A stretch of DNA of 64,000 nucleotides, taken from Protoeuglena noctilucae. Lineage: Eukaryota. Both the position numbers and the translations under genes were made by a program. The stretch covers positions 310,001-374,000 of the forward strand of contig OY253672.1 of the NCBI GenBank assembly GCA_958009085.1. Direction: 5' to 3'. This document shows, one piece after another, positions 1-64,000 of the stretch (the first letter of the stretch is position 1; each line of letters starts with the position of its first letter). Under the pieces are notes generated by a model. It made no database searches. It worked only from the letters and a program-made list of their open reading frames with translations, and was not told the origin of the DNA.

Positions 1-3000
1 GGGGTACGACCCCGCGTGCCTCATGCACACGGTGCTGTACGCGGACGGCACCCTCAGCGTGGCGTGCTTCCTGTTGGACGGCCTGGCCATCCAGCTGCAC
101 CTGGGGGAGGTGGTGCCGGGTGAGGGAGGGGGACACAGCGTGGCTGGGCTCTGCGTTGGCATACGCATGAGGTTGTGCCATGGCAGTGAGAAGGTCTGGT
201 GGGTGAAGCAGTCGTCGCCGATGGCATGCAAATGAGTCCTCTCTTGAGCCGCAGAGCCGGACGCCTCGACGCTGCGAGCCTCGGCGGCGCTGCTGCGGCA
301 CTCCGCGGAGGTGGCGGGGCGGTTCGCTGCGTGGCGTGCAGCAGAGGGGGAGGGCGAGGACTCCGGGGCGTTCCCCAGCGCAGACTTGGACATGCAGGGG
401 TTCACGGGTGAGGCATGGGTGTCCACACAGCCCTTGGAGGTGGGGCAGCAAACAGAGATACAAGGACATGGCGTGATGGGACAGATGCAGAGACGGGGCT
501 GCGGTCTCTACGGCACTCGGATGTCGTCCCTTCCTCTGCCTACATCGTCCCTGTGCCGTCCCCACACTCGCTGCACCTTACCGCTGCAGTGCGTCGGCAC
601 GCCGACTTCGCCACGTCCGTCGCGGCCCTGCGCGTGGCCCTGGGAGAGGTCCAGAGGGGCGCGGAGGGCGACGCGCTGCGGGCAGCGTGGGCAGCGGTGC
701 TGCATCCCCCAGAGCAGCGGTCGGTGCGGTGCAGCTTCGGGGGGGAAGCGGGGGCCGGGCGCAGGGCGCGGGGTGGCGCGGGGCGTGCGGCGGTGGAGCG
801 GCAGGTGAAGGAGATGGTGGCGGGGCTGGTGGACGAGGCGGGGGGCGCGAGGGCGGTCGCGGATCTGCAGGCGCGTGCGACGTGGCTGGCGGGCGTGGCA
901 GGGCAGCTGGACGCGGGCGCGTCGCTGGCGGAGGCGACGTATGCGCCTGAGATAATAGCTAAGGGGCTGGCATGCGCGGAGGAGGTGGTGTGGGCGCGGG
1001 CGGCAGAGGGGGTGCCGTGGGTGGCGGCGCTGGTGGGGACCTGGGAGGACCTGGCCCGGTGGGGCGGGGGGGCGCAGCGGCACGGCCCGGCGGACCGGGT
1101 GGCGGTGCAGGCGTTTGCCGGGGAGGAGTCCGACTGTGCGTGGGTGGCGGCCGTGGCAGTGCGACCCTTCCCCGCGGGTCTCAGGGAGGGCCTGGCGTCG
1201 AGCTTGGCGCCGTCCAGTTTGGGCCGGGTGCGGGAGTATCTGGAGGAGGACGCGCTGCCGGACATGATGCGGCTGCAGGACAACACGGGGTGGTACGTGG
1301 AGGGCACGTCGCAGGGGGAAGCGGTCCGGCGCAGTGACCCGCGGTGGGCGGCGGGGGTGCCGGAGGGGGGGTTGCAGGTGAGACGCGCCGCGAAGAGCAC
1401 TGCGGGTGTTTGTGAGGGACTCTCTTTGAGGGAAGAGCCAGGTGGTCGTGGACTGTTCCTCAGGATTTGTCGGTCATTACGCTTCCATTGCCCTCCCCCC
1501 GTGTCCCTCAGGTGGCCCCCGGTTTCTTCCTAGAGAGCGTCGGGTCGGTGGAGTACTGGGACCTGCGATACCACACGGAGAGGGACGTGTACCCTATAGG
1601 CTACGCCATGCGCACCACAGTCCAGCGGAGCAAGGGCAGGGAGCCTGAAGAGTTCCGCTGCAGCATCCGGGCCTCCCCCACGGGGCCGGAGTTTGTCGTG
1701 GCAGCAACGGGGCGCGCCAAGGGCCGGGAGTTTGCGGGCGGGAAGGTCACGCTGGCGTGGGCGGCGGCCATGGGCGAGGGACTGTCGCCGGCGCAGAGGC
1801 GCGCGCTGCCCAAGAAGTGCGGGCAGGACATGTTCGGCCTGCGAATCGGTGAGGAAGCGGGGTAGCATGCTTGCTTATGCGTGGATGCCCATGGCAGCAT
1901 GCCTGCGGCAGCTGCGGGCGTGACACTGTTGCTGCTGACACCTGTTGCTGCCAAGCAACTGCGTGACCCAGCGGACGCGTCTCTGTTCCGCAGACGCCGT
2001 GCGGGCCTTCATTCAGGCCCAGCCGACTGCTGCCAAGCTGCAGCACTTCCGGGCGTGGCTGCCGGGGTTCCAGCCACCATCGCAGGGCCTCACCCCCGAA
2101 GAGGCGAGGGCCAGCGGTGCTACGACGGCGGTTGCACATATGTAAAGCATCTCCGATCATCAAGACTCATCTACCCCATGACTGGTCGCATCACTTCCAC
2201 CACCGCCCCTCACAGTCATCCGGCGCCCCCCACCATTGCCAAAACCCCCACACAAACCTCAATGCCCGCCCCCTCGCTGCCCTCAGGAGTCTCGCCGCCC
2301 CCTGGAGCTCTCCCTCCGCCTGCGCCTGCCCCCCGGGGTGACCCCCCAGCCGCAGCCGACGCTCCACAGCGGCGCCTGCCACGTCTGCCACGCCGAGGAG
2401 GAGGTGGACGGGGACCTCATCCTGCACTGCGACGCGTGCCGGGTGGCCGTGCACATGTCCTGCTACGGCATCGCCGAGCCCCGCAGGGGAGGGGAGCCGT
2501 GGCTGTGCGCCGTCTGCGCGGTGGGGGGCACCGGCCTCCGCCCGCCCTGCGCCCTGTGCCCCTGCGAGGGAGGGGCCATGAAGCCCACCACCTGCGGGCA
2601 GTGGGCGCACGTCGCATGCGCCCTGTGGGTGCCCGAGGTGAGATAGGGGTGTGGCAGGAGCCGATGCTGTTGTTGACGACCTTGCGCCCATCGCAGGACG
2701 AGCCACGTGCCTGCCAGGCTCGGGTGCGCTCTCATGACTCGCCTGCGTCCCCTCACATGTCCCTCTCAGGTGGGGTTCGAGGACCCCTCGAGGCTCGAGC
2801 CCATCGATGGTCTGGCCTCGGTGCCCCCCGCCCGGTGGGCCCTGCGCTGCTGCCTGTGCCGGCAGCCTCACGGCGCGCCCATCCAGTGTGCCGGCAACGC
2901 CAAGTGCGCCCGCGCGTTCCACCCCCTGTGCGCCCGCGCCAAGGGACTGGTCATGGAGGAGGCCACCCCGCTGCCGTCCGGCCAGGGACGGCCCTTCCAG

Positions 3001-4829
3001 GGCGGCACCCAGGCAAGCGACGCGGGCACTGATCGCATTGAGCAGCAGTGGAGTGGCAGCGGCGGCACACGTTACGGTGGCAGTGGCAGTGATACTTGCG
3101 ATAGCAGTGGCAATTGCGGGGCACTAGCAGTAGCAGCAGCGGTAGCACTTGCAGAGCGATGGGGGCGTAGCGGATAGATCAGCGTTTCACCCCTTCCCCG
3201 CCCCTGCAGTGCGGCGGGGGTGTCTACCTGGCTGCGTACTGCAAGGACCACGCGGGCAGGGCGGGGGGTGGCCCGACCGCGGCGCACTTCCGATGCCGCA
3301 CGCTCAACCCCCCTCCCGGGCGAGCCTTGCCGGCGCCTGGGCCCAAGCGCCGGAGCCGTGGGCGGGGCACGACCAGTGCCCACGTCAGCCTTGCTGTCAG
3401 CCAAGACGTCATGGCTGGGATCGGAGAGGGCGAGGCGCGGGAGGGGTGCGCGAGGTCTCGGCCCATCGACAGCGCGGCGAGGAGGGGGATCCGTGCGCCA
3501 GACGCCCTGCAGGCCATGCTGGGTGAGGGACAGGGGTGTGGGGCTCTTTGTCTGTGTCACCCGTGCCTGTGAGCCACTCTGTGTTCGCAAACAAGATGTA
3601 ACATTAGCACTTCCGTGTCCTTTCTGTGACCGCAGACAAGCGTCGGTTCTTGGAGCGCACGCCCTACGCCGTGACGGGGTGCCGCCGCGTGGGAAGCATG
3701 GACGTGTACGTGGCACAGTGCACGGAGCTGTGGGGCGCCAGCCGATGCTACGATGCGCCACCTGGGAGGGACGTGCCGGTGGAGCTGGCGTGGGATGGCA
3801 CGGAGGAGTGGGGGAGGGCACTGACGATGCACGGGAGGGCAGGCGCAGGGCTGGCGGGGGAGGGGGCGGTCAAGCAGGGTGGCGAGGGTGCAGCAGGGGG
3901 CGGGGCGGTCAAGCAGGAAGTGGAAGGGGGGCGGGGAGCGGCAGGGCGGGGCGGGAAGGGTCGGGGGAGGGGCAGGGGCAAAGGCAGGGGCAAACAGTGG
4001 TCTGAAGCCGCATGGGTGGGCGCAGGGGCTGGGCGGCTACCACTGCAACTGGACCCGCTGCCACCCTGCGCGGAGGGTGCGGTGACGTCGCGCGTGGCGC
4101 CCGGCCTGGCCCCTCGGCACCCCGCATGGGCGCCTGGGTGCGAGGGCCGCGCGTGGAGTGCCGCGGAGCGCTTCGCTCTGATGCACGCGTCGGTGGGGGA
4201 GCGGGTCGTGACGGGGAAGAGCGCCATCCACGGACTGGGCGCCTTCGCGCGGCTGCCCCTCCGCTCGAGCGAGATGGTTGTCGAGTATGTGGGGGAGCTG
4301 GTGCGGGGGACCGTGGCCGGTGAGTGCAGTAGGGAAGCTGAATCCGAGTGCTGGGCATCGACGTACTGGAGTGCGTCGCTGCAGTTTGTCCATTGGCACC
4401 CGGATTGCACCTGCTTTACCCACATCGCACCCGTGCATATGTGTGCTTGCAGACCTGCGCGAGCGTCGGATGTACGACCGCCTGGTGGGCGCGGGGACGT
4501 ACGTGTTCAAGCTCAACGAGGCGCAGTGCGTGGACGCGACGGTCAAGGGCAACCTGGCGCACCTCCTCAACCACAGCTGCGACCCCAACTGCCGGTCGGC
4601 CACCGTGACCATCGACAGCGTCGACCACGTGGTCATCTTCACCATGCGGGACGTGGCGGCGGGGGAGGAGCTGACGTACGACTACCGCTTCAGCGGCGAC
4701 GAGGTCCTCACGTGCAACTGCGGGGCCCAGGCGTGCCGCGGCAGGGTCAACAAGCCCGCATCCGACGCGCCCCACGCCTTGCTGCTGCCCTGGAGCGAGG
4801 TCGAGCCCCTGGCGAAAGAACAGGCCTGA
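1..4829 (+). CDS. Trithorax-like (ATX1/2-type) histone H3K4 methyltransferase, multi-exon, 5' end outside the window
   Basis: Spliced translation gives a Tudor-like GYD..HTVLYADG, PWWP (EVVWARAAEGVPWVAALV), FYR-like (YHTERDVYPIGY), PHD (CHVCHAEEEVDGDLILHCDACRVAVHMSCYG), ePHD (CALC..GGAMKPT..WAHVACALWVPE), SET (GKSAIHGLG, NLAHLLNHSCDPNC, GEELTYDYRF) and post-SET CNCGAQACRG. Stop TGA at 4827-4829. Confidence 0.92.
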
Positions 4830-4862
4830 CGCAAATGGGGTTAAACATTTTCTAGCTAGATT

Positions 4863-7800
4863 CTAGAAGCGCACTGACTCGGCGGCGCTGGGGCCCGACT
4901 GCGGCGGCGGGAAGCTGAAGGAGCTGTGAGACGACGCCCCTGCCTCTGGGGAGGGCGGACCCAGTCCACCTGGGCCACCCACTGCGCTGCTCGCCGCGCC
5001 GCTTGCCACCCCGGCCACCCCGCGCCTCCCGCCTGGGAGAGGGACGAGCTGAGGGGTGCGTGCGGGGACCCGCGTCGCCTCCGCCCCAAGCCCCAGCCCC
5101 CCGCCCCTGGCGCGCGCGTTGGCCGCCCGCATCGTCGCGTGCGCCCTGGCCACGGCGGCCTCCAGGCGGTCCCTCTCCGCCGCCTCCTCCGCCGTCCTCG
5201 GCTCCCCCCGCTGCACCGCCCGCCGGTACTCTCTCTCGGTCTCCGCGCCCCTCTGGATGGCCTCCACCTCCTCCGCCGTCAGCGCGGCACCCGGCACCGC
5301 CTCCTCCGCCGTATCGGCCGCCATCTCCACCCCCCCGCTGGGACCTGGCAGCTCGGCACTCGCTCTCCCGTCCCCCACCGCCTCGAACGCCTTGTAGTTA
5401 CCCACCCCCGGCAGCCGCGGGCGACGAAAATAGGTCAGGATGGACGAGAGCGGGCGCAGGGTGAAGACCACCTCGCTGTCGTCCTCTAACAGCCCCCGGC
5501 CCGACGTCTGCGGGGAGGCACAGAGGCTCACTGGCTCACATGGGCAGTCGCCGATGTGAAGCATTGACAAGCGAATGCTCTCGTGCAGGGACACTGCACA
5601 CCATTGCCGTGCGGTCAGTGCCTGAGGCAGGGCAGGGTAGGGCGCTGGCAGGTGCCATGGCTCACCTCGAAGGGCAGCGTGCAGACCAGCACCGTGGCGA
5701 TCAGGCACGTGACCAGGAAGATGGCCTGTGCGGCGCTCTGGTTGCCGGAGGAGACGAGGGTGACGCTGGCGAAGGGGCTGAGGACGCCACCGAGACGCGA
5801 GAAGCTGTTGCAGATGCCCAGGCCCACTGCGCGGATCTTGGTCGGGATGGCCTGCGAAGGAGCGGGGACGGGGCTTGAGAGACACCTCGCGTGGTCTCTC
5901 TCACGACACATGTCGTCACCCATTCTGTGTTTCACGTCACCCAGCCCTTCCGGGGACTGCCAGCTCCCCTCGCTCGCCTCGGGGGTGTAGATCCACGCGA
6001 CTTGGAACGTGGCCAGGATCAACGCGCGGGACATGAAGAGCATGGCGACTAAGGCGCCCCGGGGGATGGTGAAGAGCGCGGGAATCAGGAAGGCGGCCGT
6101 GAGGGCCAGGCCCCAGGACATGGTGGGGATGCGGCCGAGGGGGTGACAACAAAGAGCGCGAGAAGGATGCCTGGGAAGGCGGGGGAGGGGTTGGGGTGCT
6201 TGGAGGCAAGGGGGCTGCTGTGGTCGAGGCATGCCTCAGTTTTGTACCAGGGTCGCACCTGGCAGCTCGGCAACGGTGGTGATGAAGATGTCACGAAAGT
6301 CGGAGCTGTGGAGGTTGGCGCGGTTGCCGGAGCAGCCGTTGGCGGTGGCGTGCACCTCGGTGATGAGCAACACCACGCCGTAGTACGTGAGGGCGCATGT
6401 GAGCCAGGTGAAGAGGAGCACCAGCATCATGTCCCTGCACAGGGGAAGACAAACAGTATCGTTGCGCCCACGCCCGAGCCATGTGCCTACCCACGCACCA
6501 ACACACACCGAGCACCCCCGCCTCGTCCCCACCCAGCCCACGCGCCACGCACCGGTAGGGTTTGCGGAACACGGCGAGTAGCTCGTCGAGGTCCTGCCGC
6601 ATGCGTGACAGCCACGCGGGCCCCCGTCCCCTCGGCACCGCCCAATGATGCTCTTCGTCCACCACCACCGCCAGTCCAGGGTTGGCCCCGAACGCCAGAG
6701 AGTTCGAGGCGTGCGCTCCGTCCCACGACGACGACGACCGCCGTCCCAGGGGAGGCCCGTGCCAGTGGCTTCCGTGAGCGCCTGGGGTAGCTTCGTGGCC
6801 TGCAGGGTGACTGCCGTTGACACGGCCCGCCCCCGATGTCCCCTGGCCGCGTGGGTGCGAGGCGCCGTGGGGCCCACTTGCGCCCCCCGCTCCCCCCGCT
6901 TCCAACGCCATGTTCCGGTGGTGCAGGTGCCACCCCGCGCCCTCCCCGTTCGCCCGCCCGGGCCCGACGCGCCCCCGCTCCTCCTCACCCAGATCCACGT
7001 CCTCCATTTCCACGTCCAAGTCCTCCAAAGGGTCTCGCCCGTGCGAGCCACTGCCGTGGTCCGGATCCTCACCGTCCGCCCGCTGCCACCCGCCCCGCCT
7101 CGTCCCCAGGAGCCCGCGCCAGGCGTCGTGGCCGTTGGAGGGTCCGTGGCCGTTGGAATGCGCGTGGCCGCTGCGGTCGCCCTCGTGGGCGTGCGAGGGC
7201 GCGTGGGGTGCGTGGGGCACGGAGTCATGGTGGGCGCCCTCCTGCCCCTCCCGCACCAGGGTCCCCGGGTGAAGTTCGCAGCCGTTGTACGCGGCGACGC
7301 GGTGCAGGAGGGCCTCGACCTCCCGCAGCTTGCCCTTGGAGAGCAGGAAGTGGGGGCTCTCTGGCACGAAGGGCACCAGTGCCAGCATGAGGACCTGGGC
7401 GGGAGTGGGAGAAGGGTGGAAAAGGGTCAGCAGGACGCGGCAGCATAGTCGGAGACTAGAGGGGACATGTCAGATACCAGGGCTGCGGAGGGGCTGCTGC
7501 GGGGGTCACCATGGGGATGGCAGACACAGCGACCAGGACGCGCCAGGAGTGGCCGCTGCCGAGCAGGGCCCACGCGAGTGCCCCCTCGAGCATGGACCCT
7601 GCGGGGACATCGGAGATGGGCAGCTGCCGGGCGTGGCGCTGGCCATGACCCCCAGCATGGCAGCATGACGGCATCGGTTATAACCACGTGTGCTGGCTGC
7701 AGTCGTCCTGTGCGATGGCCTCACCCACAGTCCAGAAAAGGACGGTGCTCATGAGGAGGCGGCCGCGCAGAGACGGTGCCACGAACTCTGCCAGAAGCGT

Positions 7801-8762
7801 GAGGGTGACGTGGAAGCCTCCCATCCCAATGCCGGTCAGCGAGCGGAAGAGCAGCAGCATCCCGTAGTTGGGGGCACCCGCAGTCAGGATGCCGAAGATC
7901 CCGGTGAACTGCAGGAATGGGGTGCGGGGGGTCGGGGGAGCTCAGTGCATCGGCACGTGCACCTCGCCGCACCGCACAGCACCACGGCACATGGGGTGAA
8001 GGCTGTGGGGTGAAGAGCCGCTTTGGTGCACCCCCTCACCACCGTGCACGCGGTGAACGCCACCTTGCGCCCGCGGGCGTCCGCCAGCGCACCCCACAGC
8101 TGCGACCCGATGAGCATGCCCACGAAGACAACGGACGTGAGCAGCGCCTCCTGGGTGCCCGTGACGCCCCAGTCGCAGTGGACCTCTGGCCCGATGAAGG
8201 ACAGAAGCATCATCTCCATCGCATCTGCGCACGGCGGAACGGCGCGTGCGTCGACGTGAGCACGCGATCGGGAAGGCCTGCACGCCGCGGGGCGCCTGGC
8301 GTGGGGAGGGCCCCGCGCGTCACCTGCTGTCCATGCGAGGCCAGCGAAGATGCAAATGAATAACTGACACCTCCCCAATCCCATCGCCGCCATGGCTTCG
8401 TCCAGGGTGTAGCAGGGGCGGTGCTTGCCCAAAGGGCGGGCGACGGGCTGACCCTCGCGGGTCGCGAGCTCGTTTGCTGGCCCCTCGCGCGTGGCAAATA
8501 CCCCCGCCCTGCCTCCGGCGATGCCATCCCGGTGCGATGCCGTCGCGGAGGGAGGGATGAGCCCGGCCTGCGAGCAGAGCAACGCAAGCGTTGGGTGCGT
8601 GTTGTAGGCGCCATCGCCCCGAGAAGCGACCATGCCTGCATGCCGCGAATCCACTCCGCCACAGCGACATCCCAAACCGACGGAAACACCACTTCGCGAG
8701 AGGAGATTTTTGTGGGAAAACCAGCGACTGACCTTGGCGACATCTGGACCGCCGCTTTGCAT
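4863..8762 (-). CDS. Major facilitator superfamily transporter, SVOP/OCT7/NiaP-like, multi-exon
   Basis: Motifs YTLDEAMAAMGLGRCQ, DAMEMMLLSFIGP, WGALADARGRK, FRSLTGIGMGG, PFVPESPHFL, YYGVVLL, IYTPE..PTKIRAVGLG..SRLGG. Start ATG at 8762 inferred from a short first exon; stop TAG at 4863. Confidence 0.88.
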
Positions 8763-9186
8763 CCTAGCAAAATATTGAAGGAAAAAGCAGGCGGCAGGAC
8801 GCAGGTCTTTCACGGCAGGACGCGCGGATCGATCGCGGGGAGGGGCCAAGGCTCCAGGGATCGCTCAGGGATCAAGTCGGCGTCTTTCAGCGGCGGGGTG
8901 CATTCATGACACAGGGGCATGCCGCGAGACAGCGTGCCGGGTCACGCCATAAAGCCAGGCAGCTGGAGCCAGTGCATCTGGCACATGCCAGACGCTTTGC
9001 TCTCTACCGCGACGGCTCTCGCCCTGGCTCGGCAATATGTTGTGACATGTCACGCGTGGCGTTGCTCGCCAGCGCGGACCGGGCCCGGGCACAGCGCCAG
9101 GCTGTGCTGCCGGACAACAGTGACCTCCGGGGTTTCAAGCCTGCCACTTCGCATCAGGCCCGCCACGCCGGCAAAGCGTCCCGCGT

Positions 9187-10521
9187 CTACCGGCCGCCGA
9201 GGATGCCCCACTCAGACACGTAGATGCCGTCCAAGAACTTGCGGATGTCCCGGCCCGTCACCAGGCACGACTGCCGAGCAGGGAAGGGGGGGAGGGGCGG
9301 GTTGAGCACCTCTCCGCGACATCGAAAAGCCCAGCAGCCCACCTGCCGCACCAGCGCAAGCAACGCGGCTCCCACGTGGGCCCCGTCCCGAGCCCCGTCG
9401 CCGCCGCCACCCGCGCACGCCAGCCTCTCCCAGCCCACCTGGCGGATGAGGGCGGCGGAGCGCGACACGTTCTGGATGTCGTTGCCCGTGAGGACGAGCT
9501 CGTCCTTGACCGCGGAGGACTTCTCGCAGGTGACGCCCTCGAGCATGGGGACCTTCCGCACGATCTTCTCCCCCAGGAAGTTCCGGATCTCCACCAGCGT
9601 GCCCTTGTTCTCCAGCGAAACGTTGATGGGGAAGTGAGCGTACACGAGGCGCATCTTGTACTCGAACCCCTTGGTGACCCCCACCATCATGTTCTTGATG
9701 TGCGAGCAGCACGTGTTGATGGAGGAGATCTGCTTGCTCGTCCCGAAGTGCTTCTCCACCTGCTCGGAGGCCAGGGAAGGCGGGTGAGCCTCGCGCGCGC
9801 AAGGGGGACGGGGGTGGCGCACGCCGACGCCTGCGTCCGACCCTCACCTTCACCACCTTCTTCCCCTTGGCCTCGGCCACGGCCATGTCGACGGCCATGT
9901 GCTTGAAGTCCTTCGTGAGCTTGCCTGCAGGCACCGGACCGAGCCAGGAGCCCGTCAGCTCCAGCGCGCACGCTGCAGTGACAAGAGCGGCCCTCCCCCG
10001 CGTCTACAGCGCGCGTGCAGCGACGCCGCGTTCCCCATGCGTGAGACCACAGTCCAAGGGACCCGTCAACAAAGCGGCGCGGCGCCAGCACCCCCAGGTG
10101 GGACGCGGTCGGGCCCAGACGCCAACCGAGCGGCCCCCGCAGCGCGCCAGGCCTCCGCCGCGCCCGCGCGCGGGAAGGAGAGTGGAGCGAAAGAAACGAA
10201 ATCGGCGGACGGACCAGGCGCCCGCGGGGACCCCTCCGGGCGCTCGGCGGGAGGGTCCGGGCGGCTCGCCAGCGCCCGTCGACCCGCATCAGCCCGGGCA
10301 GGCCGAGCCGCGCGCCTCGCGAGGATCCCTTCCTCGAGGCGGTCGGGGCAGATGCCGAGCGCGGCCATCCGGCGGCCGACTGCCCGGCCGTGTGAGCCCC
10401 CGTCGAACTGGCCCCCTCCCTCACCGCGCGGACCCGTCACGACAACAATGCGCGACTTAATCTCCACCGTCACCCCCGCGGGGATGGGGACGGTCCCCGA
10501 CACCACCATGAGGCGCGGCAT
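9187..10521 (-). CDS. RPL9: 60S ribosomal protein L9 (uL6), 4 exons
   Basis: [41 protein letters not shown]...[39 protein letters not shown]...[13 protein letters not shown]. Confidence 0.97.
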
Positions 10522-10576
10522 GGCTCGTCCCACGCACGGGCACGACCCCGTGAAGCGGCGAGGGTTTCCCGCGACT

Positions 10577-10651
10577 GAAAAGAGGGCGGCAGGCGACGTC
10601 GGGCCGGCGCGAAGTCCCCGCGTGCCGCGACACCCAATCCTGGCGCCAGAA
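10577..10651 (-). promoter_or_regulatory. RPL9 candidate core promoter: pyrimidine TCT/TOP-like motif plus upstream TTCTGGCGC element
   Basis: Minus-strand CCCTCTTTTC at 10586-10577 and plus-strand GCGCCAGAA at 10643-10651. The same pair with near-identical spacing occurs upstream of RPS15A. Confidence 0.4.
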
Positions 10652-10778
10652 TTCGCGGTGCGGGGGGACCCCCCAAGCGCTTCCAGGCCGCACCGCGACC
10701 CGCATGACTGCGTCGACGGCGTCCGCAGGCTGGGGGTGGCGATTCGCCTGGTCGGGCGCAAGGCCGCCTGAAAGCGCG

Positions 10779-12368
10779 ATGTTGAGGCGAGCTCTTCCGC
10801 GTGTCCTGCAGGTGAGCAGTAATGGGTGCGGCGGGCGTCCGCGTCCCGGCGCGAGCGCCCTCCCGAGGGCGGGGAGGGGCCCGTTGCGCGCGACGCGCGC
10901 CCAATGCCCGCCCCGGCCTCGCTCCCGGCGCTCTCGTGAGGGTCGAGAGGCTGGGAGACGATTGGCGTGCGCTCTTCGGGAGCATCGCGGGCTGACCATC
11001 GGGGAGGTGCTGGGACGACCTTTTGCGCTCCCCTGGGCGCCCTGCGCGGCGAACTTGGCTTCCCAGCGCTGCTTCGTCGTCACGTGCCCCCCCATTGACC
11101 AACGGCGTACCCCGGGGCCCTGCCCGCAGGCGGTGGGGGGTGGCGAGCGGGGGACGGGGCTGCGGGGCTTCTCGAGCTCGGAGGGCTTCTCCGTGACGAG
11201 GGCGCTGGGCATCAAGTCGGACCGGGAGCTCCGCCTGGAGGTGCTGCAGGACGAGCTGAGCAACGCGGAGGAGGTCCGCGACAAGGACGGGAAGGTAACG
11301 CGGACGGTGCGGCAGAGCGCCTTCGAGTACGGGATCAAGGGCGCGGGCGTGGAGTCCTCCATGGACCTCACGGAGCAGCAGCTCCAGGGCGGTTCTGGCC
11401 TCCGCGCCGAGTACGAGCACGTCCACACGTTCGACGCGTCCGAGCTCGACCTGTCAGCCATCGTGCCCGGCACCCCGAGCAAGGCCATGATCTCCATGGT
11501 CCAGAACGGGCCCAACCGCGGCTCGACCATCCCCGCGGACTGGAAGGCCTTCAAGAGCGGCGCGGCGGTGGACGTGCCGGGGATGCTCGCCACGCTGGAC
11601 AGCATCTTCGCGACGGACGCCAAGACCAGGGCCGTCATCGCCGACCTCAAGACGCGGTACACGGCGGCCCAGGTCCAGCTGGCGGAGGCGATGAAGATGC
11701 CCGAGCAGCCGGACTGGAAGCAGCTGTCGGCCGTCGGCGCGCCGTTCGCCGAGTTCCTGGGGGAGGTCAAGAAGGTGTACGACGCCGAGGCGGCGCTCAA
11801 GCGCCCTGCGGACGCCGAGCTGATGGCCGGCAAGGAGAAGGAGTACAAGGAGGAGGTAAGGATGGGTCGCGGCGCGAGCGGCAGCCTGTGGTCTGCCTGT
11901 CATGGGGGCCGGTGTCGTGCTGTGCCCGCACGTCTCTGAGTAACCGTTCCAGCCCGGGTGCCCCGCCCCCGCAGCACGCCCAGGCCGTGCAGCTTCAGCA
12001 GGAGTTCTGGAAGGCGCAGGACGAGGTGCTGGGGGCGGTGGCGCACGCGCTGTTTGAGATTGGTGTGGCGGAGGACATGTACGAGCGCATCGAGAAGGAC
12101 CAGCCCGTGACGATCGACGAAGTGCTCATCCGGAAGCCCGACGTCATGATCCAGGTGCGGGACCTGTGCACGAGTGTGGGGGCGTCGCTGCTGCGGCTGG
12201 CTACGGCGAGCCTCGTGGCCGAAGCTGCCCGCGCAGATCGACAAGGAGATCTCCGAGTTCGACTTCGGCGCCGAGACCAAGGCCCGGCTGGTGAACGTGG
12301 ACCTCCAGCCCCTGGAGGGCTTCTACTCCACGCTGACGAAGGTCGTCCAGGCCAAGGCCAGCGCTTGA
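10779..12368 (+). CDS. Mitochondrial ATP synthase subunit d-like protein with long N-terminal extension (~356 aa; exons 10779-10811, 11130-11855, 11975-12154, 12237-12368)
   Basis: Arg-rich presequence MLRRALPRVLQ..LRGFSS. The C-terminal half resembles subunit d: ADWKAF..TRAVIADLKTRY..MPEQPDWKQL..KKVYD..VTIDEVLIRKPDVMIQIDKEISEFDFG. Strong GC3 codon bias. Confidence 0.7.
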
Positions 12369-12627
12369 CTGTCACGCGACGATGGGCCATGTTGAACGGC
12401 AGACTCTGCAGCGGCGCACTAGCAGGCGCCCCGCAAAGGACTAGGCGAAGGCGCCGCCAGCGCGGCCATCGTCATGGCAGGCAGCCGCGCGCCCGGCACG
12501 CACGGGGCCTCCCTGCGTCACAGCCAATGACAGCCCTGCGGGCGGGCAGATCAGGCGTCGTCGCGTACGGCGCCGGGCTGGAACACACGCGGTCTGCCCC
12601 GCCAGCCCGCCAGCTCTGCGTCCCACC

Positions 12628-13469
12628 TCAGTAGAAGAACCCGATGACCTTCCCACCCAAGTGCTTGCGGCGCGCCTCCTCGTGGTCCATGATCCCCGCA
12701 GACGTGGTGAGCACCACGTAGCCGAACAGACGCGACGGCAGCAGGCGGTTCATCAGCAGCTCCATTTCGGAGGCCTTGACGTCGTACCGCGGCGAGATGC
12801 AGCCGCACTTGTTGAGGCGGCCGTTCAGGTGCACCACGATCTGCAGCGGGGTCGAGAGGGCGTCGCGCCGGGCCGCCTCCGCGCCGTGGGCAGGCCAGCC
12901 CACCACAGCCCGCGGCAACTCGCCTTGCCCGCCCGGTGGTCGTCCACGTACTCGAACTCCCCGATGTAGCCGTGCTTCTGCATCACCCGCAGGAACTTGA
13001 TGACCACCTTGGACACGGGGCGGATGAGCACCTGGGGACGGGGAGCCACGACGCGCGTCGTTCCATGCCCACGGCGTCCAGGCCAGCCGCGGCGGCCAGA
13101 GCGCGGGCCCGGGTTCGAGGAGCATCGACAGCCATCGAATGCGGAGGCATCCCGCCCCATTCGCGGCACCCTCCCTCGCGCACGGACGGAAACACCCCCT
13201 GCGGCCCTCCCCGCCCGCGCTGGCCTCCACGCGCCCGCCGCGAATCGCCCATTACGAACCCATGTGCCGGACTGCCGCGCTAAGCCGACGCCCGGGCTCG
13301 CAGCGACCCAAGTCGGGTCCGACCGCCCCCCCACCCCCCCCCTCCGGCGGCCGCGAGCCCGCGGGGCGCCTCCGTTTGTTCCCCCGCAAAGACTCGCCTG
13401 CCGCTTGCACCGCTTCTCCGCGTTCACGATCGTCTTGAGGCAGTCGTGAAGCACCGAGATCCGCACCAT
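12628..13469 (-). CDS. RPS15A: 40S ribosomal protein S15a (uS8), 3 exons, both introns GC-AG
   Basis: [81 protein letters not shown]...[26 protein letters not shown]. Confidence 0.98.
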
Positions 13470-13510
13470 GGCGCAGCCCCCGCAAACAAACCAGCCGACA
13501 AGCCACTCCC

Positions 13511-13586
13511 GAAAAAGGCAGGCAAGGCGGCCGGGGGTCAGGGGTTGCGGCCGGCCGAGTTTCCGGCGGGCAAAGTTGCGCCAGAA
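13511..13586 (-). promoter_or_regulatory. RPS15A candidate core promoter: pyrimidine TCT/TOP-like motif plus upstream TTCTGGCGC element
   Basis: Minus-strand GCCTTTTTC at 13519-13511 and plus-strand GCGCCAGAA at 13578-13586, mirroring RPL9. Confidence 0.4.
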
Positions 13587-14116
13587 ACTTCCGGGCGAGC
13601 CCCGCGCGTCCCTGCCCGCGGTGGCGTGCCGGCCTGCCTGTTACCCGTCCTGTTCTCAACGATTCCCTGGGACGCAGTTGGAGGCCAGTTTAGGACTCGC
13701 TGGGGAGGATTTGTAACAATCTCGTCCTGGGACGCCGGCGGTCTGTGGAACCGTGCCTGGCCAGCATCTCCGCGCTGTATATCCGCTCTAAAGTCGCTCG
13801 GTGAGGTCGGCTCGTCGAGAGGTCCACACCCCCGGTTGCCCTCGCACCACGCGTCGTCTGACGCGCGCCAGATCGTGCGCAAAAGCGCTGGCGACTGCGC
13901 CAATCCTCATTTATCGCGGTATACGATAGTGTCGGATTATCGTCGCTGGATGCCGCGTCGTGGCATGGCGCGGATCGCCGGTTGACATCCGCAAGCTCGC
14001 ATGCTCTTTCGCATCGCATCCGCGCCCTCCCCTGACGTTGGCTGCAGGCTCCTGCCGAAGGGCCAGCTCTCCTCGCGAGGCCGGGCGGGCCGCCCCGTGA
14101 GCCCCCGTGCCCTGCC

Positions 14117-15720
14117 ATGTCGCTGGCCCTGCTGAAGCTCACGGAGGGCGCCCTGGCGTCGCTGCTCCCGGGCACGTCCAAGGCGGTGTTGCAGGGACTC
14201 ACGGACGCGTCGCTGACGGCCTTGTGGGCCGTCTTTTTTGGTTGCGGTGAGCCCCAGCGCGCCAGCATCGCCGCGGCGGCGCCGGGGGTGCCTCCCCCGC
14301 CACTGCCGACGCGGGGCTTGTTGACGATGCTCGCGCGCTGGATGCGCCCGCCGACCTCCGTCCCCGCGCGCCCCCAGTGGTCCATGTGTTCCAAGGGGTC
14401 GTTGCAGAGCCCTTGGCTCGAGCCGCGTGCGTGGACTGGTCCGCGAAGGGGAAGATTGCTCCGACCAAGGAGGAAGGTGGGGGCGTGGCGCCGGGGCGCG
14501 TGGGGGGCTGGCGCGACCGCATGACGTAACGACGCGGGGCAGCGGAATTCTCTGCTCCCGGAGCAACTCGGCGATCCGCGCGCAGAGGCGACGATCGTGA
14601 AGTTCACGGAGTCCCTGTGGAAGGCCACCGTCTACACCACCTTCGCGGGCCTGGCCGTCTGGGTGCTGCACGACGAGGTGTATTGGTACGACACGCGGCA
14701 CTTCTGGACCGGCTGCGGGGACCTGCCGTGTCTGCTGCCGAAGGCAGAGGACCACAGGTGCGCGGCGTTGGGCTCCCTCGCCTGCCTCGCTTGCAGCCTT
14801 CCGCCTTGGCTCACCGGGGTGCCGTGACGCGACCCGTCGCCCGCAGGCTGCTGTACTCGGTCGAACTGGGCTTCTACATCTTCAGCATCCCGTACCTGCT
14901 CTTCTTCGAGTCCAAGCGCAAGGACTTCCTCGTCATGCTCCTCCACCACGCCTGCACCTCCCTCCTCATCCTCCTCTCCTTCGCCCTCAACTTCATGCGC
15001 GTCGGCCTGGCCATCATGTTCCTCCACGACGTCTGCGACATCTTCCTCGAGACGGCCAAGGTCTGGAACTACACGACCAAGGCGAGGGGCGGGCAGGCGG
15101 GGGGTAGTGGCTGGGGGTACGACGCTTGCAGGCGACACAACACCTCGCTCCTGCCGGCCCGCAGCACACCGGGCGGCCGGACACTGCGGCGGGGGTCATG
15201 TTCGGCGTCTTCACCGTCGTGTGGGTGCTCATGCGCTGCGTCTACTTCCCCTTCTGGTGCATCTGGAGCGTGCTGTTCGAGGTAATACGGGGGGCTGGGT
15301 TGAGCATCTGGTTGCGGGCGCGGGGCTGCGATGGCGCGTTGTGGATGGCCGGTCGCATGCTACCCGCAGTCACTCGACGTCATGGTTGAGGATCGGGAGC
15401 GAGTCCCAAGGGTGAGATCCCTCCTGCACGTGGCGGAGGCTGTGCCTGCGGCACCACGCCACGCGCTCTGACGCCACCGCTCGCCCTCCGCCGCAGCACA
15501 TAATCATCATCTACGGCTTCAGCGTGCTCCTCATCGGGCTCCAGCTCATGCACATCTACTGGACCTATCTGATCTCCATCATCGCCTTCCGGCGAGTGCA
15601 CGCGCCCACGCTGACTGTCAACGGAACCGCAGCCGCAACCCCTCCTCACGCCGCCCACGCTCGGATCGCCTCCGCAGGAAGCTCGCGTACGGGGTCGGCC
15701 GCGACATTCGGGAGGAGTAG
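14117..15720 (+). CDS. LAG1: Ceramide synthase (LAG1/LAC1, TLC domain), multi-exon
   Basis: KFTESLWKATVY, YSVELGFYIFS, Lag1 motif RKDFLVMLLHHACT..FMRVGLAIMFLHDVCDIFLETAK, LQLMHIYWTYLI, C-terminal RDIREE*. The last intron is inferred at 15592-15677. Confidence 0.92.
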
Positions 15721-16347
15721 GCGGCTCTTGGGTGGCAGCACGCTGTGCCGGGATGCCAGCCGGGGCGCCACGGGCCTTCCACCACAACAGAGCCCGTCGT
15801 GTTGCTTTCCGCTCGTGATACGATGAGTCCCGACCTGCCAACAAAAGGTCGATTTTCCTCGCGCGCCGTGAGTTGTGGCCGCGCTCGCGTTATCGTCATC
15901 ACGACGCAATGCTGTTCTTCTTTTGTCATGTGCCTCGTGCGTGTGGATGTCGGTTCCTCGCCCAAACCGCGCAGGTGTCGCGATGTAGTCGCTTTGAAGT
16001 CGAGGGACTAGACGTCGCCGCAGAACATCGTCATCGGGGCACTGTTGCCCACAGTGCGTGGGGCCAGAAAGCGCAGTGACCGTGCCACGCAACAAGTGCC
16101 GACAGGGGTGTGGGGAGGCCCGGAGAGTCGGTCAGCTAGACGGCTGCGCAGGGGCGCGGCCAGTGGGAAGGGCAAGGGCAGGGTTGAGCAACGGGGCGGC
16201 CCATGGCTGAACGCGCCGTGGGTGCGGGCCCTGATATGGCGTGGTGTGGGAGAGTCAAGACACGACAGCGCGGTGGGGACGCGGGAATAGGTCGCTGGCA
16301 CGCGGCAGCCATCTCAGCTAGGGGTGGGACAGCAGCCACGCTGCCGC

Positions 16348-19300
16348 TCAGGCGATGGGGAGGGCGCGGTGCGTGTACGAGATGCCCGTGTCCTTGGCCA
16401 CCAGCTGCCCGTTGCCCTGGAGGATCCAGCGCGTGGTGAGGAGCCCCTCGACCCCCACGGGACCCCGGGCGTGGATGCGCGTGGTGGAGATGCCCACCTC
16501 CGCCCCCAGGCCGAACCGGAACCCATCGGCGAAGCGCGTGGAGCAGTTGGCGAAGACGCACGCGCTGTCCACCCTCTGCGGGCGACGGGCGGGCGCGTGG
16601 TCGTGGCGTCCCGCGCAGGTCGACCCCTCTGCGCCATGCCGGGCATGTGCGGAATACACGCACCTTGACGAACTCCTGGGCCGCGGCCTGGTCGGTCGTG
16701 AGGATGCAGTCGGTGTGGCTCGAGCCGTGCGCGTGGATGTGAGCGATGGCGTCCTCCATGCTGGCCACCAGCTCCACCGTGACGCCCAGGGACGAGTACT
16801 CGTGATGCAAGGCGGGGGCGGGCGGCAGGCCCAGCTGGTTGGAGGCCCTGGGCAGAGAAGGGCAGGGAGATGTCGGAGCATTACGACGCAAGAATCTTGA
16901 CGTCCGATCACACGGCCTCGCCCCTCACCGCTCCCCCCCGTTGATCTTGACGCCGGCGCCCGCCAGCGCGGCCGTGATCTTGGCGATGCGCCCGTCGCTG
17001 ACGAGGTCCTCGTGCACCAAGACCTTCTCGACCGCGTTGCACGCCGCGGGGTAGTCGGTCTTGGAGTCGACGATGATGGCGCACGCCTGGGCAATGTCGC
17101 AGTCCTTGTCGACATAGATGTGGCAGACGCCGTCCGCGTGGCCCAGGACCATGATCTTGGTGTTGCGCTGGATCCACGACACGAGTTGGTTGGAACCGCG
17201 GGGGATGACCAGGTCGATGCTGCGGGAAGCGCGAGGGGGAGCAGCTGCTGCGTCGCCCCAGCTGCCGCCCTGCCGTGTCGCACACAAGCCTGCCCCCCGC
17301 CCGCACCAGTCGTCGAGCTTCAGCAGGTCCCCGATCTCCTCGCGCGTCGTCACGAGGCCGATCAGCCGAGGGTCCACGTCCGGCTGCAGAGCGTCCGTGA
17401 TGATCTTGTGGAGGATGGCATTGGACCGGGCCGCCTCCTTGCCACCCTTCAGCAGGAGGCCGTTGCCGGACTTGATGGCCAGGGACGCGATCTGCAGGGT
17501 GCGAGCGATGCCAGGGGGTCAGTCACGCGGGATGCCGGTGGAGCGGGCCCTGGTGGTTGCGACATGCGCGTGGACCGCTCGCCTGTGGCAGGGCGTCTGG
17601 CCGGGCCTCGAAGATGACGAGGCAGACCCCGATGGCGCAGGACTGCTGCTCCAGGATGAGCCCCTCGGCCAGCTCGGTGCGCTTCAGCACCTTGCCCAGG
17701 CACTCGTCCGTCTGGGCGATGCTGCGGATGCCCGCCACCAACTGCTGGATCTTGCCTGGCTTGAGCACCAGACGCTGCAGCAGGGCGTCCGCGATGCGCC
17801 CCTCGGCCGCCTCGCAGTCCGCCTTGTTCTCAAGGAGAATCTGCGGGGCAACGGAGGCGCCGAGCTGTGAGCAGCGCTGGGGACCCAAGCGCAGCTGGGC
17901 TGCGCATGTCCGTGCGTCCATGGACCCCAAGCCCGGCCGCTCGCCTCCGCCTCGTGGTCGAGGAGCGTCTGCGCCACGCGCTCGAGCATGGCGCGCCGCG
18001 TCTCGGTGGGCAGCGTCTGCAGGTGGCGGCTGGCGGCGCGCGCGGCCAGGGCCAGCTCCCGGTTGGACATGAGCTGCGTGGTGTTGCGGTTCTCCATCTC
18101 CTCGAATGCCTGAGCGCCGTCGACGGAAAAGAGAGTGCCCAGCTCTTGCCCCGCCACGACGCGCAGGATGACGTCGGGGAGCTTGCCGTTGGCGATGACG
18201 GCCGGGCAGGCGCGGCGGGCGCACTCCCAGGCGGCGTTGAGCTTGGACATCATGCCCCCGCGGCCGACGGTGGAGGTGGCGCCGAATCGCAGCTGCGGCA
18301 GGTGGACCTTCGGGCTGAAGGTGGGGATGTACTGGCTCTTGGGGTCCGAGGGCGGCCCCGTGAAGAGGCCCTCCACGTCCGTCAGCAGCATGAGCAGGTC
18401 GGCCTCGAGGACCTCGGCCAGGAGCGCCGCGAGCGCGTCATTGTCCAGGAAGGCCGGGTCCAGGCCGTTCTCGGTGGTGCGCCCGGCCGTGGCGTCATTC
18501 TCGTTAAAGATGGGGATGACGCCCGAGCTGAGGAGGGCGTCCACCGTGACTTTGAGGTTGGCCTTGAATGTGCGGTCGTGGAAGTCGTTGTTGGAGACCA
18601 GCAGCTGGGACACGAGCACGTCCATGTGGCTGAAGATGGAGTCGTACAACGCCATCATCCCTGCGCATCGCACTCGAGGGGCAGCCGTCAGACATCCGAC
18701 GCCGCGGGGCACGCGGCCGCAGGCTCATGGCGATCACGCATCCAACCAAAGCTTGCCTGACTGGCCCGCCGCGGCCGCGGCGCGGGACTCGGCGAGAGAG
18801 AGACCGCCCGACAGATGCATCTCGAGCGGGGACTTGTTCATCACTTGCTGGTGGCGGAGGCGCTGCCTGCCGACGCAAACGGCACCGCTCGAAACCAGCA
18901 CCACCTCCCGGCCCGACCGGATGAGCGCCTCCAGCTGCTCGCAGAGCGAACCGAGGCGCCCCAGGGCGAGCCGCCCGTCCGAGCTCCGCGCGACCACGGC
19001 CGTGCCCACCTTGATGACGATGCGGCGGGCCGCCGTCACCTCCTTGCGCATGGCGTGCGGCTGCGCGCACGAGGAGGGGGGGTGCCCCGAGTGCGCGCGG
19101 GCAGTCCCACCATCGCGCCCGCGGCACGAGCCGTGGCGCGGGACCAGCGCCACGCTCCCGAGACGAGCCCCTCGCATCACGGACATCGGGCGCGCGGCGC
19201 GGGGCGGGATCGCGCACCTGGCCGTACACCGCGGACGCATTCTGCACGAACGCGTTCGCCATGCAGCTGCTGCTCATGTTTGTCGCTGCAGGCAAGCAGG

Positions 19301-19728
19301 ATCGTCAACCATGAGTCCGGTGCCACCGAGCGCGCGCGGAGGAGCGGCCCGCGCGCCGCAATCCATCGCGAGCCCCGGCGACGAGCGAGGCTGCCCGTCA
19401 CGCGCCATCCCGCTACCCCAGGGGGAACGGCGGCCGAAAATAGCGATATAAGCCCGCCGAGGGTTGCAACGGCGCCCCTGTCCGCGCGGGAAAACCCCCT
19501 GCGCCCTTTGGCATCCATCCACCGTCCACACGGCGCGCACACCGCACCCGCGACGCGATGACGGCGTCCCCGCAGTCTAAAGCATCCTAGTAACACGCAC
19601 GCCGATCCGGGAGGCCCCGGGGACGCGCGAGGAGCTCGCACGGCGCCACGGGCTGCCCGGCCCAAAAGACGGCCTCAGGGACAGGGGCGCGCTCCTTAAT
19701 TGCAGGACTACTCACGTAGGCTCGTCAT
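16348..19728 (-). CDS. P5CS: Delta-1-pyrroline-5-carboxylate synthase (bifunctional glutamate 5-kinase / gamma-glutamyl phosphate reductase)
   Basis: [125 protein letters not shown]. Start at 19728 inferred (13-nt first coding exon, intron 19715-19286); alternative ATG at 19277. Confidence 0.96.
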
Positions 19729-20088
19729 GGTTTCCCTCTTCTCCCTCTCCGCCCTGCGGCGCCCCTCTTGATGTCCTCGGGCTGTCCTTCACCAGATGCT
19801 CTCCTCGGGTCGATGGTGGCAGTGGGCCGATGCTATGAAGGCGCAGGCGGAGCGGGACTCGGATTTGAGGCCGCTCGAGCGAGTCGGACGGGGGTGGGAC
19901 GCGGGTCTGACCAGGGTACTTTCCAAACCCTGGCGACCGGAACACGCTTGCACTTGGTTGTAATCTTGTTCCTCTGATCGGTGTCGGGTCCCTGTTCGGA
20001 AGTCTCGCGACATCTGGGCGGTGGGGCTGTCCGGGGCCCTCGCGACCGCGATCCGGGCGATCCCGCCACGAGAGTTGCTTCTGTGAGC

Positions 20089-22928
20089 ATGGCGGACTCT
20101 AGTGAGGTGAGGGGTGCCGGCCCGGGCCGACCCGGTGTCCACGGGCCCTCCGTTCCAAATGCTGGCAGGGCGGACACGAGAAAGGACGCTGGGACCGCGC
20201 CCGCTCGGAGAACCCCATCCGCGGGTCATCCCCTTTGCACTGCGAGCGCGCTCCGCTGGCGAATGCGCCTGTGCCGGCGCGGCGGCACCGATCACGCTGG
20301 CTGGCTCGGGACGGTAACGCATGCCTCTCCCCGCCGCTCACGCGAGAGGGGACCTGGCGTCCTCCCGTTGCCCCGCCGTTTCCGTCGATTTTGCGCGCGT
20401 GGCGGGGGCAGGCGCGAGCGAGGGGCCGCGTCGATCTGCTCCCGGCATGCGCGCTGTCTTCAAGAATCTCGCATGTCCCGCCCCCGCCGCTGCCCCCACG
20501 CCGGCCACCGAGGAAGCGCCGCCTTTTCACGCGCATTGCAGCATCTGCCGAAGATCACCGCCGGCGTGCGGCAGTCGATGGGATGGACGGTGAAGGGGGC
20601 AGTGCAGGCGGTGAAGGGGGGCAGGCTGGCCGAGCTGCGGGCCGTCTTTGACGCCCACGTGACCGAGCGCCTCCGCGGCCTGGGCCTACCAGGTAACTGC
20701 AATGCTAGACCTGGCTCAAGCGCCATCCTAGCATCGGCTCCTGCTCCTTGACGCCTCCATCACGCCCTAACCCCGTCCCAGTGTCGACGTGGAGCGCCCT
20801 GCTGCTCATTGCCATCGTGACTCAAATCGTCATCGTGACGATGCAGTTCGTCATCCGCCGGGCCACGGGGCGGAAGCTCCCGCCGCTCGTGCGTGGCATC
20901 CCCCTGGTGCGTGGCACGGCTTGGAACGCCCCTCTGCGTGCTGAGACACGCCGCACACCCACCCCACGCATGCCCGCGCTCGACCGCAGGTGGGCGGCCT
21001 TCTCGAGTTCATCCGCGGCCCGCGGAAGCTCCTGGAGAAGAACTACAAGGCCTACGGGGAGGTGTTCACCGTCCCCCTCCTCCACAAACGTATGACCTTC
21101 CTCATCGGCCCCTACGCCGCCAACCACTTCTTCAAGGCTACGGACGAGGAGCTCTCCCAGGCGAGCGGAGGCGCAGAGCGCGCAGGGAAACCCTGGCAGA
21201 GTGCGTGTGCGTGGTGACGTGCCTCGCGCCCTGCCTGCAGTCCGAGGTGTACGGGTACTGCATCCCCGTGTTCGGCAAGGGCGTGGTGTACGACGTGCCC
21301 CCGGAGGAGCGCCGAGAGCAGTTCCGCATCCTGGGGGACGCCCTCAAGAGTAGCAAGCTCGACACGTACGTGCCCATGATGGTGCAGGAGGCGGAGGACT
21401 TCTTCGGGTCGTGGGGCAAGGAGGGCGTCGTGCAGCTCAAGGACGAGCTCTCCGAGGTGCGCGGGGGGTGTTTAAGCGCATGGTACAGTGTCGCTGCCGC
21501 TCCTGGTGCGTGACGTGCCGTGCCGTGGCTCTGGCCCGCAGCTCATCATCCGCACGGCGTCGCGCACCCTGCTCGGCCGGGAGGTGCGGGAGCACATGTT
21601 TGAGGAGGTGAAGGACCTGTACAACGACCTGGACGCGGGCATGGTGCCCATCTCGGTGATCAACCCGTACCTGCCCATCGAGCCCCACCGCAAGCGCGAC
21701 GTGGCCCGCGAGAAGATGAAGGACGTGTTCCGCAAGGTGGGGCAGGAGGCAGGGCCCCGCGTGCGAGTAGCCTCCACCGGGCCACGAGGCAGAGACTCAA
21801 AGCACGACATCCGTGGGGCGCAGGTCATCCGCGCGCGCCGGGAGAACGGCGCCAAGGAGAACGACATGCTGCAGACGCTCATCGACGGCTCTTACAAGGA
21901 CGGCACGAAGCTGACGGAGGACCAGATCACGGGCATGCTCATCGCGGGCCTCTTCGCGGGTCAGCACACGTCGTCCGTGACGTCCGCGTGGCTCGGCCTC
22001 TTCGCCTACGCGGAGAAGGAGCGGCTGCTCCCGGCGCTGATCAAGGAGCAGCAGGAGATCATGGCCAAGGCGAGCGGGGCGGGGAGCGGGGCGTGTTGTT
22101 GGGGAGCGTGACAGGTCGGCCACCGTGCGACGCCCACCCAAACGCCCTGCCCCTCCCGCAGTACGGCAACGAGCTCAACGTGCAGGTCCTCTCCGAAATG
22201 AAGGTCCTGCACACGTACATGATGGAGGCCCTCCGCATCAATCCGCCCCTCATCCTGCTCCTCCGCATGGTCAAGGCGCCCTTCATGGCCAAGGACTCCA
22301 AGGGCAACGTGAGCGCCGGCCCAGCACGCGCCCGAGGACCGCGGATCGTCGCGACTCTCCAAAAATGCCAGTTGCTCGTCACCCGCAGGAGTTCTACGTC
22401 CCCAAGGGCCACATCGTGGCCACGTCGCCCACGTTCCAGGGCACCCTCGAGCTGCTGCACAAGGACCCGGGCACGTACGACCCCACGCGCTGGGCGGACC
22501 CGAGGTGGGTGGAGAGCGCGTCTCGCCCCGCCGGGCTCGCCGCTGCCTGCGCTGTGCAACCGACCTTCGCCCCTCCTGTCCTGCAGGCTGGAGCAGGAGC
22601 AGGTCCAGTACGCCTTCATCGGCTTCGGCGGGGGCCGCCACCGCTGCATGGGGGAGAACTTCGCCTTCTTGCAGGTCAAGGCCATTTGGTCGTACCTCCT
22701 TCGCAACTTCGATATGGAGCTCGTGGACCCGTTCCCGGAGCCCGGTGAGGGCCCCGTCGCCGCTCCAGCCGCCGGATTCCAAGCGCCCCGCACTGTAGCT
22801 GCCGACCTTTCGTCGCCCCGGCCGCAGACTACGAGGCCATGGTCATCGGGCCCAAGCCGTGCCGCGTCAAGTACACGCGGCGCCAGCTGGAGGTGCCGGG
22901 GCAGCAGGGGACCCCCAAGAAGCGCTGA
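20089..22928 (+). CDS. CYP51: Sterol (obtusifoliol) 14-alpha-demethylase, cytochrome P450 CYP51
   Basis: TM anchor, LPP..GIPLVGGLLEF, PVFGKGVVYD, LIIRTASRTLLGREVR, LFAGQHTSS, EALRINPPL, heme motif FGGGRHRCMGE. Start inferred at 20089 (MADSSE| intron 20107-20541); alternative ATG at 20578. Confidence 0.96.
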
Positions 22929-23462
22929 GAGGGCGCGGGACGGGGCAGCAGAGTGCTGGACGTCGGCGAAGTGCGCAACCTTGTCAGCACGGTGCCGCCG
23001 GCACCGCGCGTCTGGTGTGTCTGGTGCTCAACGCGCCAACTCGCTCGCGCCTGCTGGCACCATCTCTCCCGCGCGCTTTGAACGTCGCTGACACCTGCAT
23101 TTCGATCAGCTCGCCTCGTACCTCGTTTTGTTCGTTCCCCAGAAAGATCTCGCTCGCTAGAAGAGGGCGCCGTCCGTTCGAGGTCGAATTTGTGCTTAGT
23201 TACAGCCTCTCGCGGATTTACAGCATTCGAGGCGGGCTCGGGGAGGCAGGAAAACCCCTCCTAGGGGGCCTGCGAAGGTGTGGGGGCGTCTCCCTGCCAT
23301 CGGAGCGTGTCATGGTTGATATACTTTGCGTGGTCGAGCAGCTGGATGCCCTGCGGCCCGCAGAGGCCCGCGCCAGGCCCAGCACGACCATGGACTGCGC
23401 TTGGCTGCCTGCCCCGCTTGGCGACGCTGTCATCCTCCCCCGTGATTCGCAGTTCGTGCCAG

Positions 23463-24296
23463 ATGGCGAATGCAGTAGTGGATGACTTGGTTGTCGTCCA
23501 AAGCGACGACGAGAGCCCGCGTCGCTTGCGGCGGCGCACCCACCTCGATGCCTCGCCCCGTCCGGCCGCGCAGCATCGCGCGCCTGCTAAGGTGGAAGCA
23601 GCCAAGTTCCCGGGTCCCATCTGCGACGGTCCTTGGCTGGGGCGCTCGCCAAACGAGCCTGGCTGTGGCTTTTAACCCGCAGGGGAAGCGGCGTGGGGCT
23701 CCCGCGACCCCAACATCAGGGCCAAGCGGATCTGCGAGGAATGCCGTGGTCATTGACTTGACCGGGGATGATGACGGGGACGATGACGACATTGTGGTGC
23801 AAGCGGGTGAGCTTCCAGCTCCTGTGGGCTTTGCGTCGAGTGGTTCGATCGCGCGTCGTGCGAACGACCGTCCTGTCGATCATCGCAGTGCGGAGGCGGC
23901 GCGCGCCGGGCACAGGCCCTGCGCCTGCGCCCGCTGCGGAGGCGGAGGACCCCCCTCGCCCTGACCTCAAGACAATGGGGCTCCTTTGCATCATTTGCCA
24001 TGATAAGATGAAGGATCCTGTCATCACGAAGGCGAGCAATCACCGGCTGCACACGCCGCGGAGCCCAGCGTGCTTGACTGCCACGAAGCGCACGAAGCGC
24101 GTTCCATAGCACAGCCCAGTGTCATTCTCTCCGCTTCCTTGCACCCCCGCAGTGCGGGCACCTCTTCTGCCGCGGCTGCGTGACCGAGTGGCTGGCCAAC
24201 ATCGACAAGCAGAGCAAGCGCGTGTGCCCCACGTGCCGCAAGGGCGCGACGCTGAGGGACCTTCGCCCGGCCTTCCTTCCTGACCTGACGCTCTGA
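23463..24296 (+). CDS. RING-finger E3 ligase with SUMO-interacting motifs (RNF4/STUbL-like), 4 exons
   Basis: SIM-like DDLVVVQSDDE, VVIDLTGDDD and DDIVVQ precede a C3HC4 RING: CIICHDKMKDPVITK|CGHLFCRGC..CPTCR. Confidence 0.82.
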
Positions 24297-24405
24297 TGAC
24301 GCAGTGCAGAGCCAGGCATCTTCGTCATTCGAGCAAGCCGACGAACATAGCCCAAGCTTGTCTATCGCTCTCCACCGCCCGCCTCTCTTGGCCCTGCCAC
24401 GTCTG

Positions 24406-27400
24406 TCACCGGCTTCGGTCGACGCCCACTGCCGGCTCGAATAGGCAGATGCAGTCGAACTGCTGACCCCCGAACAGGGCCTCCGCTAGCCGCTGGTTCT
24501 GCACAGCACACGGGAGCAAGTGTGGTCTCATGCGACCATCGGCGCCACCCCCACCCTGCCACCCTCCCGGTGCACGCACACCGCCCCTCGCCTTGACCAT
24601 CGCGAGCTTGAGGCAGTCGCACCGGAAACGCGTGCGCAAGTTGGTGTGGATCGCGCGCCCCATCCCCTCGATCACCAGCAAGTCCGCACCCTCGCACGCA
24701 TCCGCCAAATCCCTCGACACCCGCCGCAGGTCCAGGCAAGGGCTGCCCTGCCCGGACCCCACCACGAACAGCCGCGGCGGGGGCGGGGCGTGAGCGTCCC
24801 CGGCAATGCCCGGCGAGGCTCGGTCGGACCCACTGATCCCGGACCCCCCAGCAGTCAGCCCCGTGTGCGCCATCGCCGGCCCAGCGGGTGTCCTGGGAGC
24901 CTCCGAGCTCCAGGGAGCCCTCCCAGCCGACGAGGGCCCAGGGGCTGCCGCGTGCGGGGAGTGCGCGCTCGTGGGCCGGCTGGCGGGGCGGCTGCCGGTG
25001 TCCCGCGCTGCAGAGAGGCGCGAGGAAGGCGCGGCACGGCTCGTGGCCCGGGGCGGGATCTGCCCGCCGTGCGAGGCGCGGGCGTGGAGCCCGGCGCGCC
25101 ATGCGGCCGACAGCGTGGCGTCGATCTCCGAGCACGCGGCCAGAAGGGACTGCAGGGGAAGGAGGACTGCAGGGTGTCAGGTCACACGATGTCGGGTATC
25201 GGGATAAGTGCACCCTGCGTCTAATCTATTCCACAGCACTCTTAGGAATCTCTAGGGACTCCAGAAAGTGCTGTTTGGAACCGTCACCTCTAGCTCCGTG
25301 GCCGTGACGTCGTTGATGGCGGGGAGTGAGTTGGCGACCAGGACCACGTCACTGCCGTGGCGCAGCAGTTCCCGAGCCAGTGGGATCATTCCCAGCACCA
25401 CGTCAGCACCCGAGTTGTCCACAAACAGCTGCGAGGGGCGGGGGGCAGGCCGGTGGGCCCCCCTCTCAGACGAGCCCATCGCTGTCATGGCCGCCATGGC
25501 TGTGCGATACGAGCATGCACAGGCACCGCTGATGCGCAGCCGCGCTCACCAGGGCCCTCTGGTAGAAAGCCTCTTGCGTTTGGCTGGCAGTTTCGGGGGT
25601 GTGGGGAGCGTGCGACAGCTGCGGGTCCCTGGGCAGGGCCAGGCGGTCGATGTCGTCCGCAAACCACGACGCCTGCGGTGAGCGGGTCATGCACAGGGAT
25701 CGGGCTGCTGATGTGGAGTGGGCAGAGCATAACTGTCCAGTGTTCCATGCCACGCCCGGTCCTGCTCGCCCGCAGCGTGGCACAGCAGGTCCCCTCGACA
25801 ATTGCAATGTGGACAGGTGCAAAAGCTTTCTGCACCCCGCCCCCTCGCCTCGAATCGGTCGAACTCATCCACGCGCCACGGCCGCCGCGACAGGGTGGAC
25901 CGTGCCTGCTTGTAGATCTCCAGGATGGTGCCGTTCCTGCAGAGACAGATGGGCAGAGTATAAGCATATATTCAACGATGAAAGCGGAGCATCGCCCTCG
26001 TCATCAGCCCCACCGCTCTCGTCTGTCCCTCCACCACACATGCCACCCGCAGCGCCCCTCGCCTGTACAGCTCCTCGCAGGCCTTGGAACCCCAGTCGAA
26101 GATGTTGGCCGCCAGCACCCCCTCCACCAGCGACACCAGCCGCTCCCTCGGCCCCATCTTGTCGAGCTCCGCCAGCAAGTCCGGAAGCACCTCCATGGCC
26201 GCCTTGTTCTCACGCTCCTTGTCGAGCTTGTACACGTCCTTGAAGTTGAACTCCCTGGAGAAACAGAGAGCGAGATCTGCTCATTCCACTTGCTGACTCC
26301 ACGCCACTCCTCCCACCATCACCCACGCACTGCCCATGCATCGCGAGTCGCCCCACCCCAGCCAGCTCAGGTCTCACCTGAGGCACTCCTCCCTCAGCTC
26401 AAACACCTCGGCCAGTCCCAGCCGCCCGTACACCCCCGGCTCGTCGATGAGCTTGGTCAGGTGCGCCGTGAGGGCGCGCTCGAAGGCCGCTGCCCTCCGC
26501 CTGGTGCTCTCCGACGCCCCCTCGGACTCCACGGCCTTCAGTGCCGTCAAGGGCACCTGCGCATTGGGAGTTGGTTGCTCGTCGCCATCGACACTCATAG
26601 AAAGCAGTGTCATGCCGCCTGACCCGCAGACCCAGTCCACTGGGCGCCATGGTAGGGCTCACTGTATGCAAGCTTAACCATGTCATCGAACCAACCAACT
26701 CCTAGTCAGTGTTGCAAGCTCACACCTGGGACCTGAGGATCCCCAGCCAGTACTGCCGGTCCCCCGGGTCGGCCACGATGTCGAGGGTGTTGGGTTCGTA
26801 GGCGTCGATGTCGGCCAGGAGAGGGAAGGGCTCGTGCATGGGGCTGAACTGTAGGATGCCCACGTGCAGCTGCATGCGGCGGCTCGGGAGGAGGTACGAG
26901 GGCATGCGGCCCGACATGAAGAGCTCGTCCATCGAGGACGCCTCTGCAGGGACAGCAAGAGGGTGTAAAGGGTGTCAGGGTGATAAACGATGAAAGCAAT
27001 GTCGACCTCGCTCCGTGGCAGCAGTGGCGGCCTTTGGGGGAGCTCAATGGGTGCCGCAAGGCCTGCAGGCCCGGCGTTGCCGTCTATGATGCACCGAGCC
27101 ACGTCTCAGCATGGCAGAGTGGCAGCAAAGCCTCACCAGGCTCGAGTCGCCCAGTGCCGCTCGAAGGGCCCTCCGATCGGGGAGCTGCAGGGAACGCCCT
27201 CCCTTGCTCGCCTGCGAGAGAATGGAACCCATGGCAACTCTGCAGCAGCACTCAGCCACTGGCCGCTGCAACATGCACCCCCCTCGCGCGCCGCACCTCT
27301 CCCCTCCAGCGCTGTCCCAGCAGCACCCGCGTCCCCCTCTCCCTCCCCCGTCACTCCCCCGTCCTCCTGCGCGCCCCTGGCCGTGCCTGCCTCAATGAAC

Positions 27401-30118
27401 CTCTCCACCCACGTCACCTTCTGCTCCACGCTGCCAATCACGGGACCCTGGACCTCGCCCCTGGGAGGAGAGGGCAAGCAGTTGCGGTCGATGGCACAGG
27501 CAACAACACAAGGCAGGGCACACGGCTGGCAGCACTAGCAGCGAGCGAGCGAGTGCTCCCCCAGCGTTCCGCGAGTCACAGCCCATTACCAAATAGCAAT
27601 CAGACTGCCGACTCGCTGCATGGCAGGTCATATTGGTGTACTGGTGTACTCACCCCAGGAAGGGGGCGCCCATGCTGAATCGTTCGGCGAACTTGGCCCG
27701 CACTTTGCCGGTGGCAGAGTACTTGCGCTGCACGCCGCGGTCCTGCTGGGCGAGGATCTCCTCGATCGCAGACACCTTGAGGAAGGCGCCCATGGAGCCC
27801 AGGAAGCCCTGCGTGCGGGTGGGGTGCGCAGTGCGGCCAGGGTGCGGTGTTCCAAGACGGCGTGTCAGGGTGGTTTGCATGGCAGCTCCACAGATAGAAC
27901 GCATCGGCTTGGTTGCCTTTGCAGCCTTATGGGACGCCAAATGTGACCCGCACTTGGTGTCTCAGAAACAGCATCGCGTCTCCATGACTAACAACAGCGC
28001 CTCACCTCGTGTCTCAGGAACAGCGCCTGGATCTCCCCCTTGGACCAGAACTTGAAGGCATAGGAGATGGTCTCCATGGTGTAAGGGTGGCCGCGGATGA
28101 AGAAACCCCCGAAGAAGACCCGGCGGATGCGGTAGCGCTGGGCGTTGAGGTATGCGATCTGAGGGGAGGGGAGGGGTGCAGTAGTGTGTTGGGCATTGAG
28201 GACGTAGGCGGTTTGCGTGGTTGAGACTCGCATGCGGGGCGTCCAGCACGCATGCGATGAAGAGAGAGCGGCGTGGCAGCACGTCCCTAAGCACTGCACT
28301 TGCCTGGGCAATGTTGTACGACACCATGCGCATGAGTGCCAGGGCCAAGTCCGCAGGCTGAAAGTCTTCCAGCTGCTTGTTCTCTGCGATGAGTAGAAGC
28401 GGGTTGTCGAGATCCAGCTGATGAGCCTCGCCAAGCACTCTGCGCCGCGCAGGGCTGCTCTCACCCGCCACGACCCGCCCGAACGAGGACGCGATGGTCT
28501 TGGACGAGAGGCCTATCTTCTCGTAGTCAAGTCCACCGTAAATATCACCAACGAGCATGTCGACCTGCGCCCAGGGACGTGGGAGGTGGGCCAGGTGGCG
28601 CCACGGCAGCTTCGGCCAGGCGTTCGCTGTACGGCACGCGCACGCATGCACAGGCCATGGGGTGGGTGCCATCATGAGTAGGAGACGAGTCATGCCCTTC
28701 TGACCTTGGTGTTGTCCCCCTGCATGGACAGCTCGAGCATCTCATCGAAGGTCTTGGCCCGCGTCAGCAGCCGGCAGAGTCCCCAGAAGGTGCCCCCGCC
28801 CAGGCTGGTCCCGCTGACGCGCTCGAACTTCCCCAGCGAGTCGACTTTGATCAGCGATACCCCGGAGCCGATGTTGACGAGGAGGTACGGGAAGACGTCG
28901 CCATCTGCAGGCAGGCGAGGGGCTTGTGAGCTGTAATGCGTATGCCATATATCGTCAGCCGCGGCACCTCATGACCGGGGCTTGGCTCACGGGTCAGTTA
29001 GCTCCAAGACAGGCGGCTCACGAAGCGCAGCTAGGGTGGGGACCAAGCTGCGCAGGAGAGGTGAGGGTCACCCCTCACCGGATGTGATGGGCACGAAGGT
29101 CTGGCGTCCGTCAATGAACGTGAAGGCCTCGTCCCGAATGGCCTGCAGGAGGAAGTTGGCCCCCTGCACCAGGCACTCCATCTCGTCCTCCTTCTCGATC
29201 ACCACCCTGCGAAGTGACACAGCCACGGGAGGGGTGCATCACAACATAGGTACCACAGCACGACCATGCAAATGCCCAGGTAAAGACGGACAGAAGCAAG
29301 GTGGTCGTGCCAGCGACGCCCCGCCCCGTCCGCACCCCAGCCGCCGTTTGAATGCGTCGGCGAACTTGTACGCCCCTCCCCCCGTGGCCTTGATGCGCAT
29401 GAGCGTCCCGGCCTTGTGTCCCCCGCCCTGGGAGTGCAGGTGGAGCTGTTTCTGCTCAATGAAGTCCAACGCCAGGTCGACCTTGGACGTCTCGAACTTC
29501 ACGAAGTGCAGGCGGCCGCCGGACGTGGAGCCCGCGTTGGAGCCGGGGGTGAAGTAGACGATCTTAATCAAAGACCCGCCGATGTCCAGGGCAAAGTGGC
29601 CCACGCTGGACGCCTGTGTGGGTGCAGGTGAGCAGGTGTTGCATGGGGGACAGCAACACAGCGACCAGGGCAGGCCAGGCGATGGCTGGTGCACTCAGCG
29701 GCCCCTGAAATGCTCGTCTGTTGGTTGAGCCGAAGCATGGAGTGGGCAAGGCAGGACAGGGGTGGGCAAGGGAGGGCGCGAGGCGTGCCCCTCTCACCTC
29801 CTGGTTCGGCAAGACGATGGTGGGGGCCTCGTCGCGAATGGCCCGGCGCGAGGACGGAGATGCCTGGACGTCACCCAGGGGCCCGTCTGCCTGACCCAGG
29901 GGGTCAATAGTGGCCCCGGAGAGGTCGAGCGCGCTGCCAGCCGAACGGTCACGACGATGGCTGGGCCTCCTGGGGTGGGCCACGGCGAGTCAGAGCTGTC
30001 CCGCAAGCTTACAGCACCCGACGCGATGGCTGCTTCGATATAGCGCCGCGGCCCACCTGGGAGACGCCGTGTGGGCGCCATCGCCATCCAGCTCCCGCAC
30101 GGAGAGCGAGCGCCGCAT
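24406..30118 (-). CDS. PANK2: Pantothenate kinase 2 (type II PanK fused to DUF89/ARMT1-like phosphatase), multi-exon
   Basis: [91 protein letters not shown]89 [41 protein letters not shown]. Start ATG at 30118 inferred. Confidence 0.95.
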
Positions 30119-30650
30119 GGCCGGAGCCACCTGACGCCAAGGCGGTGACACCGATGACGGTCCCCACACGTCTGCTGCGCCAATGTCACGCGTCCTTGCT
30201 CACGCGCTGCCTAGGGGCTGTGGAAGTGCACCGATTTCCGCAAGCAATGTGTGGGCAGTCCCTCCGACGCCTGGCGCCCACGATTGCCGCGCGCCTAGCC
30301 TTGTCTGACATGAACAATGGCGAGCAAACCAGTCGGCAACGGAAACTTTCGCTTTAGTGTCCGCAGTCGCACGGTCCTGTCCCACGTGCACGTCTCTCGC
30401 AAAAGCACGCTCGACAAGACCCCGCGCTTGTCTCTGGTCCATAAATATACGCCACGTGGCAACAATGCACAGGGACAGGGCGCTGAACGAGGGCTTCTTG
30501 GCCTTCTCACCTTTCTGTCTGACGGGTCTGACGAGGCGCTTCTCGGGCCCTCCCATTGCGGCCCAGCGACTGCGAGCCTCTTACTAGCTCCCAATTCACT
30601 GCCTACTGGCACATTCGAAGGGGCCGTGGACGCGCGAGGTGTTCCTCAGG

Positions 30651-31631
30651 ATGGCGACGTCCGCGCCGGGGGGCAGCGCGCCCCTCAAACCCTGGCAGAG
30701 AGCGGGTGCGGGCCAAAGCTCGGGGCCGAAGCCGTGGGAGGCGGGCTCCCGCTCGTCGGAGCCCGTCCAGACCCCCGCACAGCCCTCGCGCCCGTGGGAC
30801 GGCGAGGGAGGGACGCAGACCGGCGGGTCTGGGGGCGCGACGGAAACTGCCGTGAATCGGTTCACCACGGCGGCCCCGCTGGGGTCCGGGACGTGGGGCT
30901 CGGGGGGCTACAGCTCGCCGTACTCGAGCTACGGCTACGGTAAGCGCTTGCGCGGCTTGCGGGACAGCGTATCGAGAGCTTGGAGCGTGTAGTGACGCTG
31001 CGCACGCTGCATAGTCGCAGGGTCGTACGGAGGGGGCTTTGGCGGGCCCATGATGAACCGCTTCGGGGGTGGGGGCTACGGGGGGATGTACGGCGGGGGC
31101 ATGTACGGTCAGCGCTATGGGGGCGGCATGTACGGAGGCAACGGCTACGGTGAGCGCGGCACGCCGCGATGATCGCAGCGACCAATAGGGCCGGGGCGAG
31201 GGTGGGGTCCCGACGCATGCGCCCCTGCGCATCCGCAGGGGGAGGTTACGGGCAGCCGTACGACCCCAACGATCCCCACGGCATGCCTCAGCCCCCGCCG
31301 GCCTGGCAGAAGTTCCTGGCCGTGGTCGGGAGCGTCATGGGGGTCTTTGGCAAGATTGCCTTCTTGGTCGACGAGAACACCCAGGCCATGCACTTCTTCA
31401 TCACGGCCTTGTTGCAGCTCATCGACCGTCTGGGGTCTCTATACTCGGAGCTCGTGCGCTTCGTGCTCAGGTGTGACTGGCCCAGCACGTCTCATGGGCC
31501 ATGACTCGAGCTGTGGTTGCCGCGTGAGTGTGACGGTCTCCGTGGTTTGTCTCGCTTGCAGGTTGCTCGGGTGGAAAGGCGGGGCGACGGCGAAGGAAGC
31601 GCAGTTCCAGGGCGCGTGGCAGGGCCGCTGA
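30651..31631 (+). CDS. PEX13: Peroxisomal membrane protein PEX13 (plant type)
   Basis: N-terminal KPWQ/KPWE, Gly-Tyr-Met-rich region (GGMYGGGMYG), conserved FGKIAFLVDENTQAMHFFITALLQLIDRLGSLYSELVRFVLRLLG. Confidence 0.93.
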
Positions 31632-31678
31632 GCGCGCCCAGCGCCCCCCTGCCCGCACAGGGAGCGAGGCGGGGGACT

Positions 31679-31683
31679 TGTAA
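31679..31683 (+). terminator. Candidate chlorophyte polyadenylation signal TGTAA (PEX13)
   Basis: TGTAA about 48 nt after the PEX13 stop. TGTAA is the established poly(A) signal in Chlamydomonas and related chlorophytes. Confidence 0.5.
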
Positions 31684-32252
31684 TAGCGGACTTCCGAATA
31701 TTGAAATGCGGGGGCACTAGATCTCGGAAAATGGAGGCAACCCTTCGCCAGCACGCTGCCACTGGCACCGCTGACGGGGCCTCCTGGCCTCATTGGCCCT
31801 CAAGCGGGGCTTGCCACGCCACGCTCGGCATACCGGTCTCACTGCGACGTCGGAGACCCGTCCATCGGCCACCTCACCCAGCAGGGCAGACGCCCCCTCG
31901 TTCCACGCCCTGAGGGCGCGCCCGCCGCGATGTCGCTGTTCTCCACCGTGGACATCGCGTCCCAGTGAGTGGCCCGCTGCACCGCTCATTGGCACGGAGG
32001 GACCCCGATGCGCGCGGCATGCGTGCACAGGCGCGCCTGGCCTTTTCCGCTCTTCGGGGGCCCCGGCTCCCCGATCACCGCGCAGGCGCGCTCTCGGGGC
32101 AGTTCTTGTGTTACCGCCCCCCCTGCTGACCCTCACGCCCTTGGCCCTGTGGCCCGGTGCCCGCCCCAATGCCGAACCCCTGGAGCGGGATTCCTCGCCG
32201 ACCCCGCTCCCCCATCGACCCGCGTGACCTCTAACCCGTCGATTTCGACGCG

Positions 32253-33157
32253 ATGGGCCTGTCGTTGCGGTACCGGGCCCAGCCAGCCCTCCGCGGGACC
32301 GCAATGTCAGCGCTAGAGTGGGGACGCGTCCCCGCGACGCTCCCCGCCCCGCGACGTCACGCGACCCTCCTCTGCGCCTCATCTGAATGCTTTTGCTCGT
32401 TTGAGGGTGCCCGTTTTCGTTTGGAAGGCCTCCCGCCCCCGCTAGGTCTCCCCTTCCTGCAGAGGTCGTTGCCGGGATGATCTCGGCGCGTTTCCTCGGT
32501 CTCTCCCTGAGATCTCCCGTGTCTGTGTCCGCAGGCTGGGATGCTGGGTGCTGGGCTTCCTGTACCCGGCCTACATGTCCATGCGTGCCCTGCGGACGTC
32601 CACGACCGCGGACGACACCAAGTGGCTCGTGTACTGGATGGTCTTCGCCCTGATCTCGGTGGTGGACAACGTGGACGTCACGCTCCGCGACTACATCAAG
32701 ATTGGCATCCCCTTCTACTACGCGGCCAAGCTCGTGGTCATCTTCGTGCTCCTGGGCGGCGGCGCGGGGGTGAGGGCCCCGCCCGGCCGGGGCAGCGCAG
32801 CCTCGCCAACCGGCCTCTGCCCCGCGCCGCGACCCGCGACCCGCGCCCGCCCCTGCCCGCAGGCCGTGTCGCGCCTCATCATGCCCATCTACCACAAGTA
32901 CGCCGGGAACCTCGACGCGGTGGACCACGTCTTCCTCGCGGCCATCAAGAACCCGGTGTTCGACAAGGTGGATGAGCGCGTGCAGAAGCTCAGCGCCAAG
33001 GACCTCGAGTGGGCGACGGGCCAGCTGTCGGCGCAGATCCGCGCAGTCGTCCAACCCCAAGGAGCTCAACAAGCTCGTCAACAGCCTCCAGAAGAACGGC
33101 ATCAAGGCCTTCCAGGGCGAGGAGGAGGAGAAGAAGAGGACAGGCTGCTGCGGCTAA
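32253..33157 (+). CDS. HVA22/TB2-DP1 (REEP/Yop1) family protein, with an apparent 1-nt frameshift near 33040
   Basis: MGLSLR|LGCWVLGFLYPAYMSMRALRT..DDTKWLVYWMVFAL..IPFYYAAKLVVIFVL. The codon-biased C-terminal frame SSNPKELNKLVNSLQKNGIKAFQGEEEEKKRTGCCG* is offset by one base. Confidence 0.85.
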
Positions 33158-33229
33158 CCGGAGCGGCTATCTGCGGAGCCGGGGCTAAAGCGCGTGCTAT
33201 GAAAACAAGTGTGGGTTGGTTGAACGCAG

Positions 33230-34132
33230 TCAGGCACTGGCGGCGCGGCGAGACGGGTGGTCGGCGGTCCCGTCCGCCGGCTCCGAGTCGTCCCATGACA
33301 GGAACGCGCCGGGCGCGTCGTGCGCGGGCGGGGCTGCCGTCCTAGTTACGTGCACGGCCCGCCACCCCCGGCCGGTGGGTTCGGCCTTCAGCAGCCAGCA
33401 GTAGAAGGCCCGCTCGACGCGGTGGCCCGCGGGTGCGATGCCGGCTAACACGGCGCTCTCCTTGACCTCGAAAGCCTCCTCCCCCTCGGCCAACACGTAC
33501 GCCAGGTCCCCAGCATCGCTTGACCCTACCTGCGGCCCACGAGAACGCTGCTTATATTGTTCTGAAGGCGCCGACCCGGCCCACCCGCGCTGCCGAAAAG
33601 GCCTCGCCTGCCGGATGCGGACGTGAGTGACGTCGAAGGGGCCCATCAGGTCGTATATGGCGCACAGCTCACGCAGGCCCATGCCGTGGCGACCAAACAT
33701 GTGGAACGTGCTGTCGGTGCCGCTGTCGAAGTGATGCCGCATCCACTCGGGGTTCTGGGGCGCATGGGTGGGGCCACAAATTACGGTTGACCGATACGAC
33801 TGGGGCGCAGGGGCAGCCCCGTGCTTGCTATGCTATGCGGATGCAACAAGCACCTTGTGCAAGCCCTTGCCGAGGCCCTTCAGGAAGGACTTGACGGCCA
33901 GTGATGCCGTGTAGAGCGTGGCATCTTCGTGGTGGGCATCCAGCCGCTCCGCGTTGCCCAGGCGAAACCGACACGCCACCGATGCGAGGGCGCCCCTGCC
34001 ATTGGTGCCGGCCGAAGCGCAGCGATATGTCAGGGGTCCCGCGACCCAGCTTGGTCCGGAAGGATCCCGTGCGCGAATGGAAGAGCCCCGCGTGTGCGGG
34101 ACTCGCGCTCCCCAGCTCACGCACGCCTGCAT
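33230..34132 (-). CDS. Hypothetical protein, putative plastid transit peptide plus SnoaL/NTF2-like domain
   Basis: Ser/Arg/Ala-rich N-terminus MQACVSWGAR...ASVACR. Spliced core AVKSFLKGLGKGLHK|NPEWMRHHF..FHMFGRHGMGLRELCAIY..VTHVRIRQ|VGSSDAGDLAYVLAEGEEAF..FYCWLLK..GWRAVHV has the alpha-then-beta pattern of SnoaL-like folds. Fold call made by eye. Confidence 0.5.
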
Positions 34133-34423
34133 CGCAAATCTCTGCGCGCGGAGAAATCTCTGGCCGCGATTCGGACTTGCCGATAACCGAGCACCACATA
34201 CATGTATCTGTGGGGATTCGCGCGTCTCCACGAACGAGTTTCGTGCACTTGCATGTGTGTCGCCGAAACAGTTGGAACGGTCTCGACGCGTGTGGGCGAT
34301 TTCACCAGCCCACTGGGGAATGGAATGCATCTTCGTTGTCGATAGGACTCCTGGCCGCCGATACTGCGACCGAAAAGGCTGCCGTCGCGGCGTGTAGCCC
34401 TCACGTGCTCATCGGAGGGAAAC

Positions 34424-37400
34424 ATGGCCCTCCAGCTGGCTATCGATGACTTGGAGGCGATAGCGTGGCAGACGACATGGACAAGGCCATCGCCGCCCTT
34501 GTGCCGGGCTCGGAGGACGCCACGTACCTGGCAAGGGCGCATATGCTCGCGCAGCCTTGCCGGGCCGCATAGCGTCCGCTTCGCCGGCTACAGCATACAC
34601 GACATGCTGTATCGGGAGTGTTTTGCCACAACCTATGGATGGTGCGTGATCGCAGCGGGTCCTTCAGCTCGAGGCCAGCGGCCAACTCGCCGAAGCGGAC
34701 ACCGTCCTTGCGGAGTGGTACAAGCGCAGGGGCTCGGGCAGCACTCTGTACGAAATCGCCCGGTGAGCACGCCGCTGGTCACCTCACGTCGCACTGCTCG
34801 TGCTCCCGTGCATCTCTCAGCCCGTGGACCCGTCTGCGGCCGCAGGACGCGACAGGCGCTCCTCTGGTGCACGCGGGACCTGCCTAAAGGCATCACGATC
34901 CTCAAGGACCGCCTCCATCCGGACCTCAGCCACCAGCGCGTGACGGACGCCGTCCCCCGTCACCTGCCCACGGCCCTGGAGGCGTCCGCCACTGACGTGA
35001 CCGAGCTCAAGGCCCAGGCTCGGGGGTACTCGCTCCTCAGCGCCGTCACGGACGCGGGACTTGAGGCTTTCGCTCAGGATGTGAGTCCGCTCGCGTCATG
35101 AGATCCGCCCACGCATGCATGGCATGGCCCTGCCTACGACCCCGCCATGTGTCCGCATGCAGGCGCCCACCCTGGACAACCCCACCCCATCCCACCCATC
35201 GCGGCCCCTGCTCCACCACCTCCTGTCCCGCATCTGCCGCCCCGACTTCCCCAACCTCTTGGCCCTGGTGCTCTTGGGCCTGGAGGCGGAGGGCGAGGGG
35301 TCCTTCGGGCAGCTGCCCATCCACGGTGCCCTGACCACGCCTCAGCTGGACGAGCTGGGCAGGCGCAGGCCGCAGCTTTGGCGGCACCCGGAGTTCGTGC
35401 TGCGGCGATGCGCGCGGCTGCTCCCGGAGTCGGGACCCGGCTGGGAGCGGCCGGCGACGGCGGAGGAGGCGGCGGAGCGGGGGCGCTACCTGTCTCGCCT
35501 GCGTGCCTTCGCGGCACCCCTCGACCCCGCCTTCAACGCCCTCAAGCACCTCGCCCTCTACCACCTTCTCGACCACCACCGCCGCTTCGGGGGCATGCTC
35601 GATGCCCTTCCGCTCCTGAAGGAGTTCCTGGACATGCCGCGCGACGCCGAGTGGCGGGCCCCCGTGGCGAGGCAGGGTGCCGGCAGGGAAGAGCACGCGT
35701 TCTATCTGGGGACCGACTACGCCCGGTGGACGCGCCTGCCAGCGGTGCGGGACGAGCGGGGACTGGTGGAGGCGTACCTGGAAGCTTTCTTTGCTGATGC
35801 CCGTGACGAGAGCGCCCACGGCCTGGACGCCTTCGTAAGACAGGACTACCTGCGCCGGGCACTCGCACGCGCGAAGCTGGCGCGGGGGGCGCCCGGCACT
35901 GACAAGGCGAGCGGGGGTCGAGCAGAAGCGCCGCGTTGTGCTGCTGGTTGTCACTGGCTGTTAGGGTCCTTACGCTGAGGCTGGCCGGCGTGGTCCGCTG
36001 CAGTGGGCCGAGATGCTCGGGCAGACGGCGATGGAGGAGCTGGCCAAGCGCGTGACGATCCAAATCACTCCAGACAACCCGGAGTACTACGCCGGTGGGT
36101 GACAGTCAGGCTGGGGCGGCCACGCTGCCTACTGCTGGGGGGTGACTGCGCCGGTGTCGATCCGCAGTAGGCAAGTCTCGAGGGAATTGCAGTGCTTGCG
36201 TGCAATCCCCCGCCCCGTCCGCAGCGTCCGACCGCGTGGTGGTGCGTGCCGAGGTGCAGAACGTGCCGAGCCTGACGGTCCAGGTCTTCGAGATGAACGC
36301 CGTCAACTATTGGCGCGCCACGTCGGAGGAGGTGGACGTGTCGATCGACCTCGACGGCCTCGTGGCCAGGCACCGCCGCGTGTTTGACTACAGCGACGTG
36401 CCGCCCGTCAGGAAGGAGGTCCGCACTTTTCAGGCAAGGCGTGACTCCACCTTGCTGCCGGCTGCGGGTACTGGGCAGAGCGTCAAGACTGCAGAACGCA
36501 GAGCAGACTTGGTGATCCAGTGTGTTATGTATATATACAGGATACCACACATGTCTCTCTTGGTTTCACACGACTGCAGCTGGAGGAGCTGTCGGAGCCA
36601 GGGACGTATATCGTGGAGCTCATCGGGGGCGGTCAGAGCAGCCGCTGCCTGGTGCGCAAGGGCCGGCTGCGGCACGTGGAGAAGACGGACGCGGCGGGGC
36701 ACGCCTTCCTGGTGCTGGACGAGGCGGGTGAGGGTGGTTATGAGAAGGGGTGTGCGATAAGACAAGTGAGGGTAGCTATGGGTGGGGAGTGAGGTGGTCC
36801 CCACACCCAATGGACGGCTGATTGCTGCAGCTGTGGGTAATGACAACCCTCGTCGCTCATCACTAGACACTCGCGCCCGCTCTCTACTGTTGCAGGTCAG
36901 CTGCTGACGGATGCCAAGATTCTCCTCGAGGGCCGCGAGCACCTCCCCGACTCCCGGGGCCTGGTGCGGGTGCCTTTCGGGGCCTCGCCGTCCCTCAAGC
37001 GCGGTCTGCTGGTGCATGGCCGCCTGGCCACGCCCTTCGCCTTCACGCACCTCAGCGAGGCGTACGCGCTAGAGGCAGACGTGCACGTGGACCGAGAGCA
37101 GCTGCTGGAAGGCGCGGACGCCACGGCGGTCGCGCGCGTGCGACTGACGGTGCACGGGCACGAGGCGCCCCTTGCCAGTCTCCTGGAGGACCGGGTCATG
37201 GCCGTCGAGGCGGTGGACCGCGCCGGGGCCGTGTCGCGAAAGGAGGTGCGCGGGTGGGCGGTGGTGGAGGGGGGTGACGTGACGCTCACCTTCCGCGTGC
37301 CGCCCGGGCTGGCCAGCGTCACCGTCACGGTGGCGGGAAGGGTGCTGGTGGCCAGCACGGGCCGAAGGGTCGACGTGAGCGCCTCGCGGCGGCACGAGGT

Positions 37401-40400
37401 GAACGGCGCGGACGCCACGGCCCAGCTCCTGGGTCTCTACCTATCCCGGTCTGGCGCGGGGTACGCCCTGCACGCGCTGGGCAAGACCGGGGAGCCGAGG
37501 GCGGGTCGAGCCGTGACGGTCGAGCTGCAGCACCACTCCTTCACCTTTGAGACCACGAGGGACGTCCAGACTGACGAGAGGTGAGGAAGACAAGGGGGGG
37601 TGGTGTGGAAGTGGCTGACTGAGGGTGTGGGTTGCTGTGACGCGGTGACAGGAAGGGATGGAAGGTTGCATTACGGCACGGCACTCGAGCAGCAAGTACT
37701 GTAATACACGCGCCCCTTCACGCACCTGCAGGGGCTGCGTGGAGCTGGGCCACCTGGCGGGCGTGGCGGCCATCACGTGCCGATGCAGGGACGTCACCCG
37801 GACCTTCGCGCTCACCGCGGACGCCCGGGCGTCCCTCCCCGCGACGCTGAACGTCCGCGCGAACGAGCGCTTCAGTCTGGCTTGCGCGGGGTCCGTATCT
37901 AGCGTGGACTGCAGTGCCTTCTCGCTGCTCAAGGTGGCTGCCTGCGGGGAGGGCTACGAGTCGGACTGCTTCGCGTCTCTATCGGTGGAGGAGGGGCTCC
38001 TCTGCGCAAGCCTCCCGCCCGGCCGCTACTCTCTGCTCATCAAGGAGACGGGGCACGAGGTGGCCATCGAAGTGGCTGAGGTGAGGACCTCTGTGTAATT
38101 GCTGACTCCACTCTCAGGGTCAAGTCAATCGCTGAAGCCACTCTCACCTGTCCTTTCCATAACATTGTGCCACTATAGTTTCGTTCATCGCTGGTCCCGT
38201 TGCCAGTCCCAACGATGACGGTGCCATTGTCAGTGATCACTGACTGGACGCTCGCCACAGACGCACCTCACCGACTCTCGCCCGTGCTGCCAGCAGGGCT
38301 CGGACGTCGATGGCTGGATTGTGGGACCCCACCGGTCCCTGGAGGCCTCCGCCACGGAGCCCCTTCAGATCGCAGAGGTGTCGCCTTACACGCCAGGCCA
38401 GCCGCTGCGTGTGCGCCTGGTCCACTGCACGTCCCGCACGCGCCTCCACGCCATCGCCACGCGGTTCGTTCCCGACCACGATGCCTTTGGGGACCTGGGT
38501 GGACACCGGATGCCGGGCAATGCGCCACTGGCGATGGACTTCAAGGTGTGTGTGTTGGTTGTGTTCTGTGCGTATGTGTGTATTTCTACGTTGAATGTGG
38601 ATTGGCACTGTACACGCACAATCACTCTGACACGAACCACTTACTCTCAATCTCAAAACAGCCAGCCAGTTGCTTTACCATCCACTCCGCTCGTGCCAAC
38701 ACCATCGCACACGTCACACACCCTCCCTGCCCCCCTGCCTTACCGCAGTTGGCCCCGACGGAGTATCAGTCGAATCGCACTCTGTCAGAGGAGTACCAGT
38801 ACGTCCTGGCCAGGAGGGCCGCCGAGGCAGTGCCCGGCAACATGCTCCCTCGCCCCTCCCTGCTGCTCAACCCCTGGGCCGTCCGCAAGACGGGTGAGGA
38901 GGGAGCACCAGCGATCTTTTGTGGGGATTCACAGACACTGTCGTCCATACTGTGTCGCCAGCCGACACCCTGTCGCTCGCGCCCCCGTCTCTGCTGTCAA
39001 CAACGCTGCAGCACCGATGGCTGCCCTTGTCGTGATAGCACCACCCGTCATCTTATGCGCATCCATCGTCTCTGCCACCTGCAGGCACCGCGACCCGCAC
39101 CGCCCTCTGCGGTGACTCCTTCGCCCGTGGGTCGCCACCCCTGGCCTGCGCCGCAGCACCCGCCGCGGCATTCATGGCCAAAAGAGGTGCGGGCTGCTGT
39201 CCGCTGCTCTACTCTGCGCTGCTTGGCTCTCTCTACGGCACTCGCAGCCCATCTCACCTCTGCCCCACACACACCCATTCCATTCCCTCCCATCTCACCT
39301 CTGCCACATCCTCACCCCACGTACACCCATCCCATCCCATCCAACCCACCCCATCTCACCTCTTCTCTGCAGGCTCCGACCTCTCCCAGGACGCGGGCTT
39401 CTCCACCCTGGACTTCCTCGCCACCCCCTCCGCCGTGGCACTCAACCTGACGCCGGACGACACGGGCCTGGTGACGGTCCCGGCAGACATCGTCGACCGT
39501 GCTGGTGTGGTTACCTTGGTGGCGGTGGATGGCAGTGAGACGGCCACGAGAAGGGTGGCGCTGCGGGGGACGAGGGAGGTCGCCTGCACGGACCGACGAA
39601 TGGCGCAGCCGCTGGATCCGGAGGGGAGATACCAGGAGGTCATGAGGTGAGGGTGGGGGCCGGGGTGGTAGCAACTGCAGGGGAAGTGCAGAGGGCAGGG
39701 CAGACACGCTCCCGGCACCTCCCACACCCCATGTGGGAGTGTCCCTCCATCCCCTCGCATCTCCCATCTCTCACCTTTCTCTGCACCTGCCGAGTTCCCA
39801 TTTACAGCCATGCACCGTGCCCCCAGGTGCACGGTGCTGCGCCCGGGCGTCGCCCTGCGCATCGCCGACGTTGCCACAGCCCAGATCGCCTGCTTCCCCA
39901 CCGTCGCGTCCCTCTTCACTCTGCTCTGCGCCCTCTCCGCCAACGCCACCCTCCGCACCGCGTTCGAATTCCTCGCACGCTGGCCGGACCTGTCCCTGGT
40001 GAGCCCAGCTGCCCACGACTGCTGCTATGGATAACGGCACCGCAAAACCTCCCTTCTGCTGCCCCTGGTGCCTCGCGTGTCATGGAGACCATCTCTCTTG
40101 ATAACAAAGCCTCTTCTGTGCTGTCCCTGGTGCCTCGTGCTCCGTCGCCCACCCAACGCACCCCACTACACATCGCCTCCCACCCACCCAACCTCTCGCC
40201 TCGGCCCCACCCCCACGACCGCCCCTCCCCTTGCTTTCAGGACGAGAAGCGCCGCAAGTACAGCGACTACGCCTGCCACGAGCTGCACCTCTTCCTGCGC
40301 CGCAAGGACCCGGCCTTCTTTGACGATGTGGTCCGTCCCTACCTCCGCCACAAGAGGCACAAGACGTTCATGGATCAATACCTGCTGATGGCCGACGACA

Positions 40401-43400
40401 AGAGCGGGGCTGAGCTTGTGGAGTTCCTCGACCCGCCGCGCCTGGCCGCTCTTAACGCCTGCGAGCGGGTGCTGCTGGCCAGGGCGCTGGATGAGGCGGG
40501 GGTGCGGCCCACGGGGGTCCCGGGGGCCACCCACCGGGAGCTGGAGCGTAAGGTGGGGGCTGGTGGGATGAGGAGTCGTGTGATGCGCGCTGTGGTGGGC
40601 GCGGTTGATGTGACGTGTTGGCGAAAACTCATATGCCGCTCTCTCCACTGCGCCCACAGCTCCCCCACGCTCACTCGCACCTGTGCAGCTTATAACCCAT
40701 CCATCTGAGCAACAGTGCCTTTCATCCATCATACTCACTCCCTCCCACCCCGTTCCCCCAGCATATTGCGGATGCGCTGGCGTGCGCCCCGCCTGACCCC
40801 GAGACCTGGCAGCGTCTCTTCCAGTCGGCGCTGATGGTCGGGTCGCTGTCTGGGTCCAACGAGGAATTCGAGAAGCACAAGAGGGAGGCGCAGGACAGGG
40901 CCCGGAGGGGCCAGGGAGGGCGGGAGGGCTTAGAGAAGGAGGCAGATTGGGAGGTGGTGGAGCGAGAGGGGCGCGCGGCGTCGTGGACGGAGGAAGAGAG
41001 CGATATGTGCGACGATCTCATGAGCCTGTCTGCGCCCGGGGCCGCGACGGTGACGGGGTACGGGTCCTCAAGAGGAGCGCCGCCCCCGCCGCCAGCTCTG
41101 GGCATGGCGCCAGCCCCTGCGCCACAGAGCCGCAGCCGACGTGAGACGGGGCGGGGGTAGCGGGCAGGGTGGCTTGGATCGCTGTGACTTGCCGCGATGT
41201 CGCCAGGTGTTGGGTCGTATCTGTGTGCATGGATGTGTGCTTGAGTTTGTTGATGGGTGCTACCCACGTGGTGTCTTGCAGGGGCCGAAGCGCTGGACGA
41301 GAGGAGCGCGGCGCCAAAGGCCCAGGTGAGCCGCGGCTGCCTCGCGTGTGCTTTGCGCAGAGTGCTTTAATGTTGAAAGACCGCGTCGGCAGTGTCGTGT
41401 TAAGAACACGGCGGCGTTGGTATCGCTTGTGCTGCAACGGGCACACACCCCGCACACACCACGCTTGCAGCCTTTCAAGAAGATGGCGCTCCCGAGGCCG
41501 GTCCCCGACGTGGCGGCGTTGCGCAAGGAAGCCAAGCCCCTCTTCCAGCCTGTCGACGCCACAGGTACGTGATGGCAGACGCAGCTGATACACGGCTTGC
41601 AAGGCAACAGCCCAGCCTTCATCTCAACCCCCATGACACCCTCCCTCTGACCCATGTGCCCCATGTCTCACGCAGAGGAGTTGGCCGAGACGCACTACTA
41701 CCGCCAGAGCCTGCGAGCCCAGGACGCCTCCCTCGTCACGCCCTCGCGTTTCTGGCAGGACCTGGCGGCCCACGACTCGGGCCCGTTCGTCTCTGGGTCG
41801 GTCCTCTGCGCCCACCGGAGCCTCACCGAGGCCCTCCTGGCCCTCGCACTCACGGACCTCCCCTTCGCAGCGGCAGCCACCAACCAGGACTTCACGGCGA
41901 TGAGCATGCAGCTGCGCTTGGCGCCCGGGGCGTCGCCCACCGCCGCCGCGCTCGCCCTGCACCGAGAGATCGCCACCGACACCGACACTGGTATCAGTGA
42001 TGTCGGCACCAGCAGCAGTCACGGCACCGATGGCGGCGGGACTGCCACCCCCGCCCTTGGCCCGGTGCTCGTGAGCCAGCGGCTGGTGCGGACGGACGAC
42101 GCCGTTCGCGTGGTGGACGGGGAGAGGGTGCACAAGTTCGTGGACCCCAGTCGCTGCGTGGCCCAGGCAGAGTACCGCACCCAGGTCGTCCTCACCAGAC
42201 CCACGCCGGCCGTGCGCAAGCTGTCGGTGCTCATGCAGGTGAGGGGAATGGTTGAGGGTGGCAAAGGTGCGTGATATGACTGCCAAGCCCTGCGGGTACC
42301 TGCAGAGTGACACTGAGCTACATGCCTGCCTAGCCTGGCCATCGCTTGCACAATCCCTGGCAGCTCCTATCAATCGCACATGTCACCCGCATCCTCCCTC
42401 CCCGCTTCCCCTCTCACACCCATCTCCCCTCGTCCCTGCGCCCTCCCCAGGTCCCCGAGGGCGCCGTGCCCACGTCGGGCAGCTGGCCCACCCGCAGCAC
42501 GGCCGTCACCCTCAGTCCCTTCAGCGCCCAGTCCCTGGAGCAGAGCTTCTACTTCCCGCACCCCGGCAGCTTCCGCCACTGCCCCGCCTGCATTGCCGAG
42601 AAGGGCGCCGTCGTGGCCAGGGCCGACCCTGCGGCCGTGACGGTGGCAAAGACCGAGGCTGAGGCCGACCAAGGGAGCTGGGAGTGGGTGTCGCAGGCGA
42701 GAGCTGAATGTGATGTGGAAAGTAGTTTGACAATGACGGGGGGCTTTGCACTGCTAGTGCGCCGCAGCTCGTTTCGGAACGACACATCGTATGGGGACGT
42801 GCTGCGCATGAATTGAACTTCGCCCGCTCCCACCGTGGCTGCAGAAGGCTTCCCTGGATGAGCTCCTCGCGTACCTGCGGACGGAGAACCTCCAGGCGGT
42901 CGACCTGACCATGATGTGAGTGCTGCAGCCATGACGATATGACGTCGTCCATCAGCATGTGATGATGATACACTGAGCCTTCACTACCACCAACGTATGG
43001 TCAGTGTAACCTGTGTTCACCATGCGCCTCTGTATAACATATGGTCCCAGCCAATGCTGTCCTCTCCCCCGCAGTGCCTGGCGCGTCCGCGACCGTGCGT
43101 CCTTTGACGCCATCACGGCCGCACTGCGCGACCGTCGGTGCTTCCACGGACCCATCTGGGCCTACGCCTTCCTCCACCAGGACAAGCGCACGCTGGGAGA
43201 GATGCTCAGGGCCATGCTGGACGACGAATGCCCGGTCGGGTGAGCGGCAATGATGGAGTTGAGCGGTGGCGGGGTTGCTAGCAGCGTTGAGCGTCACTTA
43301 CATGGAAGAACAACGGGCTGCGTGCGTGACTGGCTGGTTTCCAAACCGAATGGACTGTCCTGACCTTTGTGGACACTCTGCAACCCTGTCAGCCACCCCA

Positions 43401-45212
43401 CCCCCGATGCCCCAGTCCGTGGTTCGAGGGCTGTGACTTGCTGGGCACCGTCAGTGCCGAAGAGCTGGGGGAGTACGAGCACCTCGACTATGCCCCGCTC
43501 ATCAACGCCCGCGCGCACCGCCTGGGCCAGCGGCGAGAGATCCTCAACGGCAGCTTCGCCGCCCAGTACAAGCGCCTGCTGCACATGCTCTGCCACAAGC
43601 CGCGCCTGGCGGATGCCGACTGGATGGCCGTGGCGGGGTACCTGCTGCTGCAAGTGAGACGCGAGATGCGATTACCTCATAGTGTGCACGTCACGCAACT
43701 GCAGGATCTCACTGCACTGCACATTCGCACCTGCTCTGTACCTATGGGGCCCCATGGACAGCCCTCCGCTCGCCGGTCGCCAATGCCAACCTGTCACTTT
43801 CTCACCGACCCCACATCTGTCATCGCAGGACCGCCCCAGGGAGGCCCAGGCGGCATTTGCGCGGGTCCGCCGGGACGCGTGCGGCTGTGAGCTGCAGTAC
43901 GACTATCTCCACTGCTACCTCCTGTTCTTCTCCGAGGTTAGCAGATGACGCGCTGATGATAGTCTGGTGTGACATGAGAGACGAGTTATACTGTAGGGCC
44001 ATACTGCAGCTACTGTACATGTCTGGCTGCCCATCCACCATACCCTCATTGATACGGATCACCACTTCTTTCCATTCCGTAGTGTCCCGAGGACGCTCGT
44101 CCGATGGCGCAGCGCTACGCCCAGTACCCGGTGCTGCGGTGGCGGGGGCGCTTCCTCGCCGTGCTGCAACACCTGGACGAGGCGCGGGGGGGCGCGGGGG
44201 AGGGGCAGGCCGCTCCCGGTGCGTTCCTGCGAAACCCTACCTTGCTATAAATCCTGTGTATGCAGCGTGGAAAGCTCCCATAACTTCTGATATGTGCATG
44301 GGTGGTCCAACACTCCCGCCCACATTGCAACGCTGCTGCATGTACAGCACACGCACCAGTCCACGCATTCACGCATATGCCTGTGTACCACACCTGCCCC
44401 ACCCTGACGTGACCCCGCAGATGCGGGAGAGGACCGCGACAGGGACGCCCGTATGGCCGCGGCTGCGTCCACGGAGCCCTCCCTCTCTCTGGAGGCGTCC
44501 GATGGCCGCGTCCTCATCCGCCACGAGAACGCCGCCGAGTGCGTCGTCAATCTCTACGCCATGGACGTCGAGCACCTCTTCTCCATCCAGCCATTCATGC
44601 AGGCGAGTTAGTGCTGGCGGGAAGTGACTGTGAAGTACCAGTGCATTGTGGCCTGGTATCTATGGCTTGGTAGATGTGCGACCCTCACACCATGGGCACG
44701 TCAGGTCGTGTCCCACACCAACCACCCGCCCCCTTCACCATTCTTCGCAGAGGGACGGCCAGGACCGCTTCAGTTTCGTGTCGCCCAACGCCACCTTCCG
44801 CGTCACACTTTCAGGCGGAGGGCGGGGCGCGGGGGTCACCCCGTTCGACCTGCCCCCCGACCTGAGCCGTGCTGACGTCATGGTGGAGGCCCTGAGCGGG
44901 TCGGCCCGGGCCGTGCGGGCGCTGTACAGCTCCCGGCTCACCGTGGCCGTCACAGAGGCCTTCGGTCAGCTCCGGGCATCGGACAAGGATACCGGGGCTC
45001 CGGTGCCGGCGGCGTACGTGAAGGTGTTTGCGAGGGACCACGGCGGGGCCTCCCGCTTCTACAAGGACGGGTACACGGACGTCCGTGGCCGCTTCGACTA
45101 CGCCAGCCTCAGCACCGAGGGCGACCTGGGGCGCGTGGCGCGGTTCGCCATCCTCGTGATGGGCGCCAGCCACGGCGCGGTGCTGTGCGATTGCGGCAAG
45201 CCCAGCTCGTGA
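34424..45212 (+). CDS. Very large (~2000 aa, >25 exons) uncharacterised protein with helical N-terminus and beta-sandwich (macroglobulin-like) segments
   Basis: Continuous chain of GC3-biased exons with GT/GC-AG boundaries: DKAIAALVPGSED, RQALL..HQR, VQNVPSLTVQVFEMNAVNYW..IDLDGLVA, GTYIVELIGGGQSSRCLVRKG, SEEYQYVLARR..PGNMLPRPSLLLNPW, YSDYACHELHLFL..KDPAFF, ELAETHYY, YEHLDYAPLINARAH, C-terminal YVKVFAR..FYKDGYTDVRGRFDYASLS. Start is 34424 (needs a frameshift) or 34477. Confidence 0.85.
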
Positions 45213-45351
45213 GCGAAGCGTCGGTTCAGGGCGCCTGGCCGAGACGGTGAGCGCCGCCGCCGCGAGGCGAGGAACGGGGAGCTGTCCGGAACTGGTAGGT
45301 ACTAGGAGCAACTAGACGGTACCTAGTTACTGCAAGCGTTACGTATGCACA

Positions 45352-45356
45352 TGTAA
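45352..45356 (+). terminator. Candidate TGTAA polyadenylation signal of the large gene
   Basis: TGTAA 140 nt after stop 45212 in an AT-richer stretch. Confidence 0.45.
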
Positions 45357-45573
45357 GGTACTTGGAGTAGGCTGCACATGTCCGCTGGGTCGGTCGTTGG
45401 AGGTCGCGCTCTCATATAAGTGCTCTTTGTGCGATGTGATCTGCGATGAACGAGGATGCTGGATCAGGAGCGGCGGTCCCGTGCTTGGCCGCCGCCCCTC
45501 TTGGAACGATGGGCAAGGGACCCGAGGTGACTGGTCCCTTGCTAGGAGCGGCCCCCTCTGAGTAGTGATGATG

Positions 45574-48500
45574 TCAGGATGGCCCGTGGATGATGCCGGC
45601 TGTGAGGAGGCGCCTGCGGGGAAGGGCCAAGGCAGGGCATCGATGCATCCCCAACTGCCGCCATCGCATGCCAGCTGCCTGTGCACTGAGCCCATCAGGC
45701 CCCGCCCCGCACCAGGCCTTGGGGGCGGCCCAGGTGTCCGCCTGGCCCTTGGGCGTCATCTCCCGGCTGGTGCTGCTCAGGGTGCCCGAGTGGTAGCCAG
45801 ACTCCCCGTCGGCCTTGCCCGAGTCCGTGCAGTTGGCTGCAGGGCAAGCGAGCACAGAGCTCAGCACAGGGGCAGTGGTCCGCTATGAGGCACACGGGGG
45901 GCGGCACAGAGGGACGTCGCTTGTGTTCCGACACTCGCCAAAAACGAGGGCGGGGTTGGTGATCTCCTTGCTCCTCGGCACGCAGTTGGGCGTGTCGGAC
46001 GCGCTCTCTGCCATGGGCCCCGACAGCTCGGCCGCGCCCAGGTCGGCCACACGCAGCGCCCCCAGGATGCCGCCCCACGCCCCGTACTGCGGAGCGAGGC
46101 GGCAGTGAAGGCTTTGGGAGGCTCTGCAGCTTGGGGCTTTCGTGGGTCACCCCGAGTGTACTAAGCGCACCTGGGCGCTGTGCTCTCCCAGGGCCATCCC
46201 CGCGTCCTGCCGGGGCTGCTGATCGCCGATGTCCTCGTCCCCGTCCGCGTCCGAGGCCTCCAGCTCGGGGCCCAGGTGCCACGAGGCGCCCATCGCCGTA
46301 CGCAGGTGCAGGCGAGGACCGTGCACCTGCATGGGGCGACACCCTTGTCAGCGGCACTCATGCGTGGCGCTCTGCGGCACACGAACATGTGCCAGCCCAC
46401 CCTCGCTGCCAGCGGCACTCACGATGGGCACTGGGATGCCTCCAGGCAGGGGCGGGAGGGAGGGGTCGAGCCTGCGAGCACGGTGAGCCCAGACCGCGAT
46501 GCCACTCCGTGCTGGGTAAAGGTACATGGTGGCCTGCGCGTGCCAGTGCCACTCACGTGTAGCCGCCCTGCATGGCAGGCCAGGTGGCGGTGGACGGCAG
46601 CATCGATGAGGCACCGGGGTTGTGGTGGTACACGTGGCGGTCTGTAGGCGGGCAATCAGCATGCATGTGGGCCGGCGACTCGTGGCGCGGTGGCACGGAC
46701 AGGTTTCCCGGCGCCGAGATGTTCTGGTAGAGGGGCGGGGTGGCGAAGGGCCCGGCGTACCGCGGCCGGCGTTGCACGGGCACGTCCGACATGATGCTGC
46801 GCGGGGCGCGGGGGATCCCGCTCGCCAGCGGGGGGCCCACCGTGCTCTGGCCCGAGTACCCGCGGCTCTGGTCCGACCCCGACTGCGACCCGCCACGGCT
46901 GCGCTTGGACCCGCCCCTGCGGGAAGGGGAAGCGGGTGACCCGTCTCTTGCCCAGCCTCTCGGTCTATGTCTTGGTACGATCGGTGCATTCGCGTCTCAT
47001 CCTTGCACCGCCGCACCTCCCGTGCGCGTGCCCGGAGCTGCTGGGGATGCTGAGCAGGGTGTCGGCGTCGTCGAGGGCGGGCGTGGTGCGGCGCACGCGG
47101 CCCGACCTCCTGGTGGCCGCGTCGTGGCTGGCGGGCGGGTCGGCCTGAAACATGAGGCTGCAGCACCCGAAGTTGGGCAGGTCCGAGGCGCGCTCCTGGC
47201 CCCGGTCCCACCACGGCACGTTGCGGAGCAGCTCCCCCTCCAGGCCCAGGCTGCGCAGGAAGTCCTCGTCCCTGAAGCGCCCCGCCAGCCAGTCCTGCGA
47301 GAGTACGCCGCAGGAGGCGGGCTTCAGGCAAGAGCGCGACTCGCTGGGTGGGGTGCATGAATTGCACGGTGGATCTGCACCGCACCTGCTCCCCGCGCCG
47401 GAACTTCTGGAATGCCCTGCCCGCGTCCGTCTCCCGCCATCTCTGCGGCCGGCACCGAGTTGTGGCCTTTCGCGCGTGCGCCGGTGGTTGGCTAGCGCTG
47501 CTGGGGAGGGTTACGACGGGCCAGGCACCTTGAACTCGCCATAGTCGAGGAGCGGAAGCACGCGGGGGTCGGTGAGGGGGCTGATGGCGTGGGTCAGCAG
47601 GGGCACGAGTGTCAGGCGCAGCCCCCGGTTCTTGGTCGCCCCAGCCTCTGCGGATGGGTGGAGGCGTGGGCAAGCGTGGCACCAGCATCGCGCCAAGCAG
47701 TGTGTGCAAGTCCATCCCCAACACCAGGGACAACGCCCAGCGTGGACCTGCAAAACGCGTGCTCACCCGCGTTGGTGGTGGCGTGCACGACGCCAAACAC
47801 GGACCCGACGGTCAGTCCCGCCCAGCCCTTGGCGCTGGCCTCGCTCGGCTGCTTGACGCACAAAACCGTGGCCCCCGTCTTGGCGTGGGGCTCGCAGGGG
47901 CCCCGGTTGATCTTGACCTCCAGGTAGCCGCGCGCCGGGTCGGCGCTGATGGGGGCGCAGAGCGGCAGCTGGCACACGCCGCCCTCCAGCAGCCCCACGC
48001 GCTTGCACAGCCGCGTCCGCAGCACCGGCTGCGCCGCGCCCGCCGGCAGCCCCGGCGGGCGCGGGACCCCGGGCTGGAAGCGGTAGATGCCCTGGCGCGC
48101 GCAGTAGTCGCTGTCCTGGAGGATGCCGGATTCGGTCAGCACCTGCCACCGCCACTGCTCGTAGTCGGGGTCGTCCTGCTCCGCGCTGGGAACCCACACG
48201 TCGTCCTGCTTGTGCGGGAGATGCTGGATTGCGCTGCATGCCGCGACAGCCTGGCCACAGCGCTCGGCGCATCACAGCCTGCCTCGCCTCGTACGCGCCC
48301 GTTTCCAGCCCCTCGAGGACAGGGGCGGCCTCGGACCTCCTGCCCGGGAAAACGCCAAAGATGGCCTCCGCTTGCTTCTGCGTCGCCATGTCAGAGGTCG
48401 CGGGGTGGGTGAACCATGGAAAGCCAGGGGCCCACACGCTGAGAGCCGAGGTCTCTCTGAGCGCACCTCAATGGACACGAACTCGGCGACTAAAAGGGGC

Positions 48501-49015
48501 TTTCTGCTCGATAAGAAGAGCTCGGCGACGTAGACGCCGTGGCGGTTCTGCGGGGGGTCGAGATGGTCTGTCGCTGTCGCCGGCTAGCAAGCAGCTGCAC
48601 CCTTACGTACCCGCGCCTGGCTCACCTTCGTCTCCTCATATTCCGCGATGAGCTGCGCACGGAGCTGCTGGTTCTTGCATGAGCTGTAGAGCCTCGCGAT
48701 CTCCTCCGTGGGCTCCAGGCCAGGGTCCCGAATGTCGCCCTCAAACTGGCCTTGGAAAACGCGCTCCCAACGCCACTGCGGCACGAGGACCTCGCGACGC
48801 TTATTTATTGCGAAGATAATACGCTTGCTGGCTCCAAGACCCGCGGCCGCCAGCCACCGCGGAGGGCGGCGCCCCCACCCTGCGCGCATGCTCGCCTGCG
48901 CGACGATCAGAGCGGGATGCACGAGACGGCCGATGGACCTCGTTTGTGATGGGGGCTGCAGAACCGCCTGGCCAGTGGCTCCCGACGACGACTTCTGAGC
49001 GCAGGGACGCGGCAT
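45574..49015 (-). CDS. Hypothetical multi-exon protein of unknown family; both ends uncertain
   Basis: Minus-strand GC3-biased segments bounded by splice sites: WRWERVFQGQFEGDIRDPG..AEYEETK|PATATDHLD..AEFVSIE|KQAEAIFG..|DDVWVPSAEQDDPDYEQWRWQVLTESGIL..GYLEVKINRG..; FRDEDFLRSLGLEGELLRNVPWWDRG. Confidence 0.45.
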
Positions 49016-49974
49016 CTCGGGTACCAGGCTGCCATGCCACCGCCGCAGCACGAATGCGGGTCGCGGGCTTCTCCTGCCGGGGCCAGCAGCCTCTCGGCAT
49101 CCATGCAACAACGCGGGCAGGTATCGGCGTGCGAAATCGGGCGCGCGCGGGGCCCCGGGCGGGTCCGCCGGTCAAACAAGTTGGTTCCCGGCCGACAGAC
49201 CGAGCCTTCGATGCAAAGGGACCCCGCAACCTCGCACACCCCGACATCGAAACGTCGCGTTGCGTCACGATCCGTCGGAAGCTCGCCGCTGCCGCTGGGA
49301 CTCCGATCAAGGTCAAGGCCCGATTCCTCGACCCCAGGTGCAAACAAACTGGCGACCACATTGCAGCCGCATCGTTGATGCAAATATGTTCCACAGGAGC
49401 AGCGCTGCGCTGTCGCATTCAGACCCAATGCGACGCACGAGAGGAAATAGGGTCTGCCGGTCCGCGAGGGCCGCCGAGGCCCCGGGAACGCGTAGAGACT
49501 GGATGTGCATGCTAAATAGGGACAAATCAACACACCGCCATGTCGATGGGCAGCCTAGCCAGGCCACAGAGCTCGCCTTCCCCATGCCTGCTCCCAGGTC
49601 GTTACGCGTTATCTCCGCGACATGAACGGGATCGGCGTTGGCAGCTGCGGAAGTCGGATTGAGAGCTTGCCGGGACTCGGCAGGAGGCTTGTCAAAAACT
49701 TCTCTGTGATCTGTTGCACTCCTGAATCAGCGCAAGCGACTGTTGCTGCAGACAAGAAAGCCGGCAAGAGCGCACCAGGGACAACGGCAAGCCCGCTTCT
49801 TCGCCGCTGCCGTCACTGGGAGCAGCGCCCTGCGACGAAAAGGTGCTTTTAGCGCGGTGCTGTGGGCCTGTTCCTGCGGCGGGGGTGATCACCACTCGGC
49901 CAGGACCCCAGCAGCGCAGGACCCTCTGCGAACTTCCGTGCTGGAAGTTCGCGCCTGAATCAGCGGCAGGGGCC

Positions 49975-52900
49975 TCAGCCCTTGGAAACGTCCGGCAGGA
50001 CCCAGTCGGAGCGTACGGGCAACCGCAATCCCGCCTTCTCTGCCACGAGCGCCCCCGGCAGCAATGCTCTGCGGAGAAAAGCCGATGCCTGCATTGCAGC
50101 ACCGCACGGATGAGCACCGACCGCAGCCCCTGCGCGCCCCTGCTCACCCTTTCCCCGGCGCCAGAGTACCGTGATCCAAGCCCAGGATCTGCACCCTCGT
50201 GACATGGACGTCGGCAGCCCCGTCGCGATCGCTGCCCGGGCCCCGGCTCGCTCGGCACCGCAGCTCTAAACCATCGTAGGAGAACTCCGAGACGCAATAC
50301 TCCCCCTCCCTGCGAGCCACGAGGCCATCCATTCGTTCCGTAAAAGCACCAGCCAGGAGCCGAGCAGGCGACCCATCGTGGCACATTGTGCACAAGGACA
50401 GCCCGTGCGCCCACCTGAACGCGAACGTCGCCCCATCGTCCAGATACAGCCTCCCTGACGCCCGCCCGTCTGGCCCGGGCGCGACGACCAGGCACAGGTC
50501 GGACACTCGGGTGTCGGCCGTCGTGGACCCCACGGACTCGGCCACGGGCACGATAGTGCCGCCCCGTAGGAACATCGCGGGATGGTCGGGCCCCACGCCG
50601 ACACCGGCCTCGCCGATGCCAGCGCCCACCACGCTGCCCGAGGCCACGTTGTACCAGCGGGCCTCCCGCGGCAAGTGCACGCGCAGGACGCCGGCCGGGA
50701 TGTCCGCTGCCGGCTGCATCACGGGCGCCACGAGGAGCGCCTCGCCCACTGCGGGTCAGGAACAGACCTCGTCACATATTGACACAGAGACACCCCCGCA
50801 GGAGGTGGCGCGTCCCGGCTGCTGCCCCCGCGCTCACTCATGAACTGGCTGTCCAGGTGCGCCACGGACAAGTCCTTGGGGCACTCGAACCACATGGGCC
50901 GCATCACGGGCAATCCCTCGACGTGCGCGCGCCAGAAGAGCGTGTAGATGTACGGCAGCAGTCGGTAACGCAGGGCAATGGCTCCCCGGATGCGCGCGAG
51001 CGTCGTCTCCCTGCGACGCAAACGGGCGGACAATCCCACGTCAGCCAACGTGACACTGCAAGCATGAGATGTCTGTGCAGACGCCAGCCAGCCAACTTTG
51101 GGTCTTACCCAAAGAGCCAAGGCTCCCTCCGCTCCGTGTGCTCGTGGGCGTGGCCTCGGAAGAAGGGGTAGAAGGTGCCGAGCTGATACCACCGCTCCAG
51201 GAGCTCCGGCTCCGGGTTCCTGCGTGAGCGAGGGCCGTTGCATCTCGCATTTTGAGCACCTCAGGACTCAAAACAGCTGCGACCGCGTCAGGCGCGCTGC
51301 AACCAACGCAACGCACGCACCCGAAAAAGCCGCCCACATCCGCGCCGACGAAGGGGAGGCCCGAGGAGCTGAGGGATAGCAGCATGGGCAGGGTGTGGCG
51401 GAGGTGGTCCCACGAGGCCTGGGTGTCTCCGGTCCACAAGGGTCCCAGGCGCTGCGTGCCCGCGAAGGCCGCGCGGGTGAGGACGAAGGGACGCACGCCC
51501 TTCTCCGGATTCAGCAGGCGCCCACGCCGCAGCAGCCCGTCGACGGTGGCCGCGTGGAAGTAGTGGCCAGAGACGTTGTGCACGTTGCGGTGCTCAGTGC
51601 CCGAGAGATGCAGGGCGTCCTTGTCCATCGTGATCTCGGGGCCGTTGAAGACGGACGGCTCGTTCATGTCGTTCCAGATGTGCAGGTGCTCCGTGGAGCC
51701 CTCGTACGCGTCGAGCTGCAGCAGGCCGGCCCACCACTCCCGCACGCCCGGGTCCAGCCAGTCCGGGTACACGCTGCGGCACGGCAAGCACACGACACCT
51801 CAGCTCCGACTCCCCAGGCCTGGCTCGCCGCGCGCCTGCGATCGAAACGCACCTGTCCCCGGGCCAGCACTCTCCGTGGTACGGCGCCCCGTGCCGGTCG
51901 CGCACCGCCCGCCCGTCCATGGTTTCTCGAAACACCGCCCAGTCGGGGTCCGACGCGATGTGCGGGTCCACGATCGCCACCATGTGCCGCCCGTCCATGG
52001 CCAGCTCCTCCTGCAAGGCCCCCGGGTCGGGGAAACGCGCCCGGTCCCACGTCAGATAGCGCTTGCCCCGTGTGTGCTCAATGTCGAGCCAGATCACGTC
52101 GCACGGCACTGCATGGTCGCGGAAGCCCTGGTTCACGGCTCGGACGTCCGCCTCGTCGTCGTAGTTCCATCGGCACTGGTGGTAGCCCAGGGACCAGAGG
52201 GGCGGCATCTCGGGGCGCCCGGTCACCCCAGCGTACTGCCGCAGGAGGTCCGCGGGGCGTGGGCCCAGCAGCACGAACATGTCCAGCTCCCCCGCCTCAA
52301 ACGTCCACTGCGTGAAAATCTCTCCCACCCCCGACGCCTCCCCGGGCTCGCACGACGCCGCCAGGCCCCCTGGTGGCCTGCCCGGCCGCGCCACGTCCAC
52401 GTACGCCTCGGTCGCGTTGTTGAAGAACACGCCCACCGTGCGCCGGGGCCCGTGCGCTTGCATGAACGGGATACTCGCGTACAGCGAGAAAGGGTCGCCC
52501 GTCTCGTAGGAGAAGACGTCCAGGTTGTAGAGGCGGTACGGGGAGCCGTGCGCGGCGTCGCCGCCATTGCTGGTCGGCCCACCCGGCCCACCGTCCTCCG
52601 GCAGGGACACGGTGGGTCGCAGGGCGTGTCGCACGCAGTGTTCGGGGATGCCGTAGACCTCGGCAAAATCATGGAAAGTCACGTCCAGGGAGAACGCTTC
52701 CGGGCCGAAGGGCTGCAGGGGCCGTCCGGGGTGCTGGTCGTCGCACAGGCGGGCAGCAGAGCCAGGCAGGCGCTGCTCACAATACTCGCCTTGGTGTCCG
52801 TCCAGGCCTTCCACGTCTCGGCGTGGGTCGCGGCGGCAGACGGGACGCCGGCGCGGTGCTCGAAATCAAAGAAGCCCCTCGCGTTCAGCGTGATGAGCGC

Positions 52901-53678
52901 CCCTGCGTCTGCGTCCGCGTCGCCAAACCGCAGCTGGAAGGGGTCGAACTGTGGGCATCCAATCGGCATCGGAAAGGGTTCACTCAGAAGCCATCGGCTA
53001 AGCGTCCGGGCTGCAGGATGGCGGCGCACAGGCCCAATGAGGCCGTCAGTCGAGTGCTCAGTGGTATGACGGCCGAGCCGACATCGCATCGTGGTTCACC
53101 CACCTGGAGGGTCAGCCTTTCGCCGAAACTGAGGACCACGTCGGCGCGATCTTCGGTCACGGATGCGCTACGGAACTTCCTCGGTTCCTCCGCCGATGGA
53201 AGAACGATCCCGCGCAGGCTGAAGCGCCCCACGTCCTCCAGTTCCGTCACGCGGATGCGCGCGCCCCCTTCGTATGCAGCGATGGTTAACCTGAGCTGCT
53301 GCCCCCGGCTGTTGGCGACAACTGCAGTTAACCTGCCTGCGTCCGCATCCGCTGCCACGCTTCCTGGCACGACGGCATGGCTGGTGACGCTAGTGAGGCG
53401 ATGGCGCGTGAGGAACGACAAGTCCGACCAAACCTTCCACTTCTCAAGTTCCCTCCCCTGCAAGCACGGTCAGCATAACGCCTGAACACTTCTGCCTGCT
53501 GGCTGCGTCCCGAGATGTCGGGGAGTTTGGAATCCCCGACTTGAAACGCGCAGCCTGTGCGGCAGCTGGTACTCACCATTGCGCCGTCCTGGACCGTCCA
53601 GGGGCGTGCCGGGCCCTGCGTTTGGAGATCACCGGCAACGACGGGGTGCTCGTTGCCTCTCTCGCTTCGCCTTGCCAT
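49975..53678 (-). CDS. Glycoside hydrolase family 31 alpha-glucosidase (glucosidase II alpha / GANC-like), multi-exon
   Basis: [55 protein letters not shown], catalytic [71 protein letters not shown]. Start at 53678 or 53579; stop at 49975 inferred. Confidence 0.94.
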
Positions 53679-53792
53679 GCAAGTCGTTTTCTGACGGGTC
53701 TGTCTCGGCGCCGAGCTGCCCCAAGCGACGCCAGCGCCGCACCGTGCGTACGAGTTTGTGCCCCTTCTCGCGAGGAAAGATCTAGTGTCACC

Positions 53793-54883
53793 ATGGCGGC
53801 TGTGCAGGGTCTCGCCGGCTCCAGGCTGGCCCCCAAGGGTGAGGAGGGCGTGGGACTCGGGTCCCTTGCGTCCGTCGCATGCGAAGAGGTCGGTTAGACG
53901 TGGCGGATGCAACCGTGCGGGCATCCGAGGCCCGCCGGCGGGCCATCGTCGTGCCCAAATCTGACTCGGTTGGGGCCCCGGGCTGGACGCGGGAGCGGCT
54001 CTCGGCACCCAACGAGCCCCTCTCCGGCACGTGCACATTCGTTGTTGCGCGATGCCGGGGAGGGCCCCATCCGGGGACCTCCCGCGCTTGCGCGCTGGCC
54101 CAGCACGATGGGAACCTACCACCCCCGGGAGCTGCGGCCCTGATATGGGGCCCGCAGCTCCTGTGGTGCTGTGAGGCGGGGGCACGCAGTCCCAGGAGGG
54201 CCCACACGCGGGGCGCCTGGCTTGCACAGAGCGGCGTGGACATCCAAATCATATCTGGCCTGGATGTCGCCGCTGGCTTGACCTCTCGCCGCCCCGGCTT
54301 GCCCGCAGCTTTCGTTGGCGCCTCGCGCTCCGCTCCGCGCGCCACCGCCCGGGCTGCCGCTGCCAAGGCGCAGAAGTTCGACCAGGGTGAGTGCCGCGAC
54401 CTTGCTGCCCCGGCCCCCGCCCGCCGCGTCCGCGTATCGGAACGGCGCCTCATTCGGGCCACCTTGCAGACTGGATCAACGCCAATGACCACCTCATGGT
54501 GATCGGGGCGTCCCTGGCGGGCTGGACCATCCCGACCGTCACCCCCTTCGCCGGCCTGGGCTACGACGTGAGTGCGCGGCTGCTCCGTAGATCATGCCGA
54601 CTATGCGGCGTCGATGTCGACGCTCCGGATGTCGCGGCGGGCGCCGCCCTGTCAGGCCTGCCACACGCCCCCACGACACCGCCGGCCGCCGTGACGTGCG
54701 CCGCAGTCGCTCTTCAACAAGTTCCACTCGGCCATGCTGCGGGAGCTCGCCAACTTCCCCACGGGCCCCTCCCTGGACTCGGACTTCTGGCTGTACATGA
54801 TCGTGTGGCACGTGGGCCTCTTCCTCACCATGACGCTGGGGACCATCGGCGTGCAGGGGCGCAAGCAGGGCTACTTCAACTGA
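53793..54883 (+). CDS. PSAO: Photosystem I subunit O precursor, 4 exons
   Basis: Transit peptide MAAVQGLAGSRLAPK|AFVGASRSAPRATARAAAA, then FDQDWIN..VIGASLAGWTIP..SLFNKFHSAMLRELANFPTGPSLDSDFWLYMIVWHVGLFLTMTLGTIGVQGRKQGYFN*. Confidence 0.93.
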
Positions 54884-55148
54884 GCCCACCACACTCGGCT
54901 CAGCCCGTGCCGTGCCTTGGCTTCTCACATTCCCCTTCCCCCGTCCGACTGGAGATGCGTGCTTGTAGGCCGTCGGGTTGAAACTCACGACTGGCCCACG
55001 CACTGGCGAGTCCGCACTGGCGGGCTGGCTCCTCGCCTCATGTTCAAGGCGCACCGCCTGTCCCCACGCATTCACCTCGCAACCACCGCCACCCCTCCAT
55101 TCATTCATTCATTCATTTGTTGGGGCCAGGGGCAAACCAGGGAAAGCT

Positions 55149-58100
55149 ATGCCGCCGCTCCACCCCAAGACGGAGCTCTTGGAGTACTTCATCAAGGTCG
55201 GAGATGGGAGCCGCCCCGTGTTCCAGTCGGTTGAGATGTTTGACGAGAAGGAGGAGCGGTCGATCGTCACGGAGGTAGTGTGCCCGGAGAGCCACGTGTG
55301 GTGGCCCCGCCGGCATGACCCGAAGGCCTTGGTGGAAGCATTCCAGGCAAAGCGACTCCCGGAGGCCATCCGCGTGGCCCAGATCGACCATCCAAAGGGA
55401 GGTACGGTGCCTCGTGCCTTGAGCCATGGCTTGCAGATCCAGGTTCCTTGCTATTGCCGTCGATCCCGCTCGCAGATGGGACACGAATGTGGATATCTAC
55501 CATCGACGCCATCGAGGGGCAGCGGCGGGGGACCAAGAAGGTCTGTGCAGCTTGTCGAGGGGCTCGCCGTTGGTTGAAGCGCTTCTCGTGGCATTCAAAC
55601 GTCCCCCCAAGCATCCCGTTTCGCAGAAGGACACGGAGCGAGCGCTGGCGGAGGACATCTGTCGGCATTTGCGAGGAAACTTGCGGTGCGGGCCACGCCT
55701 CGCCGCGCTCCAGCGATGGCCGATATGCCGCCGATATGTCGCGCTGCGATCGGCCATATGGCAGTTCGTATCGTCCTGTTTCCCAAGCAGGGACGTCTTC
55801 GTCACTACGGGCCTCATGGACGACGCGACTGCCAATGGGGCGGGCACGCTGCGCGAGCTGATGGCGAGACTCTTCTCCCTGAACCGCGCGGACGTGGCCG
55901 AGGTGTTGGACTCCATCCTGGACCCCGCGCGAGTCTGCTGCGATGCCGAGGAGGGCCCGGGCGTCGACTCGGAGCTGCAACAGCACGTCTACGAGGCGCA
56001 GCGCATGCTCGACGGCCGCCTGCCGCTGGCGTGCCTCGTGCGCGACATGTCTGCTTCTGGCAAGCTCATCATCCGCGCCCTCGACGCCAAGGACCTCGAC
56101 CCCGCGGCGCGGCTCGCCCGGTTCGCTTCGGCCCTCCACAGCCCTCCGCAGCAGTCCCAGGGGAGCTCGGCGGCCGCGCCCAAGCACTTCCGCGTGGACC
56201 TTTCTGCAGAATCGGGCCCGTGCGTGCACCTGACAGCCAGCTACTCCTTCGATCCCCCAGAGAGGGACGGCGAGCCGGTGGTCACAGGCGAGGCCCTTGC
56301 CCTTGGCCCTTTCCCTTGGCTCTTGGCCCTTGGCCTTTGCCTTCCTGGCACCCGCGCTTTCAGCCCCGCGCTCGCATCAAGCGCTGCGCCCGTGCCTGCA
56401 GCGGTGCGCATCCCGGCGGACGGCTCGGGGTTCGTCCCTGTCACGCTGGACCTGACCAGCGGCAGCTACCTCCCAGCCGTGTCAGGAGCCCTGGGTGCGT
56501 CGTAATCATACAAAGCTACAGATCGTGCGGCTTAGCCCTGCGTCTCATGCCGGATGCTCCTGACGCCAGCCCTGACTGCCCTTGCCCCTGCACGCAGGCT
56601 GCGCATCTGCGGTGGAGACGGCGCAGCGTGTGTTACACCACGGGATGGTGGGCAACGGGCCTCGGGTGGAGGGCACGCCGCACGGGACCATGTCGACGCT
56701 GCGCGCGTGCCGTGCGCATCTCTACAGCCTCGTGGGCCCCCAGGAATGGGACCCCGAGAAGCAGGGCGAGCCCGACCAGGCGATCGGGACCACGCTGGAC
56801 GGACTGGAGGGTCTGCCGGGGGTCAACCGGGTGGCGACCCTCCTGGCTGGGCACGTGGTGCGCGGGGATGCCCTGCTGGCCCGCGTGGGCGTGAGCAGCT
56901 ACGTGGAGATGGGGGGCAGGGCGCTGGGGGTCGTGTCGCGCAACCTCACCCCGGAGCAGGCCGTGCTGATGGTGGCGCTCCTGACGCCGGCCGCCGTGCA
57001 CAGCCAGTCCATCTCGAGCCCCTTCCTGTCTTGCGTCCCCGCGGCCTTCTTCCCCACCACCGTCAGCGCGTACAAGGGCTGGTTGGGCAAGCGGCCCAAG
57101 GAACTCCTCTGGCACCAGGCCCGCAAGTGAGACGGAGTTGTTACGTATCGACACGCTTTCAAAAGCACCCTCCACCGCATTTTTTGACGTGCAGCACTGG
57201 CACACCATCTAAGCGTCGCAGTCGTGTCGGCCGTCTGTCGAGAGCAGGGAGAGCGTCGGCGCTGATTGACTCGCTTCATCTTCCCTTGTCGTTCGCAGAG
57301 ACCCGATGCTGACGCTCACCGAGAGCGTGGAGGTAGCGAATCCCGAGCCGGGGACGGATCGCCGAGGCCGTGGGGTGCAGTGGCACGTGGCGACGGCCCG
57401 TTTGGAGGACCGATTCACTGGCGCCGTGCTGCAGCACACCACCGCGCCGCTCACCAACGCCGAGCACGCTCAGGAGATGGCGGCCCTCGAGGTCGTGCAC
57501 CTGCTGATGGACCGCGTGTACAGGCCCATCCTGACGCCCCTCCTGGAAAGCGTGGGGGCCACGATGGAGGTGGGGTGCGAGGGTGGGTTAGGGTGTCTGC
57601 TTGAGCTGACTCCAGTATTCCAGAATGTCTCTCATCCAAGGCTATGGCATCTCCTGTATCTATCTTATCCCCTGCTTCTTTCTTTCAACCCCAGACGCCC
57701 TCCCATGCGAGCGGCCAGGCTTCGTATCCCGTCCCGACCCACCCCACGGCCATGCAGCTGACCCTCAAGCTCGAGTGCAGCGTCGAGGGGTCCGCCCTCC
57801 TCCGCCGCTTCTTCAAAAACAAGTGAGACGCGCTTCTTTGGCCAAAGTGATGTCGCAGTGCAGTTGCTGCAGTGCCCAGTACCATTGCACCAGTGCGCTG
57901 TTCAACCCCTGTTCCATCCCTGTTCCACCCGGTTGCCTCGCAGCTCCGACTACGAGCAGGGCCTCGCCGCGGGCATCCCCGTTCCCGATCCCGGCTCCCA
58001 CGCACCCTCCTCCCCTGGCCAAGTGGTTTTGGAGGTGCAGGAGTCGATGGGCCACGTGGTGGGCAACGCATCCCTGGCCCCCGAAGTCGCCCGCGCGGTC

Positions 58101-59529
58101 GCCATGCAGGCCACGGGGTCACGCGGCGTGGCGCCGGTCACCTCCGTGGCCATCCTGGGCGGCTGCATCGCCCTGCCAGTCTCTGGCAGTGTCGCCTTCC
58201 ATGTCACGCACGTGGGCAAGCCCAGCGTCCCGGGGAGCCTTCCCCGCCAGTCTTGCGGGATCTTCTCGCCTTCCCTCTGCAAGCAGCGGTACGACTGGGT
58301 GGCTGAGAAGCTGTGCGAGCAGGTCGACATGGATGGGGGCCCCGTGACCCTCGTGGATGTGGGGTGCGGGGAGTTCAAATTCCACCGACACCTCGCCGGC
58401 TCTCTCTCGGGAAGCCAGGTGAGATGGGAAGGGTCCGTAGGCTCTGTGTTGATGTCCATTGTAGCGGAGGTGACATGAACAGCCCTGGGCCCGGCCACCG
58501 TGGTAAGCCCTCAACTCACACAGCCCTGTTGTGACTGCAACTCGCATCTGCAAGCACACACGCAGGCTGTGAAGAGGTACTGGGGCGTGGACCGAGAGAA
58601 CCGATTGGCAGCGACAGCGGGGGTAGACGGGGGTGGCATGAAGGACCAAGGCGACGCTCAGGGCACTTCCGCACGTGGCGATGGGGGCGCCAAGCGTCAC
58701 AAAGCCACGGTCTCTGATGACGAGGGGGAAGGCGATGGCGATGGGACGGTCACGGGTGCTGACGTTTCTCCCGCCGGTGGCCTGGGCGCTGTGGAGTTTG
58801 TGCAGCGAGACTTGAGGTGAGCGTGGGGCGATAGTGCGTACAATGGTTGATACAGTGGGACATGCGTTGGATGCACCTTTGTATCGCAACTGCATCTGTC
58901 CTTGACTCGCAGCGACGAGTTTGCCGCGGACCCCAAGGCCTGGGGCGAGATGCACGGGGCAGACTTTGCGGCAGTCATTGAAGTGGTGGAGCACGTGTGG
59001 GAAGACCGACTGCCTGCCTTCGCCAGGGGGCTGTTCCGGGTGAGAGCGCATCGCGGCCTGGACTGCTAAGAACGCGCAGTGATATCGACCACAAGCTTAC
59101 CGTAAACTGGGTGTTACAGTGGGAACAGCACCCCACCCCATGTTCTCCATGCTTTCACCTCACTGGCATACCACCAGACGGCCTTTCTTCTTCCGTCCGA
59201 TGCCATCGCAGGGCCTTCGCCCGCGCACGGTCGTGCTGACGACCCCCAACCGGGACTACAACGACCTCCTGTGGTCGCACCCGGGCGCAGCGGGCATGCG
59301 TGCGGGGAACGGGCTCCGCGAGGACGACCACCGCTTCGAGTGGACGAGGGAGGAGTTCCGCGTGTGGGTGCAGGGCATGGCAGAGCGGTACGACTATGCG
59401 GTGACCGAGTGGGCGCAGATTGGGACCATGGTGGGAGACGTGATGGCGGAGGCGGGGGGTGGCATCGACGTTGGGAAGGCGACGCAGGCGGTGGTGATGC
59501 GGAGGATCGACAAGGGAGGTGCCAAGTGA
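55149..59529 (+). CDS. HEN1: Small RNA 2'-O-methyltransferase HEN1 (long plant-type architecture)
   Basis: N-terminal dsRBD-like HPKTELLEY and a second WLGKRPKELLWHQ segment, FKBP-like region, MTase FSPSLCKQRY..LVDVGCGE..YWGVD..IEVVEHV..VLTTPNRDYN..REDDHRFEWTREEFRVW..ATQAVVMRR. Confidence 0.92.
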
Positions 59530-59564
59530 TGGCGGAGTGTTGGGGAGGTGCCAAGTGATGGCGG
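59514..59564 (+). repeat. 22-nt direct repeat (GGGAGGTGCCAAGTGATGGCGG x2, 29-nt period) spanning the HEN1 stop codon
   Basis: Exact copies at 59514-59535 and 59543-59564, plus a degenerate third copy near 59593. Confidence 0.8.
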
Positions 59565-59689
59565 GGTATGATGGGTGGACGCAAGGGCAGCTGCCGAAGT
59601 GATGGGAACGGGAGTGGAGTAGCAGGCTGATGGGTGGGAGGGAAGGTGGTTGGGCATTCCGGCTGTTAAGATGAGCGGACTGTGCACGC

Positions 59690-59694
59690 TGTAA
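59690..59694 (+). terminator. Candidate TGTAA polyadenylation signal of HEN1
   Basis: TGTAA about 160 nt downstream of the HEN1 stop. Confidence 0.45.
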
Positions 59695-59895
59695 GGCATG
59701 AAGAGTGCTCATGAAGAGGCCGGCACACGATTTTGCGCAGTCATTGCTTCATTCAAAAGCGCCATTTCAATGCGTGACATGCAATCACAGGCACGGCATG
59801 CTCCGCTGCCTTGTCCTCCTTACCCACCCAGCGCAGAGGCAGGCACCTTCTATACCCACCAGTTCACACCGCCCTACCCACCACGCCCCTCCCTT

Positions 59896-62800
59896 CTACC
59901 TCCCCCCCTCCGACAGATACACCCGCACCGCCTCCTCCAGCGCCAGCGCGAGCCCCCGCTGCTTCTCCCGATTCCTCAGGAACTCTCCATGCCGTATCGG
60001 CTGACCCATCATGCGCGTCGGCCCTCCCACCGCCATCTTGCTCGCCAAAGCAATTTGGCTGCCCGCCTTGTCCAGAGAATACAGCAGCACCATGTAGCCC
60101 CGGAACAGCCGGGGGACCTCCCTGGACCCCTCCAGCAGGCTCTGCAAGTGCTGGGCTCGGGCCATCTCCACTCGCGCGCCCTCAGTCCACTGTGCCCGGG
60201 GCACGTCGCTGGGACGCAGGTCCTCCAGCAGCGCCGCGAGGCCACCCGCTCCCGCCCGCTCGGCCAGCTGCGCAAAGACCTGCGGGAGAGGCGCAAGGCC
60301 AGCTGTGGTGGGGGCACGGGCTGCTTGCCTAGTACTGTTCTCAATGTTCATGGCTAAGATGAGCATCGAAGAATCGACTATATGGCTATTGCTAGTGTCC
60401 CATCGCATCGCCTAACAACCCCCCCGTGCCTCTCACCTCATAGGGCATGCGTGGCGCCCCTTGGTCGCACAGCCATTGGAACATGGCATGCACCACGCAG
60501 CTCTCCTCAGGAGTCCCAGTCGGCGACCCATCGACCAACACCAGAGCCGCCGTCCTGCCACGCGCTTCCACCTGAGCCGCCACAGCCGCCGCGATGGGAG
60601 CGCCGGCATAGCCCACCCCCACCAGCACAACGGGGCCGCGAGGCTGCACGGCATCCACAGCAACCGCCATCTCTGTCGCCAGCTCAGAGAGTGACGCCGA
60701 TTGCCTGCGTGCACGAAAGACGAACAAGGATGACACTGTGCAACAGACACACGCTGCCCATGCCCCACCGACCCCACCAAGAGGTACAACAGTGACGATG
60801 CCACAAGCACAGTGTGCATTCAATCATTACATGCCCTTACACTGCCTCTCACCTGAGAGCGCTGCCCGGGTAGAGCGCGTAGCAAGGGAAAGGCACGGCC
60901 GCGCACACGCCGTCAATGGCCGCTGTCGAGTCCCCACTGGGCCCGCACAGCCACACCGGCAGCCGCATCGTGGGCGTGACTCCCGACCCCTGCAGCCGCC
61001 AGAAGCTGTTCTGCCCCGGGCATAGCCAGTTGGGCTTCACGAGGCACGCGCTCTCGCTTGGCCCTGCACTCCCCGATGCCGACGCCTCGCCCACCGCTGA
61101 CGGCCCCAGCCTTGCCATCCCAGCCTCAAACGCCTCCACCAGCCCAATTGCCTCCATCAGTGACGCGTTGACTTGGTGCATCAGCACGGGCTGCACGAAG
61201 CTCGCGATGGGAGCCAGCATGCCAGCCGCCCATCCCCCGGCCAGGCTCGCGGAGTCGCGTCGCGCGGGGCTGTGCAGGAACAAGGCCCTGGCCTGGAGCA
61301 GGCTCGTGGGCTCGACGGCGCGGGCGAGCGACGAAGCGACGGCGATGTGGCCGAGGTGTCGGGCCAGGCGCTCCCAGACCACGTCAGGGTGACAACCGGG
61401 GCAACGGGCAGCCACAGCCTCCACCACGGCCTTGTAGTCGTCCCCGGCGCCCATCAGGTCGATCATCAGGCCCACCAGACTCGACGCCGACGCCTCGGTG
61501 AACGCCGGGAGGGTCCCTGACCGCCAAGTCGACGCATCACTGGGCACATGCACCCCGCTGACACCCGCACCGACGCTGCCACTCTGCGACCGGCCAATGC
61601 CTTCCGCAGCGCCCGTGTCTGCCCCTGCAGGGAGCACACCCTGGCTGGCGCCTGGGGTCGGGTCTGTGGCGAGGGATGCGATGGCTCGGACGACGGCCGT
61701 GTACGACAGCAGCTCCTCAGAGGGCTGGTTGAGCAAAGCACCGCCCTCGTCGTCCACGGCCTCCGATTCCGCGAGGAAGGTGAGGACCTGCGGGAGGCAA
61801 GCGGGAGTAGAGGTGGCGTTAGAGCAGGCGATGTACATGGGGAGTTGGGGCGTCCTCAGAGAGACGGCTGTGTATGCACATCGACTCTCTCACCTGCTCC
61901 TCCCATTCATGGGATGCCATCCAGGGCGGCTGCACGCGCATGATGGCCACCAGCTGCTCCTCAATCGAGTCCCCCGACTCAGCCAGGCACCGCCCCACCG
62001 CACGGACGTAGCCCTCCCTGCCCAGGTGCCCCATGCGGGCCACCAGCGGCCAGCACCGCGCCCACGGCTGCCGCATCGCGTCCGCCAGAGCACGCATGAC
62101 CCCGTCCTCCCAGAACGCCACCGCCACCACCGCCGTACCCGCCGCCTCAAGCCGACACGCCACCTCGTACGCCACATTGCACGCGAGACCCTCTGCAGCC
62201 AGCACCAATGCCTGCGCCAGCCCCGGCTCCCTCGCCACGGCTCGAACGCACGCGGCCACAAACACCTCCAGGCCCTCACGAGGGTCTGTTGCTTCTTGCG
62301 GTAACTCCACCGTGTACACGTCCCGCTCCATCACCCCCCAGTCCGGCACCAGGCTCCCCAGGCCCATGCCAGCCGTCACACGCCAGCCCCCGCAGCCGCC
62401 CCCGCTGACCGCGATGGCCTGGTCCCAACCGACCACGAGCACCGGCGCGCGCGCCTGCCCGCTCTTGGCTGCATGCACGCGCTGCAGCCTCGCGGCGACC
62501 CCACCCGCAGCTCCCACGGCCCGGCCCGGCAGCTGCGACCCAGAAGTGCTCAGGTACCTCTGCGCTGCCTCAATGGCTGCCTCGTCGACCCCCATCTCCC
62601 GCAGCTCCTTGGCCACTATCTGCCGGTCCGCCACCAACGCCAGGCGCGGCCCGGCGTCGCTGCCTGGGAGGCACTCAGACCATCCGAAGCTGAGCAGGTG
62701 CGCCTTCATGACATTCGCCAGCACCGCCATGTCGGCCTCCTCCTGCCGCAGAAGCGAGAAGTGGTCCCCTGGGACGTCCACCACCTCCACTTGGTCGCAG

Positions 62801-64000
62801 TACCTAAGCCAGCTGACGCCGTACATCTCAGGGCCCTGCCGCCCGTCCTGCACGTAGTCGCAGGCGCCACGCCTCGCCCCCCGGAAATACACCACGCGGC
62901 CCTTGGAAAGACGCCCGGAGAAGGTGTGGCGACGCAGGTCGCTGATCTCCGATCCCTGGCGCACGGACCGGGTCACAAAGGCGATCTGCTCGATGCACTC
63001 CTCGAGCGTCAGGTTGGCGTTGCGCATGATCCTGGGAGACAGGGGTGGAAGAGGCTGTGAAGAAGGGGAGCAAGCATTCAGGGCGACAAGCATGCGGTCG
63101 TCACTTGCAAGGCGGCGTTACCCTGATGGTTGATGAGCGGCTAGTATGCACACAATTACTTGTCGCATCACATGCAGTCAACTGAGACAACCTCACGTTT
63201 GCTACCCATATAACGCCCCTCACCTCCACACGGGTGCGAAGAACTCCATTCGCTCCTGGAAGCTCATGCCTCGCCATTCCTCGGACTCCCTCGGGTGCGA
63301 GATGCCCGACCCCATGCCGATCGCGTCACGCCCCAATGCCCCCAATATCATCTCCACGAACTCCATGACGAGCTCACGAGTCACCTGGTCCGATTGCTCC
63401 AAGGGGCGCACCTGGTGCGGCAGTGGCGAGTCCATGACAAAGACGAGGCCCACGTCGTGACCCAAGCGCTCAAGCTGAATGGCCACCTCCAGAGCCACCA
63501 CGCCGCCGTACGAGTGGCCGCCCAGCAGGAAGGGACCCTGCGGCTGGACCTTGAGGATGTCTTGCACGTTGGCCCTTGCCAGGTCTGCCACGCAGAGATC
63601 GTCGTCCTTGTCAAGTACCAGAATGGGGCTGGAGCTCCACGCGAGCACGCGGGAGAAGGAGTAGTAGGCCGACTGGGCGTTGGCGACGCCGGGGGCGGCC
63701 AGGAACAGAGGCAGCACCGTCTGGCCCCTCAGGGTCTTGAGAAGGTCTGATGGAACAAGGTCCCCTGCCACCGGGCGAGTGCCCTCCCTGGGGGGCGCGG
63801 GGGCCGCGGGGACGGCTGCACTGCCGGGCTTGGATCGCCGGGAGGGCTGGTCAATTGTGGTGGCTTGCGACGGACCTACGACCTCTGCCGTGGCGCTGTC
63901 GAGGGCGCCCCTCGTGCCACCCTCGGCCTTCTCTTGGGCTGCACCAGAGGCCAGCTGGGCCTCGTGAGGCTCTGCGCTAGGGCCGGGGTCGTCGGGGCTA
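59896..64000 (-). CDS. C-terminal part of a PKS/NRPS-type protein: one intact thioesterase followed by two degenerate thioesterase-like modules; 5' end outside the window, 3' end approximate
   Basis: PLFLAAPG..LARANVQDILKVQPQGPFLLGGHSYGGVVALEVAIQLE..VFVMDSP..VEVVDVPGDHFSLL, then ALVLAAEGLACNVAYEVACRLE and VQPRGPVVLVGVGYAGAPIAAAVAAQVE..LVLVDG. Confidence 0.8.

What the first reader, a model, noticed from the sequence alone, without database searches (positions are those of the whole stretch)
2104..52789. GC-AG introns are far more common than the usual ~1%
Seen: restoring reading frames by eye points to GC donors, mostly with a strong AG|GCRAG context, at 2104, 3013 (ATX), 5977 (MFS), 12923, 13397 (RPS15A), 15082, 15592 (LAG1), 17582, 17944, 18756 (P5CS), 21161, 22070 (CYP51), 24032 (RING), 24591, 25848, 28303 (PanK), 33607, 34531, 35907, 36434, 42697, 44603 and 52789. 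That is about 23 sites, very roughly one intron in five by my tally. Established: GC-AG introns are about 1% in most eukaryotes, with a few enriched lineages. Inference: this alga may have a relaxed or altered 5' splice-site recognition system (variant U1/U6 snRNA, U1-C or Prp8), with exon-end AG and +3 to +5 RAG compensating.
Basis: partly seen in the sequence, partly recalled or inferred. Interest (0 to 1): 0.75.

Follow-up and report, generated by a model that had tools for sequence, protein, structure and literature searches.

The report
Abundant GC-AG introns, GC-rich alga
About a third of the checkable introns in this GC-rich marine green alga start with GC instead of GT, which is real but matches what has already been described in other very GC-rich algae.

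Summary
RNA contigs from four marine metatranscriptome runs, all from one study, and two transcript-derived proteins mapped exactly onto the window give 26 introns: 16 GT-AG and 10 GC-AG (38%). Adding junctions fixed by contig boundaries, Pfam/PDB contiguity and homologue panels gives 44 GT and 20 GC, or 31% of 64.

- 19 are supported.
- None is refuted.
- 4 (2104, 3013, 5977, 33607) rest on reading frame and motif only.
- One GC-AG intron was missed (25937-26062, minus strand).

In the RNA set, all 10 GC donors are consensus at -2, -1, +3, +4 and +5 (AG|GCRAG), against 1 of 16 GT donors (p=2e-6). Altered U1/U6/Prp8 could not be tested because no genome is held. It is also not required by the data.

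The phenomenon is in print. Iwata & Gotoh 2011 report 39.6% GC-AG in Aureococcus and 22.2% in Micromonas pusilla, both with a canonical U1 5' end. Feldmesser 2014 report 56% in Emiliania huxleyi.

The window is a 67% GC chlorophyte-grade green alga with no close named relative. Verdict: a new member of a known kind. Earlier notes of this scan concerned Ostreococcus GT donors, not GC-AG enrichment.

The parts
12841..12923 (-).
   Evidence: RNA joint in 4 of 4 runs; only GC..AG placement fits; Pfam Ribosomal_S8 on flanking exons
13032..13397 (-).
   Evidence: RNA joint in 4 of 4 runs, resolved
15082..15164 (+).
   Evidence: RNA joint in 4 of 4 runs; TLC profile continues across it
15592..15677 (+).
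   Evidence: Contig pieces start at 15677 in X1 and X2 (table 8). The length of the X2 contig fits the fully spliced model. The coding frame ends at the donor. The joint itself was not among the 15 printed.
17492..17582 (-).
   Evidence: RNA joint; exact mapping of P0001
17841..17944 (-).
   Evidence: RNA joint; P0001 mapping
18661..18756 (-).
   Evidence: RNA joint; P0001 mapping
21161..21240 (+).
   Evidence: Exact mapping of the transcript-derived protein P0121; only GC..AG fits
22070..22161 (+).
   Evidence: P0121 mapping
24032..24152 (+).
   Evidence: Contig pieces begin at 24151 in X3 and X4. The RING C3HC4 motif is completed across the junction (...DPVITK|CGHLFC...). The Pfam RING profile starts at position 17 on the downstream exon.
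24499..24591 (-).
   Evidence: Pieces 24151-24498 and 24592-... lie in the same contigs (X3, X4). The loose end before 24592 equals 24490-24498. Best of 38 alternatives against 5 homologues.
25673..25848 (-).
   Evidence: Homologue panel: an alternative GC donor at 25840 scores +15, and the best GT alternative scores -29. The exon reads ...[12 protein letters not shown] up to the donor. No Pfam hit on the short exons.
25937..26062 (-).
   Evidence: The X3 loose end after 25939 equals window 26066-26075. Best of 23 alternatives.
28159..28303 (-).
   Evidence: The Fumble profile ends at 272 on the last residue of the upstream exon and starts at 273 on the first residue of the downstream exon. 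Best of 16 alternatives; best GT alternative -65.
34531..34655 (+).
   Evidence: 9-homologue panel: this donor is best, and the best GT alternative is 218 below it
35907..36003 (+).
   Evidence: Best of 94 alternatives; best GT alternative -391. tblastn HSPs end at 35888-35912.
36434..36579 (+).
   Evidence: Best of 121 alternatives; best GT alternative -147
42697..42844 (+).
   Evidence: Best of 70 alternatives; best GT alternative -111
44603..44750 (+).
   Evidence: L002 tblastn HSPs end at 44602 and restart at 44751 at the same query residue, 1952. This donor is best in the panel.
52713..52789 (-).
   Evidence: The upstream exon ends at residue 169 of PDB chain 5f0e_A and the downstream exon starts at residue 170. 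The upstream hit is weak, E=0.37. Read-through runs into a stop.
2104..2286 (+).
   Evidence: Frame and motif only. Read-through meets a stop 13 codons on. Local model advantage 5.3 nats.
3013..3209 (+). The acceptor is uncertain (3209 or 3512).
   Evidence: Frame and motif only. Local advantage 2.3 nats.
5852..5977 (-).
   Evidence: The downstream exon aligns to OCT1 458-514 from its third residue. The upstream exon has no PDB hit. Local advantage 8.1 nats.
33530..33607 (-).
   Evidence: Frame and motif only. Local advantage 7.4 nats. No Pfam hit.

Best explanation
These are ordinary major-type (U2-dependent) spliceosomal introns whose donor has C instead of T at position +2.

The genome is under strong pressure towards G and C. 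Third codon positions of P5CS are 94% GC, and intron interiors are about 68% GC. Under that pressure the A/T positions of the 5' splice site erode until pairing with the 5' end of U1 snRNA, and later U6, is only just sufficient.

A donor can give up the T at +2 only if -2, -1, +3, +4 and +5 all stay consensus (AG|GCRAG). GT donors instead give up +4 (GTGCG, GTGGG) or the exon-end AG. Most donors carry one deviation from AG|GTRAG, and in about a third of introns that deviation is at +2.

What is shown: the junctions, the GC dinucleotides, and the mutual exclusion between a C at +2 and any other deviation.

What is inferred: that the cause is GC-biased mutation or gene conversion acting on an unaltered spliceosome.
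For: - 10 GC-AG of 26 RNA- or transcript-defined introns; 20 of 64 in the wider supported set (tallied).
- In the RNA set, all 10 GC donors match consensus at the five other positions, against 1 of 16 GT donors (Fisher p=2.1e-6). +4 is A in 10 of 10 GC donors against 6 of 16 GT donors (p=0.0026). 23 of 26 donors have exactly one deviation from the six-position consensus.
- In the first 44 supported introns the figures are 13 of 14 GC against 3 of 30 GT.
- Predicted duplex energy with the canonical U1 5' end (kcal/mol): GT donors -8.05, GC donors -6.35, background GT/GC sites -2.9/-1.7. The GC donors with U restored at +2 would be -10.8.
- Window GC is 67%. P5CS codon position 3 is 94% GC. Intron interiors are C 0.32 and T 0.18.
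- The 26 introns share no sequence beyond the splice signals, so they are not a repeat family.
- No GC donor has a U12-type /ATCC start (one search list).
- In print: GC-AG is exceptionally frequent in the most GC-rich algae, and U1 is canonical there (PMC3033335, passages). E. huxleyi has 56% of 241 curated junctions (PMC4028052, passages). Pelagophytes have 14-17% (bioRxiv 10.1101/2024.10.30.620910, passage).
Against: - GC content alone is not a sufficient cause in print. Micromonas RCC299 (64.1% GC) has 2.7% GC-AG and a Chlorella (the second most GC-rich of 61 species) has 7.7%, while M. pusilla (65.9% GC) has 22.2%. Some additional factor may be needed, and I could not look for it.
- GC donors are predicted to bind U1 about 1.7 kcal/mol less well than GT donors (p=0.0013), so compensation is incomplete.
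- U1, U6 and the U1 snRNP proteins of this organism were not seen.
- All RNA runs come from one study and are assembled contigs, and 37 of the 52 joints were not shown to me.
- Tier B and C junctions were proposed by a gene model whose GC-donor matrix was trained on AG|GCRAG. For those tiers the consensus statistic is partly circular. Only the 26-intron set is free of this.
- The sample is a single 64-kb window.
Confidence: 0.72

Rival explanations
1. The 5' splice-site recognition machinery of this lineage is altered so that C at +2 is accepted almost as well as U. The change could be a U1 or U6 snRNA variant or base modification, or changes in U1-C, U1-70K or Prp8. The high GC-AG share would then be a consequence of that relaxation rather than of base composition alone.
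For: - Published numbers show that GC content alone does not predict the GC-AG share: Micromonas RCC299 2.7% against M. pusilla 22.2% at similar GC content. The authors suggest RNA modifications or U1 snRNP proteins.
- Among RNA-set donors that are consensus elsewhere, 10 of 11 carry C at +2. Intron-interior composition would give about 0.65. So T at +2 looks unconstrained in that context.
Against: - The strict AG|GCRAG requirement (10 of 10) shows that a C at +2 still has a cost that must be paid elsewhere, as expected for a canonical U1.
- The U1 5' end is canonical in both other algae examined in print.
- Nothing in the window bears on the machinery (no Rfam hit).
Confidence: 0.15
2. The GC-AG introns are copies of a recently spread intron-generating element (introner) that carries a GC donor, as a burst of intron gain.
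For: Introner elements are known in Micromonas pusilla, one of the GC-AG-rich algae (recalled; Worden 2009 seen only as a reference). GC donors here are very uniform (GCGAG).
Against: All-against-all blastn-short of the 26 RNA-defined introns found only one 14-nt match, at two 3' ends and between two GT introns. Uniformity is limited to the seven donor positions. Lengths range from 80 to 366 nt.
Confidence: 0.02
3. The GC donors are an artefact: chimeric metatranscriptome contigs, a mis-set alignment (the same joints can be written AG..GC), or GT donors in the expressed strain that differ from the assembled genome.
For: All RNA evidence is from assembled contigs of one study. Many contigs in X2-X4 are only 95-99% identical to the window. 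Every joint has 1-4 bases of placement ambiguity.
Against: - The same joints occur in 4 of 4 runs with 0 other letters in the listed pieces.
- No letter differences were reported (table 3).
- Independent JGI/Logan-derived proteins P0001 and P0121 reproduce the junctions and give full-length open frames of 748 and 547 aa.
- Each joint has exactly one G[TC]..AG placement.
- Homologues from unrelated organisms place exon ends at the same bases.
Confidence: 0.02

Closest known systems
GC-AG-rich nuclear introns of very GC-rich algae: Aureococcus anophagefferens 39.6%, Micromonas pusilla CCMP1545 22.2%, Chlorella sp. 7.7% (Iwata & Gotoh 2011, BMC Genomics 12:45, PMC3033335; passages read)
   Same: High genomic GC (65.9-69.5% there, 67% in this window). 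A GC-AG share tens of times the 1.3% average. Otherwise ordinary short spliceosomal introns. The same question about U1 was raised there.
   Different: A different organism. The window's P5CS and CYP51 have no named hit above 60% identity, and the genes here are much more intron-rich, with 8-9 or more introns per gene. The share here (31-38% of 64 or 26 introns in one window) exceeds the figure printed for any green alga in that paper, but it is not a genome-wide count.
Emiliania huxleyi GC-AG majority (Feldmesser et al. 2014, BMC Genomics 15:148, PMC4028052; passages read)
   Same: A 65% GC marine alga with the acceptor fully canonical. Gene predictors that expect GT mis-place junctions, as my neutral gene model also did in the opposite direction.
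   Different: A haptophyte, with 56% of 241 curated junctions GC plus some GA. Here only GT and GC were seen among the resolved joints, and GT is still the majority.
Ordinary GC-AG introns of animals and plants (about 1%), whose donors show a stronger consensus at the other positions (Thanaraj & Clark 2001 and Burset 2000; recalled, seen only as a reference entry)
   Same: The same compensation rule: C at +2 goes with consensus at -2, -1, +3, +4 and +5.
   Different: The frequency is about 30 times higher here. The GT donors are also unusually degenerate (GTGCG/GTGGG), so nearly every donor sits one deviation from consensus.
Pelagophyte GC-AG introns (bioRxiv 10.1101/2024.10.30.620910; passage read)
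   Same: 14-17% GC-AG, attributed to GC content. The low-GC relative Aureoumbra has 0.32%.
   Different: Stramenopiles with fewer than one intron per gene.

Membership tests
U2-type (major spliceosome) GC-AG introns | The genomic intron begins with GC and ends with AG at a junction shown by RNA | tested here: met
   10 introns: RNA joints, loose ends and exact transcript-protein mapping. There is a unique GC..AG placement within each joint's ambiguity.
U2-type (major spliceosome) GC-AG introns | The donor is otherwise close to the U1-complementary consensus (AG|GYRAGT), more so than GT donors | tested here: met
   10 of 10 GC against 1 of 16 GT donors are perfect at -2, -1, +3, +4, +5 (p=2.1e-6)
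U2-type (major spliceosome) GC-AG introns | Not U12-type: no /ATCCTT donor box | tested here: met
   All GC donors read GCGAG or GCAAG. A U12 branch-site box was not searched for.
U2-type (major spliceosome) GC-AG introns | Pyrimidine-rich 3' end and YAG acceptor | tested here: met
   26 of 26 RNA-defined introns end in CAG, preceded by C-rich sequence
U2-type (major spliceosome) GC-AG introns | Removal by the U1/U2/U4/U5/U6 spliceosome | not testable with these tools
   Needs biochemistry or genetics
GC-rich-genome algae with inflated GC-AG share (class described by Iwata & Gotoh 2011) | Genomic G+C around 65% or more | tested here: met
   67% over the window, 64-72% in every 2-kb bin. The whole genome was not seen.
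GC-rich-genome algae with inflated GC-AG share (class described by Iwata & Gotoh 2011) | GC-AG share far above about 1% genome-wide | tested here: inconclusive
   38% of 26 and 31% of 64 introns, but in one 64-kb window only. No genome is held.
GC-rich-genome algae with inflated GC-AG share (class described by Iwata & Gotoh 2011) | Canonical U1 snRNA 5' end | not testable with these tools
   No U1 in the window and no genome
Introner elements | Introns share sequence along their length | tested here: not met
   Only one 14-nt match among 26 introns

The most novel reading that the evidence does not exclude
In this green alga, T and C at donor position +2 are functionally equivalent whenever the rest of the site is consensus. 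10 of 11 such RNA-defined donors carry C, at least as many as base composition predicts. The cause would be a lineage-specific change in a U1 snRNP protein, an snRNA modification, or Prp8/U6 proofreading. That would make it an independent, green-lineage case of a re-tuned 5' splice-site code, and a tractable system for the 'enigma' left open for Micromonas pusilla versus RCC299.
Probability: 0.12. Interest if true: 0.6.

Novelty: new member of a known kind. Interest (0 to 1): 0.33.

Why it matters
Practically, any gene prediction for this alga that expects GT donors will mis-place roughly one junction in three. A model that treats GC as freely as GT over-calls GC donors: my first model put a false GC donor at 21749 where the transcript uses GT at 21737.

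Biologically, this adds a green-algal case at the high end of GC-AG use. It gives a clean quantitative picture: donors sit about one deviation from consensus, and the deviation is at +2, at +4 or at the exon end, but rarely at two of them. That fits mutation pressure acting against a pairing threshold. It does not by itself reveal a new splicing mechanism.

Tried and rejected
- **Whole genome.** Not held, so no genome-wide count and no U1/U6 search. The Rfam gathering scan of the window gave 0 hits.
- **E. huxleyi as source.** This was my first guess and I dropped it. The best named P5CS hits are green algae and plants at 44-52% identity. A P5CS tree puts the window with an unnamed 78% relative, next to a pedinophyte (support 87/91, long branch) and near the trebouxiophytes.
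- **Neutral-+2 gene finder.** It over-called weak GC donors (GCGCGCG, GCAGGGC and the like). One of these, 21749, is contradicted by P0121 and another, 35018, by the homologue panel. I did not use it for counts. The class-specific version predicts 135 introns, 28 with GCRAG-type GC donors and 11 with weak GC donors. I report it only as a rough whole-window figure (about 23% after dropping the 11 weak ones), and it is partly circular.
- **LAG1 contig arithmetic.** The X1 contig of 1414 nt is about 98 nt longer than the fully spliced model, and I could not explain this. The X2 contig length fits.
- **Other loose ends** (21728, 22451, 22971, 24193, 24790, 27412, 28358). They do not match neighbouring exons and were left aside.
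- **P0154 alone (37% identity).** With fixed 150-nt flanks it was indecisive for 35907, 36434, 42697 and 34531. The 9-homologue panel replaced it.
- **Metagenome scan for cDNA of the large gene.** It returned only relatives at 38-49% identity and no own transcript.
- **Third protein search.** It found no own transcript protein for that gene.
- **Unresolved junctions.** Five junction regions of the large gene (near 38894, 40553, 41050, 43240 and 44182) were mis-modelled and were dropped from all counts.
- **No-hit searches.** Pfam gave no hit on the short DUF89 exons, and PDB gave no hit on the MFS upstream exon.
- **Literature.** Searches for GC-AG with 'green alga', Chlorophyta, Chlorella and prasinophyte found no paper on a green alga with a higher share than M. 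pusilla. One search was uninformative. Subscription journals are not covered.

Full report
**What the window is.** The window is 64 kb at 67% G+C, and no 2-kb bin falls below 63.6%. No whole genome is held.

Pfam on exon translations names these genes:
- a PHD/SET (ATX-like) gene
- an MFS transporter
- ribosomal L6-family and S8-family (RPS15A) genes
- a TLC/LAG1 gene
- P5CS
- CYP51
- a RING finger
- a pantothenate kinase fused to a DUF89/ARMT1 domain
- HVA22
- PsaO
- a GH31 glucosidase
- a thioesterase

The best named relatives of P5CS are green algae and plants at 44-52% identity. A P5CS tree puts the window with an unnamed 78% relative, next to a pedinophyte (support 87/91, long branch) and near the trebouxiophytes, away from streptophytes. 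I read it as a marine, chlorophyte-grade green alga without a close named relative. My first guess, Emiliania huxleyi, was wrong.

**Direct RNA evidence.** One search found four marine metatranscriptome runs of a single study that hold about 53% of the words of 12001-22000, the share expected if introns are missing. I laid them on 10801-30800. The tool found 52 joints but printed only 15.

For each printed joint I tried every placement allowed by its ambiguity. Each has exactly one G[TC]..AG placement, giving 9 GT-AG and 6 GC-AG.

Contig pieces and a loose end confirm 24499-24591. Another loose end, the ten letters after 25939, equals window 26066-26075.

The protein database holds two transcript-derived proteins identical to the window's genes: P0001 (748 aa, P5CS) and P0121 (547 aa, CYP51). 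I mapped them exactly onto the DNA with no constraint on intron ends. P5CS gives 4 GT + 3 GC and CYP51 gives 7 GT + 2 GC (21161, 22070).

Together this makes 26 introns defined without reference to any splice motif: 16 GT-AG and 10 GC-AG (38%).

**Indirect evidence for further sites.**
- 28303: the Fumble profile ends at position 272 on the last residue of the upstream exon and resumes at 273 on the first residue of the next. Against five PanK-DUF89 homologues the junction beats all 16 alternatives, with the best GT alternative at -65.
- In that same test, 12 of the 15 junctions of the gene are uniquely best.
- 25848: a GC donor is favoured, at 25848 or at 25840 (+15); the best GT alternative is -29.
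- 24032: contig pieces begin at 24151 in two runs, and the RING motif is completed across the junction.
- 15592: pieces begin at 15677 in two runs, and the length of the X2 contig fits the spliced model. The X1 contig is about 98 nt too long, which I could not explain.
- 52789: the intron is 52713-52789. The upstream exon ends at residue 169 of PDB chain 5f0e_A and the downstream exon starts at residue 170, although the upstream hit is weak (E=0.37).
- The five sites between 34.5 and 45.2 kb lie in one gene of about 2000 aa. A metagenome scan found uninterrupted homologous ORFs of about 2100 aa. The best GT alternatives lie 111 to 391 points below the best model for the first four sites, and 35 to 120 below for 44603. 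One homologue's HSPs end at 44602 and restart at 44751 at the same residue.
- Five other junction regions of that gene were mis-modelled and are left out of all counts.
- 2104, 3013, 5977 and 33607 have only frame and motif support.

Overall, 19 of the 23 sites are supported, none is refuted and 4 are open. The supported set is 44 GT and 20 GC, or 31% of 64 (tally).

**More than chance.** AG|GCRAG occurs 48 times on the two strands, against 24.1 +/- 4.6 expected in first-order Markov simulations. In the pre-mRNAs of P5CS, CYP51 and PanK-DUF89, 9 of the 11 sense-strand occurrences are used donors.

**Anatomy of the donors.** In the 26-intron set, every GC donor is AG|GCGAG or AG|GCAAG. All 10 are consensus at -2, -1, +3, +4 and +5, against 1 of 16 GT donors (p=2.1e-6). 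GT donors deviate mostly at +4 (GTGCG, GTGGG: 10 of 16) or at the exon end.

23 of 26 donors have exactly one deviation from the six-position consensus, one has none and two have two. In the first 44 supported introns the contrast is 13 of 14 against 3 of 30. That wider set is partly circular, because my gene model's GC matrix was trained on the motif.

With the canonical U1 5' end, predicted duplex energies (kcal/mol) are:

| Site class | Energy |
|---|---|
| GT donors | -8.05 |
| GC donors | -6.35 |
| Random GT sites | -2.9 |
| Random GC sites | -1.7 |
| GC donors with U restored at +2 | -10.8 |

GC and GT introns do not differ in length (medians 96 and 91). The 26 introns share no sequence beyond the signals.

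**Mechanism.** The simplest reading is an unaltered major spliceosome plus strong pressure towards G and C. P5CS third codon positions are 94% GC, and intron interiors are 32% C and 18% T. Each donor loses A/T consensus positions until pairing is just sufficient, so C at +2 is tolerated only where everything else is consensus.

The idea of an altered U1/U6/U1-C/Prp8 is untested here and is not required.

**What is in print.** Iwata & Gotoh (PMC3033335; passages) found 1.3% GC-AG over 61 species, with these outliers:

| Species | GC-AG share |
|---|---|
| Aureococcus | 39.6% |
| Micromonas pusilla | 22.2% |
| a Chlorella | 7.7% |

They linked this to GC content. They retrieved U1 and found the canonical 5' end in Aureococcus, M. 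pusilla and RCC299. They noted that RCC299 has only 2.7% and called the cause an enigma that might lie in modifications or snRNP proteins.

Feldmesser et al. (PMC4028052; passages) found 56% GC-AG among 241 curated E. huxleyi junctions. A 2024 preprint gives 14-17% in pelagophytes.

My searches found no paper reporting a higher share in a green alga. The library lacks most subscription journals, and I could not name the species.

**Verdict.** The phenomenon and the obvious hypothesis about U1 are already published for other GC-rich algae. This is a new member of a known kind, notable for a high share and a very clean one-deviation pattern. What stays open is the factor that makes some GC-rich algae GC-AG-rich and others not. 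That needs the genome and its snRNA and snRNP genes.

Noticed in passing
window 34477-45212 (+): One gene of about 2000 aa and roughly 24 introns has no Pfam hit on 17 exon translations. Its homologues are uninterrupted ORFs of about 2100-2200 aa on many metagenome contigs (bioreactor, marine, sediment; 38-49% identity over the last 153 aa). It is either a widely conserved large protein of unknown family or an old transfer between bacteria and algae.
   Followed up: partly
window 12155, 14758, 16663, 17306, 19217, 20907, 21457 and others: GT donors favour GTGCG(G/C/T) over GTRAG. Earlier notes of this scan describe a GTGCG(T/C) donor as the published norm in Ostreococcus. I did not check that paper.
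   Followed up: no
window 12.4-12.7 kb, 15.98-16.01 kb, 24.15-24.5 kb: Single RNA contigs run across the 3' ends of convergent gene pairs (unknown gene/RPS15A, LAG1/P5CS, RING/PanK-DUF89). The 3' UTRs overlap or abut. A poly(A) loose end marks the LAG1 3' end at 16010.
   Followed up: no
window 24406-29613 (-): Pantothenate kinase (Fumble) is fused to a DUF89/ARMT1 phosphatase domain in a single 939-aa frame. About 100 aa of Ser/Pro/Ala-rich low-complexity sequence is inserted in the DUF89 part, inside an exon that RNA contigs cover without a break (24592-25149).
   Followed up: partly
window 13910-15991 (+), X1 contig of 1414 nt: This contig is about 98 nt longer than the fully spliced LAG1 model, while the X2 contig fits it. 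It may reflect an alternative acceptor or a retained piece, and remains unexplained.
   Followed up: partly
window 10801-30800: In runs X2-X4, more than half of the laid contigs are only 95-99% identical to the window, so close relatives or other strains of this alga are present in the same samples.
   Followed up: no
window 9924 (-), 49576 (-), 56288 (+): These are further AG|GCRAG sites on the sense strand of likely genes. The last two are used by my gene model. They could be additional GC-AG introns and were not checked.
   Followed up: no
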